DNA of 64,000 nt from Botryllus schlosseri (Eukaryota). This document shows positions 1 through 64,000 of the stretch, in pieces (the first letter of the stretch is position 1; every line of letters starts with the position of its first letter). Position numbers and translations under genes: made by a program. The stretch lies in assembly GCA_051294905.1 (NCBI GenBank), contig CM119371.1, positions 29,514,001-29,578,000 on the forward strand. Reading direction: 5' to 3'. The notes beneath the pieces were generated by a model. That model was not told the DNA's origin and did not search any database. It saw nothing but the letters and a program-made list of their open reading frames with translations.

Positions 1-827
1 ATCGTCGAATATTACAAGATTATGATTACAAATAGAGGTGTCTTGATAGTGGTGTGTAGTCGGTACTGTTGGTCACCAAATTCAAGCCCTGGTTTATGCC
101 TATTACATCCAGTTTATAATGCTGCAATTTTCGACAGTTGCGAGGTTTAAGTGTGGAAAGCTATCATAAACACTCGTATATCAGCTGATAAAACCGTCTT
201 CTTACCTCCGGCTTAATCACGGTAATGAGTTCTGTCCAATCAATGATCTCTTTCTAAATATCCTATCAGCATATGCTCCGCGGTATTTCGACCATGTTTC
301 ATATCATGCGTGTACTGTACCATGTGTCATATGTATAACACCATATCACAAACCGATTCCAATATCTCGCCCAGAATACTGAACCTATATCATTACATTC
401 TGTTAGAAATATTATACTCATTCAACCATTAGATTACTATCCTATGATGGAAGGACAGGTTGTTAACATGTTTCAACTCGTGTCACGTTAAAATTATCAC
501 ATAAGTTGATGCAGTGTATATATTTTGAACTGAGTTCAATACCTTAGTGAAGTAAATGGACACGAAAATTTCCCGACTGTTGTTGTTATTGTTATTATAT
601 GTTGGTATTTAGACTATACTATAGTCGTTATACACCGCGCCGATATTCCTTATGGTGATTCCATATTTTCTGCCTCGTACCACAGCTCAGTTCTACGCTC
701 TCTGCTTACGCGGATAAGATGGCGAGGAGTTCTTCATACAATATACTTTTATAAGACCAGCACAAACCCATTGCCATTGCTCTAATCGAGTGACGTAGCA
801 ACGTAACTGGTACCCGGTGTTTTTCAG

Positions 828-976
828 GTATTATTGCGATCTTCGGATGCACGTCTATAGTTGCGTCGAGACTGCATGATGTCGTGAAATCCACTAGACG
901 TCCTGCTAGCTCATCGCGATCTAATATCAACAAATTGCTTATCTTGAGTCTATCCGTATCTGATTTACTTGTTGGG
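828..976 (+). CDS. GPCR paralogue 1 exon (TM1-TM2)
   Basis: ttttcag|GT...GGG|gtatca; IIAIFGCTSIV...KLLILSLSVSDLLVG. Confidence 0.85.
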
Positions 977-1039
977 GTATCACAAGGAATGGCTGTTAGG
1001 CGTATTATGCGGTGTATTCAGTGTAACGACTAATTACAG

Positions 1040-1221
1040 ATTTACACCCTTTGCATATGCATCAAGGCCATTCGAGTGGGAGGTAGCTACTGCTTCGTTG
1101 ATATTGAATGGAGGAGCAGCACCACTTGTGCCATTTTGGGCGCTTTGTTGGTCATCGGATCAGAGCAATCTGTTCTAACGATGGTTTTAATAACAGTATA
1201 TCGTTTGCATGCGACCGTGAG
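1040..1221 (+). CDS. GPCR paralogue 1 exon (TM2-ECL1-TM3)
   Basis: ttacag|ATT...AG|gtatgg; IYTLCICIKA...WRSSTTCAILGALLVIGSEQSVLTMVLITVYRL. Confidence 0.9.
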
Positions 1222-1356
1222 GTATGGATTAGCATATTGCATTGAGGATTTCATTGATCGAAAATTATAGTGGAGTATCTCTTCGAAATTATAACTCATA
1301 TTTTTATTAAAGTTGAATAAAACACATGCGCGGCAGGGCTGGCGAATGGCGTATAG

Positions 1357-2370
1357 CAGGGGTGGGCAAACGTTTGAGCTGGCGGGCCGCATTCAACATC
1401 TGAATCCATTCGCGGGCCGCACTATATAAAATTGGGATTATAAACCAAAACGCAATATTGGTATTTGATTATATGGTGAGGACATGTAGATGCTTATTTA
1501 AAGCAAACCAAGCATTTCGTTGATGATATCGTATATGCGCCAGAAACGATGGCGAGATTTCATAGGCTGGTCGACCTCAACAACCAATTTGTCAAAACTA
1601 TAGGGATAAAAGTCGGTGGTACCTAGCTTCAAACACGCTTCTATAGTGTGTGGATAACATATAAATACCCTAATTCTACGCATACAGAGAACGAATCTAC
1701 CTAAGACAAGCGCGAATCGCTTTTTATAAGAACATCACTGAAAAAATTGAAACTGGAGTGGCCAATCTGAAATCACACTCGTAACCCGAATTACGTCAAT
1801 CTCGTTTAGGATTTCTGTGATTTCTGTGATGAGCTTTATTATCGGGCTGTCGCGCCAGACATTAAACATAAAAAATAATCTAGGAATTATTGACCTTAGA
1901 CCAGTGGTTTTCAAACTTTGCAAGAGACTAAACGTTCACCCTTACGATGGTGAAAAATTACGTGTCCCCTTTATCGTCATATCACAAAACGCAACAAGGA
2001 TGCTAGCAAACCTATGGAAGGCTATGACTGTGGATGAGAGAATATGAAATTAAGACTAAATACAGAACAAGAACTGTTAATTGGATGTAAATCGCGCGGA
2101 ACGCAAAAATTTTTAGTTCATCTCAGCTACGCGCCCTTCTTAAGATGCTTTCACCCCCTCAAGGTGGGCGCGCCCACCAGTTTGAGAACCACTTCCTTAA
2201 AAATATCATGGTGAAATATACTAAAAAGTTTAATCAAGTCCCTGGAATAATTCGATTTTTAGTATGCATTTCATCAATATTTTTAAAAAGTTTCTTTAGA
2301 CTCTCGCGGGCCGCACAGAACGGTGTGGCGGGCCGTATGCGGCCCGCGGGCCGTAGTTTGCCCACCCCTG
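1357..2370. mobile_element. hAT-type non-autonomous element with nested MITE (1902-2194)
   Basis: TIR caggggtgggcaaac / gtttgcccacccctg; TSD gcgtatag/gcgaatag. Confidence 0.85.
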
Positions 2371-2635
2371 GCGAATAGTGATATCTCCCCTCGGTGCAAT
2401 GATGTCAATAGGTTACAGTTTCCAGACCGACCGAGGTATACTCCAGTCCAGTATTCAAACCCACCAAAGTCTTCAAGTTTTAGCTGGGCATTACCGTTTC
2501 CTTATGTCAAAAACCTATTACGATTGCAAGTCGTGCCATGAGTTGATAGCCCAGAAATAATCATAAACAAACCAACAGCCACCGGGAGAAACATGACCAT
2601 TGGTCATTGATGAGGGAGTATTTTCAGCTTCCGAG

Positions 2636-3149
2636 TAGGGCTGGGCAAAATCGAGTAGGGCCTACCTGAGTGATTCGATTCTGAATCACGTAATATACTT
2701 CCAGTCGAGTCGAGTAATCGAGTATCCCTCATTATGACGTCTTTACAGAATGTAATATGTCAAAGTTCGAATATGTACCTTTTATGCGACCGCCAAGAAA
2801 TTATCCATCTCTTTAAAGATACTTTGGTAATTTTTCGACTATACCGAATTCATGGCACTTGGTGACAATGTTGACGGATGACCATAACTTCGGAAATGTG
2901 CTATTTCCAATAACGTTCGTAGCTTTGTCTATACGTTTCGTATGCTACGATACGGCCAATCACGATTTCAAGGCTTCCACAGTGAAAATTAGTATCGAAA
3001 CTATAACTCTAGTCGATAAATTAACTTTTAGTGGCGAGGAGCGTATAATTTCAGTACTTGGAAAAAATCGTCTTTTACTGCTCGACTCGAAACATTAAAA
3101 TTATTACTCGATTTAGATTCGAGTACTCGAATCATGGTGCCCAGCCCTA
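2636..3149. mobile_element. hAT-type MITE (tagggctgggca family)
   Basis: TIR tagggctgggca / tgcccagcccta; TSD cttccgag/cttctgag; second copy at 50658-51171. Confidence 0.9.
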
Positions 3150-3546
3150 CTTCTGAGTCTCCAGTTATAATATCTTTTGTAGTCGTTTTATGGTTTCAAT
3201 TTGTTTTGTATACTTCACCTCGACTTGGTGTCATAAATGTAGATGATTATTGGAAGTTTCATCGATAGCACATCGTTCAAATTATATTACGACTTAGAGC
3301 TGATGAAACAAATTATTTCTGATTGGAGTTTTGATTGCTGTCAATGTTACATTCAATTCGTACTAACATTTACTGTTGTCAGGGGGTATCGTTATTTATT
3401 AGCAGAACGATACAATATGTCAGCGTACTTGACTGGTGCGTGGTGCGAGCAGATTGCTCTTAGTTCCGAGTGATGAATGTAGATAATTAACAGAGAAACC
3501 TCCAGTTGTATTATAAATTCAGACGGCTTCGACTATTTCGTTTCAG

Positions 3547-3672
3547 ACCACTGTCAAGGCCGAAGTTGAAGCGAGCAATTCTGGGAATAGTCACTTGCTG
3601 GTGTATTTGGATTCTTATTGGATTTATACCTTTGATCCCTTCGTTCGAAGATTACTTTATAAAAGCTGTATC
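3547..3672 (+). CDS. GPCR paralogue 1 exon (TM4)
   Basis: tttcag|A...TC|gtgagt; PLSRPKLKRAILGIVTCWCIWILIGFIPLIPSFEDYF. Confidence 0.85.
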
Positions 3673-4385
3673 GTGAGTGAAATCCTTGTAGGACGCTGCG
3701 ACAATGAATCTACTGGTATTTTTATTGGGACTTTTTGCTGATGGCTAGATTCGTCGTCTGATATAGACATTTATAACATAGTTATCATAGTTTGAGCTCC
3801 GAAGATGAGGACACTTTTTTACGAATCACTAAATTTATAATATCAAGGCGAAAAACGGCTGTTGTATTGATTAGTAAATACAATGAAATGGCCATTCTTG
3901 ACACTCGACTCCCGGAAGACCCGCTCGATCATCCAAAGTCCAGATTTCGCGTCATTTATGGTACTTTTTAATTGTCTCGTAAAATCACCATGCTGTTAAA
4001 AATGAGGATATTTGGGCATTCTCGGAGTACATTTTCGATTTTATGGAGAAGGAGAACAAATCCCCCTTAAGGAGAACGTAAGGTGACACCATTTAATAGT
4101 TAAAAATCATACATGCTACAGAAACGCTTGTGAAATATTTCATTCGGTTCACTTTCCGGAGTAGACTGAAGACTGGTCGGTGACAAAAATATATTTCGAA
4201 ACCAGTCCACCGATCAGAGAAGTATGACGACCCTGCTGTAGGGGGCTCACATATTTTCAGTTCACAATACGCCTTTTTGTCCAAGACTACGCGATCACAT
4301 GACGAGCCGCCACTTATAATAACGCTTGGACTGACAATACTTCAGTTATAGAAAAGTTGGCGTGAACAGTAATGCGTATCTTCAG

Positions 4386-4496
4386 GTTCAATGACACTGC
4401 TATCTTCAAAACAAGAGTCGACCGCAACAATAAGGAACGGTTAATAAAATGGTTGGGATTCCTACACAACGGCACGATTCGAAGACGTGGCGACAG
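4386..4496 (+). CDS. GPCR paralogue 1 exon (ECL2)
   Basis: ttcag|G...AG|gtaatt; FNDTAIFKTRVDRNNKERLIKWLGFLHNGT; 111 bp like 56994-57104. Confidence 0.85.
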
Positions 4497-4565
4497 GTAA
4501 TTAATACCAGTTCATGTGCATTGCGAATTGGGACTTACCAACAATTTGATCGATTGTCACCACAG

Positions 4566-4787
4566 CACGGAATAGAGCACTTTGAGAAGACTGATTTCTC
4601 AAATCAATACATACAGCCCGATTGTGGCTACTAACGAATTCGGATATTATTCAAGCCATACAGTTTGTCTGCCTACGTTATTTCCCGACCAAAAGAATGA
4701 CTGTTCGTGGGCGTACTCACTAGTTCTTCTGTTGGTAAATTTCCTGGGATTCGTGCTCATGCTCGTGGGCTACATCGCCTTGTACAG
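4566..4787 (+). CDS. GPCR paralogue 1 exon (ECL2-TM5) with premature stop
   Basis: cacag|C ACG GAA TAG AGC ACT TTG...; EFGYYSSHTVCLPTLFP...YSLVLLLVNFLGFVLMLVGYIALYR. Confidence 0.85.
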
Positions 4788-5522
4788 GTATGAGTTATCA
4801 AGAAGTTCATAATTATCAATTCCAATTAGGTCAATCAAAATGATCAACCTTGTCGTATGTGACACCGCTAACCAGTCAATAATATTACCAGTTACTTGTA
4901 CATGGAAAATAGCGGATGGCAAGATAACGAAGCTTACAAAATGGCGCGCGGTAGTAGCGAAGCATTCATCAAAACCCCACGCTAAGCATACCTCCAACCT
5001 TAACCCTGATCGTAACCTAAGCTAACATGAATGACTTTACCGTTATCTCTAACTTGAACAGAATCGTCAGGACGTAACTTAGTTTTAATTGTAATACAAC
5101 CTTTTTAGTGGTTTTTATTCAAGTATGTACATAAAATTTCAATAATAATATCAATAATTTCATAAAGAAAAGCTTTCCCCTTCCTCTCGTCTCAGCCGTC
5201 GCCGAATTTGGATTTGTAGTCGAGGTCGTAGCCGCTCGATTCATCTCATCGCATCGATGTCAAATTGTAGTCGTGGTCGTAGTAGGAACGGCCGGTATTT
5301 GGCGCTCGTTTGCGTTTGTGGATTGGGTTGGGTGTTGGGTATTCGGTGCGGAGTGGAGGTAGGGTTGGGGAGGTGAGGGGTGGGTTAGATGGGTTGGGGA
5401 AGGGTTTGGGGCAGCGGTTCTCAACCTTTTTCGACACGCGCCCCCCTTGGCGATGGTCAAAAAAAATCGCGCCCCTTGACCCCCCTTACATTTATCGTCA
5501 TGTCAAAAAGAGCATATCATGC

Positions 5523-6492
5523 TAGGGATGGTGTGAACGTGATGTTCACGTTCGCGTTCTGCGTGTGAACCTCGGAAATTTTGAGGTTCGCGTTCACAAC
5601 AGAACCTTGGTAGGTTCTGCACTGTGAACCTTTTTCATATATATTACAATTTTTACTTCATTATGACTTATTAGGTTCAAATTTATTGCATTTCAACTGC
5701 GGACTACTCTATGCATGGCACTGGCAGCATAAACAATCAACACCTTGACAATTTCAAAAATTTTACTTGCTTTCTAACAAAAGTTTGCTCGAAATATCCA
5801 GCTTTCCGTTTTTGAATATTTAGTGACTCTCTGCTGTGAGCTTGACCTGCAATCACACAACATCAAGAGCGAAATACACTACATGCAGATAGCGATTGAT
5901 GCTTATTCAAATGATATCGTTTTCTGATGTAAAAATCTAGCAAACTTACGTGGTCAATCTTGTCTTCATATGTTTACTGTATCATAATAACGAAATCCGT
6001 TCGATTTGGGTGTTGGCTATTGTTGTATAACTTGTTAGTGGAGTAATAGCGGTAGCAAGTATAGAAACCCGTTTTACACTCTGCTCAATATCCGTGTAGC
6101 AATACTCAGACGCCGAATACATTTTCCGGTCTGGCCTGGACCGTTAAGCCGTAAGCTTATATTTCCTGGCAAGTCCTCGTTGAAATAGTCGGCAAAGCGA
6201 CGGAAGATATGGATTTATGAGTTTATTATATCATTTGATTGCCTCAGTTGATACATTTAGCGAAGATTAAAATGTCAATATGTACTTCAGCATTGTGCCA
6301 TTATGTAGCCCGAGTCGTCGCTATGTATCGTGTACAATAATATAGGCTATCTCTTCATTCAAATATAGGGCTGGAATTAGCAATATGACGTCACGTGGCG
6401 TCATGAGGTTCACGTTCGCGTTCACACAGAACCTTTCAAAAAGGTTCACGTTCACACGAACCTGAACCTTCCAGAGGTTCACACCATCCCTA
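5523..6492. mobile_element. hAT-type MITE (tagggatggtgtgaac family)
   Basis: Perfect 16-bp TIR and gtgaac subterminal repeats; other copies at about 16630-17404, 37438-38369 and 39287-40712. Confidence 0.9.
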
Positions 6493-6502
6493 TCATCTAA
6501 TA

Positions 6503-7016
6503 CAGAGGTGGGCAACCATTTTGCTAATCATGGCCGCATTTCGATTACTTATGTAGCTTAAGGCCGCCTTCCAGGGCATAGCCACAATAAATGATCTGGA
6601 CGCAAAATACCTATGGTAAACTGTCCATATCCATTCCTGGTGAACTCCGGACTATTCTACTTTTCACAACAGCCTATTGTACGCACCGAAATCGCGAGGG
6701 GCAATGTTATGAATAGTTGCTGGGAGTGCATATTGTCGTGCGGAGCGCGAAAATTTTTCAGAGCCGCGAATGAATTGTTATTTCTTGAGGATTCCTATTC
6801 CTGCTCCAATTAAGAAGGGCGCTACTGCATTAAAATCGAAAAATAAAGTCTTGTTGAATTGCGCGGAGCGCGAAGAAAATTTCAAGATTAAATAAAATCT
6901 CTCGAAAATTCGGGAGTGAATTCGTAATTGCAATTTGAATGTCTACGGCTGCCAACACATACTAATTGAATTAGGCGTCGACGGCCGCATGCGACCGTAC
7001 GGGCTGCCCATCCCTG
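6503..7016. mobile_element. hAT-type MITE
   Basis: cagaggtgggca / tgcccatccctg; perfect 8-bp TSD atctaata. Confidence 0.85.
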
Positions 7017-8253
7017 ATCTAATAGTATACATAAGGTATATCTTACGCCAATTTGGAATCCGCATTCCAGTTGTTTAGTCTTTTACATTGCTGACAAATT
7101 TCCCAAAAATAGTTTGAAAATAACAAAAAACATTAAAAAGGTCATCAATTAATTTCAAGGTAGGTTGTACTGAGACTAATCCTGATGCTGGTAGTGACTA
7201 CAGAGAGCGCGGCGTCGTTCTGTCCTGCCATGCTAAATTTGATCAATTTTGGAAATGAATTAAATTGTGTTGTGTTGATTTAAAGCCAAATTGAGGGCGA
7301 AACCGGGCAACCTACATTGCATCTAAGTCTGTCTTAGGCAGTGCAGTTCGCCAGCTATCAACAACAGCTACCTAGCGCACGGAGATTTAGGCTACTGCCA
7401 AAGCTATAAAGTAATGAATGACTTGCACGTAGGAATTTCTCTAAATCTTCAAAGAATATCAAACATTTGCTCCAATGAAGTTGAAGTCAGCCTATACTCC
7501 GTTGAGCGCGACTGCTGGAGTTTGAGTTTGGCAAGCTTTCTAGAATACGAATTAAATTTAATCTTCAGTAATTGTCTCTTCAGAATGGTCGTGAAACACA
7601 TGTTTAGTCACAATTTATACAGTCATTGACAAAATTGACAAAAAGTTCTCGCGCCCCCCTGAGAGCCTCACGCGCCCCCCAGGTTGAGAACCCCTGGTTT
7701 AGGGAGTGGGGTAGAGTGGGATTGGATGGGAGGTTAGAGTGGTTGGGATAGGTTGTGGGTGGATTGGTTGGGTTTTGTGGGTCGATAAATACGATACGGT
7801 TTATCTCGTTTTATCGGTGCGTTCAGTGGGCTCGCTTAAATTTTTTGGTATATTTTACTTCTTATATCGTTGATGTGTTGATCAATATTTTGGGCGTATT
7901 CATTTTGGATGTCGAGTGCATTTTTCCATTCCAACACAAGGGTTTTCACGTTCATAAAGGCTTTTATTATTACAACCAATCCCAACCCAAAATCCTAACC
8001 TTAACCTTAATTGCTGCTTTTTGAAACTCGCAATTTCGAACGGAAGCTGAAATTTGTCTAAACCTCGGAGAAATGGATAGTTATTCCCACCCTTTGGGGT
8101 ATACATGATCCAACTACACTACTTTAAGCCAGCTGTCATATAGCCGCTTTCGCTTTTAAACCTATTTGTAAAACGACTCACAAATCATCGTCAGTTATAT
8201 CTCTTGATTCCTCATTATATTTAGTCATTCATTACATTGAATGCATTCTACAG

Positions 8254-8408
8254 AAGAGCTAACGACATGGAGGTTCTGGAGTCGTCAACGGCTCGCGAGC
8301 AGCGGGTCAGACAAAGTGCGGCAATGCAACGCAAACTTACCAGGATTCTGGCGTCTGATTTTTTCTGCTGGATGCCGGTCTGTATCATGGGCTTCATGCA
8401 ACTAGCAG
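8254..8408 (+). CDS. GPCR paralogue 1 exon (ICL3-TM6)
   Basis: ctacag|A...G|gtatca; MQRKLTRILASDFFCWMPVCIMGFMQLA. Confidence 0.9.
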
Positions 8409-9255
8409 GTATCAAATATGAGAGGATTTAGCATTATAAATTCTAATTATCCTGCTACTCACTTTATTTGCGAATGGCAGTCAGAGCGAAAATATTCCAA
8501 TCATTCCAATTCCAAATTCAACCCCGATATCGACCCGAATTCATTTGATATAAGCCCAAAAGGAGATATTAATTGGTATTGCTTGCATATGCAAATTTCC
8601 AAATTAAATCCAAAAACTTAATACATTTTATTCTAGACATCGTCAGAGCTCATCTTATGTGTAAGTTTTACCTTATTATGCTTAATGCTCGTATGGTTCG
8701 ATAAACTAGATATTGAGCAGCAATGTTGATGTTTCATCGATAAGTGCGTCAATTTAATACAATGCGTCAATTACAATATGTATTATCTAATATGTAATAT
8801 AGCTGAAACCAGTGACTCCCAAAGTCATCCTTTGATGGAACCCTTTGAAAACGGATAGACACTCTGGACGTCGCAATGAATTCAGAATTTTGCAAATTTT
8901 ATGATAAGCCTACATTATAATGGAAATACACAATCTCTTTTCTGAAAAAGTCCACAACAATGCAGGTATTTCATGTGAATAATGTACTTGTTGATCTTGT
9001 ACACTCTCAAAAACTACGGTACGCTCTCAATGTGGATTGTCCATAATATAGAACATGGAGAGGACCGAAGCCAGTTAAGTTTCGTTCTGTACCATCTCTC
9101 AAGATGCCGAGATGCCAAGAAACCGAAAGGTTATCGAGTCAGCGGTGTGATGTATCTTTCATTGAGTTCATGCCTTTCCTCATACACTTCCCAGACAAGT
9201 TACTTGTCAATTACCTACGAAAAAAAAAACATTTTGTTTCAACAAATAATTCCAG

Positions 9256-9423
9256 GAATTGATATTCCCAAGGACGCATATCTGCCAACCGGCCTACTGA
9301 TTCTCCCGATAAACAGCGTCTTGAATCCATTCCTCTACTCTGACTTTGCTGATCTCATACTGATCTGGGTAAAGGCATATACGGCATGGATTGCGGATTC
9401 ATTCAGGAGAATGCGAGACAGAG
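9256..9423 (+). CDS. GPCR paralogue 1 exon (TM7)
   Basis: ttccag|GA...G|gtgcag; IPKDAYLPTGLLILPINSVLNPFLYSD. Confidence 0.88.
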
Positions 9424-9491
9424 GTGCAGCATGTATAGCTACACAATTGTCACACCCGTTCTAAAACTGTAATGTCGATCCATATAAACAG

Positions 9492-9586
9492 GGGCCGTTT
9501 CGGCAACGCCTCAGATCCAAGTCATTGATCTCGAATTGCACGAGGATGAGGTAAACCAGAAGATAGAAGTAGCGGGAATGAATTGA
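9492..9586 (+). CDS. GPCR paralogue 1 probable terminal exon
   Basis: aaacag|GG GCC GTT TCG GCA...AAT TGA after a 68-bp intron; homologous to 59290-59357. Confidence 0.6.
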
Positions 9587-11015
9587 ACCAGGATATTGAA
9601 CCTCGAACTACATTACCACTTTTAGAATCGTTAATACTCTCGAATTACGAGGATAAAACTCCCTTGGAAGCAATTTTAGAGCTTGAATTCAATTCACATT
9701 CTCATTATGTTGTTAATGCATATGAAATCGATGACAATAATTCTCTGTCCGCGTGTCGGCTTAATACTGGCCTTTTTTCATTGCCATTATCAGCTTTCCG
9801 TTCATAGGAGTTTCCGAAGAGAACCGGTGACAAAAGTTCACCATATCGGTTTATAAAAGAACCTACTTCCGACTTTCCAAATCGTTCCCAATTATCAAGC
9901 TTTCACCTGCAGGCGGTGTTGGTAACCACCATTGCGCTGACCTTCGTATTGAGAGAGAGAGGGAGAGAGATAGAGAGAGGGAGAGTCTTTGTTTTCATCC
10001 AACCAAAATATATAACAACAGACGGCAATGATGATGGTAGCCTATAGAAGATTCGCCTGCACAGTATTCAATTTCACATTCTAATTTCGCACTTTTACAC
10101 TCTAAGGTTCTTGGAGTTCTTGAAGTTAGATCGTAACTTCGTATTTGCGATTGGGCTTCGGATCAAGACTTCTAGTATATATTATTGAATGTTATGTTAT
10201 TGGTGGTCACATAACATAGGCGTCTGACACCAAAACACATGACAGCGACACTTCATCATTTTGGTTAAGGTTAGGTTGGCTTCAAGGCCGAGGTCGGGAT
10301 GAAATATGTTCGGTTTGAATCTAATAATTAAAACCTATTCCGAATAATAACTATGAATTGATGACAGAACTTGGAATAAAACGATAACAGACCATTACTA
10401 TAGTAAGAAGCGTAGAAAGGGTTCAAGTGTATGGAGTGTATACACACTTTTTCATTTTGTTTTTAGATTATAAATAGTACCACTGCGTTCAATCTCTGCA
10501 ACCACAGGTTTCCGATAAACTATTTTCATGTCTGTATTCTGCCTTGCGCAGTGCTATACTTTCTCACATATTGCTCTAAACCAGGTGTTCAAAACATCGG
10601 ATCGTTAAAAAAAAAAAATTCAAAACAAACGCGTTTAAAACAAGGCCTTTGTTTAAAACATGTTTTTTATTGTTTTTTTCCTATCCGAAGCCATGACGTC
10701 ACTCATATTAAATTGTGACGTCATAGTGACTAGATATTCACAATTGAAAATGTAGGGTAAATATAGCTCGTTTGACGAATTAGGCTCCCAACCCCTGTCA
10801 TATATACGGACCAACAACATCTTTAACCGGGACTAAATCGACATGTAGCATTTTTACGGTCGGTGGTCATCATCATCAGAACATTCTTTTCGTAGCAATG
10901 ATCTGTATCTTCGTACTACGCCTGTTGAACCGACTATTTCGAGGGATCAAACTATCCCATATCGTATACGTCTGCTATATCTGGTGGTAATCGTCGTCCG
11001 TAGGCTCATACAACA

Positions 11016-11431
11016 TGGGGTTACCATATTTTGGAATCGTGAAAGGGGGACACTTTTTCAAAATTTTCAAACTCAGAATACCATCAGAAAATCCCGAAAT
11101 AGTGGTAACTTTCCACCGCTTCGTAGTCGGCCGACTAAAAATGAGAAAAAAAAGTCATCTGTCTCGCTCGATGCCCAAAATACAGTTTTTTCTTCACATT
11201 GTCGGGTGATTGACGAAAAAAAGGTCAACTTTCGCTCAGCTCCCGAAATACCCGTCATTTTGGTGCTGATTTACGGCATCTCAGTCGAAGTTTGCTATAA
11301 ATTTGACCAAAATTCCTTAAAAAGAGGACAGAATCTCAAAAAGGAATACATTTAGGTGTCCTCAGAGGACATTTTCAAAAACCCGAAAAAGGAGGACAAA
11401 TCCTCCTAAAGGAGGACGTGTGGTAAACCTA
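11016..11431. mobile_element. hAT-type MITE (tagggttaccata family), nested in an older aaaac-rich element (about 10582-11578)
   Basis: TSD atacaaca/gtacaaca; gaggaca subrepeats. Confidence 0.8.
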
Positions 11432-13789
11432 GTACAACATGTTTTTGGAAAGTATGTACACAATTATGGCATAATTGTACAATTTAAAAAAACTGATTTT
11501 TTTTCTCCAAAAAGGCCTTTGTTGAAAACATGTTTTAAACAGTGTTTTAAACAACCAGTTGTTTTAATTGCAACTCTAGCCGTATGCCCATTCTCTGGGG
11601 ATTGCGGATATGAAGTTGAAATAGCAACTACTATCACGAGAATGCCAATTAATCGGATGCTATCGAAGGTTCATTTCTTAACATTTTGGTCCCATTTTTC
11701 AGAATAGAAAAATTAAGATACTTTTAAGAAATGCGAGCCCGGCTAACAATGTATCAGACCAGTAGACGAGTCATTTTAAAGCGCCACCTATAACGTACGG
11801 ATGGTGTCTGGCCACCACCAGGAACATTAAAGGGTTGGATGCATAGGAATTAGTAGGACGATAATTTCTTCACCCAATAAAACTACGAGTGAGCCGACAG
11901 CGCTATGTTTTAAAAGTATACATATACATACACACCCAATTTGGCGCGGCCGAATGACTTATAGTAGATGGCTATTTGTAATTCGCGTGATGAAGGAATT
12001 CATGGAGAATTTCTTGACTGCTTCGATTGGATGAAGATACACCTATACATCAATATATATATAATATATATTCTTGATAGACGGAGGTTGACGAGTTCAT
12101 AATTGCGTAATTTCTATTAATGCGAGCATCGTTGCCAGCTTCCCACATATGCCGTAAGTAGGTTTCGGTGAATATGCGTATCATTTCTTCGTTAATCAGC
12201 GCAACAAATTTTAAAATGAGTCGCGAACCATTTTCTAATCGAGATTTGGAGTCGCAAACATAAAAAGGTTGGGAACCCCGGCTCTAAACGAATATGTCAA
12301 ACATTACGAGTATAATCTGCGCAATACAACGATGTCATAAGCATAACCAAGATCATAATTTGACAGTTGCGAATATTTTAAACTATGAATTGACGACATG
12401 GATTCATTACATAACGTGTTAAATATAGATAAAGTCTCAATATTTAAATTTAAAGCATGGAGTAACTCTAGGTGCTTTTCACTCCCTGAGTATGCGCCAC
12501 TGCCTCAGCGCACAAAGACTGATGTCGTTGCTCTCAGACCGATACTTCCTGAGTTCTCTTCATGACAACGCAGATATTACCCTGACGTCAGGAAATATAC
12601 AACAAGTAGTCATTACACTCTGGTTTATTTCCTGACTCGAGATTGGATGCAAGCCTTTAACGATGAATAATGTGACTGTATTAGCACGAATAATTCGAAC
12701 ACATCGATTAATTGGCTATAACTCAAGGAGACGCCGTATTAGCAGAGCGTGCAATAGTTGTCGCGGTAACTGTGATGGTGGAGAACAATTGAACTAGGAG
12801 GAACTAGGCTCTATTTCAGTGATGTGTGGTCAGAAGAAGCAAGTGAGGCAGCGTCACACTTGTCGTTAGTATGAGTAATAGAAATATGCGAAACATTGAA
12901 TGATTATTATTGGTATTGATGTTTATTTAGAAGTTATTTTGAGCATTTTCACCCAAAACCCCGCAATTTGCATATCCATAGGTCAAAAATATTGACCGAG
13001 GGGAAAGATGGAGCACGGAGCAACCAAGCCTCACTCGTGATAGCACAATTCAACATAAACGGTTCAGAATTTTAAATAACTGGTACTTATCAAATGGTAT
13101 TCTCACACTGATTCCGAAGATTCAAAATTATTAATATTATCATAACCCGAAATGTCAGAACCCCGAAAACCCCACAAAATCACCATTGACAGCACATTTT
13201 AGATTTGTTGGTATAATGGCAGCGCAGATATTAAGTTGTCTCACTGATGGTTGACTAACAACCCGACAATCGCGGCACATATAGCCGTGAAACGATGTGC
13301 TATATCTACTTCGTCGCCAACCGACGGTGTTGTAAAATCGTAGAGTTGCGAGAGCCAACATGTAGTGTCGAGAAAATACATTTTCTTGCTAATGTAGCTG
13401 TTGTATGTAACAACAATCAATAACGACCGAACGGCTACATGTGTGTGCATATGCTTTAACGCGTTGTCATTATCCAGAATATTGGCAATTACTGGGATTT
13501 ACTATGGCGTGTGACGGCCCAGTATACCAGTATCCAGAATATTTATAATTACTTGAATTGCCAGAATTAGGACATCGAATCATTTCCGTGTTTTAACACA
13601 TTACCATGGTAATTACTTGAATTTATTATGATGCGCGACGACCCAGATGAGAATTTTGCAATGCTTTGGTTGTTCAAAGCGCGGTCTGGTGAAATAAAGA
13701 AGTAGTTATCTGGGTTAGCCTATTTACGATAGCAATAATTCGCTACCTTAAACAGGAGCATCGAACACATGGTCGAAATATAGATTACC

Positions 13790-14356
13790 AACCTACGGAT
13801 AGATTAGATACGCAACTCCTGGTGGTTACGCTTGGGCAAGCAGGGTCTCGTATTGCTGAACAACCTAAATGTAGCGTAATTGGCAGTGCTGTAGCTGCGA
13901 CCAGAGCGCGGAAATTTAATATAATTGATCGTAATCGAAAGCTAGTGTCGCACTGATTCCGAGAATACAAATTGAAATCTTGTCAGGGCAATGGAACCAT
14001 CCCTAAACAGACCGCAAAACTGAAAAATTGGCATTGTTCCAACGATGGGAGCGCCGCCACACAATGAACATAACAATGACCAATTTGGTCTAGCGATTTT
14101 TCGGAACAATGCCGAGTTTCAGACTTTGAGGGTTGTTTTCAGGGGTTCCATTGCTCTGACAAAATTTTAATTTGTATAGTCGGAATCAGTGCGACACTAG
14201 CTTTCGATAAAGACCAGTTTTATTAATTTTAATCGCTCTGGTCGCTAGTTATAGCACTACCAATTATGCTGCTTTTAGATTGCTTAGCAATAAGAGTATC
14301 TGCTTGCCCGAGTGTAACGACGGGTTTTGCGTCAGTTGCGTATCTATCCATAGGTT
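13790..14356. mobile_element. Fold-back non-autonomous DNA element
   Basis: About 250-bp imperfect inverted arms (aacctacggatag...ctatccataggtt) around a spacer of about 60 bp. Confidence 0.8.
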
Positions 14357-14529
14357 AGAAGACGATTTAAAAGAACGAGACTGCATCACGAGAGATCGCA
14401 CCTTTTGACATTGTGTCGTAGTTTGCTGCTTGTGTCACACTGACGATCTAACACCCGCACCAAAATTTGTTTTATGTACTCAGACTATAATATAAGAGTG
14501 TGGGTGGCGAGACAGCGTAATGGCATAAT

Positions 14530-14770
14530 CCACAGTTGCAACACCAATGGTTTGTAGTTTCCAGTCCAGAAATCTTACCTGTGTGTGTTGGAGGCTCATC
14601 TACGCTACTCCTCGCCATCTCATCCGCATAAGCCTGTGTGTCGAAAAAGCCTAAAAGTGAACTGTGCTACAAGTCGGTAGCTCCGCAATCAAAATAAAAG
14701 AAAATCGGTCTGGTGTAAATGCGGACCAATGACCATTGTAGTCGTCATTCACCGTAAATACCGAAAACAA
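14530..14770 (+). repeat. Dispersed repeat segment (also about 30190-30430 and 41140-41390)
   Basis: Shared blocks gtgttggagg, aaaagccta, gctacaagtcggta, tcggtctggtgtaaa, gtagtcg. Confidence 0.65.
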
Positions 14771-15073
14771 TATAAGAGTGAGTATATAGTGAGATTTTTC
14801 GTTTTGAATTCGCAATAGCGAAAATGATCGGTGTTCGCTGGTGAATACGACAAAATATACATGAGAGTATAATAGTGCTTCCCGTAACGCAGGCTACATC
14901 GTACACCTACAATCCATATATTGTGGATATTGCGATCCACACTTATAAATAATGCTAGAGTGCAGCTCGGTTACATACACGAGTCATATCAGCAGCCACC
15001 GAGAGAAATCGATTTGATATAGGCCTAATTGACGAGTATAAAATATTCAAATCTGTTTGTATCGCATGTCCAC

Positions 15074-15574
15074 CAGTGATTAGCGGATAGTGCTTTTCGA
15101 GGCTCCAAATCCCTCCGACAACTTTAGTGTCTGAGGAAAACTCCCTCCGACTCCGAAGAGGTCAATCCCAGACTCCGAGATAGGCTACTCCGATGAATCT
15201 CGTCAAGTATCCGAAACAGTGGCAAGCATGGTACATGGTACACATGGTACACGTGATAATATGGTTGGCCTCATAGTATTGTTTACTCTCCAGTCCCCAA
15301 TTACAGTGCAGATGGCTGATTTTTATGCACTTGGCAATCGTTTTTGCATGTTACCCGTCATATTACAACTTTACAAGGTGTCAACTGTCTGTGTTTTGGC
15401 TTGTAATCATATTCAATAGTGTATTCTGGTCAGAGCTATCCAAATATATCGGAGACAAAAGTTACAATACTCCGAAATTCTCCGAAAAAATATCTGTAGT
15501 AAACTCCGACTGTCACAAAATCGGCAAAACTCCGCTCCGAATCCACTCCGACTCCGCTCCGATGCTCATCACTG
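15074..15574. mobile_element. hAT-type MITE with actccg subrepeats
   Basis: cagtgattagc / gctcatcactg; perfect TSD atgtccac. Confidence 0.85.
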
Positions 15575-15973
15575 ATGTCCACCGGTGAGTCAATCTTATG
15601 CACAGTTTATCATAAGATCAAAAAGAGATTGTCCTGTAATTCGGCCTATCCAGACGACTAACACGAAATATCTGTTCACTCTATCCAATTTCAAACCTTT
15701 AATATGATGTCAAGGATACGGTGTCTACAGAACAGGGGTAGTCAACTCACGCAGTGGGTCGAGAAGCAGTTTAAAATTTCTATAGAGGTCGTATCAGCTA
15801 CAGTGAGGAATAATGATATTGGACACGGGGGATTATTTATTTTGAACAGAAACAACAATATTTTTAAACTTAAATCAATTTCCGCAAATCAAAATGCTTT
15901 ACTAAGTAAGCGTTCTGCCGAAATCTCAAATCAAGTTGCGGGCCGACAAATATGACCTCGCGGACCTTGGTGA

Positions 15974-16167
15974 CAATGTTCCCTCTAAGCTGCGCACGTG
16001 CGCAAATGCGCAGTGTTGACACGTTCTCTGCGCACAGAAAATCTAAGTTGCGCACAAAACATCCGAAGTTATGACCTTTTTTTTAATCGTTATGCACTGT
16101 TGTCCGAGGGTCTGCGCAGTGAGTTGGTGAGTGTGCGCAGACTCGTCAAAAATTAGAGGGAACACTG
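15974..16167. mobile_element. Short MITE (ca[a/g]tgttccctctaa family), nested in another element at about 15733-16180
   Basis: TIR caatgttccctctaa / ttagagggaacactg; copies at 54116-54300 and, inverted and degenerate, about 33090-33357. Confidence 0.85.
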
Positions 16168-16629
16168 TTGGTGACCCCGGCTATATAGAAGGTATAGAAA
16201 TAGAATGCTTTAAATATATACAGGATAAACGTCACAGGCGACAGTGATCTATAAATGTCAGTAAACTCGATAATCCCGAAGCTGCGAATAATGAATGCAG
16301 GAAAATTATTCTGGATATATACAAAAAAAATATATTGCTATTTATACAGACGGCTCTACAAACACACGCCTCGATGTGTATCCGCATTTTACGGTACCTG
16401 TTTTAAGTTATCATACAACAGGTCACTGAGCAGACCAGTCAGATCTTTTCGGGGGAGTTGAGGGCTATGAGAGACAGCTTAATTTACGTGCAGCAATTGT
16501 GAACCTGATATGCAATTAGTCATTTTCTCGGATAATGGTAGTTCAATTAAAGCAGTGGTTCTCAAACCTGGTCGACACGCCCTCTTGAATACAGGAAGAA
16601 ATTTCGTAATTCACGTAATGCCACTATGA

Positions 16630-17404
16630 CGTTTTAAACGTCGCCAACTGTATTAACTGGGACAATCGAATGATATAATAGTCCCATCAAATCAATATCT
16701 TCCGTCGCTTTGCCAACAAGTTCGACAAGGACTTGCAAGGGAATATAAGCTTGCGCCACAACAGTCTAGGTCAGACAATGTATTTGGTGTCTGAGTATTG
16801 CGACGTTGATATTGAGCAGAGTGTATAACGGGTTTCCATACTTGCTACCGATATTACCCCATTAACAAGTTATACAGAAGTAGCCAACACCCCAATCGCA
16901 CGTATTGTGTTTTTATGATGCAATAGACTCATGAAGTCAAGATTGACCACGTACACCGGCTAGATTTTTTACATCAAACTACGATATCCATTGTATTGAT
17001 TAGTTGAATAAGCATCATTCGCTGACTACATGCAGTGTATTTCGCTCTTGATGTTGTGTCATTGCGGGTCAAGCTCACAGCACAGAGTCACTAAAATATT
17101 CACAAACGGAAAGCTGGATATTTCGAGCAAACTTTTGTAACGGAGCAAGTGAAATTTTTGAGATTGTCAAGGTGCATGCTCATTTACTGTTGATTCTTAT
17201 GCTGCCGGCGCCATGCATAGAGTGGCCCGCAGTTGAAATGCAATAAATTTCAACCAAAGATGTTATAATGAAGTGAAAATTGTAATATAGGAAAAAGGTT
17301 CACAGTGCAGAACCTTCCAAGGTTCGTTTGTGAACGTGAACCTCTAAATTTCTGAAGTTCACATACAGAACGCGAACGTGAACCTCGCGTTAACACCATC
17401 CCTA
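16630..17404. mobile_element. Truncated inverted copy of the tagggatggtgtgaac MITE
   Basis: Colinear with about 37650-38369; ends acaccatcccta. Confidence 0.85.
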
Positions 17405-17485
17405 CCTTCTGATTAGTTCAAGGTTCAGTGTCAGTCAAAATATAGCATCAGTGTACATTATTGTACGACGCAAGGACATTTAGAA

Positions 17486-17751
17486 TAGGCTTACCATATT
17501 TTGGAAATCTAAAAAGAGGACACACGCTCAGAGCTCAAATCGCCGTTTTTCACTCCGAAATACCCGCTGGAGCGTCACTTCTGTGCTAATTTAAGGCATA
17601 TCACTCGCATTTTGCTCTAAATGTGACCTAAATTTTCAAAAAAAAGGACAAAATCTCAAAAAAGAGGACAAACGGGCGTCCTCCGAGGACACTTTCAAAA
17701 AAGTCAGAAACGAGGACAAATCCTCTTAAAAGAGGACGTATGGTAACCCTA
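17486..17751. mobile_element. hAT-type MITE (tagggttaccata family)
   Basis: taggcttaccata / tatggtaacccta; perfect TSD atttagaa. Confidence 0.9.
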
Positions 17752-19186
17752 ATTTAGAATCTATGTAGAATTAGGGTTATTGCCATTGTTGAAACTTGGA
17801 AGTTTCCGCATTAAACTAATTCCGCATTAAACTAATTCCCAGTCAAAGGGTAGCGCACCCCCATTTTGGGAGACACTAAGTTGAAGCAATCAGATTCGCC
17901 GTGTTTGCTTGATACCGGTCGTTGATTTATCATGACTTGATGATATCACAAAAGCCCTGGCACACGAATCGCGACGCTTTTTCGCCGCAGGCCTGCGATA
18001 ACTAAACGACTCGAGTCAACTGATTCAATTGACTTGACTTGACTTGACTGGAATAGGTGTTTCATAAGGGGAGTGCACTCGTGGACTCGATTTTAGTCAA
18101 TTTCAAGTCCTCAAATATCCTCACTCAGTGTCGACTAAGTCGTTGTGCCTGTACGACTGTACGAACATGTTGTCGACACGCTGATATTACCTGTGTGACC
18201 AACAAGTCCTTCAACGATTGCGCAGCCTGCCTCCGTCGGTATGTCACGAATAAATTGACCGCAAACGTGGTGATAATCGCCTACATTTTCCCAGACTAGT
18301 AGTAATCAATCCGACGAATAATATTTTCGTGAATCAGTTGTGTGGCATTCAATTGTCCTTTATTTGTATTTCCTTTTTTATAATCGACAACTCTAATTGT
18401 CCGGTTTGGTTTAATTGGTTAATTTAATTGTTGAGCCGTCTGTGATCGATTGCCTATATATTTTTCTCGTTGCTGTTGTTTTGCCTGACTATTCTTCGAG
18501 CATCGCACGAATAATCGGTATTTCGAATCTTGCTAAGGGCATATTCGTATTTATATCAAGGAAATCCGCATTAGTATCCGATTTCGATCGATTGATTGTA
18601 TTAAGTTACAGACGACCGATACGCAACGTTTACCGAGTTCAGATTAAGCAGACTTAGTTGAGCTGACAGGATTCAACGTATGGAAAATCAGCACTCATTA
18701 GGATTGGACCGTCACGTCGAAATAGCAGTGTATTTCTTTTCTATGGACTATACTCAGTTATCATCCTAACGAACCTCCTGTATGATATACATCGGAGCTT
18801 AAAGTGTATACATACAATTATATTACTCGTCAACAATTGGTACAGGCTTGAATGTTATTGTGTGGATGTGTACGTGAATTGTTTATTGCATCATATCAAT
18901 TTGTTTCAAATTTCTGAGGTTTGATTTTATATCATCTATTTGGCTGAAAGTTACCGTATAGTGTAGCGGTTCCACATGTGAGCCATACAACTCCCCGTTG
19001 AGGGTAGAATCACCTCCATATTCTATACTCATTCGGAATTAATAGCGACTTAGTCTGTGTTTAAATCATCTTACCAAATACAATGATTTGAATCATAACT
19101 CGTACATCGTCTAGTCTAAAATTTGCCCGGGCTTGACTTGAATCGAGTCACAGAAATGGGGGTTGATTGTTCGAAACACTGTAGTG

Positions 19187-20055
19187 CAGTGGTTCTGAAT
19201 CTTTTTGTCTTCCCAGACCCCATTTGGACTGTCGCGGATCCCGGCGGACCCTCCCGATGTGTTAGTACAGATTTAACTTAATTATCGTGCAACAGTCTTC
19301 TGCCTGGTGTAAATATTAACTGTAGGCTAGTGATAAACAGCTACAAATTGTCCTTTATTGAAAATAGCATCATCTACTATTTATGTAGAAGTTGAGTAGA
19401 CTTTTATCAGTTCAAAGCGAACTCTGTAGCTGTATTTTTTGAAATACGTGATCGTGTGTTGAAAATCCGCGTCTTCGATTTGATATGAACGAGTGCCGAA
19501 AATATATTTCCACAAAGTCAGGTGGTGGCGAATGGAATAATAGAGCGTAACGCTTCCGGCGACACCTTTGGGTATGGTCGCAACATGTACGGTACCAAAA
19601 TCGAGGAACATAATTTTTAATGAACATATATCGTCCAACCTAATAATTTCTATCTAGCAGCTCAACTTGAAGTTATTCTAGAATAGTGGCTACGTATATC
19701 ACGGAAGAAATTAGATTTTTGCAAACATTTCGAAGTCAGCCCGCTTGACCTTACTAGTCTAACTTTTTTATAATTCTGCAAGCCCAAGCAAAACATCTCT
19801 AAACAGCAATATGATTTTATGAGAAGGTTATTGGCGATTTTACAACTAAAACGAGTTTGCGCAGTGTGATATTTCATGTCAGACGGCCAATCTGTTGATG
19901 CGGGCGAGTCCTGAGGTTTGGCAGTTTTGAAGTGAAACTACATAGTGATTTCCCTATTTTAAAGAAATGCAAATTAGGTTATCAACCATTTTGGAAATTT
20001 AGAGGTTTCGCGAACTCCTGAAAATGATTCGCTGACCCCTGGTTGATAACCACTG
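19187..20055 (-). mobile_element. hAT deletion derivative with decayed transposase C-terminus
   Basis: cagtggtt / aaccactg; perfect TSD ctgtagtg; minus-strand relic ALRSIIPFATT*LCGNIFSALVHIKSKTR. Confidence 0.8.
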
Positions 20056-20720
20056 CTGTAGTGATTGACTGTAGCGGTAACTACCGTATCAATGTACAAG
20101 ATTGCGATTACGATTACTTCTGGAACGCGTAATTACTTGTGCCGTTTGGATTACAGAATAACCCTGAAGTATAGTCCATTAGGTAACATTGAAAAGTTAT
20201 TACAATTATTCCCGGTAGCACTTATTTTGCTTCTTTTAACTTGCGCGACGAACACATAGTCGGAGACATCATAACAATTAAGATGAAACTGCTTCACTGG
20301 AGAACATATCTTTTAAAATTGTGTCGTAATTCACAGTTATGTCTCACTGACGACTAATCAATCTCACTGAATTTTGTTTTAGCTACAACACACAATACAT
20401 ACTAACACATGAGTGCGAATAACTTCAGAATCTTCAATATAAATTACCTATGGCGAAATAATGATCTGCAACTGTTTGAAGTAGGATCGTAGCAGAATAA
20501 GGCGAAATGAACAGGGAATTCGGCAATGGTTAATAATGCCTTTCGAAACGTAAAATGTACACCTACAATCCACATAATATCGATATTACGATCCTCTGTT
20601 GTCAATGATGCTAAAGAGCAGCTCGATTATATACACGACTCATATCGATTTGATATATTTCCCGGCGATAACATATTTAGATCTGTATTCGCTGAGGATT
20701 TGTGCGGTTTGCAGATATAG

Positions 20721-21111
20721 TAGGGTTGCCATACGTTCTCCTTTAGGAGGATTTGTCCTTTTTCGCGAAATTGAAAATGACCTCCGATGACGTCTAAACG
20801 CCCTTCTTTTTGGCAATTCGTCCTCCTTTACAGCTTTTACAGCTAGTGAAATGAACCAGGTAAACTGAAAATCGACATAAATGAGATGAAATAGGTAATG
20901 CGGACTTACGACCGGGTAACTCAGGAGTCGATCGAAAGTGAGGGCCTTTTTTTAGTCAACACAACAAGATTTCTAGTGAGTATTTCTAAATCAGCTGTTG
21001 TCAACTTCGATAAACAAACTTTTATGATTTGGTAAAAGTGCCCACCGCTGCCTGCGATATTCGTAGAGGACCCGTGTTCACTTTTTCCGATTCCAAAACA
21101 TGGTAACTCTG
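20721..21111. mobile_element. hAT-type MITE (tagggttaccata family, inverted)
   Basis: tagggttgccata / atggtaactctg with tgtcct subrepeats. Confidence 0.75.
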
Positions 21112-23419
21112 ATATATATGAGTTATTCTGCACAATATATAGAATGCAAAATACTAACAATTATTGTTATTGATATTAATAATAATGCACAATTATATCT
21201 GCGTTTATCTGTCAAACATGAACGTTAAACAGTCGTCAATTTGAACAATGGTGATCGTGCCAAAATACGATTAAAAGGTTTTAATCCAAGTAGAACGTTA
21301 TACTTGTGATTATCTTTTTATAGCAGGGGTGCCACACTCAACTTGGGTCGCGGGCCAAATTCGAATCTCGGGAGCCGGACCAGTCAGATAATAACAATTT
21401 ATTATATCCAAATCTCTATTTTATTTTATTTTTCATTTTCAAGCCTGTATACGTAATAGTATGTTACATTCCATTACGTACCATAGTGGCTCAATGTATG
21501 CGAAACAGTTTTTCTCAAACAAAGGAATTGGTGATTTTGGCGAATGATTGGCCGGTTGCACGTAGTTGTAAACTGCTTAACAGTGACTCTGACGATGACA
21601 TGAATCCGCATTGTTCTATGCTGCCTATGTTTTAGCCGTAATGTGGCATTAGCGCTCCTTATGCATTCTGATTTAACTGTTAACGCGACTGTTGAAATTT
21701 AGTTCATCCACATTCAGGTTTCTCGAGAGGCCGGTGATCTTTTGCGTCAGACGTGATACGGCAGTGCGACCGCGCAGATATTTGCATCATATTTTATGTT
21801 CAACTATTGTAGTATCCATGTAACCTGCACGTAACGCAGCGGTTTCCAGACATTTCAGCTTGTGGCAAAGCTGATCAACAAAAATTAATGAAACACTCGC
21901 ACCACACTGACAAGAGAAGAGAGGTTTCTCCAGAAAAATGATTTTCACGTGTTGTGTTAATGGGATGGATTTGCTTGTCGATACGAATACTCCGGAAATG
22001 AGGTTGCAATAGTGGCATGCATAAAAGTATTTCGTCCTAAATTCCAACCACTTATACTAGTGTTTACAGCTAATAATGTTGGCCGGAACAGGAACGAAAT
22101 GGTAAAATATAGCCTTACCCGTGCATGTAGCGGTCTTTATTGCTTTTGTAACGGCCCTCGAATAGGATTTGGAAGCAGCCCGACGAAAGGCATTCATTTT
22201 CGTGAAAGCAACCTTTGCGAAAACGGGTCGCTTCGTAAATCAGTGCGCTTTTCTTCTATTTCTGTAGGTTGCTTGTTTTATTGCTATGTATTGACTACCC
22301 GCCTAAAGTTGGTGAACAGCGAATGACGGAAAATAATGCTGCAGTACAGTCCAAAGTCAAGACAATAAGGTCACGATATGCGGAATTATTCCATGTTTAT
22401 GGGTTGATTCTAACCTATCAGCTAAATTTATGTCGTTGTAATTACGCTACCTCATTAATAATGACATGATGTGTTTCATCGTCATACGCGCTTATGTTTG
22501 ACACCTTTCAGCAGTCAGAACGATATTACCTCGTTTATGCAAGGCTATGTGGCATATTCTTTTAAATATTTATACATGGCACACAGTTAGGGAATTACTG
22601 ATATAACACTTGCGCACTGGCGTCTTTTCTCTTATGAATAACTATTGCTATGTAGCCTGGATTTACATAGACCTCTGATCTCAGTGTGCAATTTTCTGCA
22701 TTTTCGAAATTTGGTGACATCGTCACAGACTTGTTCCTATAGCCTACTGCTGATAAGAGTGAATCTTCATCACTACTGGTGGATGGTTAAAATGTGGTAT
22801 ATTTTACACATATTCGACATTTATAGTCTTGGGTAATATGTAATGGCAGTCTTTTGTAACAATCAAAACATTTGTCGAAAATGTAATTTTGTAATCTACT
22901 CGGAATAATTTCGCGGGCGGTATGTTTAATACAGGGTGGAGTATACGTGTAAGCGACCTGAAACATCAGTGATCGGTGCCTTACAATAACATACTGGCAC
23001 ATTAACGCGTAAAGTTTCACCACTATTCACATTTGTGGCACGCGAGATGATTTTTCATGGCACACCAATTGATTTCACTCAAACGACATATTGCGACCAT
23101 GTTTTTGAAAAAAGTGAAACAGAAGTTTTAAAAATGCACAAAGCTCGTAGGCGAAATTATTTCGGAAATCAACATAAAATAGAATCTTCGCGTGATTTAT
23201 TGGACCCTGATGTCTTAAATATAATGTAGGAACCCTAACAAATAAATATATATGTAGGCCTATATGAAAATGTTTTAAAACCTATGCATAATATACAGAG
23301 ATTAGTCAACGGTATTAGCAGTTATGAAAGAACGTCAACCAAATATCGTATGGAACCGTTTGGATGCTTTAGTCTAGGAGTGTTGACTGTGCAGCATACG
23401 GGAGCGCAACTTTTTTTTT

Positions 23420-24430
23420 CATCATCATCATTGGTTTATTAGCAATTTTATCAGTTCAATACACCACAAAAATGCGATACAATGAAAAGACAGGAAGATG
23501 TCGAAGCGACAAGGAGTAGTCTATGGAATCTGACACCCATCTTGGCCTAGGCGATGTAAAGAGGAGGCATGCACACTGAATGAAAGTAAAGAAGATAGTA
23601 TAGAAGAAGAATGCGACAAGAAATAGGGCGGCATGTCATGGGAAGCGAGATCGATAGGTCAGTCGTGGTCCGGTAATCTTGAGGATGGACTGTATTTATT
23701 TAGTAGTAATTGCTTGTATTTCGACTTGAATGTGGACATGCTCGTCGACTGTCGGATGGCTGGCGGGATACTGTTCCACACATCAGGTCTGGCATATTTG
23801 ATGGAGCGATGATCTTTTTGGTCGATCATATGATATTTGGACGACGTGGACGCGCGTGTGTTGTACTTGTGCGCTTTTGATTCGGAGGTAAAGAAGTCAT
23901 TGAAATATTCGGGGCAACGACCGCAGTGAAACTGATACATAAACTTGGCGATTTCTAGTTTCCGCATATCTTCTATGTTTAGGACGCCGAATCTCTTCAA
24001 CAGCGACTTATTGGATGGGCAGCCAGGCTATGATTCGGAGCACTTTATGCTGTAGTTTCTGCAGTGGCTTGAGTGCAGTTTTACTGGCAGCCCCCCAACA
24101 GAGGATGCCATAATGTAACTTCGATTGGATTAAGGATTTAAAGAGTATCAGAAGAACCCATGCTGGCATGAAGCGCCCAAGGCTGTAGAACAGGCCGCAC
24201 TTCGGTGATAATTTAGTTTCTAGGGACTGAATATGACTCTTCCAGGACATGTTCGAGTCCAGTAAAACTCCGAGATATTTGGCATTATCTGTGTTGGAAA
24301 CGGGCTGACCAGCGATATTAACGGTTAGGTTATTTTTTGAATTAACTGTCAGCAATTGCGATTTGGAGGCGTTTAAGCAAAGGTCGTTCTGGGCCGTCCA
24401 CTCATGGACTTTGGGCATTTGGTCACCAGT
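23420..24430 (-). mobile_element. 5'-truncated LINE (CR1/L2-group-like RT C-terminus plus 3' UTR)
   Basis: LCLNASKSQ...AKYLGVLLDSNMSWKSHI...LHYGILCWG...HKYNTR; frameshift near 24008; AATAAA then (GAT)n tail on the minus strand. Confidence 0.9.
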
Positions 24431-25337
24431 CAGGGCATCTAGCTCTGCCGTCGAAGACTTATAAACCGGTATTCCTGCGCTGGGCATTTTCACGCTATAG
24501 AAGACGCGACATAGACATAAAGTTTCGGACAACATGCAACCACGCGACTCCCGTGTAGTGTATGCGTTGCCAAAATGATTGGCGGCGATGAAACCTTGTA
24601 ACAAAATATCCGCCGCATGCTGGCCAAAATGTTCGACATTGATATGTCCATCGTCAAGGCGCCGAAGTGACCAGCAGCGCCGAATAGTCCAGCGCCCGCA
24701 GCTGGAGCCGCACGTATTAAATGAGACCTGCTGCCGAGGAAAGTAATGAGTCCCGTGGTAAAATGCGAATTTGGAATCGTGTTCGTCTGTCGAAAAGAGA
24801 TATTATTTTAGTTTCGTCTGGTGTTCAAGCTATTCCTATATATCTGGAGCAACGACAATGTTTACTGCTTTACCGCGACGCAGACAAATCTAGTGTCAAC
24901 CAAACTGACTTAAATGACACATGAGTGGGAACATTTTTCGTCATCATCAGACCATATCATCGTGATTGGCCTGTCACTTATTGGATACGGTACCGAACAC
25001 AATGGACTTGGAAACGACCAAATCAATCACAGAAGATCGATCATTGCACGACTGCATATAAATTATGTAAATATTACGTACATGCTAGGTCGGGTGCGGT
25101 AGCGACCAAAATTTACTACCTTCGCGATCAATAAATCATGAATCACTGGCCTAACGGATTCCGTTACCAGCTTCAGAAAAACGGTTGGTGGATTTCCTTG
25201 CTTGAATCATTAAATATTATTAAATTGAATGTTTGCACGCAAACTGGTAAAAGTTTGACATTTTTTGACATTTTGGCACCCACCAAACAAAAGGTTGCCG
25301 GCCTCTGGTTAATTGATGTCTGTTTATTGATATAGGT

Positions 25338-26164
25338 CAGGGGCGGCCAACCCGTGGCCCGTGGGCCAAATGTGTCTGGTGGCCTGCGAGGTATTTCTCG
25401 AAATTAGTTGTAACATCAGGTAAAATTGCAAGGCCAACCAAAGTTTGATCTGCCTGACCGCAAAATTTGATGATGGCTAAAACATCAGTTCCGACGCATT
25501 GGCGTAACCAGGGGCCAGTCACATTTATCGCACATCTTCGTATTATGACCATAAAGTGGAATATTTCGTAGCAGATTTATTCGACTTGAAATTTTTCTTA
25601 GAACTTCGCATGACTTATTGTTACTGGATTTCCTGCATTTGGTATTGGGGTCCCCTCCGGAAAATTATAAATACGCGTAATTTACAGAATTGAGTCTAAC
25701 TATGCTCGCAATTAGGAGATAACGTGTCGTCCAACATGCGACTTCGCTTGTGCGCTCGCAGCGAGATCGTTGGCGATGGAACCTTTGCACAAAGTGATTG
25801 ATGAATGTTGACCGAAACCTTCGATACTGCTATGTCTAAACGCCGAATAATCCTTGCCAAATGAGCCCAGCAGTATACAGAAGCGACCCCCAATATATGC
25901 AAGTAACATATTCATTTATCGAATTCATTCAATACCTTTGAAAATATTTCGCGGTTGCAGGATATGAATGCACAATGCACAGATGCACAGTTTTCCTGGC
26001 ATTATTGTTCTCAATTTTAAATCTTAGTAATATAAGTCTTGTTTTCAACGTCACCTAATTCGGTGCGCTCCTGTCGGACTACTAGGTCATCAATATTCAA
26101 GTGGCCCGCGCAATGGTTCGTAAATCTCACATGGCCATTTGGCCGAAAAGGTTTGCCGCCCTTG
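25338..26164 (-). mobile_element. hAT deletion derivative, decayed
   Basis: caggggcggccaa / ttgccgcccttg ends with tggccc subterminal motifs; weak transposase C-terminal relic at 25700-25900. Confidence 0.65.
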
Positions 26165-27212
26165 TTATGGGCAGTTTGGATATTACTAAAATTGTAATAC
26201 ATAATCGTGATGATTTAGTTACCAAATCATGAGTACCGAGCGGTTGCTGATATTAGTCGTTCACATCGGGGATGCACAGCCTTTGGAGAACCTAGATATG
26301 ACTAGCACCCTTAGACAGCTGACCGCATAAAGGATTTCTAGTAGTTGCAAAGCGCACGAATTCATCAAGAATTCAAAACGATGACGGCAAGACTTATTAA
26401 TAAAATATTCATGTGCAAAGTCAGCATTTTTATATTTAATGGATTATAGTGTTATTGCAGTCCTTATCATATCTCTCTCGAGCTCAGATCAGACGTATCT
26501 GACCAAGCTAATTAGGAACTCGCTTGGACGGTAGTACGTTGTCAAAAACTGCCACGTTCATAGTTGATGGAAGCAGTTATTTTTCCTGGGAGCAGTAGGA
26601 TATACACTGCACATCCCTGTTGATAATATAACCGAGCTGATATTTTGCTATATTTATAACAGTGATTCTTACAGTAACAGATTGTTAGAAGATATTGATT
26701 TTAGGTATTTATGTTACGCAGAAAACGTTCCAATAAGAATGCAGTATTCTCTACTGCAGAATTCCGCAATCATTTCTCGTCACTCTCATACGCCAAACTT
26801 CGCAATTCTCACGTATTGGTGAAACAAAAATGAGTGCACGCGAATAATCCGCAGCGAAAACGTTGCAAAGTGATTATGGTATGACGTAATAAACAAATGA
26901 CGTCAAAAGTTTTGCGGTATATTCTCTCATAATGCAGTATCATCGCGATTGTTGCATTATCTTCGAATATGTTTTCAATGCTCAAGTTCAAGAAGGCAGA
27001 ACGAATGTAATCGTGAGTGACCGGGATTTTTTAGTAATGGTATAGTCGCAATTGTATTCCAGCGTTTCAGACTAATCGTAATCGCATTCGATTGCATTGA
27101 TGTAGTGTAGAGTAATAGCTCCATGTATGGATAACACGATCAGCGGAAAGTTGCGTATATCAACGATAACTTTACGGTGTACTTACAGGGCTAACCATTT
27201 AATGAAGAGATA

Positions 27213-27231
27213 TGAGTCAGATCAGTATAAA
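27213..27231 (+). promoter_or_regulatory. Candidate core promoter of paralogue 2 (TGAGTCA + TATAAA)
   Basis: TGAGTCA at 27213-27219 and TATAAA at 27226-27231, about 150 bp upstream of the signal-peptide ATG; motif match only. Confidence 0.25.
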
Positions 27232-27382
27232 CGTGTGATTGCTTGAAATTTCACAATACCACAGCATCTCTAGTTCGATTGTACAGAACACTGCACGCCC
27301 CGGATCTTAAACCATTCGTGATATTTGAGAAAGTTCATCACTACGGACTCATAAGAAGCGTGGATTCGGCCCGTAACATTCG

Positions 27383-27443
27383 ATGATGTCGTCGATATGC
27401 TCTCTCGGCTTCGCGCTCATAATAGCTGTCGAATGCATACAGG
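27383..27443 (+). CDS. GPCR paralogue 2 exon 1 (signal peptide)
   Basis: MMSSICSLGFALIIAVECIQ-G|gtgagt; its phase-1 end matches the next exon. Confidence 0.7.
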
Positions 27444-27482
27444 GTGAGTCAGCCGAATAAAGCGCCCCTTACAGAAATAACT

Positions 27483-27524
<42 letters not shown>

Positions 27525-30500
27525 AAGAGTTTTTTTATTACTGCTGTAAATGCCCTAAGTGTACAGTAGCCTATGTAACACTTCTATAAACCAAGTAGAA
27601 GTGTTGCAATGGAATTAAGTAGCAGTGTCAATTTCCAAAGCACGTTGTTGAGAATTGACCGACTTTCAAGAAGACATGGCTTTCAGTCCATTTCCCATGC
27701 CTTATAACTTAAAACATCTTACTGTAACTCATCCCTAGCATTTGTGGGCAATGGACATGTGCAACTGGAAGAATATCGGCTGAAAAATTGGAATTCCCCT
27801 AAAATCTGAGTACCGTGATTTTACCCAGCCCACTAAAATACCATATATGTCAGGGTTTAAGCAGCTGTTGTGGTTTGGGGTGATGCGCAACCACACTATA
27901 GATGTTATTCTGAGTTCAGGGCACCATTTTGATATGGCATACGGCCTTGGAAATCCTCAAACCTACCTAAAACACAGCATCATTTGCAGAGGTGGTCAGT
28001 AACGAAGTACTTCTACTTTTTGAAGTACTTGAAGTAGATTTTGCCTACTCACACTACTTTTTAAGTAGTTATGATTTTAGACTACTTCTACTTCTACTTG
28101 ACAGTTTTCAGTTTCGTAGGCAAATATAAGCGTAGAATACCTACTTACTTACTTGTGAACCACCACTCCTACTTCTACTTGAGTAGAAATTCCGGCGTTA
28201 CTTCTACTTCTACTTGAGTAGCGACGGTGACTACTTTGACCACCTCTGATCATTTGTCACGATTCACCATGTAAAAGAATATAACTGTAAATGTACCGTA
28301 TCGTATCGCACAGCAACATTGTAAATATCTCATTATTCAATGTAACGTAAGAACATAACAGGGAAATTGAAAGGAAACAACCTAACAAGGAAATGGATTA
28401 ATCGGACATAAATGCAACGCCAATCAGGTGGGCGAATGGGTTGATTTCTCAAATTTCTGAAAACTTTGCCTGTGATCTTCCACGACTTGTAAGAGGCTGG
28501 CTTGCTTTTTCTGTCGTCTGGTATGTATGTACAGTACATAGCGTGGTCGGTATATAATGTTATCAGACGCGCTGTTGCTGTTACTTGACCACTATATTCA
28601 CAAATTCCTGAGCAGTCATGAAACGCGGATCACTAAGCAATTCTGAAACTGGAAGACTAGACCTGATAGTGATGGTGTTTCACAGCTGCAGCAACAATAT
28701 GAACACGATTCTGTCCCAATCAATTGAACAATCAAAAACATCACATATGTCTCTGTCGTTGAATATGTTTACAGGAGCTTTCAGAGTAACAAATTTAGAT
28801 GAACGTTGAGATGAAGATTGTACATTTTGTGCAAATTAGAAAGCACGGATGCGGGGAGTGTCGGCTGCCTGCGAATAATATATAGATGAACTCTAGCTGT
28901 AAGTTCACCTTCGTTACTTCGTGCGAGTGCAGGCTGTGTTCTAGATATATTCAGTATTATTCTTGTTGTATGATTTGAACTTTTATCATTTTTTCTTTGC
29001 CGCCAATCGTTCCTCATCTGGGACCTATGTAATCAAGATGGGAGATTGTGTCTTATAGTTTTTTAATCGTCTCAAATGAGCATTTTTGCATCAATTTTCG
29101 AAATAGCTTCAGGAGCTCCTTTCCTATCTCCCATAGCTTGTACAGTACAGCTAAAAATTCACTTTGTGATGTTGCCACATATCCTTGGTCTGCGACAATG
29201 GAAGCAAACACACTCCATTGCAGATGATAAAGAAATTTGAAGGCATCTAATTTTACCATGATCATAGAAGATGGAGATGGAGAATTGTTGGTTATACTCG
29301 GAGAACAAGAAAAAGATTGAATATAACTGCTTAAAACGTGCACTGCAGCAGCAAGTGGCCAAGTATACTTACAGAGAACTCATCTATATCTTCACAAGCA
29401 GCTGAGAATCTCCATAGCAGTGATTTTGAGAGTACACAATCTTTATCCGATAATCCATCTACATTCGCTACTCTGATAGCCACATTTAAACCAAGTCAAC
29501 GGCAGAGATCTATGCCAGGTTTTTGATGGTTGATATTCTCGAGACTGAATCTTGGTTCACATTGATGTTATGGTGGTAGAACACCGTTGGATGAGACTTC
29601 CATTCTCAGAATGGCATCGGTATCCGCATTTCATGAGTGCTCAGGAATTCGTGATTAATGGTGAAGAAGTTAAAGGTGAAGCAGAATGTATGATAAAATT
29701 AAGTATCGACCACGCTATATAGATACCAGACCACAGAAAGCAGGAAGCCTGTCTCTTAGAAGTCCTGGAAACAGGAGGATCTCCGGCAAAGACTTCAAAA
29801 TTTAGTAAAACCAGCCTTCAATCTGATTGGTATTGGAATTTGATCCAATAAATCCATTTCTTTGTTATGTTGTTTCGTTTCGTGATCCATTTCCACGTTA
29901 TGCTGTTCGTTTTCAAAAAATAATGTTGCTTTGCAAGTAGTAGTTTTGAGGATTTCTTAGGCAGTGTGCCATATGAAAATGTTGTCCTGAACTCAAAATA
30001 ATATCGATAATGTGGTTTTGCCTTACCCAAGCCATAAGAGCGAGCTGCATAAACCCTGCTATTTAATCCATTTTAGTAAGCTAGGCAAAATCGCGGCAAT
30101 CAAATTCCAGGGGAATCCCCCATTTTCAGCCGATATTCCTCCAGCTAAACACGCACATTGCACATGCATACAGAAGCAAGGTGATATAATCCACAGCTGC
30201 AACAGCAATGGGTTACGGGTTCGAGTCCGACCGAGGTCGACTCCAGAATTCCTACCTACGTGTTGGAGGTTTATATAGGCCCTTCCTCGCCATCTCATCC
30301 ATGCGAGCGGTGTCTCATAAAAAGCCTAGAATTGGGCTATGCAACAAATCGGCAGCTACAGAATAAAAATTAGGAAAATTGGCCCGATGTAAATGACCAT
30401 CGTAGTCGACAAACACCATGAATACCACAAACAAACAGATGTAAGGGATGAATTACGGAAAAAGTAGTTAAAATGCACATTCAAGCTATATGACATGGGA

Positions 30501-33500
30501 AGCAGACTTAAAGTCGGTCAATTGTGAAGACAATAACGTACAAGTATAAAACGAAACGTATGATATTAATCAACCAAATAGCCTACATAAGTAGTAAATC
30601 AAGTAAATATTTAAAAGAAGTAGTGACAGATTTCGTAATTGCAATATCCTTCATTGTTACAAACTCAGAAAATGACTACCATGGCTGGCCAAATTGGTAC
30701 ATTATTGAAACTACACTATGTTACCTTGATGTAGAGGTCATAACGCCGGTTGGCATAGCAATCTTACTCATGTAATGAGATGTATATCGACTCGAACACT
30801 ATTGTACTCTCAAACTTGACAAAATGTGACCCCAGAAAGATATGTGGGCTATTTTACTTTTAATAGTATGTATATATATTAAGGCAGTTCAAAATAAAAT
30901 TCCTTAACATTTCACTGGCTACTTGATAAAACTGTTAGGTTAGTTAAAAAAACGCTGCACACGGACTTTGGCTTCATTCCCACCAGCAGAAGCGAGATTT
31001 TTGCAGTAGAAAGTTTTGAATTTATGATTAGAAGAGATGACCGATTTCGAATTGTTGGGCGAGGCCGTTCACAATTCCATTTATGTGCCTTGGAGTCGAC
31101 TTTTATGAAAATACACCAACCAAAACTCTGTCAACAAAAGGAATTCGTGTACCACCTAAAAATAGTACATTGAACGCTCTCTCATTCACGAAATTCATGC
31201 TGGTGACGTCATATTTTGTGATGCGATTGTTGATATACAGTGTTCTTTCCAATTCTCTACTAGTTGCTGACGACTACCCCTGACGAGTGTCAGCCGAAAA
31301 TATTCGGGTTCATTTCAATATGAATATACTATTCAATTTATCATTAAAAAACAAAAAACAAAAATTTCAAACTTTTTCTGCCGACCCCATAAAATTGTTA
31401 GGCTGTCAGTAGAGATGATGCACACCAAATCTGGCTCAATTCCAACCAGTAGCAGCGAACTTATTGCAGTAGAAAAATATCTAATTCCATGATTTTATAA
31501 TAAATAATCAAAGAGTTGGTCACCGTAAATACTATATCATTCAAATCGAAATTTTTCTACTGCAATAACTTCGCTTCTAGTGGTTGGAATTGAGCCAAAT
31601 TTGGTGTACATCATCTTTACTGACAGCCTAACAATTTTATGGGGTCGGCAGATAAATTTCGACATTTTACTTTTTTGTATTACAATCATAAATTCAAAAC
31701 TTTCTACTGCACGAATCTCGCTTCTACTGATTGGAATGGGGCCAAAGTTGGTGTGCAGCGTTTTTTTTTGTCCAACTCAACAATTTTATGAAGTAGCCAG
31801 TGAAATCTGTAGGAAAAGTATTTTTTTAACAGCCCTGATATATATATTTATAAACGGAAGTGTAGTGTATGAAACAGGGGTGTCAAACATACGGCTCACG
31901 GGCAGCATCCGTCTCGCCAGACGATTTCATCCGGCCCGCGAAGCATTTCTGAGTTGATTGAAGCAATCTCATGTTATCCAGTACATTTGTAGCTGATGTT
32001 GAGATTTTTTGCAGGAAATACTTCCATTAAACATTCCTTCAAGACAGCAAATGTCCAGCATATTTATGTTCATAGACCGCATTACAACCACCGCACCAGG
32101 TTACGCCATTGTGGTTTGACTCTAGCGGCCACTCGAGCCGGTAACATCGACACCCGATTTCGTGAAGGCAGAAAGTGCAGTGCACACAGAGTTCAGAGTT
32201 TTATGGAAAGATGGACAAAAAAGTACCTATTCACATAAGCGAAAACGCCAAGGCAGAACCGTTATATGCGGTATACATGAAAAATATATTTGTTACACAA
32301 ATATATAATTCAAACATCTATGGCCGCACTGCTGTGTCACTGCCAATAGATCACCGGACTTAAGAGCAACCCGACTGGCGATTTAATAATAATGAACCAA
32401 TTTCTAACGCTAGCGTTTACAGTTAAACACCTTGTATTCCTCACAACGCATACGCAGGACTAACGCCATATTACGACTAAAGCAAAAGGAGCATAAAAAT
32501 ATGCGAACTTATATCGTCTTCAGCGCCACTATTTTGTCGGTCGTTCACTGTATCCAACCGAACAATAATCGTATCGTGCCAATGCCGTCGTTCGCGCATG
32601 AAAGAGTTGCAAGTTGCTAAAGTAAAACCCCTATGATCTTTGTATATATGCTCGATAATCAAGTATTCAAGTGAAAAGCAAGGGCAGGAGGTGACATTTT
32701 TGAATCGTTTGACTGATGTGAGACGCGAGCGATATGATGGCTGGTGTCCGTCCCGCGACCAATTTGAGTTTGACACCCCTGATCTGAAACTTACTTGGGT
32801 ACGTATTGCGAGTAGATAACACGCATTGCTCCAAAATAGAAGTAGGCCTACTTCATTGCCGACCTCTTCTGATTGAAGAACCTTGTATGAATCACGTTAA
32901 CATGCATTGTATTATTTCATCAGGACGGATATGTAAAAGATTACGATTTAAATGCAGTGACTCAAGTGACTGTCTTTACCTCGGTCACTTTTGCGACGGA
33001 CGGACACATTGCCGGTAAGAGCGCTGGTTGGTTTCCCGGAAGAGCTCAATGCGTTCACACATGTCTGGTGACCAGGGCTGCAGAGCGATAATCCCTCTAA
33101 TTTTTCACGAATCTGCGCGCACTCACCAACTCAAAGAGCGGTCCCCTGGACAAGAGTGCGTCGCAACTAAAAAAAAAACAGGAAAGGTCATCACGTTGAT
33201 TGGACTGCCGAATTACCCACTTTTCTCGTTAATTTTGTGGTGTGGACTAAAAAAGGTCATCACTTCGACTTGTCTTGTGCGCAACTTATTTTCTGTGCGC
33301 AGAGACCGTGTCAGCACTGCGCAATTTCGCACTTGCGCGGCATAGATGGAACAGTGCTGAAGAGTTGCACATATTTTTATGCCCCCCGCCCGACAATCGT
33401 AAGAATAGAAATTGCCACTTATACTCCTACTACTCCCGACTACCCAGTACCCAGACCAATATTTGCTGGACTAACTCTTTCGTACGACTGTAGATGAACG

Positions 33501-36500
33501 GAATCGCTACTCCGGTTCTTAATCGAAACTTTTACTCCGACTCCGACTGCCTAGCTGTGTTTGAAATTACTACGTAATCGGTAGCCGAGGATATCCCGCC
33601 GCAGTTCTGACTCCCAACTATTCCTGAATTATGACAATCATTCAAACCCTTTCCCACGCCCACCTACTGTAACTCAAAAGGGTGCACAACCACATGGACC
33701 TACAGCGGTGCTACAAGGAAAAACACGCTTTGAGATGTTTCCCCCATGACCAATCGTACCTCATCAGAATACCAAACTATCTTTCCTCCCCATTTCCACA
33801 TACAGGAGGTACGTTAACCTATTACAACGCCACTAGGGTCGATTTTCAATCACATAATAATATTAGAACAACAATTATCACGGGGTGTCTCTAAAAAGAC
33901 AAACGGAAATTGAAATGACTGAAGAAAGACTCCAGCAACATTTCGTATTTTTGAGTAGGGTTTCCATACGTCCTCTTTTAAGAGGATTTGTCATCATTCT
34001 CCACTTTTTGTTGAAGTGTCCTTTTATTTTGTCCTGTTATTTTTCAGAATTTTGGTTAAATATATGTCAAAATACGACTGAGATAGGAAATCAGCACTGA
34101 AGTAACGCTCCGGCGGTCATTGCGGGAGCTGAGCCGGAAAGTTGACCTTTTTTTAGTCAACCGACCCCGAAGTGCAAAGAATATAACATTTTTCAGGATT
34201 TTCCTCCGGTATTACAAATTGGAAAATTGCGAGAAGGTGTCCTCTTTTCAGATTTCCAAAATATGGTAACCCTATCTTTGAGGCTTTGCCACGTAATTTG
34301 ATCGACTCAAACTGAATAACAGGTCCGAACACGAATAAGAATCGTATACGATTACCATTAAAAATTGTGACTCCGACTCGGACTCCTGACAGTCCGTTGT
34401 TGGCAAAATTCAGCATGTGTTTAGAAACTGCGAAATGTATGCCGACAGTGTTAGCAACATGTTTCCATGAGTGCAGTAGCTTATCATAATTCGTGTAAAA
34501 TTCCCGGTAAAATACTCCCGTCGCGCTAGATCTGGTTATTTCCCAAAAATGTTTCGAACTAGGTATTCTATCCAGCAGCGCACAGAGTGTCGAAATCGAA
34601 GAAAGAGGCACTGTATCATTTTGGAGAGCCCTTTGAACATTAAAGATTCTTTGAAGCTTTTTGATCAAAAGGATTAACCAGATATATTTGTATTTGAGCG
34701 CTACAATATTAAATCTTCAGAATATTTCTTCATCGTGTCATAAATGATCATACTTTTTAATGTTGTTACCCGTAACCTCACATAATACATTCATGGTAAA
34801 GTTAATAACTTGTTTCAGTACTAAGTTTTATGTGACCAAAGATCTCCACCACTATCTCAGTTGATTTACTAGTCACTGAAAGCAATAACACCAAACCAAA
34901 TACATTAAACGTACCCGTATTGCCAGTCGATCACACCAGATGGTATGAGCCCGTGCGCGATAGTCGTTATAACAAGTTTGATTCGATCCCGAATATTACA
35001 CATACAATTATTGCGTTAATTAGTCGAATGATCCCCGGGCGCGATTGAAGCTATTTCCGATATTGAACTCCCAACTCGAAAAGACTCACCGGACATCGAA
35101 ATCTTACCTCTTGTATTCACTATCTTCCTTAAAATGTACTCGAAGGAGGGAGTAGCAGACCTGGGCCATTTTCTATAAGTGGGATTGCTGGACCAACTGT
35201 TAAGAACCGTTGATGTAAAGTGAAGAGTGACATCCAATTGCATTAAATTAGTAGGCTACTGAGACGTTGTCAGAGTCTCTTTTTGATATCTTGTACAAGT
35301 CGAGATGTGGTCACTGACAGTCATGCTAACACAAAATATATCTTTACCTATAAATTATTATTTTCAGGGATGGTAGCGATGAGTTCACGACAATACCCGC
35401 AGTGGGTTCCGGGTATGGCGCTTGTTATGGACGCGATTCAGCATACAACGGGATGGAACCATGTCGAATAAGGGACAAATATTTTTGCGATGGAAAAACA
35501 ATATGTGTTGAAGGTTGTTTAAATAGTTACTGTTTTAAATGATACATTCTCTTGCTTCAATCACATGGACGTGCTGTGTCCCGGAAACGGGCTAGAGATA
35601 TCATGATCTTACCGTGCCGTGCTGGAGTGAGTTATTCCAGGTGAAAATGCAAATGATGTTTCGGTCCAATGGCGTGAATATGTTTGCATGGATTCCGAGT
35701 AGAGGCCAACAATACTGGTTCCGAATAACTGCTACTTGTGCACCCAACAGTAACCCAAAATCCATTATAACTCTATCCGCAAGTCGTTAAAGATTCATGC
35801 GGGTAGGAATTCTCGCTCCAGACACGTCGCAATAAGTAAAAGTTTCAGTTGAGTGACAATGTCGATAATACACATTTAATAGTCAAATATAATTCTAGTT
35901 TGGGTTTTGTGAGGGAAATGCGATAGGTTGGGGTTGGGTTTGCGGCTTGACTCGTTGACTTAAAATGGAACGCGCCAATGTGTCATTGGAAACAACCCCA
36001 TTTGCGTCATCATAATGATTTACATCTCAAACGATAGAGCCAATACTTTGCAATGCGTCACCTAAATAGACGCGAGCTATATAACTTGAACGAGCTGTCA
36101 ACCAGTTGACTCGTCAGTCAGTTCATCTAACAATAGGTTGATACGGACCCGTGCATAGTGTTTAATTCTGTTATTGTGGTTACATTTTAGAAGTTCATCT
36201 CAAGTTATAGCCTATTAGGCCACCTATTGTAACCGTATAAAAGACGATTAAGTGTTTCATTTCCACAGGAACGGATGAATGCTTGTGTGGGGAGAAAAAT
36301 AAAGGTACTACTTTTTTTTTGAGATTAATGTATCTGTTTATCTGAAGTGCGGAGTAGGCCCGTGTAAATTTTACGCAGCGAACTGTATACTGATCATCAG
36401 TTTATTATGTATCAGACCGTCCGTATCAAATTGGAGACCATTGTTTTAAGTTCGAACTACAGTATCTTCAAGAGTATATCCTTAGGACCATCTTCAAATT

Positions 36501-39500
36501 GATCTTCTTTCACTGGTAGGCTATATTGAAGTCGAAATGTATATTTGGTATAAATTGAACGTATACTATCATTGCTCGGCACTTTATACCTTCTCATCGC
36601 TGCTATATGAAATTCTCGTTCAGATCATCTTGACAACATTTGCTTCCGCTGCTTAAAATCCAGCACATTCATCCCCGTTGCCAAGGTGTGCGATGGAAGG
36701 TTCGATTGTCCCGACCTGACTGACGAATGCCTTTGTCGATCACCTGAGCATCATGCGACTTGTGAACGACTAGGATGGGGTATTGAATAAAGGTTCGGCA
36801 ACTCTTCAGCAGGATGGAATATAAAAATATTTTATATAATCACAGAGGGGCAAGACCCGTATCTGCAATGCGGCGAATCAAACATTTCGAAACGGATCGA
36901 TGTCAACGCAAGGCAGATTTGCGACATGAATTACGTTACGTATGCTCCAATATTGCTCAGTACCATAGTCTGCAGTGTGATGATGGTAAAGGTTATTTCA
37001 TTTACAGGTCGGACTGCAAGGTCGTTGACAATAAAAAGCATTGCATGAGGGCCGGTGATCAAACTAATTTTATTTCACTTCAATTACGGAAATGATACTC
37101 CTGTGTAAAAACCTGTTGCATGTTACCGGTCCTATAGAATCCATCAGCGTTACTCGCAGTCCTACTCCGTAAATTCTGCCATTTATGCATTTTATTTCCG
37201 TTCAGATTATAAGAGTGCACTAGGAACCAAAAGTTGCTATCTAGGCGCAAAACGTAAGTGAATGGTATGATAGACATACTGTCGAGATTACGATTAACTG
37301 ATATCTGTGCCAATTTCGAAAATATGAAATTGTATAATGGTATCATATAAAACTAGAAATTGGAAATAACGCCATCAACATTCCAGTTAACAATTTATGG
37401 TGTCGTTCGTCGCGTACGTCGACAATATACTATCGACTAGGGATGGTGTGAACCTATGAAAGGTCCAGGTTCGTGTGAACGCGAACCTTTTTGAAAGGTT
37501 CTGTGTGAACGCGAACGTGAACCTCATGACGTCACGTGACGTCATATTGCTAATTCCAACCCTACATTTCAATGAAGTGATATCCTAAAACAATGTACAC
37601 GATACCTAACGACGACTCGGGCCGCATGATGCCGCAATGCTGAAGTACATATTGACGTTTTAAACGTCATCAAATGAATCAAGGAAAGCAATCAAATGAT
37701 ATATTAATCCCTTAAAATCAATATCTTCCGTCGCTTTGCCGACAATTTCGACGAGGACTTGCAAGGGAATATAAGCTTACGCCTCAACGGTCCAGGCCAG
37801 ACCGGAAAATGTATTCGGCGTCTGAGTATTGCTACGTTGATATTGAGCAGAGTGTAAAACAGGTTTATACTTGCTACCGACATAAACATATGAAATCAAG
37901 ATTGATCCCGTACGCCAGCTAGATTTTGTTACATCAGGCACCGATGTCAATTTCATTGATTGGTTGAATAAGCATCACTCGCTGACTACCTACACGTATT
38001 GTATTTCGCTCTTGGTGTTGTGTGATTGCGGGTCAAGCTCACAGCAGAGAGTCACTAAATATTCACAAACGGAATGCTGGATATATCGAGCAAACTTTTG
38101 TAAACAAGCAAGTAAAATTTTAGAGATTGTCAAGGTGGATGCTCGTTTAGTGCTGATTTTTTTATGCTGCCAGCGCCATGCATAGAGTGGCCCGCAGTTT
38201 AAATGCAATAAATGGCAACCAAAGATGTTATAATGAAGTGAAAATTGTAATATATGAAAAAGGTTCACAGTGCAGAACCTACCAAGGTTCGTTTGTGAAC
38301 GTGAACCTCTAAATTTCTGAGGTTCACACACAGAACGCGAACGTGAACCTCGCGTTCACACCATCCCTACTATCGACACAATCCAAGCAATATTCAACTC
38401 TGTATTGATCCCGCGGCCCCAAGTCGAAATCAGTGCTTCGTAATCGGGAGAATAACGCGGTGGTCGTAAGCCAATTATCACAAGCGCGATTCCATTGATT
38501 CTACGGCAGGGGTCAGCATTAGAATCCCTGTGAAAGCAAATTCATTGTTCCACGCAGAGTTGAAAACCCAGCTTTCGTCGTTAATGTCCTGTTCCATCTT
38601 GCGATCTTTTCAAGCCAGTCATGTTGAGTCGTTATTGTAACACTCAAAAGAATAAGTTACCATTGAACAAAACAGAGACGGTGCGATAAAAGGACCAAGT
38701 AGATAAATTGATATTTAATAATACCATGTCAGTAGTAATTTCTTTCGTGATGAAAGATACTGCGGACCACAAAATATACGTCTGCGGGCCGCGTGCTGAG
38801 AACCCCTGGTCTAGGTTATTCAGATTTGAAGCGTCTAGGATAGTACAATTGGTGCCCTAACTTTCCGTATACTACTTACCATAATCTTATCAAGGTTAAG
38901 GATAGGAAAACTACGGCTAGGCGCATATATAAAAAGAGAAAAGATTATAGGAAACACTGATTCGAAGCCTCAATCAATTGTTTGGCGAATACACTTCGAA
39001 TTGTATATTTACTGTACTATTTTCCGTTTAGGTTTAGAGAATACTTATCAGTGTTTGTATGATACACACTCAGCATCATATTCCACATGCCTCCGTGACA
39101 AGCTACATTGCAAAGTTTTTCTGGACAACCATAAGTGAGTAGGCATATAAGCTAGAAGTCAATGATTCGTCGGATACTAGAATACTATTACGGTCATGCG
39201 CTTTTGAAATGACTGGAGCCTCTCGGTTGAGGGTGGTAATTTACTGAAGAGTAGGGAGAAATCATAGTTGGAGTGAGGTTATTTACTAGGGATGGTGTGA
39301 ACGTGAGCTTCATGTTCGCGTCCGGTGTGTGAACCTCTGAATTTTGGAGGTTGGGATTTACAAACGAACCTTGGTAGGCTCCGCACTGTGAACCTTCTTC
39401 ATGTATTGCAATTTTGCATGTCATACATTGCATGTCTTTGGTTGAATTGTTTTGCATTTCAACTTCGGGACACTGTCCCAATGGCACTGGCAGCATGAAA

Positions 39501-42500
39501 AGGAATTCAGCAATAGACGAGCATGCAACCTGCCAATTTCAAAACTTATTAGCTCGGAAGGTTGCTTGGAAGATTCTGTTTTCCGTTGGTGAATCTTAAG
39601 TGACTCTCTGCGGTGAGCTTCGCCCGCAACACGCACTAGCGATATCCGAACATACTATACTAGGGTAACCATAGGTCCTCTTTTAAGAGGATTTGTCCTC
39701 TTTTTTGACTTTTTTGAAAGTGTCCTCAGGGGAGGCCCAATGTCCTCTTTTTGAGAATTTTGGTTAGATATATGGCAAAATTGACTTGGATACAGTAAAT
39801 CAGCACTGAAGTAATATTTCAGTAGCTAGACCGGAAATTCGACCTTTTTAGTAAACCACTTGATATTGTGAAAGAAAAAACTTTACTTTGGGCGCTGAGC
39901 GTGAAATTTGAAATTAATGAAATTTATATAAAAAGGCATCGATATCTAATGCAAAAATCGATCAGGCGTACGGGATATATCTTGATGTGATATCTTCGTT
40001 GTATCAAAAAAACTAAATCCATCCGATTAGGGTGTTGGCTACTGTATAACTTGTTTTTGAGATAATATCTGGCGTAGGACGATAGAAACCGGTATTACAC
40101 TCATAAGAATACATCTGTCAGATCTAGCTGCGTCCTCGTCGCAATTGTTGAAAAAGCGACGGAAGATATTGATTTTGTGGAAATATAATAACATTTGATC
40201 GTTCCGGTTGATACATTAGGTTGGACCTAAAAAGTCAGCATGTAATTCAGCACCCTGACATAATATGGCATGAGTCGTCGCTAGTTATAATTAGAGTTGG
40301 TCAGAGTAGTCACCTTCGCTACCCAAGTAGAAGTAGAAGTAACGCCGGAATTTCTACTCAAGTAGAAGAAGTAGTGCTGGTTCACAAGTAAGTAAGTAGG
40401 TATGCATTCTACACCTATTTTTGCCCGTAAAACTGAAAACGATCAAGTAGAAGTAGAAGTAGTCCAAAATCATAACTACTTAATAAGTAGTACGAGTAGG
40501 CAAAATCTACTTCAAGTACTTCAAAAAGTAGAAGTACTTCGTTACTGACCACCTCTGGTTATAATCCACATTAATATATTACGTCACGGATTTGTAGGGT
40601 TTCAATTAGCAATATGACTCCATGTGACGACATAGGTCGCCGTTCGTGTTCACACAGAATATTTCAAAAAGGTTCGCGTCCACAAGAACCAGAACCGTGG
40701 GTTCGCACCCAGCATGCAATTGAAGTGATCCGGGATATCATGACATGCATGCAAGAAGAAACTCAGCATCGATTGGCCATTTCAGATGATGGGAATCAAT
40801 GATCATAAACAAGTGAAACAAATTCCAATAAAGAATCTGACTGTACTGATTGGCTTCTGTACGATACTACTTCGATGGTCTCAATAACCTGCCCTTATAT
40901 AAATTAGAAGACATACACATTGATATCATCGAGGTAGTTTAGTTTAGAATAGAGGCGTCAATACTGCCCACCAGGCGATTTCATCCTCCCCCGGAGCAAT
41001 TAGGAGTAAATGGGAAAAGGCTTGTATTATCCAGCACATTTCTAACAAATGTTCAAATTTTTAGTTAAGAAATACTCCGAATAAATGTTTCCTCGAGACG
41101 GCAAATGTCGAGCATGTTCGATTGTTCATATGCCACTTTATAACCATCCGAGAGCGATGTTGTGGTTTCACTCTAGTCATTATTATGAACAACCGAGGTC
41201 GACCACAGAATTTATATCTAAGTGTTGGAGGGTTTTATATGCTCCTGCTCGTCACGTAATCTGCATAAGCGCTGTCTTATAAAAAGCCTATAAGTGGGCC
41301 GTGCTACAAGTCGGTAAATGCGGAATCAAAAATAAAGTATATCGGTCTGGTGTAAAATGACCAATGTAGTCGAAACATCATGAATATATATAATAAGAAA
41401 ACACTTGGTGACTTTGGCACCCAATTACGAGAAGGTGAAATAGTGCACATTGGGTTCAGAGTTCTATGGAAAACAGGACCAAAATTTGTCATGCACAGAT
41501 GCGAAAACGCCAAAGCGAACCGTTGTGTGCAAGTTACATAAAGAATATAATCGGTACAAAAAAGCTTAATTCAAATGACCGTGGCTGCGCTGCTGAATCA
41601 CTTCTGACTCAAAAGATCCCCGGCCTTCGGAGAAACCCAAATCGCAATTTAATATTTATCCAAATTTCAACGTCCATGTTGCCAGTTCAATCTCTTCTAT
41701 TCCACAAAACGCACGTATGGGTTAGGGTTCTGAGGTAACATTGGGAAATAACTTGAGTGGTCCCGCCCGCGAACGAACTGGAGGTTTAAATCCGGCACGC
41801 GACCCAAGTTGGTCTTATCTCAGCTTGATATTGGTATTGTGTCTGCATGGATCCCAAAATACTTTTCATCGCGAGCACGGTGGCGTTAGCGGTCTTGGAA
41901 TATTACGCTATAAATATGACGTGATCTCATTAATGTTGGAAGTGTGGAAGCGTCATTGGCAGCAGCCATTTTCTTCACTATATCACCCCTAATACGACCT
42001 GCCGCGTCCTATTAGGAACTTCACTGTATTTGTGGGTTCAAGGTCTCGCTCTTTGGCAATTGCCTCAACCGCAACTCATTGTTCAGTTTCGCCGTTTGAA
42101 TAAAAATCTATATCCAAAGAACGGGGAATTGCTCGTGTAATTCAGAGAGTTGATGTCGTACGGTATCTCTGCGTGTGGGCCTCCAAATTGATATGTGCAA
42201 GAGCAGCAAGGTCACGTTTATTATCTGGCGTCGCTACATTTAATTTCGTGTTTCTCAAACTTTTTCCCATCGCGTACCACTAAGTCGTTTTTTTTCGCCA
42301 CAAGGCGTACCATTAACTTGTTTGTCACTGCAGGTCGTACCACCTGAATTGCTTATTTTCCTTGAATGTACCGGTGTTTTTTTGGTTATTCCAAGAAATC
42401 ACAATTTAATTAGATAATTGCAACTATTTTTTATGCAGATAGCTCACCAATCTGAGGTAAAACATTACTCACAGCACTCTTCGCGTATACTACCTAATAA

Positions 42501-45500
42501 GCTCTGGCGTACTACACTTTGAGAACAACTGGCTAATTACTCATTAGTTAATTGTGAATTTGCTTAGCTCACATAAGCACCAGTCCTCTTGTGTACAAAA
42601 CATAGCGATTAATATTTTTGAACGGCTCTATTGGCCATCAGTATTGTGCTGATGACGAAATAGCGGGTATGACGAATAACCACGTCCCTGAATATTGCGC
42701 GGTATATCTCGCATATCCAGATTTAGTGCGTTATGTATGAAAATTTAAGCATGCTTAGTTTAAAAAAGGTGGCGCCAACGAGGCAAGAACTCCTAATTTT
42801 TTGAACGAATACCATTTCATTTTGCAAATTCAGTCCAAAGTATTATAGAATAGCATCTTTTAAAATACTTCGCAGCCGAAGCTACTTTTCAAACAGCCAG
42901 CTCCAGCTCCAGCTCCGTTGAAAATACACGGCTCCGGGGCTTCGGCTTCTTGCTCCGGCTCCAAACCCCTGCTCAAAACACAACAATGGCTGTCCGCGAT
43001 GAGAAGTTCCCTATAGCCAATTAAACATGGATATTATCCGTCCAGGTGCATGGTAGCCTACATTACGAAAGCGGCCGTGTGCCACAGTAATCGAAATGCG
43101 CCCGTGAAAAGCAAAGAGGTTGAACACCCCTGCATTAAACGATATATCTCTGGTGCAGTCAGCACCCGGATTGTCTACCCCTCGCATCCCATACTCTGGG
43201 TAACCCTAGACCACTAAGGTGGGGGTTGAATTGACCCCAGGTGAACAAATATGTGAGCCATATTTTCATGTGCGGTCGGATTGTTCTTGCCTAAATGGTG
43301 ATATATACTATCAATCGGAATAAAACATTAACTGATTATCGTAATACCTCGGCGCCATGAGCTATTGATTGAGCAAGGGTCAGATTTTGAAGGTATAGTG
43401 GGCAGACTAAGTATTTTTCTCCTCGTTGTGATAGGATCGATTTCGACTGTTTATGGCTCTTTCACATTGTTTCTGTCACTTGAAGTCAACGAGACATGAC
43501 GAGGTATGATGGGGTACGATCACTGAGCTATATAAATGATTCGATATGTTTGACCCCACCTCGCCATTCGCGTAATGGTGTTACGCCGTAGGGACTTTCA
43601 AACGGGTAGACAGTATGGTTACAAAAAAGGAAGATTCGTCGTTATAACGTCCTGCAGGAGGTTATTAGACAGCTGTATAGCGAAATTGGTAAGAAAAATA
43701 AGCTTATTACCTCTAAGGGTCAATTTGACCCCACCTCGCCATTCGTGTAATGGTACCCCACCTTAGTTGGCTAGGGTTCCACTGTTACAGACCATAAAAA
43801 TAGACATATCTGGAAATGAAACGTTCTGCCCAATCGCTGATTTTGAGCAATCTGCAATTTTCGATAGGTTCCTGGAAATATACTACAATTCCTCAAGTCG
43901 TTGGATCACTTGCACTGCCGATTTTGAAAACCAAGGTTTTTGCCAAATCCAGTAAGTATTTTGGAATCGTCCCAGTTACTAGAATGAGCGAAATATGTTC
44001 AGTCATAATTTCAAAGTAAACAATTGACACTCTGGGATTCTATAAAAAAGTGAACTGGAATTTTTCATAAATAAGCAGCCGGTGACAGCTAGTTAAAGTC
44101 ATTCAGTGCACTGTATCATATCGTAAACTCGTACCAATTTATATTCGATTGGTAGCACGGGATGTTTACATGTATTACAGCGATAGAAACCGGTTGAATT
44201 TGTATGTTTAATGTAACCGCGAAAACCTAAGTACACGAGCAATCGACTATCCCCGCGGATTTATAACGAAAGTTTGTGATCCCTCGTAATAACCGTATTC
44301 TGTTCTTTGACTTGAAAACTTTTAAGATCTTGCGTTCGAGCGAGATAGTGTAACGGTTGTGCGTCCGGCTTCTCGATCGGGTAGGTCGTGGGTTCGATCC
44401 CCGGCCGGGTCAGACCAAAGACTCGAAAACTGGTATCCGCGGATATCCTGCTAGGCGCTCGGCAATCACGGATAGCATGGAGGTGAAAAAAAACGAGGGT
44501 TGAAGACCAGATGACCTTACTATAAAAGGCCGTATCGCATCTCCGTCGTCAAAGCATCTCGATGGTGCAAGCGAAAAAGAATACCATCTCTCTCTCCCTC
44601 TCTCTCTTCTTATACTTGAAATATCGTTGAGATATATTTAAAATAGCTGCACCTACCTATAATTCTACTATTAGTATTCGAATGCCAACAATGACTATGT
44701 ACTTCGAACACCTTACAAAAATTGCTATATTCTTGCAACATCATTGAGGGGGATCAATTCAAACGTTGCAACGGTGACATTGTTACTCTACTTTGCTGCG
44801 TAACATCCAACATATTTATAGAACACTTTTACAGATACCAATGCACCAATGCATCGTATCAAGAGGTATTGGCGAACAAAGATTGTAAAATTCAGGTAAA
44901 AAGTGGATGTACTGTACAGTTGAACGCGGTAGTGTCGAAACCGAGAATCATTACGGAAAATTTAATTGCGAACACTCTAATTTGCAGTGACTATATATAC
45001 ATCTGTATTTGTTTGGTTTGAGCATATCAAATACGTACTACGACTCCTCGATTTTGTACAACGCGGACTTTTGATAAGAAATTCAGTGAAGGAGTGCATG
45101 CGTCTGAAGAATGATGGCAATAATTCTTTAATATTCACTGTAATACTAAGCTATATTCGTCACTATTGAATACATGTTAGCGTGCGTTTATTCGGGTTCA
45201 TTCCAATATGAATATACTATTCAATTGTATATTGAATTTCTGTACCTCAAAGAAGCATTTTTTGACCTGCATATTATTTTTAAAATATAGGATATCGAAT
45301 GCCCACGTTCACGCAAATGTAAGGTCAAGTGCACTTGCAACTATTTCTATTGTGGAGGTGATCAGGGTGGAAAATATATAAATGAGCAATCGGTAAGAAT
45401 ACTTGTTTATTTGGAATAAGCGATGATATGATGCATAACGGAACTGCTGACGCTAATATGCGGCATCTCTTATTGATGTATTGCGCCACACATTTGCAAT

Positions 45501-47849
45501 CATCACACATTGTTGAACTGAGATCAGATTTTCACTTTGATGAAGGGGGACTGGCATTATTTAAATTGTCGCAGAAAACACTATGTTTACAGTATACATA
45601 CAGCGAGAATTGTTTGTGCTCGAAAATGAAATATATGTTTTAACTTGTTACTAGGGCTAAATCTCCAGTCATGATTCGACTCAAGTCAGCTTCGAATCAC
45701 AACCATAGGTAGTTTCGGCTTAGTTCTGGCCATTCTATTTGATATTGACACGTTGAGCGACCTTGGGAGACCAAAAGATGTGTGATCACTAATATGGCAC
45801 CTAGGCTCTCTACGATCGGCGTTTTCCTTCAACAAGGTTACACTAAATACTTTTGGCAGTAAACACGCATCGGCTTAACCTGCAGCTTATAACTGAACGC
45901 AACCTGCTTGGCCACGATTTTGCAGTACGCAAATATACGCCTATGTAATCCGTAAACTGATGATGAACTACCGCCGATGCATGCAAATGTCGAGATCAAA
46001 AGACTAATCCTATCCTTCTTATAACGCAGTGCCAAATAAATGAGCCTCGTGATTCCTGTGATACTATATTTGTCGCAAAAGTTAGATCATAAAATCGACC
46101 GTCATATGATAAGTGACAGATGAATTTGACGTGAACTCTGACTTGACTCGAAATCACTTGAAAATGACTCATCGGCTTGACGCTATAGTCAAGAGCTGAA
46201 ATTACATAATGAGTTGGGACCGGCAAACCCATGAATTCGTCACATCCCTGCTTTTCGCGTCTTTCCATCTATCTATTCCACGCTCGTGTACTAATACTCT
46301 GGTTAGATAAAAGGTTAATAGTCGAATCAGTCAAGGAATTATTTTCGCTCAGCCCAACTAATGAGATGTAGAGAAAGACCACTGTATACTTCCCAAATTT
46401 AAACCAACAATCCATGTGCCATGGAAGTCAAGGTGGCAGTACATTCGAATAGCCGATCTCACTATTATATACAGAGCAAGCGCATCAGTCGAGGTGTAAG
46501 TTTTTAGTTTTTCTGACCAATTCATTGTTTTGATTTTGTAGGTATGCGACGGCCACAAGGATTGCGTATCCGGAATTGACGAATGCCAGCCAGGCTGCAT
46601 AGATAGTGCATTTTCCGACGAGAAGTCGTTGATTACAAACAAAGCTGTCCTGGCAGTTGTGTGGGTGATCAGTGAGTGCCCAGGAGTCAAATTCGTGGTC
46701 TGATCATTCACCAATGAACAGGCGCATCGTCGAATACTACAAATTAAGCCTGTCGCTACATAGAAAAGAATATATTGGCCTATTACAATAAGTCATGGAT
46801 TAGGGATGGGTTATTATTCGGACTGGATACCGTGATTAGAGCAGTTAGATCCTAGTCGAGAAATCCTCGAAACGATTTGGGCCGACTCGAAATTGGATTT
46901 GGTTCTGTTGAGTCCAGGGTTTCATCACTGACCATAGATACCGCGAAAATAATATACAGTGCCACAAAATACATCACAGATCAATGCCGATCATTACTAC
47001 GGGTCGTCATAACGATTCGATAACTAGAATCCAATTCGAGTATTATTCAAATAGTTAATTAGACTCTAATCGGAGTAGTTTGTGAAGGTGCCTGGATTTG
47101 AGTCATGACGCATGCACGGTGTACATTGCACTCATCAGATTTTACGCTATGATATCTTACCAAGGTTGAATTTTAGAAGACTTGAGGTGCTGAAAACTAA
47201 AAAAACAAAAGTCGAAAGGTTACATCGACTGTTAATTATATGTATGAAGATGGACCACCAAACATTGTGACATTTATACAATGCAGCGACAAAGCAATTT
47301 AACAGTTAATCTGTAATTTTCAGGTATCATTTCGATTATCGGATGCGCTTCAGTGGTTGCATCGACATTTCATGATGTCGTGAAATCTATCACACGAGCT
47401 GGTGACTCATCGCATTCAAACATCAGCAAATCACTCATCCTGAGCCTATCCATTTCCGATTTACTTGTCGGGGTATCAAGCCTAAAGCGGGTTCTCTGCA
47501 TTGACTGTGTGATATATTGGCGACTAATTACAGATATACACCATTTCCGTGTGCATCAAGGCGATTCAAGTGGAAGGCAGCTATTGCTTCGTTGATATTG
47601 AATGGAGAAGCAGCACCACTTGCTCCGTTTTGGGCGCCTTTTTGGTAATCGGATCAGAACAATCTGTTCTAACGATGGTTTTGATAACAATATATCGTTT
47701 GCATGCTGTTATGAGGTATGGATTGGTATAAAACGTATCTGAACTTTTATTGATTGAAAATTATAGACATATGAATGGAAAAAAAATTAAAAATCACTCA
47801 TACTATTCATCGTATTGCCTATAGATTATCCGTAGTTGCGAGCAGTTGC

Positions 47850-47890
<41 letters not shown>

Positions 47891-48240
47891 AAGTATAGTA
47901 ATAGTGGCATTAGTAGTATGTACCCATGTTGCAACGCCAATACATTACGGTTTAGAATCCCCATACAATCAAGGGTTGGGTTTTATCTATATAAAATGTA
48001 GGTAATAACCTACTCATCACCATTTGATCTGTTTTTAACTGGCCCTGCTATAGTCTATGGGTTTTCTGCTCGGGAAGCATCAATATCATTCCGATGTAAA
48101 ATGATCGTTGATTTACATCAGCGGCGGGCAACTTCTCCATCGGGCGGGCCGCATAGGGGAACATAAACATGAGGCGGGCCGGATTCCTGAATTTATTTTC
48201 TGAATTTAGCAGGGGAACTCCCCCCGTGGGAACGCGCCAC

Positions 48241-48273
<33 letters not shown>

Positions 48274-51200
48274 TCTTTTTCGCCTGCACCGTCGAGATGC
48301 TTTTGACGACGGAGTTGTGATACGGCCCCATGAGGTCATATAGTCTGCCCCCCGTTTTTTTCTCCTCCATGCTATCCGTGATTGCTCAGATCCGTCTATC
48401 CTACCCTGCACTACCGTTTGTACATACTATTCAGAGACGCACACATTCCTGCAGTTGCGAACTATATCTGGATTGGGCGCCCGATTCATGGGCGAGCCCG
48501 AATCGGTGATATGAATGTGATCAAAGATCAGAGTATAATTGGCTCCTTTGCATAAATGAATAAATTTTATCATTGATATTGATGAGTGCATGATCAAGTG
48601 GTTTCTTCGAAAATTTACAGCACGTATAATTATAATTTTGAACATTGATCATGGCATAAGAATATACATTCATGAGCTTATCGCAGATTATCCACTTCAG
48701 GCGGGTTCATTCTTATTAATTACTTTGTTGAAAACTCCTGCAACCCCACGGCCTCGGGCTATTCTAGTGCATCTATGATACTGTATTCTCATAATCAAGA
48801 CACGTACGTAGAGAAACTAAATCGCGCGAAGCGCCCGATTTTTTTATATTTTTAATCCATCTGCCGGAAAATATTTCACTATCTATAAATATTACGAATA
48901 TTCTCAAAAAATCTGAGAATGGCATGGCCCCATTCGCCCCTGGATACGCCAGAGCGGTGAACATCAGTTGTATTGGAACGTCGCTTTCCTAATGTTCATG
49001 CTCGAAATTGTTTGCGCCTAAATACCTGTAGACGGCGACGCGGGCCTCATCATTACGTAAGACCGAAAACTGTCGGCGGGCCGCACAAAATCCCGTCGCG
49101 GGCCGTATGTTGCCCGCCCCTGATTTACATTGTACAAACATCATGAATACCAAACGAACTTTAAGCTGCATATGCACTGTACTTACGATGAGTTTATGGT
49201 GCATTCCTCGCACTGCAGACCAAATAATTAAGACATCGACAAGATGAGATACTAGATAGCTGTATTATTAATAATTCTTCGGAGTGTTTTCAGCAGCTGT
49301 TTATTCAGATACAATCTTTTTCTTTCGATATTAAACAGGTCCAGTTTGTGAGCTACATACTTTCCGTAGGATATAGGTGTCATAAATAATGGAATAATTT
49401 ACAAAACACTGATATGTATGGTAGTCATCCAGCCTTTCCTCTTAATCAGAGAACGACGTAATACCGAAAAATTTTGAACTATACTTGGTACGTAGGAACA
49501 TTTATCTGCACTTTAGCCCGGAGTGCATATCGCGTGCAGAATAATTCGCTTCAAAATAACAGACCATATGGAAACTTGACATGATGCCACTTTGAAGACA
49601 AATTAATTCAATTATATTAGAGTAATTGAGAGAGAAACAAAAATTTGTGTTCTGCGTTCACTTCTTCCATTCATCCTATGCAATCGAATATTTGATGGTT
49701 TTTTCAGACCACTTTCAAGACCCACATTCAAGCGTGCGATTTTAGCAATTGTGATTTCCTGGTTGATTTCGATTGTGATTGGATTGATACCGTTGATTCC
49801 TTCCTTTGAGGATTACTTTCTGTCAGATGTCACGTGAGTGATGATATCCTTTCATGACATTGCGAAGACATCTGTATTGAATATTTAGTCGCCTCTAGCC
49901 TCGGATGAAACCACTATATAGAACAGCGGTTCTCAACCCGCGGCCCGCAGACGCTTATTTTGCGGCCCGCGACATCTTTCATTATGAAAGCAATTTCTAC
50001 TGGCACGGTATTCAATTCAATTCAATTTATTGCTAATGATTTCATCATTTCTATACACCACAAGACTGCGATACAATGAATGATAGGAAGGTTTCGAAAT
50101 GACTTGTAGTAGTCTTCGATATGAGACACCCACCTGGCCTAGGCGATGTAAAATAGAAGGCATGCACACTGAATGAAAAGTAAAGGAAGATAATATAAAA
50201 GGGCATGTGATAAAAAAGGTGACATGTGTAGGAAGGTGAGATCGATATGTCAGGTCGTGGTAAATAGAGGGCTATTGTTACATATTACTTTAGGTACTTA
50301 GCTCTCTTATCGCACCGTCTCCGTTTCGTTTAATTACTTACTCATAAATTTGTTCTGGTTTCGTTCTGTACGCTCGAGTTTAGATTGTTATTGTTTTGAA
50401 TCGATAATCGGGTGGACTCTGGTTCAAGAGACTCCCGCTGCGTAGTAGGCCCTTACACATTTAAAGAGTGTTTCACTCACCGCGAATGGTTTGATAAGAA
50501 ACAAGAACAAGAAGCGGGAGATTTAACGGCGTAAACTTGGTTTTGTAACTCTGCGTGGAACAATGAATTTGCTTTCACATATATAAATGGAAAACCGATG
50601 TGGCATATTTATCGAAGAACAGTTGCCACAACAAAGCGTAGAAGCTTATGATATCACTAGGCCTGGGCAAAATCGAGTACCTGAGTGATTCGATTCTGAA
50701 TCACGTATTATGCTTCGAGTCGAGTCGAGTATTCGAGTATCAGTCATTATGACGTCACAACAAAATGTAATATGTCAAAGTTCAAATACGTACCTTTTGT
50801 GCCACCACAAAGAATATAATGCCTGTTATCCATCGCATTCAAGATACCTTGGTATTTCTTCGACCCTACCGATTTCATTGTACTTTGTGACAATGTTGTG
50901 GGAGGATAATGACTTTGGAAATGTTTTTCCAGTAACTGACGTAGCTTCGTACGATATGTTTCCTATACTGCGATACGGCCAATCAAGGTTTCAAGGCTTC
51001 CACAGTGGAAAATAGTATCGAAACTATAATTCTCGTTGATAAAATAACTTTCAGTAGCGAGGAGCGTATAATTTCAGTACTCGACAAAATCGTCTTTTGC
51101 TACTCGACTCGAATCATTAAAATAATTACTCGATTCAGATTCGAGTACTCGAATCATTGTGCCCAGCCCTAGATATCACGCAGTTTCTTCTGGAGTTATA

Positions 51201-54200
51201 GATATCGCCAGATCTTAAAAAAACGTTGCTAGCTAGGTTCAAGCCTAGCCATCCAACATATGTCAACTCCATCCTGTTCTACTCCAAAAGGAACAACTAA
51301 GTCCATTAGAAACGTTTAAATTATGAAAAGCATTTGCTTATGACATCACAAAAGGAATGTTACCTACAGCTGATATGAACAATGAACATTGTACTATATT
51401 GCACATCCGTGAACATGTTCTGAAGCATAAACTTGCCTGTTTATTGTGATAGTTAGTCATTGGTATATTTTATTGCGAATCTGGTATACACCTCAGTAAA
51501 CCCCATCTGAGTAGTACGCCCTTTTACAATTTTGGTACGTCCAAGAGTGTACTATACATGCGGTTAAGGAGCCCTGGACAATAAGACTAATATTCAATTC
51601 GAAATAGTCAGATATACATGATTTTGCGCAGCTCTAGTTTTAATCAAAGACGGCTAGAAGTGAATCCGTCAATATCTAGGCAGCTCAGTTCAGTCATGGC
51701 CTACTAAAAACACGGCCTTACAGTCTGCCTATTGACCTGAAAATTAAGAGGCCTAAAGTCAACTTTCCAACCCTTACCAGCCGTGCACTCAATTGGTCAG
51801 AAAATGCGATATTGTCATAATGCTACCTGTCTTTGGTACTCTACTAACACGCCGGTGCACAATGTATGTAAAAAATAGTATATTGCAGCAATATATAACG
51901 AAAAAATTAGGAACGAAATTTGTATAATCAATGAAAAATGTGTGGAGAAACTCTTGAATTAGAGCCTTAGGAAACAAATATCACAGCCTTACAGGACAAT
52001 CACTTCTTTTGCCTTTGCCTCTCTTTAAATTGGCGAAATTCCCTTAGTGAGGAATTCGCAAATTTTTGCTGACTATTGTAAAAAATGTTCACAATTTTTT
52101 TGAACGCGACATTTGTACTATCCTATTTTCACTATGTGCATTACAACCAATTCGGGATTTACCTAACACAACTTTCAACACACATAATGCTGCACGGAGC
52201 AGAGGAACAGTGCCACGGTTAGATATGAGCTGATTAGCCGAATCTAGGACTGCGAAAGAATCAAATACAAAATGGGCCACCTTGAACGGCAGGTACAGTC
52301 AACCGTCCCCTAGGCCTATCCACCAAACTGAAATATTCATCATATTCCTCTTCGGTTTCATCAGTCGTGAGGGGTAAGCTACACTCGGTGCAGTCCGTAG
52401 AATGACAGCATTACCAAGACTATTAGGGAAGTACCTCTGCTTGCTGTTTCCAACACTCCACCACATATGTATGACTTTGAGGAAGCAATAGGTATCCGCC
52501 TTATCTGGAAGGTATTTGGAGCAAGCTGCTATGGTTTTTTCATCGAAGATAGCCAGTGCCAGGTTGACGTTCTGCTTGTTGTGGCCAGGATGTAGTGCTT
52601 TTTTGTTAGCTTTGGAGCCATTCGCAAATTACACTCCAATTGCAATGCAATATAACCAGCAGGGCTAATTATGGATATATCGACACCTTTGATATATAAT
52701 GATGGAAAGGAAAATCTCCTAGCATTCAGTAGATTGTTGCGAAGGTTCTGCACCAAATGAACGTTGTCATAAAATAGATAGATTTTTGTCTTGCAACTTG
52801 GATGACTGATGAACAACTCGGAGTTTGATCCTAACTGTGATGACAGTATATTGAAAGCACGAACGTTGGTGCTGTGGTTGTCAGAAGCAATACCTCTCGC
52901 ATTAAATCCTAGATCCGAGATCAGACAGCTTTTGCGTTAACGAGGCACCTTAAACTTGTGTTTCTGGTTAAATTTGTAGGACTAAAGGAAGCGATTTTTC
53001 AAGTCCATTGATCATTATCACTATAACGCCTTGGCAAATATTTCCGTCTTCATCAGCACCATAACATTTGCCACCATGATATTGCACAATTTTTGCAGAT
53101 ACATTTCATCCACCATCACAATGACATCCTCAGAAATTTCCATGGCCTTTGAAAAATCAACAGTCCCTTCAGTCTTGTTCGCAAACAGCTCAAAGATGGC
53201 ATAGGGAACATTTCCAAAAGTGTCTTGTACGCTTGGCAAGAAATAGAACGTAAAAGCAAGCAGTACCGGATCATAGTGCTAGATGATGCCAGAGTATTTC
53301 CAGCCTTGTGGTATCTTAGATTACGCAGCTCCTCTAAAATATCTACTTCGGGATCCGGATCAGTTAGACCAGTGGTTCTTAACCTTTTTTCCTCCAGCGC
53401 CCCCTTTCAAAAATTATCGTGCTCCAGCGCCCCCCAACTTCATAATGTAAGGAATGTAATAAAGACAATAAGTATGAGGGAGGGCCGTAACAGCACTTCG
53501 TCAACCCCCTAAAAACGATTGCCTTGCGCACCCATAGCGTGATAAACCGAACTTCTGAGGGCTTCGCCCCCACGAACCCCCTATCGTGATTTCGATGGTC
53601 AGCAAGGTTTGTGTGGCCTGGTCGCCCTAGGTATCAAAATTTTCTATAATGCATGAATGAATAGGTGGTAATTACATATAAAAGTCGCGATAAACTGAGT
53701 GAGCTGTTGTATAGGAAGATAAAGGGCACGTAATTAATAATTAAACATATTCGGGCGTGGCTGCAGGTACAATTATTCGTTACCAGGGCCGTACCAGCAG
53801 TTCGTCAGCCCCCCCCCCCCAAACAAAAAAACGTTGGTCCTGGGCCCCCATCGGGTGATAAACCAAGCTTCCGGGGGACTTCACTCCCAGACCCCCATTA
53901 GGCTGTCCTCTATTTGCTGAAAGCCTGTTGGGTATCTACATTGGGTGTCCATTTACTGATGCAGCTATTCTCGCCTAGTCGCGCGAGGCGCGAAAAATTT
54001 CACTAATTAATGATTGAATTGGTCAATATCATCGAGAATTGCATGTAAATTGAGATTAATTTTTATCCTCTCTCTGCTCACGTAAACACATTTACCGGTA
54101 GAGCTGAGTGAGGTGCAATGTTCCCTCTAAGCTGCGCACGTGCGCAGTGCTGACACGGTCTCTGCGCACAGAAAATCTACGTTGCGCACAACAAATCCGA

Positions 54201-57200
54201 AGTTATTACCTTTTAATAGTCGATACGCACTGTTGTCCAGGGGTCAGCGCAGTGAGTTGTTGAGTGTGCGCAGACTCATCAAAACTTAAAGCGAACATTG
54301 TGAGGTTTCTTGGAAACTGTAGGGCCCGTTACTAATAATTAAACATATTCGGGCGGGCGAACCCGTTGGTATGACTTCGTTGCATGATGTTATTTCGTGA
54401 CCCCCTGTCTGCAATATAAAAAAATATAGAATCGCTCAACGGGGATATCGCCCGAAAGGAATATCCCTGTCGCCCAATCGTACTAAACTAAAAGACGCAC
54501 ACGATTTCAGATTGGTATTTCTTCACTGACATATAATTTTTCCCTGCCAGATGGAATTCGTCTTCTGGGGTTCAGATTGCCAAGACAGGAACATTCGGTG
54601 TCAGTCATTTAGGCGCCCATGGACAATTAAACCTATATGTATTTTGAAGGCTATATGTAACGAAGGTTTCGGTGTTAATTTGCTCTGAATACTCATTAAG
54701 GATATGTCCTATCACCACATCATCTACTGCGAAGCCATTTTTCTCCAGCGCCCCCCATACCGCCCCCCTGAGCCCAGCGCCCCCCATATCGCCCCCTGAG
54801 CGTTTCCGCCCCCCTTCAAAATCGCCAGCGCCCCCTGGGGGGCGCTGGGGGCAAGGTTAAGAACCACTGAGTTAGACTATCCAATTAGCTTGGGAAGTTT
54901 AGTAGCTCGCATTTCCTTTTGAGAAGAGTATTCTTGCTTGTGCGGAACCATGTTGGTAAAGGCACAGGTATCCCATTATGTTGCATCTGCACCCTCAATT
55001 GACGTCAATTTTCATGGCATTCTTGATTTTTGGAAAGCCTTCCAATTCCAAACATAGCTCATAGTACATAACATGCTGATCCCCTGCTTGAGACTTTGGC
55101 AGATTTCACAGTAGTATATCCAAAAGTACACCAACCACGCAGCACTTAAGAACCATCGGCCATCGCCTATTAACTACACTAGAAAATGAATATTAACAAA
55201 TCAGCCTATAAGTATATATCACTTTAAAATAGTATTCCGCCACAGCACCATATCCAAGCCTTGCAACAATTAATGAAATTCTATAGAAACAGTTACAATG
55301 AACATGCCTTCGTCATCATAAATGTCTTAAAACCAAAGCTACCAGTTATACAATTCGTCAAATAGACTACCGTATCCAAGACTATGTTTGCGAGAAAGCA
55401 GATTATGATACTACAATGGAGCCGTTCGAACACGACGTTCTTCGCGTCAACTTGAACCGCTGGCACTGTCGAGGAACCGTAACCTGATTGCCAACTAACC
55501 TATCAAATGATAATACTGACCCTTAGCTCGTGAATATACTCTAGACAACGAAAGAAACAAGTGCAATGCGACGAACAGCAACACACGGCGCAACCCGCAC
55601 AACTGCAAATGTCTTGACTTCTTCAACAACAACAACAACTACAACTGTATTCATCCGCACGAGTTTTTGCAGTGATATCAGTGGGTTATCCACCTGACTA
55701 GCAGCTCTTTTGGGACTAAAATGATTGTTTCCGTGTTAAAACGATATTCCATCATCTTAACACAATAAATCTTGGTCAGAATCCACTTGTGGTTTTGACT
55801 TGCGCGCTACTTACCATCTGCGTAGGTATAACCGTGAGATTTACACTGTTCCGGAGCTGGCCTCTTAATTTTCAGGTCAATAGGCAGACTGTAAGGCCGT
55901 GTTTTTAGTAGGCCATGGTTCAGTTTATTTTGAAATTTCATCATTTCAAGACACCACATGACTGCGATACAATGAAAAGATAGTAAGGCGTCGAATCGAC
56001 TTGGAGTAGTCTTTGAGATCAGAGACCCACCTGGACCTAGGCGATGTAAAGAGGAGGCATGCACAGTGCACACTGAATGAAAAGTAAAATAAGTTAATAT
56101 GAAAAGAAAAGCGATAAAATGAGTTGTCATGTGACGGTATTATTGGCGAGATCGATGTCAGGTCGGGGTCCGGTCTAGTAGACGGTTGACGAGTATTTAT
56201 TCAGTAGAAATTGCTAGTCTCCAGACTTGAATGTGTACATGCACATGTTTGACGACAGGGGATAGCCGGCCGGATACTGTTCCATACATTAGGTCTGGCA
56301 TATTTGATATATAGCGATGATCTTTCGCGTCGATCATATGATACTTGCATGATGCGGAAGCGCCTGTGTAGTACTTATGTACTTTTGATACCGAGGTAAA
56401 GAAGTCATTGAAATTCTAGGGGCAGTGACCACAGTAAGCGAAATGCCTTTTCGCTACAGATCCGTAATGGATATGGGACCTACTAATAGATGTATGATTC
56501 TATCGTACTTGAATCTTAAGATTTATCAAATCAGTACATATATTCAGAAACAAGTATATTTTGTCCAATTCAACTTTCCTATATGCAATAGAATCGTAAT
56601 AATGTTGGTGACAATGTATGGGTATGAGGAAGGAGGTGGTGTTCAACCAATTATAGCTCACTTGCAAATACATTGCCTTGATTGCAGCGCCTGTCATAAA
56701 CATAAAACTCTCGAACATTTTATCGTGAACTGTACATCGCAATAATTTCCTCGAACGTTCCCGCGCCGTGCTTGTGTTTATATGAACATTCTATTTCGCC
56801 CCGTGAACCTACTGACTGATCCAAGCATATTGAACTACCTGATAGAATATGTGCTGAGTTGTGATCGATCATCATAATTGATTAATGTCGTGGCGCTCAA
56901 AACCTATCGATGAAAGGCACCGCTCCCTTACTTATCGCAAATTAATAATAAATACACATTGTAGTGAACAGCGATGGTTCTCTCTCTCTCTAGATTCAAC
57001 GACACTGCGATCTTTAAAACGAAAGTAAATCGCAACGACAAGGAGCTCTTACTAAAATGGTTGGGCTTCCTAAACAACGGCAGTATTCAAGAGTCTGTCG
57101 ACAGGTATCTAAAACTATATCCTATGCATTGCGAAAGAGGAAGCTACTAACATTACGATTGATTGCCACGATAGCACGGAATGGGACACATTGAGAAGAC

Positions 57201-59357
57201 TCATTTCTGAAATCAATGAATACAGCCCGATTGTGGCCATTCACGAATTCGGGTATTATTCAAGTCATACAGTCTGCTTGCCAACGTTCTTTCCCGACCG
57301 AAGGAATGACGGATCGTGGGTGTACTCTCTGGTTCTTCTGTTGTTCAATTTCACGGCATTCTTGTTCATGCTGGTGTGCTACATTGCTCTGTACAGGTAT
57401 GAGTTATCACGTAGCTTTGGAACTACAATGCTAATTAGTAAATACACCAAATGTCAAATCAACGAATCTAGGAGGAATCATGAAAACGGGTAGTTGGAAA
57501 GGATAGGCTTGTGGACATTGTATTAATCACTTATTTCCTAGATTAAATTGAGATTATCCGCCAGCGAGAGTTGCAGTATGTTTACGAATCGATATTGATA
57601 TACTTTAAAATTTATTGTTATCAGGGGATCTATATTGTATATGTCTCAGTTTTGCGTGGTAAATTACGTAACCACGTTCCGTTTTGTGCAGACATCTGAT
57701 CTCGACTGTTTAGGAAAATGATACAGCCAAGCTAATGATAACCATATACCCCCGGCGCTAATCCTAGTGTATATAGGTTATGATAGGATATATCTGATGT
57801 AATTAGTACACGTGTCGGGTGTCTCTCTAACTGCACTATAGGCGTATATATAGCGTACTTTATAACGTTTTCGCTTTCGAAGCCTTCAGCATTTTGACTC
57901 GCCTATGAATTTCCTTAACATAATTTGACGCCTCCATACCCCGAGTCGTTAATTACACCGAATGCATTCCACAGAATAGCTAACGACATGAGGATTCTGG
58001 AATCATCAACGGCTCGCGAGAAACGGGACAAACAAAGTGTCGCAATGCAACGCAAACTTACTAGAATTCTCGCGTCCGATTTTTTGTGCTGGATGCCTGT
58101 CTGTATCATGGGTTTCTTGCAATTAGCAGGTATCAAACATATGCGGTTTTTATTTATTCATAAATCGTAATCATTCTTTTACTCATTTGAGTTTGGAATA
58201 CAAGTCCGTATCAAGGTACTGAATTAATATAGAAACATTCGAAATTCAAGTTTATGCCCAACATCGACCAGAGGCGTCAGTTCAGAACAGTGGTTCTCGA
58301 AATTTTTAAAAATAGTTACGAAGAGGTCCCTCGGCAATTTTAAACGACTCGCGGCCTCTTACAAAATCAGCTTAAACATGACTTTTGATCAATGTGACAG
58401 ATGTAGCCTATTTTTTTTCGACCAGCCCGGCTATGTATGACCCGGTTGAGCTTTTGAGAACGCAACTTTATTATCGTGAATCATATTCAACCGGTTCTAA
58501 TTGGCATTCAAGGCGCGAAAACGGTGGTCTTGGCCCTCATAGGGCGATCAACGTAAGATCAGAACCCTCTTGAATGTCCCGCGAGTAATTTCATCACCAC
58601 CCTTTTTAAATACGATTCGCAAACGGTATTTTTGCGATTCACGAACGAAGCGAAATAGCTAACGGCTAACGCAAGTCTCATTAATTTTCTTGGCTCAGTA
58701 AGCACAAACCAGTGTGCAGTTATATTCTCGTCGCGTGAAACGCGAAGTTGTTTAATGTTAAGGAATCAATCAATATTACCAATTACTTCGTTGAAGCAAG
58801 ATGTCATCTTGTCCAGCCTATCTCCCTAAACTTGAAATGCAAACCATAAACTAAAGATAGCACTTTCTTGATATCGAGTGTAACTTCAATTGCACCTGCC
58901 GGACATCATCGAGAATTTATACCAATGCGTAAGATGTCACATGTAGACTATCAGTTCTATCCTTCTACATGCCAGATGCCACGTTCAATGAACTTCCAAA
59001 ACAGCTTAATTGTCGATTAAAAACAAACAAAACATTATACTTCAACAAATAATTCCAGGAGTTGATATACCGAAGGACGCCTACCTGCCGACCGGCCTGC
59101 TAATTCTCCCGATAAACAGCGCTCTAAATCCATTCCTTTACTCTGACTATGTCGATCTCATACTAAGTCGCGCAAAGACATGCATGACACGGACAACGTA
59201 TTCCTTACGTGGAATCAAAGACAGAGGTAACATACGAAAGTCACGACTTTCAAATCTGCTCTAAAAAAGCAAGCTTGTTTCATTCACAGGGTCCGTTTCG
59301 GCGTCAACTCAAACCGCAGACCAGACGCTAGAATTGAAAGTTATTGATGTCAACTGA
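27383..59357 (+). CDS. LDLa-module-containing, LRR-less GRL101/LGR-like class A GPCR, paralogue 2 (19 exons, about 729 aa)
   Basis: Exons 27383-27443, 32924-33014, 35368-35513, 36269-36304, 36624-36779, 36846-36939, 37008-37054, 39032-39134, 43868-43951, 44835-44895, 46542-46671, 47324-47472, 47534-47715, 49708-49833, 56994-57104, 57175-57396, 57975-58129, 59059-59226, 59290-59357 join in phase (2190 nt). The 7TM exons are secure. The middle ectodomain exons are tentative and small exons may be missed. Confidence 0.85.
27650..29520 (-). mobile_element. Decayed hATm-like transposase 3' part and flank
   Basis: Minus-strand relics SDPRFMTAQEFV and ASLLQVVEDHRQSFQKFEKST resemble the hATm C-terminus (recalled, not searched); boundaries approximate. 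Confidence 0.6.
27987..28248. mobile_element. hAT-type MITE with agta/tact subrepeats
   Basis: cagaggtggtca / tgaccacctctg; perfect TSD atcatttg; inverted copy at 40292-40557. Confidence 0.9.
29575..30525 (+). mobile_element. Second, inverted hATm-like 3' fragment
   Basis: WMRLPFSEWHRYPHFMSAQEFV...CLLEVLE; reverse-complement similarity to about 27650-28690. Confidence 0.55.
30883..31834. mobile_element. Fold-back element, Kolobok-like ends (TTAA|GG)
   Basis: About 150-bp outer inverted arms plus a second inner pair of inverted arms (about 31350-31490 / 31545-31680). Confidence 0.7.
31875..32781. mobile_element. hAT-type non-autonomous element
   Basis: TIR caggggtgtcaaac / gtttgacacccctg; TSD gtatgaaa/atctgaaa; interior similar to about 41420-41720. 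Confidence 0.8.
32924..33014 (+). CDS. GPCR paralogue 2 exon (LDLa module 1)
   Basis: catcag|GA...CG|gtaaga; RICKRLRFKCSDSSDCLYLGHFCDGRTHC. Confidence 0.85.
33956..34274. mobile_element. hAT-type MITE (tagggttaccata family)
   Basis: tagggtttccata / tatggtaacccta; TSD tttttgag/tctttgag. Confidence 0.85.
35368..35513 (+). CDS. GPCR paralogue 2 exon (end of LDLa 1, LDLa-like 2)
   Basis: ttttcag|G GAT GGT AGC GAT GAG (DGSDE)...PCRIRDKYFCDGKTICVE G|gt. Confidence 0.85.
36269..36304 (+). CDS. GPCR paralogue 2 micro-exon
   Basis: ttccacag|GA ACG GAT GAA TGC...AAA G|gtacta; GTDECLCGEKNK completes the module. Confidence 0.75.
36624..36779 (+). CDS. GPCR paralogue 2 exon (LDLa module)
   Basis: CFRCLKSSTFIPVAKVCDGRFDCPDLTDECLC. 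Confidence 0.88.
36846..36939 (+). CDS. GPCR paralogue 2 ectodomain exon
   Basis: GQDPYLQCGESNISKRIDVNARQICDMNYV, flanked by 66- and 68-bp GT-AG introns. Confidence 0.65.
37008..37054 (+). CDS. GPCR paralogue 2 ectodomain exon
   Basis: tttacag|G TCG GAC TGC...; SDCKVVDNKKHCMRA. Confidence 0.6.
37438..38369. mobile_element. hAT-type MITE (tagggatggtgtgaac family), full length
   Basis: Perfect TIR and perfect 8-bp TSD ctatcgac. Confidence 0.93.
38507..38808. mobile_element. hAT-type MITE; inverted relative at about 49924-50580
   Basis: caggggtcagca / tgctgagaacccctg; shared interior (gagacggtgcgataa, tgtgaaagcaaattcattgttccacgcagag). Confidence 0.7.
39032..39134 (+). CDS. GPCR paralogue 2 ectodomain exon
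   Basis: tttag|GT...AA|gtgagt; LENTYQCLYDTHSASYSTCLRDKLHCKVFLDNH. Confidence 0.65.
39287..40712. mobile_element. Old tagggatggtgtgaac MITE interrupted by two younger MITEs (from 39661 and 40292-40557)
   Basis: Colinear with 5523-6492 once the inserts are removed; 40292-40557 has perfect TSD gttataat. Confidence 0.75.
43204..43776. mobile_element. piggyBac-like non-autonomous element
   Basis: TIR ccctagaccactaaggtgggg / ccccaccttagttggctaggg; degenerate TTAA flanks; internal ttgacccca repeats. Confidence 0.65.
43868..43951 (+). CDS. GPCR paralogue 2 ectodomain exon
   Basis: atag|G...CA|gtaagt; FLEIYYNSSSRWITCTADFENQGFCQI. Confidence 0.6.
44338..44606 (+). mobile_element. tRNA-derived SINE with (CT)n tail
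   Basis: A box TAGTGTAACGG at 44346-44356, B box GGTTCGATCCC at 44391-44401, non-tRNA body, (CT)n tail; 3' half repeated at 48241-48388. Confidence 0.85.
44835..44895 (+). CDS. GPCR paralogue 2 ectodomain exon
   Basis: ttttacag|A...CAG|gtaaaa; YQCTNASYQEVLANKDCKIQ. Confidence 0.6.
46542..46671 (+). CDS. GPCR paralogue 2 exon (last LDLa, start of TM1)
   Basis: tttgtag|GTA...A|gtgagt; VCDGHKDCVSGIDEC...SLITNKAVLAVVWVI. Confidence 0.9.
47324..47472 (+). CDS. GPCR paralogue 2 exon (TM1-TM2)
   Basis: IISIIGCASVV...KSLILSLSISDLLVG; 149 bp like 828-976. Confidence 0.9.
47534..47715 (+). CDS. GPCR paralogue 2 exon (TM2-TM3)
   Basis: WRSSTTCSVLGAFLVIGSEQSVLTMVLITIYRL. Confidence 0.92.
47850..47890. 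repeat. (AGT)n microsatellite
   Basis: About 13 perfect AGT units. Confidence 0.95.
48119..49122. mobile_element. hAT-type element containing a truncated SINE
   Basis: cagcggcgggcaac / gttgcccgcccctg; perfect TSD atttacat. Confidence 0.88.
48241..48388 (-). mobile_element. 5'-truncated copy of the tRNA-SINE
   Basis: Reverse complement of about 44460-44606, including the (GA)n tail. Confidence 0.85.
49708..49833 (+). CDS. GPCR paralogue 2 exon (TM4)
   Basis: PLSRPTFKRAILAIVISWLISIVIGLIPLIPSFEDYF. Confidence 0.9.
50010..50261 (-). mobile_element. LINE 3' UTR fragment
   Basis: Aligns with 23435-23670; (TTGAA)n tail. Confidence 0.85.
50658..51171. mobile_element. hAT-type MITE (tagggctgggca family)
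   Basis: Colinear with 2636-3149; perfect TSD gatatcac. Confidence 0.92.
51695..55917 (-). mobile_element. P-superfamily (THAP9/Galileo-like) DNA transposon with decayed transposase
   Basis: Perfect 59-bp TIRs starting CATGG, 7-bp TSD gttcagt; relics VMVDEMYLQK and YLFYDNVHLVQNLRNNLLN on the minus strand. Confidence 0.9.
53370..54869. mobile_element. hAT-type element nested in the P element
   Basis: TIR cagtggttcttaacct / aggttaagaaccactg; perfect TSD agttagac; gcgccccc subrepeats; contains MITE 54116-54300. Confidence 0.9.
55918..56435 (-). mobile_element. LINE 3' fragment (end of ORF2 plus 3' UTR)
   Basis: Aligns with 23435-23927; its tail continues at 51681-51694 on the other side of the P element. 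Confidence 0.88.
56994..57104 (+). CDS. GPCR paralogue 2 exon (ECL2)
   Basis: FNDTAIFKTKVNRNDKELLLKWLGFLNNGS. Confidence 0.88.
57175..57396 (+). CDS. GPCR paralogue 2 exon (ECL2-TM5)
   Basis: TEWDTLRRL...EFGYYSSHTVCLPTFFP...YSLVLLLFNFTAFLFMLVCYIALYR. Confidence 0.92.
57975..58129 (+). CDS. GPCR paralogue 2 exon (ICL3-TM6)
   Basis: MQRKLTRILASDFLCWMPVCIMGFLQLA. Confidence 0.92.
59059..59226 (+). CDS. GPCR paralogue 2 exon (TM7)
   Basis: IPKDAYLPTGLLILPINSALNPFLYSD; ends G|gtaaca. Confidence 0.9.
59290..59357 (+). CDS. GPCR paralogue 2 probable terminal exon
   Basis: ttcacag|GG TCC GTT TCG...AAC TGA after a 63-bp intron. Confidence 0.65.
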
Positions 59358-60930
59358 ACTGAGGGGATAAAATGGAATTGACTTGGAACGGAATGCTGAA
59401 ACCTTGAGCTACATCGCCCATTCCATTACTGGTGCAGATATATCAGATATAGTTCCTTGAAATATCGTGAATATACAGGAGTGAAAAAACCTATCCAATC
59501 CTCAAAATTTCATCAATCTGACATTTATGGTGAAAACAAGGATGGAAGAGATGGAAAACTAGTTTTTTTTATCGAGGTTAAGGAATTTCGGCCCGTGTAT
59601 ATTATTGTAAACATCTATTCAAGTCGTTTCCGCGAACATTTGTTGTGGAAAGTTTTGCTCGTGTCGCTAATGTCCATTTTTTAGTTACATATGGTATTTT
59701 TCTTTCCGCTAAGTTTCAGGAACAGACTAGCAATAACCTTAAAGAGTGTACAGACGAACGTGGTAAATCTCATAATGTAACCTCGCATATTTCTACTCGT
59801 AACGGTTTCCATGGCACGTCAAAACTACATGCTGGCCTGTACTTTACAATATGGAAGATTGGAATGAAGGTCCGGAAAATGGAAATACTCAAGCAGGTAG
59901 TTCAGAAAGCAAAGTTGGTCGGCCGGTCTCACAATTGTAGCAGTTCAGCGGAGGTAGGCTACATTCCAAATTGAAGGGTACATCCACACTACCCTTGAAA
60001 AATGACCAATCACGTAACCTAAAGGAGCAAGTATCTTAATATGTTTAGTTACCGCGATAAAGAGGCTCTTTCACCGAATGCTGTATTGATAATTTTACTT
60101 AACAGAAGTAATACAAACGGGTCATAAAGCTACACTTTTCTTTACATAATCCAGAGTGCAGAAAGTAAGTGGTGTTGACTTGAAGGACTGTATTATGGAA
60201 GTGGAAGTAGTCCGTAAGGATAGGCACTTCAGAGTAATAAGTGCATGTGGGTAAAAGTTCACAGTGTAATCTAAAAATGCAGTAATTCCTTATACTGACC
60301 CTCTATCGCCGCAGATTGCGACAGATTGCGATGTCTCGACAGTTGTGAAGTCACTGTATCAAATGAAGCCTTGCAATCGTAAGTCAAGGCGACACGAGAA
60401 TAATGCTATGTAGTGGTATGCACAGCCTATAAGAGCCAATTTTAACGGTAGCTCGTATTGCAACATGATCGAATATCCAGATGCAAGCTAGTCACAACGT
60501 AGGAAGGCGACAGCGAATTATACAACAATATCGATAATTATGACTACTAGGCCAGTTTATCTACATATAAGTCGAAAGGAAGCACATTATCAATTTATAC
60601 GAATGTCATGTAGTTTCTTTAGAATAGTAATCAAAAAACCTGGGATGAGTCATGAAAAAGGGTAGTTACGAAACGATAGGCTTGTGGATATTATATCCAT
60701 CCAAAAATTGGGTTAACTTATTTCGTAGAATGTTAGAAATGATCGGGCAATCTGAAATCCAATATTCTTACGAATCGATAGTTACTCATCTTCCTTAAAA
60801 TTTTCGGATAAGATATGAGCGAAAATCTTAACAGGAGATCTATATTATGACTCAGTTTGGAATGACAAATTACGTAACCATGTTCGTAATTGTGCATACA
60901 GCTGATTATGAAATGTTACACTGTATATGA

Positions 60931-61498
60931 TAGGGGTGGGCGACTAACGGCCGGCGACGGAATTTTGAGCAGCCCGCAGACAGTTTACGGTCTTACATGA
61001 TAATGCGTCTCGCGGCCACAGTCTTCCAAATTCTATGTGTCACCGAATCCATGAAGTTTGCCAACCTGAGCTGGTCATGACACTACCCGTTCTGTTCGGG
61101 TCTACGTACACGTACATTTTCGAGCAAACATTATCAACCTTGAACATTTACATGACAAAGATGCGTTCCAATCTAAGTAATGTTCGCGTGCAGTCTTTAC
61201 TATGGTTATCTACGTCCGACATGCAGCCAGAAATGAAAGAACTTGTTGACAATTTTGATCGACTGCGGATGTCTCATTGACTTTAACAGCTACCAAAGTG
61301 CTACATTATATTATTAAAGTCATTGAATACTGTTTTGGTCTCTATGCTTTAAGCTTAAAGTTTATATTAAATATGATTTGTTCCTTGTATTGGTGGATAA
61401 ATATGCGGCTAATGGATCCATATCCAGGAATCCGGTCTGCCAAGTATACTTCATTTACCCTTAACCGGCCTGGCGACTGAAGAAGTTATCAGCCCCTG
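60931..61498 (+). mobile_element. Charlie/SPIN-like hAT derivative retaining transposase C-terminus
   Basis: LFGSTYTYIFEQTLSTLNIYMTKMRSNLSNVRVQSLLWLSTSDMQPEMKELV...RMSH*; ends taggggtggg / agcccctg. Confidence 0.8.
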
Positions 61499-62772
61499 AT
61501 CTATCCGATAGTTCACACACAAGCCAGATAAGGGCAAAGGCACGACAATATTAGTTTTTGTAATGTCAAAACAGCGACTCGTCACTTCTGATTGTGCTCT
61601 CATGGATGCACCATTTTTATGAGCATGATCAGTTCATTCGATAAAATCTTTCCCGCTCCTATTAGTCCACCATTTGTAGTTTTTCTCGCGTCGTTTGTCC
61701 GACCGAGTGTTAAGACTTGACAACAACAACAAAAATTTGTCATTTCGTCTATCGATCTGCTTTAGAAGTTTGGTCTGTCGCGTGAATGTACCATTTTAAA
61801 AGACTCTCACGCGGAGAAGAAATAAGTAATTACGTGTGTAAGTAAGTCAATAAACTGCGTATTCTTGTCGATGAAATTGTCCTTTTTGTAACGTGATGTG
61901 AGATTTCGGTGTACAAAAATTATTTCTCAAACTCATGTTACATCAATCAGCATCAGCATATCAAGCAGCCGTCTTGAACTCTCAAAAGTTTATTAGATAA
62001 CACGTCACATACTTCTTATCAAAGTAAATAATCTTTCACAAGTTAATACGATATGTTGAATGTCACACGAAAGGGACTACAACATAAAATTAGGACATCA
62101 CAGTCATATTACGTCGGTAAATAATGGGTAATACGACGCCAAATAAAAACGCTTCGCAATATCCTGTCGCGACGAGGGACATGTCGCTGCTCCACTTCAC
62201 TTTACACAATGATTACGAGAAGTCTCCAGTCATTAAGACAAAGTAATATATGGAGCACCCGTATGCAGACTTTATACAAGAGGGCCTGATATGAATAACA
62301 CTGAAAAGCCTATAGGGCCGCGTATAGAATTTGAAGTAGCCGCCAAGTATCCACATCATAAAGAGATCGTCATCAATGATGGCGATACTTCTCAATAAAT
62401 GTCAATATCACAGATCAGATAGCGATCGTAAACATATTAATCCAGAACATTGTTTTCAGAATATTCGGTGAAATATGCCAAGAATATTCAAACGCCAAGG
62501 TAACATATGCATATCTCAGTGTTTGGCTCTTCTCGTAGCCCAAATCAGCCGAGCTAAAGAGTATCGAACTAAGAGAAATTGGAAAGTCATTTCGCGAGAT
62601 ATCATATACCATTACCAGATGTATTTTTCTTCTAGAGAAGAAAAATGTACCTCTACTGGCTGCTATCGACAATTGACTATTATTGGATGCTCTGTTTCAA
62701 TGTACAGTGTAAATAAATATGTTCCACTTTTTTGTAAACCAGGTGGCGAGCCGCGGGATAAGTAATTACAGT

Positions 62773-62854
62773 TTCGAAATTGATGATTAAACATCTTCTG
62801 CATATGAATTTATTCGAAATTGATGATTAAACATCTTCTGCATATGAATTTATT
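62773..62854. repeat. Perfect 40-bp tandem duplication in the zinc-finger gene 3' UTR
   Basis: ttcgaaattgatgattaaacatcttctgcatatgaattta x2. Confidence 0.95.
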
Positions 62855-62899
62855 GCCATAATGCAAGAGTGTCGGGAATCGCCCACAATAACGCGTGTA

Positions 62900-64000
62900 T
62901 CAATTTTTTAACGACCCGACGCCGGAGTGCAATAGTGCATGGGACGTTAACCTTGACTTGCGATAAAATTCCATCCCGCATTCGTCACATCTAAATTCTC
63001 TGAAACCGAAATGAATATTCATGTGCGACTTTAAATCGGATTTCCGACGAAACGCCCAGTTGCATATTTCGCAGTTATGCATATTTACATCGAAATGAAT
63101 AAGCATGTGCGACCCTAGGCTAAATTTACTGCGAAACTCCAGCCCGCATACATCGCATTCAAACATTTTGATGCCGAAATGAATTCGAAAGTGCGTCCGT
63201 AAGTTTGATATAGAAGTGAACGTCTTGTTGCAAATATCACAGCGATGCTGTCTTGCGTCGATGTGAATCAGTGAATGTGCAGTTACATCGTGTTTTCGAT
63301 GAAACGCCTTTCCGCATATCCCACATACATATTCTTTGTTCTTAGTATGAATTCTTAAATGCAGTTTCAAGCTACGGCGAGCTGCATATACTTTTCCGCA
63401 GATCTCACAACTGTAGGTCGCCTGATCCCAGTGAACTGCAGCGTGCGTCTCCAAATACTGCAGTAGACGAAACTCTTTTCCGCAAACATCGCATTTATAT
63501 TCTTTTGCATTTGCGTGATTCAAGACATGGTCTTTGTAGTTCGCTTTCCTTCGGAATCTTTTGTTGCAGATATCGCATTTATATGCCTTGACGTCCGAAT
63601 GAATGGAAACATGGCTTCTGTAATTTGCTTTAGATCGAAATCGTTTGTTGCAGATAGCGCACTGATATTTTTTATCATTGGTGTGAATCAACGAATGTTG
63701 TTGTAAGCGATACTTTCCCATAAAAACCTTCCCACATATATCACACTCGAACGTTTTGTTACTTGTGTGAATTTTCATGTGAAGCCTCAGGTTGATTTTG
63801 TTAACATATATTTTCCCGCATATTTCACACTCGCACTGTTCACGCCGGACGTGAATTTTCAGATGCTTTTTTATCCTGGTTTTTGAAGCGAATGCTTTTC
63901 CGCATACATTACACTCATAGTCTTTAACTCCAGCGTGAATTTCTATGTGCTGTTTCATGTTTGCCTTCGTAGCGAATGCCCTTCCGCAAACATCGCACTC
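62900..64000 (-). CDS. Poly-C2H2 zinc-finger protein (5' end beyond window)
   Basis: Open frame to the window edge with 13 tandem CxxC-x12-HxxxH fingers at 28-aa spacing; stop at 62900-62902. Confidence 0.95.
   Translation of the reverse strand, partial: ECDVCGRAFATKANMKQHIEIHAGVKDYECNVCGKAFASKTRIKKHLKIHVRREQCECEICGKIYVNKINLRLHMKIHTSNKTFECDICGKVFMGKYRLQQHSLIHTNDKKYQCAICNKRFRSKANYRSHVSIHSDVKAYKCDICNKRFRRKANYKDHVLNHANAKEYKCDVCGKEFRLLQYLETHAAVHWDQATYSCEICGKVYAARRSLKLHLRIHTKNKEYVCGICGKAFHRKHDVTAHSLIHIDARQHRCDICNKTFTSISNLRTHFRIHFGIKMFECDVCGLEFRSKFSLGSHMLIHFDVNMHNCEICNWAFRRKSDLKSHMNIHFGFREFRCDECGMEFYRKSRLTSHALLHSGVGSLKN

Follow-up and report, generated by a model that had tools for sequence, protein, structure and literature searches.

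A spliced, LRR-less LDLa receptor gene of Botryllus schlosseri that retains an RXFP-type hinge and carries a family-wide ECL2 insertion

How might a receptor work that joins LDLa modules to an LGR-type 7TM with no leucine-rich repeats (LRRs) between them? The question is raised by a gene at 27383-59357 on the forward strand of a 64,000-nucleotide stretch of Botryllus schlosseri DNA (the window). The gene is real and spliced: its 19 exons and 18 introns run from the ATG at 27383 to the TGA at 59357, with AG/GT at 18/18 introns and no internal stop, the same count of in-phase GT-AG exons as in an initial annotation made from the sequence (Table 1). The model encodes 717 aa; the earlier figure of ~729 aa was not reproduced. 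A candidate extra exon of 33 nt (45291-45323) would lengthen it to 728 aa, and use of another possible exon-9 acceptor, at 38951, to 744 aa. In the 19-exon model, a signal peptide opens the protein; next come four LDLa modules and a Cys-rich middle that is degenerate, and then an RXFP-type hinge leading into the 7TM.

Table 1. Exons of the receptor gene and its tandem paralog, with content and support (positions in the window).
Feature	Position	Strand	Content and support
Exon 1	27383..27443	+	Signal-peptide-like aa 1-20; ATG, hydropathy peak 2.04, donor gtgagt; putative link to exon 2, with fitting phase
Exon 2	32924..33014	+	First half of LDLa 1; Pfam Ldl_recept_a E 0.008, below curated cut-off; joined to exon 3 in X1 contig 2
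Exon 3	35368..35513	+	End of LDLa 1, most of LDLa 2; X1 contig 2 and X3 contig 10 each hold part of it; module 2 family profile 15.1 bits
Exon 4 (36 nt)	36269..36304	+	End of LDLa 2; 36-nt gap between exon 3 and exon 5 pieces in X3 contig 10; depth 0.908 predicted, 0.91 observed
Exon 5	36624..36779	+	LDLa 3, best preserved; Pfam E 7.7e-5; family profile 43.7 bits; contig pieces
Exon 6	36846..36939	+	Degenerate Cys-rich; AG/GT, phase; depth of bin with exons 7 and 8: 1.808 predicted, 1.81 observed
Exon 7	37008..37054	+	Degenerate Cys-rich; AG/GT, phase; same depth bin as exon 6
Exon 8 (48 nt)	37206..37253	+	Degenerate Cys-rich; found via depth shortfall (predicted 1.47 when left out, 1.81 when included; observed 1.81)
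Exon 9	39032..39134	+	Cys-rich; acceptor score 7.8 vs 0.9 for the weaker alternative
Exon 10	44835..44895	+	First half of last LDLa; AG/GT, phase 2-0; aligns with last module of relatives
Exon 11	46542..46671	+	Remainder of last LDLa (46545-46586), then RXFP-type hinge (46599-46643) and TM1 start; single open exon
Exon 12	47324..47472	+	TM1-TM2; Cys332 for Asn1.50; paralog exon of same length
Exon 13	47534..47715	+	TM2-ECL1-TM3; top PDB matches LHCGR (E 2.2e-5), FSHR, TSHR; paralog exon of same length
Exon 14	49708..49833	+	TM4, start of ECL2 insertion; 7tm_1 E 0.05; paralog exon of same length
Exon 15	56994..57104	+	ECL2 insertion; insert profile from relatives only, 26.3 bits, E 7e-10; paralog exon of same length
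Exon 16	57175..57396	+	End of insertion, altered ECL2 motif (57275-57286), TM5; top PDB match RXFP1 7tmw, E 0.067
Exon 17	57975..58129	+	ICL3-TM6 with D6.44, W6.48, P6.50; 7tm_1 E 0.06
Exon 18	59059..59226	+	TM7 with N7.45, NPxxY; 71-73% identity to relatives P0001 and P0002
Exon 19	59290..59357	+	C-terminal tail, stop; AG, phase 1, TGA; tail resembles P0001 and paralog
Tandem paralog, exons 12-19	828..9586	+	Upstream copy; 5' part runs off window; in-frame TAG 4573-4575

Spliced RNA contigs from two studies support exons 2-8. The joins of exon 2 to exon 3, and of exon 3 through 36 nt (exon 4) to exon 5, are directly visible, and exons 4, 6, 7 and 8 are supported by contig depth arithmetic in 3/3 bins. 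X3 contig 10 continues for 594 nt past exon 5; by the model, these run through exon 11 and reach exon 12, and the depth of those bins is at least as high as predicted. The exon 1-2 and exon 8-12 joins come from the model, and exons 13-19 lie beyond the stretch compared with contigs. The RNA check of junctions proposed initially supports exons 2-8; the LDLa-to-TM joins are those of the model. Two contigs read into introns, one by 63 nt (intron 1) and the other by 84 nt (intron 8); X1 contig 5 is gapless over 38948-39136, which fits unspliced RNA or a longer exon 9 alike. Unique exon bins had zero depth in both of two raw-read RNA runs from coded tissues, read at ~6% and ~13%. Over its whole length, the model aligns with single RefSeq proteins. 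A Cys-rich ORF at 37938-38099 was rejected as exon 8, as it lies in a high-copy repeat (contig depth >12,000) and has a donor score of -4.4, as was X1 contig 2 read as exon 1 forced onto intron 1, which required 30 mismatches vs 14 observed. Possible symmetric exons in introns 1, 9, 10 and 14 were unsupported, the Cys-containing one at 45291 being kept as a candidate, and eight transposon-like ORFs had no Pfam match.

The Cys motifs at 32992, 35486, 36689 and 46545, all on the forward strand, are the sole matches of their kind in six frames. Single-exon Pfam LDLa matches (E-values 8e-5, 0.008 and 0.18) all fell below cut-off, and a family LDLa profile run on the spliced model found four modules at 12-44 bits, in line with the "about four" units first proposed. 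The number of LDLa modules is highly variable among relatives. Across the 113-aa middle region, LDLa signatures are lost where Styela relatives have canonical modules. This is the Cys-rich stretch that the initial annotation left unassigned; in the alignment it lies opposite the Styela LDLa modules, but 105 of 500 shuffles scored as high against the family LDLa profile. We infer that it may be "worn-down LDLa". A rule by which the cysteine ahead of the LDLa "DG" goes with an additional one behind "DE" failed across relatives.

No LRR was found in the receptor. LRR Pfam families at E<=0.1 had matches in 0/139 forward-strand ORFs of at least 36 aa (139 of the 193 ORFs of at least 30 aa were scanned). 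Scored with a matrix for a single LRR repeat, none of 419 stop-free stretches exceeded 11.4, vs at least 14.4 for 18/24 held-out genuine LRR pieces, with a minus-strand noise maximum of 17.2. LRR-coding exons sought between the LDLa and TM exons were not found; a single exon carries the last LDLa motif together with the hinge and the first part of TM1, which begins 19 aa past that motif (~20 aa in the first estimate).

To what family does such a receptor belong? It is almost certainly a member of the ascidian LDLRR-GPCR family: a class A GPCR, intact and orphan, whose 7TM is of the LGR/RXFP type. This family was described in Ciona intestinalis, with 14 members (Kamesh, Aradhyam and Manoj, 2008, PMC2396169), expressed mostly in blood cells according to an EST observation (PMC2396169). 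In an unrooted tree of 42 rows and 291 columns, with the insertion removed, current Ciona models in, and the 14 PMC2396169 sequences and Lymnaea GRL101 out, the receptor falls in one group with the LRR-less receptors of Styela, Ciona and Clavelina (UFBoot 100), apart from RXFP1/2 and GRL101-type receptors. The 7TM tree that had been called for thus agrees with the proposed membership in an LRR-less ascidian LDLa-GPCR expansion. The orphan status stands as well: the literature searched, which covered few subscription papers, held no report of LDLRR-GPCR ligands, signalling or structures. Exons match RXFP1, LGR4, LHCGR, FSHR and TSHR, and the top PDB match of the family profile is RXFP1.

The initial annotation overlooked that the RXFP-type hinge is retained. 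The family profile aligns gaplessly to the RXFP1 hinge, whose columns are conserved in relatives; the equivalents of I396/S397 and L402/L403 are F305/S306 and L311/I312. Within the 7TM, D2.50, R3.50, W6.48 and NPxxY are intact, and D6.44 and N7.45 are also kept. Asn1.50 is replaced by Cys in the receptor and its tandem paralog, vs Asn in 99/99 relatives with a residue in that column. With Ser609 at position 6.30, the receptor lacks the ionic lock of RXFP1; it also lacks the RXFP1 Q1.35/W7.36 pair, these positions being Val317 and Pro650 by residue count. The ECL2 C-phi-P-phi motif is altered to C548-L549-P550-T551, the first three positions kept and the fourth polar. The position of RXFP1 L566 is Thr; it is polar or charged in 87/94 and hydrophobic in 7/94 long-ECL2 relatives, vs hydrophobic in 19/19 LRR-bearing ones.

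The long ECL2 noticed initially is real and family-wide, and it may, rather than must, take part in ligand recognition as the initial annotation proposed. An insertion of ~65-70 aa is common to the LRR-less relatives, with LRRs in 0/72 of those with Pfam data. The cysteine-to-cysteine span of ECL2 is 144 residues here vs 67-91 in 19 LRR-bearing rows, and against RXFP1 the insertion amounts to ~67 positions (profile 251-319 against chain 551-554). Two LRR-less LDLa proteins lack the insertion (P0041, inside the clade, and oyster P0143, outside it), and P0051 has half. Poorly conserved in sequence across the family, the insertion is predicted by AlphaFold to be a small ordered alpha/beta domain in two relatives. 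Its Atlas structure look-alikes all had a TM of 0.45 or less, and PDB searches with the P0136 model, in which the insertion was searched within the model, matched only TM helices; these model-based comparisons do not show a new fold. The Atlas gave no usable feature match for exon 16 or the P0007 insertion, and a homolog search with exon 16 alone returned no match. When two LDLa modules were modelled in complex with the P0007 insertion, without an alignment, the score was 0.03. We found no description of the insertion in LDLRR-GPCRs in the literature searched (few subscription papers covered), and the main text of PMC2396169 mentions neither it nor the hinge. Possibly, most 2008 gene models skipped its exons; 3/4 family-like models shown from supplement 1 of that paper lack it.

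The tandem paralog offers a measure of selection. All 7 compared exons are equal in length and bounded by AG/GT, with 75% aa identity, dS 0.61 and dN/dS 0.23; judged from its sequence, the paralog is probably a pseudogene or null allele. Between the two copies, dN/dS is 0.27 for the ECL2 insertion and 0.23 overall for the 7TM region, with 0.18 for TM2-TM4 and 0.05 for TM6-TM7. The diversification that the initial annotation ascribed to the family is not supported for this gene by these values, and the insertion is under purifying selection between the copies.

How could such a receptor be switched? We infer a ligand class, Ca2+ binding, a relay and a role for the insertion as follows. The Ca2+-stabilised LDLa modules would bind a ligand that is large and extracellular, in all likelihood a basic-patched protein or lipoprotein. 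Without an LRR solenoid, the last LDLa module would sit directly on the retained hinge, and its movement by ligand would shift the hinge and C548-L549-P550, throw the D6.44/W6.48/N7.45 switch and turn on the G protein. The ~70-aa ECL2 mini-domain would be the structural partner of the ectodomain, replacing the LRRs in their restraining role. For activation via LDLa, hinge and ECL2 we consider the odds about even; as an overall explanation, LDLRR-GPCR identity together with this mechanism receives a probability of roughly 55%. Counting against it are the gaps in the RXFP1 relay (Thr at the L566 position and the missing Q1.35/W7.36 pair), the unimportance of the equivalent ECL2 residues for activation of TSHR or LHCGR, Cys for Asn1.50, the middle 113 aa, not LDLa by score, P0041, P0143 and P0051, and structure predictions that cover relatives.

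Four other functions, and an error in the model, were weighed against this mechanism. The receptor might instead sense a small molecule or peptide, bound at the ECL2 mini-domain or in a 7TM pocket to which the altered ECL2 motif gives access, with LDLa modules needed for folding, for trafficking or as an anchor. Of the alternatives, this one comes nearest to the ECL2 reading of the initial annotation, and it suits an extracellular, poorly conserved insertion predicted to be ordered in two relatives, a mostly polar or charged L566 position, and the activation of RXFP1 by a small molecule without F564/L566. We consider it unlikely given the purifying selection on the insertion, the retained hinge residues and the widely varying LDLa number, as expected for a binding array. 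Loss of LRRs might also have ended autoinhibition, leaving a constitutively active receptor whose control lies in its expression or in inhibitors that bind the LDLa array. RXFP1 without LRRs is highly active at baseline, dependent on F564 and L402/L403, whose equivalents L549 and L311/I312 are kept, and the ionic lock is absent; this reading is nonetheless quite improbable, as the receptor retains D6.44 and, in F305/S306, the hinge pair that inhibits, and L566D held the RXFP1 7TM inactive in simulation, in line with the polar residue here.

A non-signalling scavenger or decoy, or a gene nearing loss, would account for Cys at 1.50, the degenerate middle modules, the stop in the neighbouring copy and the zero depth in the raw-read runs, but is very unlikely beside 19 exons with an open frame, the low dN/dS of TM2-TM4 and TM6-TM7, the intact 7TM motifs and spliced contigs from two studies. 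Reception of ascidian relaxin/insulin-like peptides via LDLa and linker has in its favour the RXFP1 match of the family profile and the three INSL/relaxin-like genes of Ciona; it seems remote, since RXFP1 binds relaxin mainly by its LRRs, the receptor does not group with RXFP1/2, and RXFP/LGR3-type receptors are reported lost in urochordates in the part of PMC11863921 seen. Scarcely credible is a wrong model, with LDLa and TM exons from separate genes or LRR exons missed: despite the model-derived joins and the contig readthrough, one exon holds LDLa motif, hinge and TM1, LRR signal is absent, single RefSeq proteins align throughout, and the remainder of X3 contig 10 fits a run through exon 11 up to exon 12.

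Taken alone, the gene adds a further member to a family known since 2008; its potential importance lies at the family level, as a natural LRR deletion of an RXFP-like receptor. Because RXFP1 is switched on by LRR removal, an LRR-less family must be constitutively active or held off otherwise. The shared ECL2 domain with its altered motif is a concrete, testable candidate for that restraint and a route to LGR hinge function without LRRs. What the analysis adds, from sequences and predicted models, is the shared insertion, its predicted fold in relatives and the retained RXFP1 hinge residues with an altered ECL2 motif. Tentatively, tunicate LDLRR-GPCRs may be LGRs in which a new ~70-aa alpha/beta ECL2 domain was gained in exchange for the LRR solenoid. 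With the membrane-proximal LDLa and an ECL2 motif rewired to C-phi-P-R/K/T, this domain would give the old hinge a new switch of restraint and release, in expanded, tandemly duplicating blood-cell sensors for large proteins.

Like the Ciona LDLRR-GPCRs, RefSeq proteins of Styela clava and Clavelina lepadiformis (e.g. XP_039271686, XP_039250278) are orphans with an RXFP-like 7TM, tandem N-terminal LDLa and no LRR; the receptor shares hinge, ECL2 insertion and clade with current Ciona, Styela and Clavelina models, and differs in Cys for Asn1.50 and, compared with the Styela relatives, in its 113-aa middle without LDLa signatures. With RXFP1/RXFP2 (LGR7/8, type C1) it shares 7TM homology (family profile E 9e-56), a gapless hinge-TM1, ECL2 C-phi-P and D6.44/W6.48/N7.45, but those have one LDLa and relaxin-binding LRRs where the receptor has four LDLa, no LRR and the insertion, with Thr for L566 and no Q1.35/W7.36 pair. 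From LGRs at large, with ECL2 C-phi-P-phi, it departs at the fourth position. Many tunicate members are labelled "GRL101-like" in databases. Receptors of the GRL101 kind (C2-type LGRs; Lymnaea GRL101 and echinoderm/hemichordate relatives) are likewise orphans with several LDLa before an LGR-type 7TM; unlike the receptor, they keep LRRs between LDLa and hinge, have a short ECL2 and fall outside the tunicate clade.

The initial annotation described a receptor gene of 19 exons encoding about 729 residues. Its structure was confirmed, with an uninterrupted frame from start to stop codon (no internal stops) and AG/GT boundaries at all 18 introns, while the length of 729 was not reproduced: the model encodes 717 residues, or 728 with a candidate exon in intron 10 and 744 with the acceptor at 38951. 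Placing exon 8 in a different ORF, which gives 755 residues, was rejected, as that ORF lies inside a high-copy repeat by RNA depth and has a donor score of −4.4. The candidate exon may belong to the last LDLa module, as an additional or an alternatively used exon. Beyond the four cysteine motifs of the initial annotation, no others of that type were found in six frames over the entire window. A profile built from 294 LDLa modules of relatives detected four in the model, at 35.7, 15.1, 43.7 and 12.4 bits, in line with the roughly four units first proposed. In the middle region the profile reached only 1.4 bits, and 105 of 500 shuffles scored as high for the region as a whole. This region has nine cysteines in 113 residues, aligns opposite canonical LDLa modules of the Styela proteins P0005, P0153 and P0162, and is likely of degenerate LDLa origin.

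Features of the window by position
Feature	Position	Strand	Remarks
Tandem paralog, exons 12-19	828-9586	+	exons 12-18 same lengths as model; 75% aa identity
In-frame stop of paralog	4573-4575	+	TAG
LINE-like ORFs	23659-24802	-	resemble the end of a LINE-type reverse transcriptase; no Pfam matches
Receptor gene	27383-59357	+	ATG 27383, TGA 59357
High-copy repeats	30044-31377, 37381-38714, 39382-40048, 44051-45384		very high depth in all four runs
Cysteine motifs	32992, 35486, 36689, 46545	+	
Exon 8	37206-37253	+	
Rejected exon 8 ORF	37938-38099		
Read-attracting segment	44380-44422		matched in part by thousands of reads on its own; possibly a SINE or tRNA-derived element
Candidate exon, intron 10	45291-45323	+	33 nt, phase 0-0, AG/GT flanks, encodes two cysteines
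Transposase-like ORFs, intron 14	52299-53406	-	broken; resemble a THAP/P-element-type remnant; no Pfam matches at E≤0.01

RNA support was assessed by comparing four runs with 27376-47375, a stretch that exons 13-19 lie beyond. Two of these, X1 and X3, are contig sets of presumed RNA origin, in which two contigs are plainly spliced. The exon 2-exon 3 junction is present in X1 contig 2. In X3 contig 10 (1029 nt, depth 4.73), the 36 nt between the exon 3 and exon 5 pieces equal the length of exon 4 exactly, and the depth in three bins (0.94, 0.91 and 1.81) agrees with predictions of 0.936, 0.908 and 1.808; omitting exon 8 would lower the third prediction to 1.47. The model routes the remaining 594 nt of this contig via exon 11 and then 110 nt of exon 12, and the depth in the two bins concerned (1.37 and 0.50, above the predicted 0.92 and 0.37) is compatible with such a path. 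The proposed junctions were borne out in part, with exon 2-exon 3 seen, exon 4 supported by the gap and exon 8 by depth; those of the contig remainder up to exon 12, and those from LDLa to TM exons, are absent among the joints listed. Two observations count against the model: X1 contig 2 runs on for 63 nt within intron 1, and in X1 contig 5 coverage includes the 84 nt preceding exon 9. A misplaced exon 1 was ruled out for the former, and both extensions may be unspliced RNA. In the raw-read runs X7 (~6% read) and X11 (~13% read), depth was zero in bins 35380-37380 and 45385-47375.

The reported absence of leucine-rich repeats (LRRs) held in every search. Pfam analysis of 139 of the 193 plus-strand ORFs of at least 30 aa in 27426-46700 (those of at least 36 aa) returned LDLa matches, four weak unrelated matches and no LRR family. 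The best score of a single-repeat LRR matrix over 419 stop-free stretches was 11.4; 18 of 24 held-out genuine pieces scored at least 14.4, and minus-strand noise reached 17.2. Because of these scores, a single repeat could escape the matrix, and an array could not. Using LRR regions of relatives as queries, tblastn matched TM exons only. A single exon holds the final part of the last LDLa module, the hinge (the RXFP-type segment preceding TM1) and the start of TM1; in it, 19 aa separate the LDLa motif from TM1, close to the 20 first estimated.

A TM6-TM7 profile search retrieved 464 proteins at E≤0.001, and most of the 46 long proteins scanned among them combine Ldl_recept_a and 7tm_1 without LRRs. 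The closest relatives come from Styela clava (P0005, 35% over 750 columns); Ciona and Clavelina members were added by a second search. In an unrooted tree (42 sequences, 291 columns, ECL2 insert removed), the model and its tandem paralog fall among Styela proteins within a 29-member LRR-less clade (UFBoot 100), apart from RXFP1/2 and from arthropod, echinoderm, hemichordate and coral receptors. This position makes a styelid ascidian the most likely host. The clade is the LDLRR-GPCR family, of which Kamesh et al., 2008 (PMC2396169) describe 14 Ciona members: orphan receptors that lack LRRs, carry 1-10 LDLa repeats and an RXFP-like TM region, and have ESTs mostly from blood. The gene adds a member to this known family, in keeping with the ascidian expansion of LRR-less LDLa-GPCRs invoked in the initial annotation. 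Outside the tunicate clade, P0143 (Crassostrea virginica XP_022336076.1) has LDLa and 7TM without Pfam LRRs or the ECL2 insert, which would reflect either a separate loss of LRRs or an erroneous gene model. P0243, a member of the animal LDLa-receptor family, is labelled a Planctomycetota MAG protein at NCBI, probably through contamination.

The spacing of the ECL2 disulfide cysteines was compared in 132 sequences (131 relatives and the model) in which a pattern found both, a count that omits proteins <300 aa and pattern failures and tallies isoforms individually. The spacing is bimodal, with 129-157 residues in 94 relatives, 67-91 in 36 and 110 in one; the model has 144. LRRs occur in none of the 72 long-ECL2 relatives with Pfam data (72 of 94), and all 19 rows labelled LRR-bearing, by hand from Pfam results, have a short ECL2. 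Among 16 short-ECL2 rows without LRRs, 14 lack an LDLa motif by pattern, many being short, and are probably fragments. Because the other two (P0041 and oyster P0143) have LDLa, the link between long ECL2 and LRR absence, though strong, has exceptions. An insert profile built from relatives only gave the model 26.3 bits. AlphaFold predictions for Styela P0007 (pLDDT 90.9) and the distant fragment P0136 (84.4) arrange the insert alike, with a short helix followed by two strands, two further helices and a final strand. In the LGR C-phi-P-phi motif, position four is L/F in 19/19 LRR-bearing rows, whereas 87/94 long-ECL2 rows have one of R, K, T, N, D and G there; the model has Thr551. The accessible 2008 text (PMC2396169) does not mention the insertion. 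Three of the four family-like models shown in its supplement lack it and current Ciona models contain it; the older models therefore probably skipped the insertion exons. We found no description of it in the literature searched, including accessible text of PMC4079206, PMC6267866 and PMC11863921.

The tandem pair shows duplication and loss. The window opens with 60 bases similar to the end of the paralog's exon 11, and these may carry a further lesion. Across 369 codons, the two copies have a dS of 0.61 and a dN/dS of 0.23 (insert 0.27, TM2-TM4 0.18, TM6-TM7 0.05); in this single pair, which has little power and whose paralog ectodomain lies beyond the window, dN/dS gives no sign of positive selection on ECL2.

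Most likely, the LDLa array would capture the ligand and the retained hinge and ECL2 would relay the signal, while the ECL2 mini-domain, purely as a proposal, would replace the LRRs as restraint. The gene alone is of modest significance; the family-level ECL2 domain would matter more if it is truly the switch. According to the accessible text of bioRxiv 2022.01.22.477343, the I396/S397 pair of RXFP1 restrains and the L402/L403 pair transmits activation, and RXFP1 without LRRs has high basal activity. The family profile aligns with RXFP1 (7tmw) without gaps from hinge into TM1, and the two pairs correspond to F305/S306 and L311/I312 in the model; these columns hold F in 81/95, S in 88/96, M/L in 99/100 and I in 91/100 relatives. 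A 2026 RXFP1 preprint adds D6.44, W6.48, N7.45, Q1.35 and W7.36, terms ECL2 a transducer and reports that TSHR and LHCGR do not need the equivalent ECL2 residues. D623, W627, N659 and NPxxY are retained in the model, but position 1.35 is Val, 7.36 is Pro and 1.50 is Cys.
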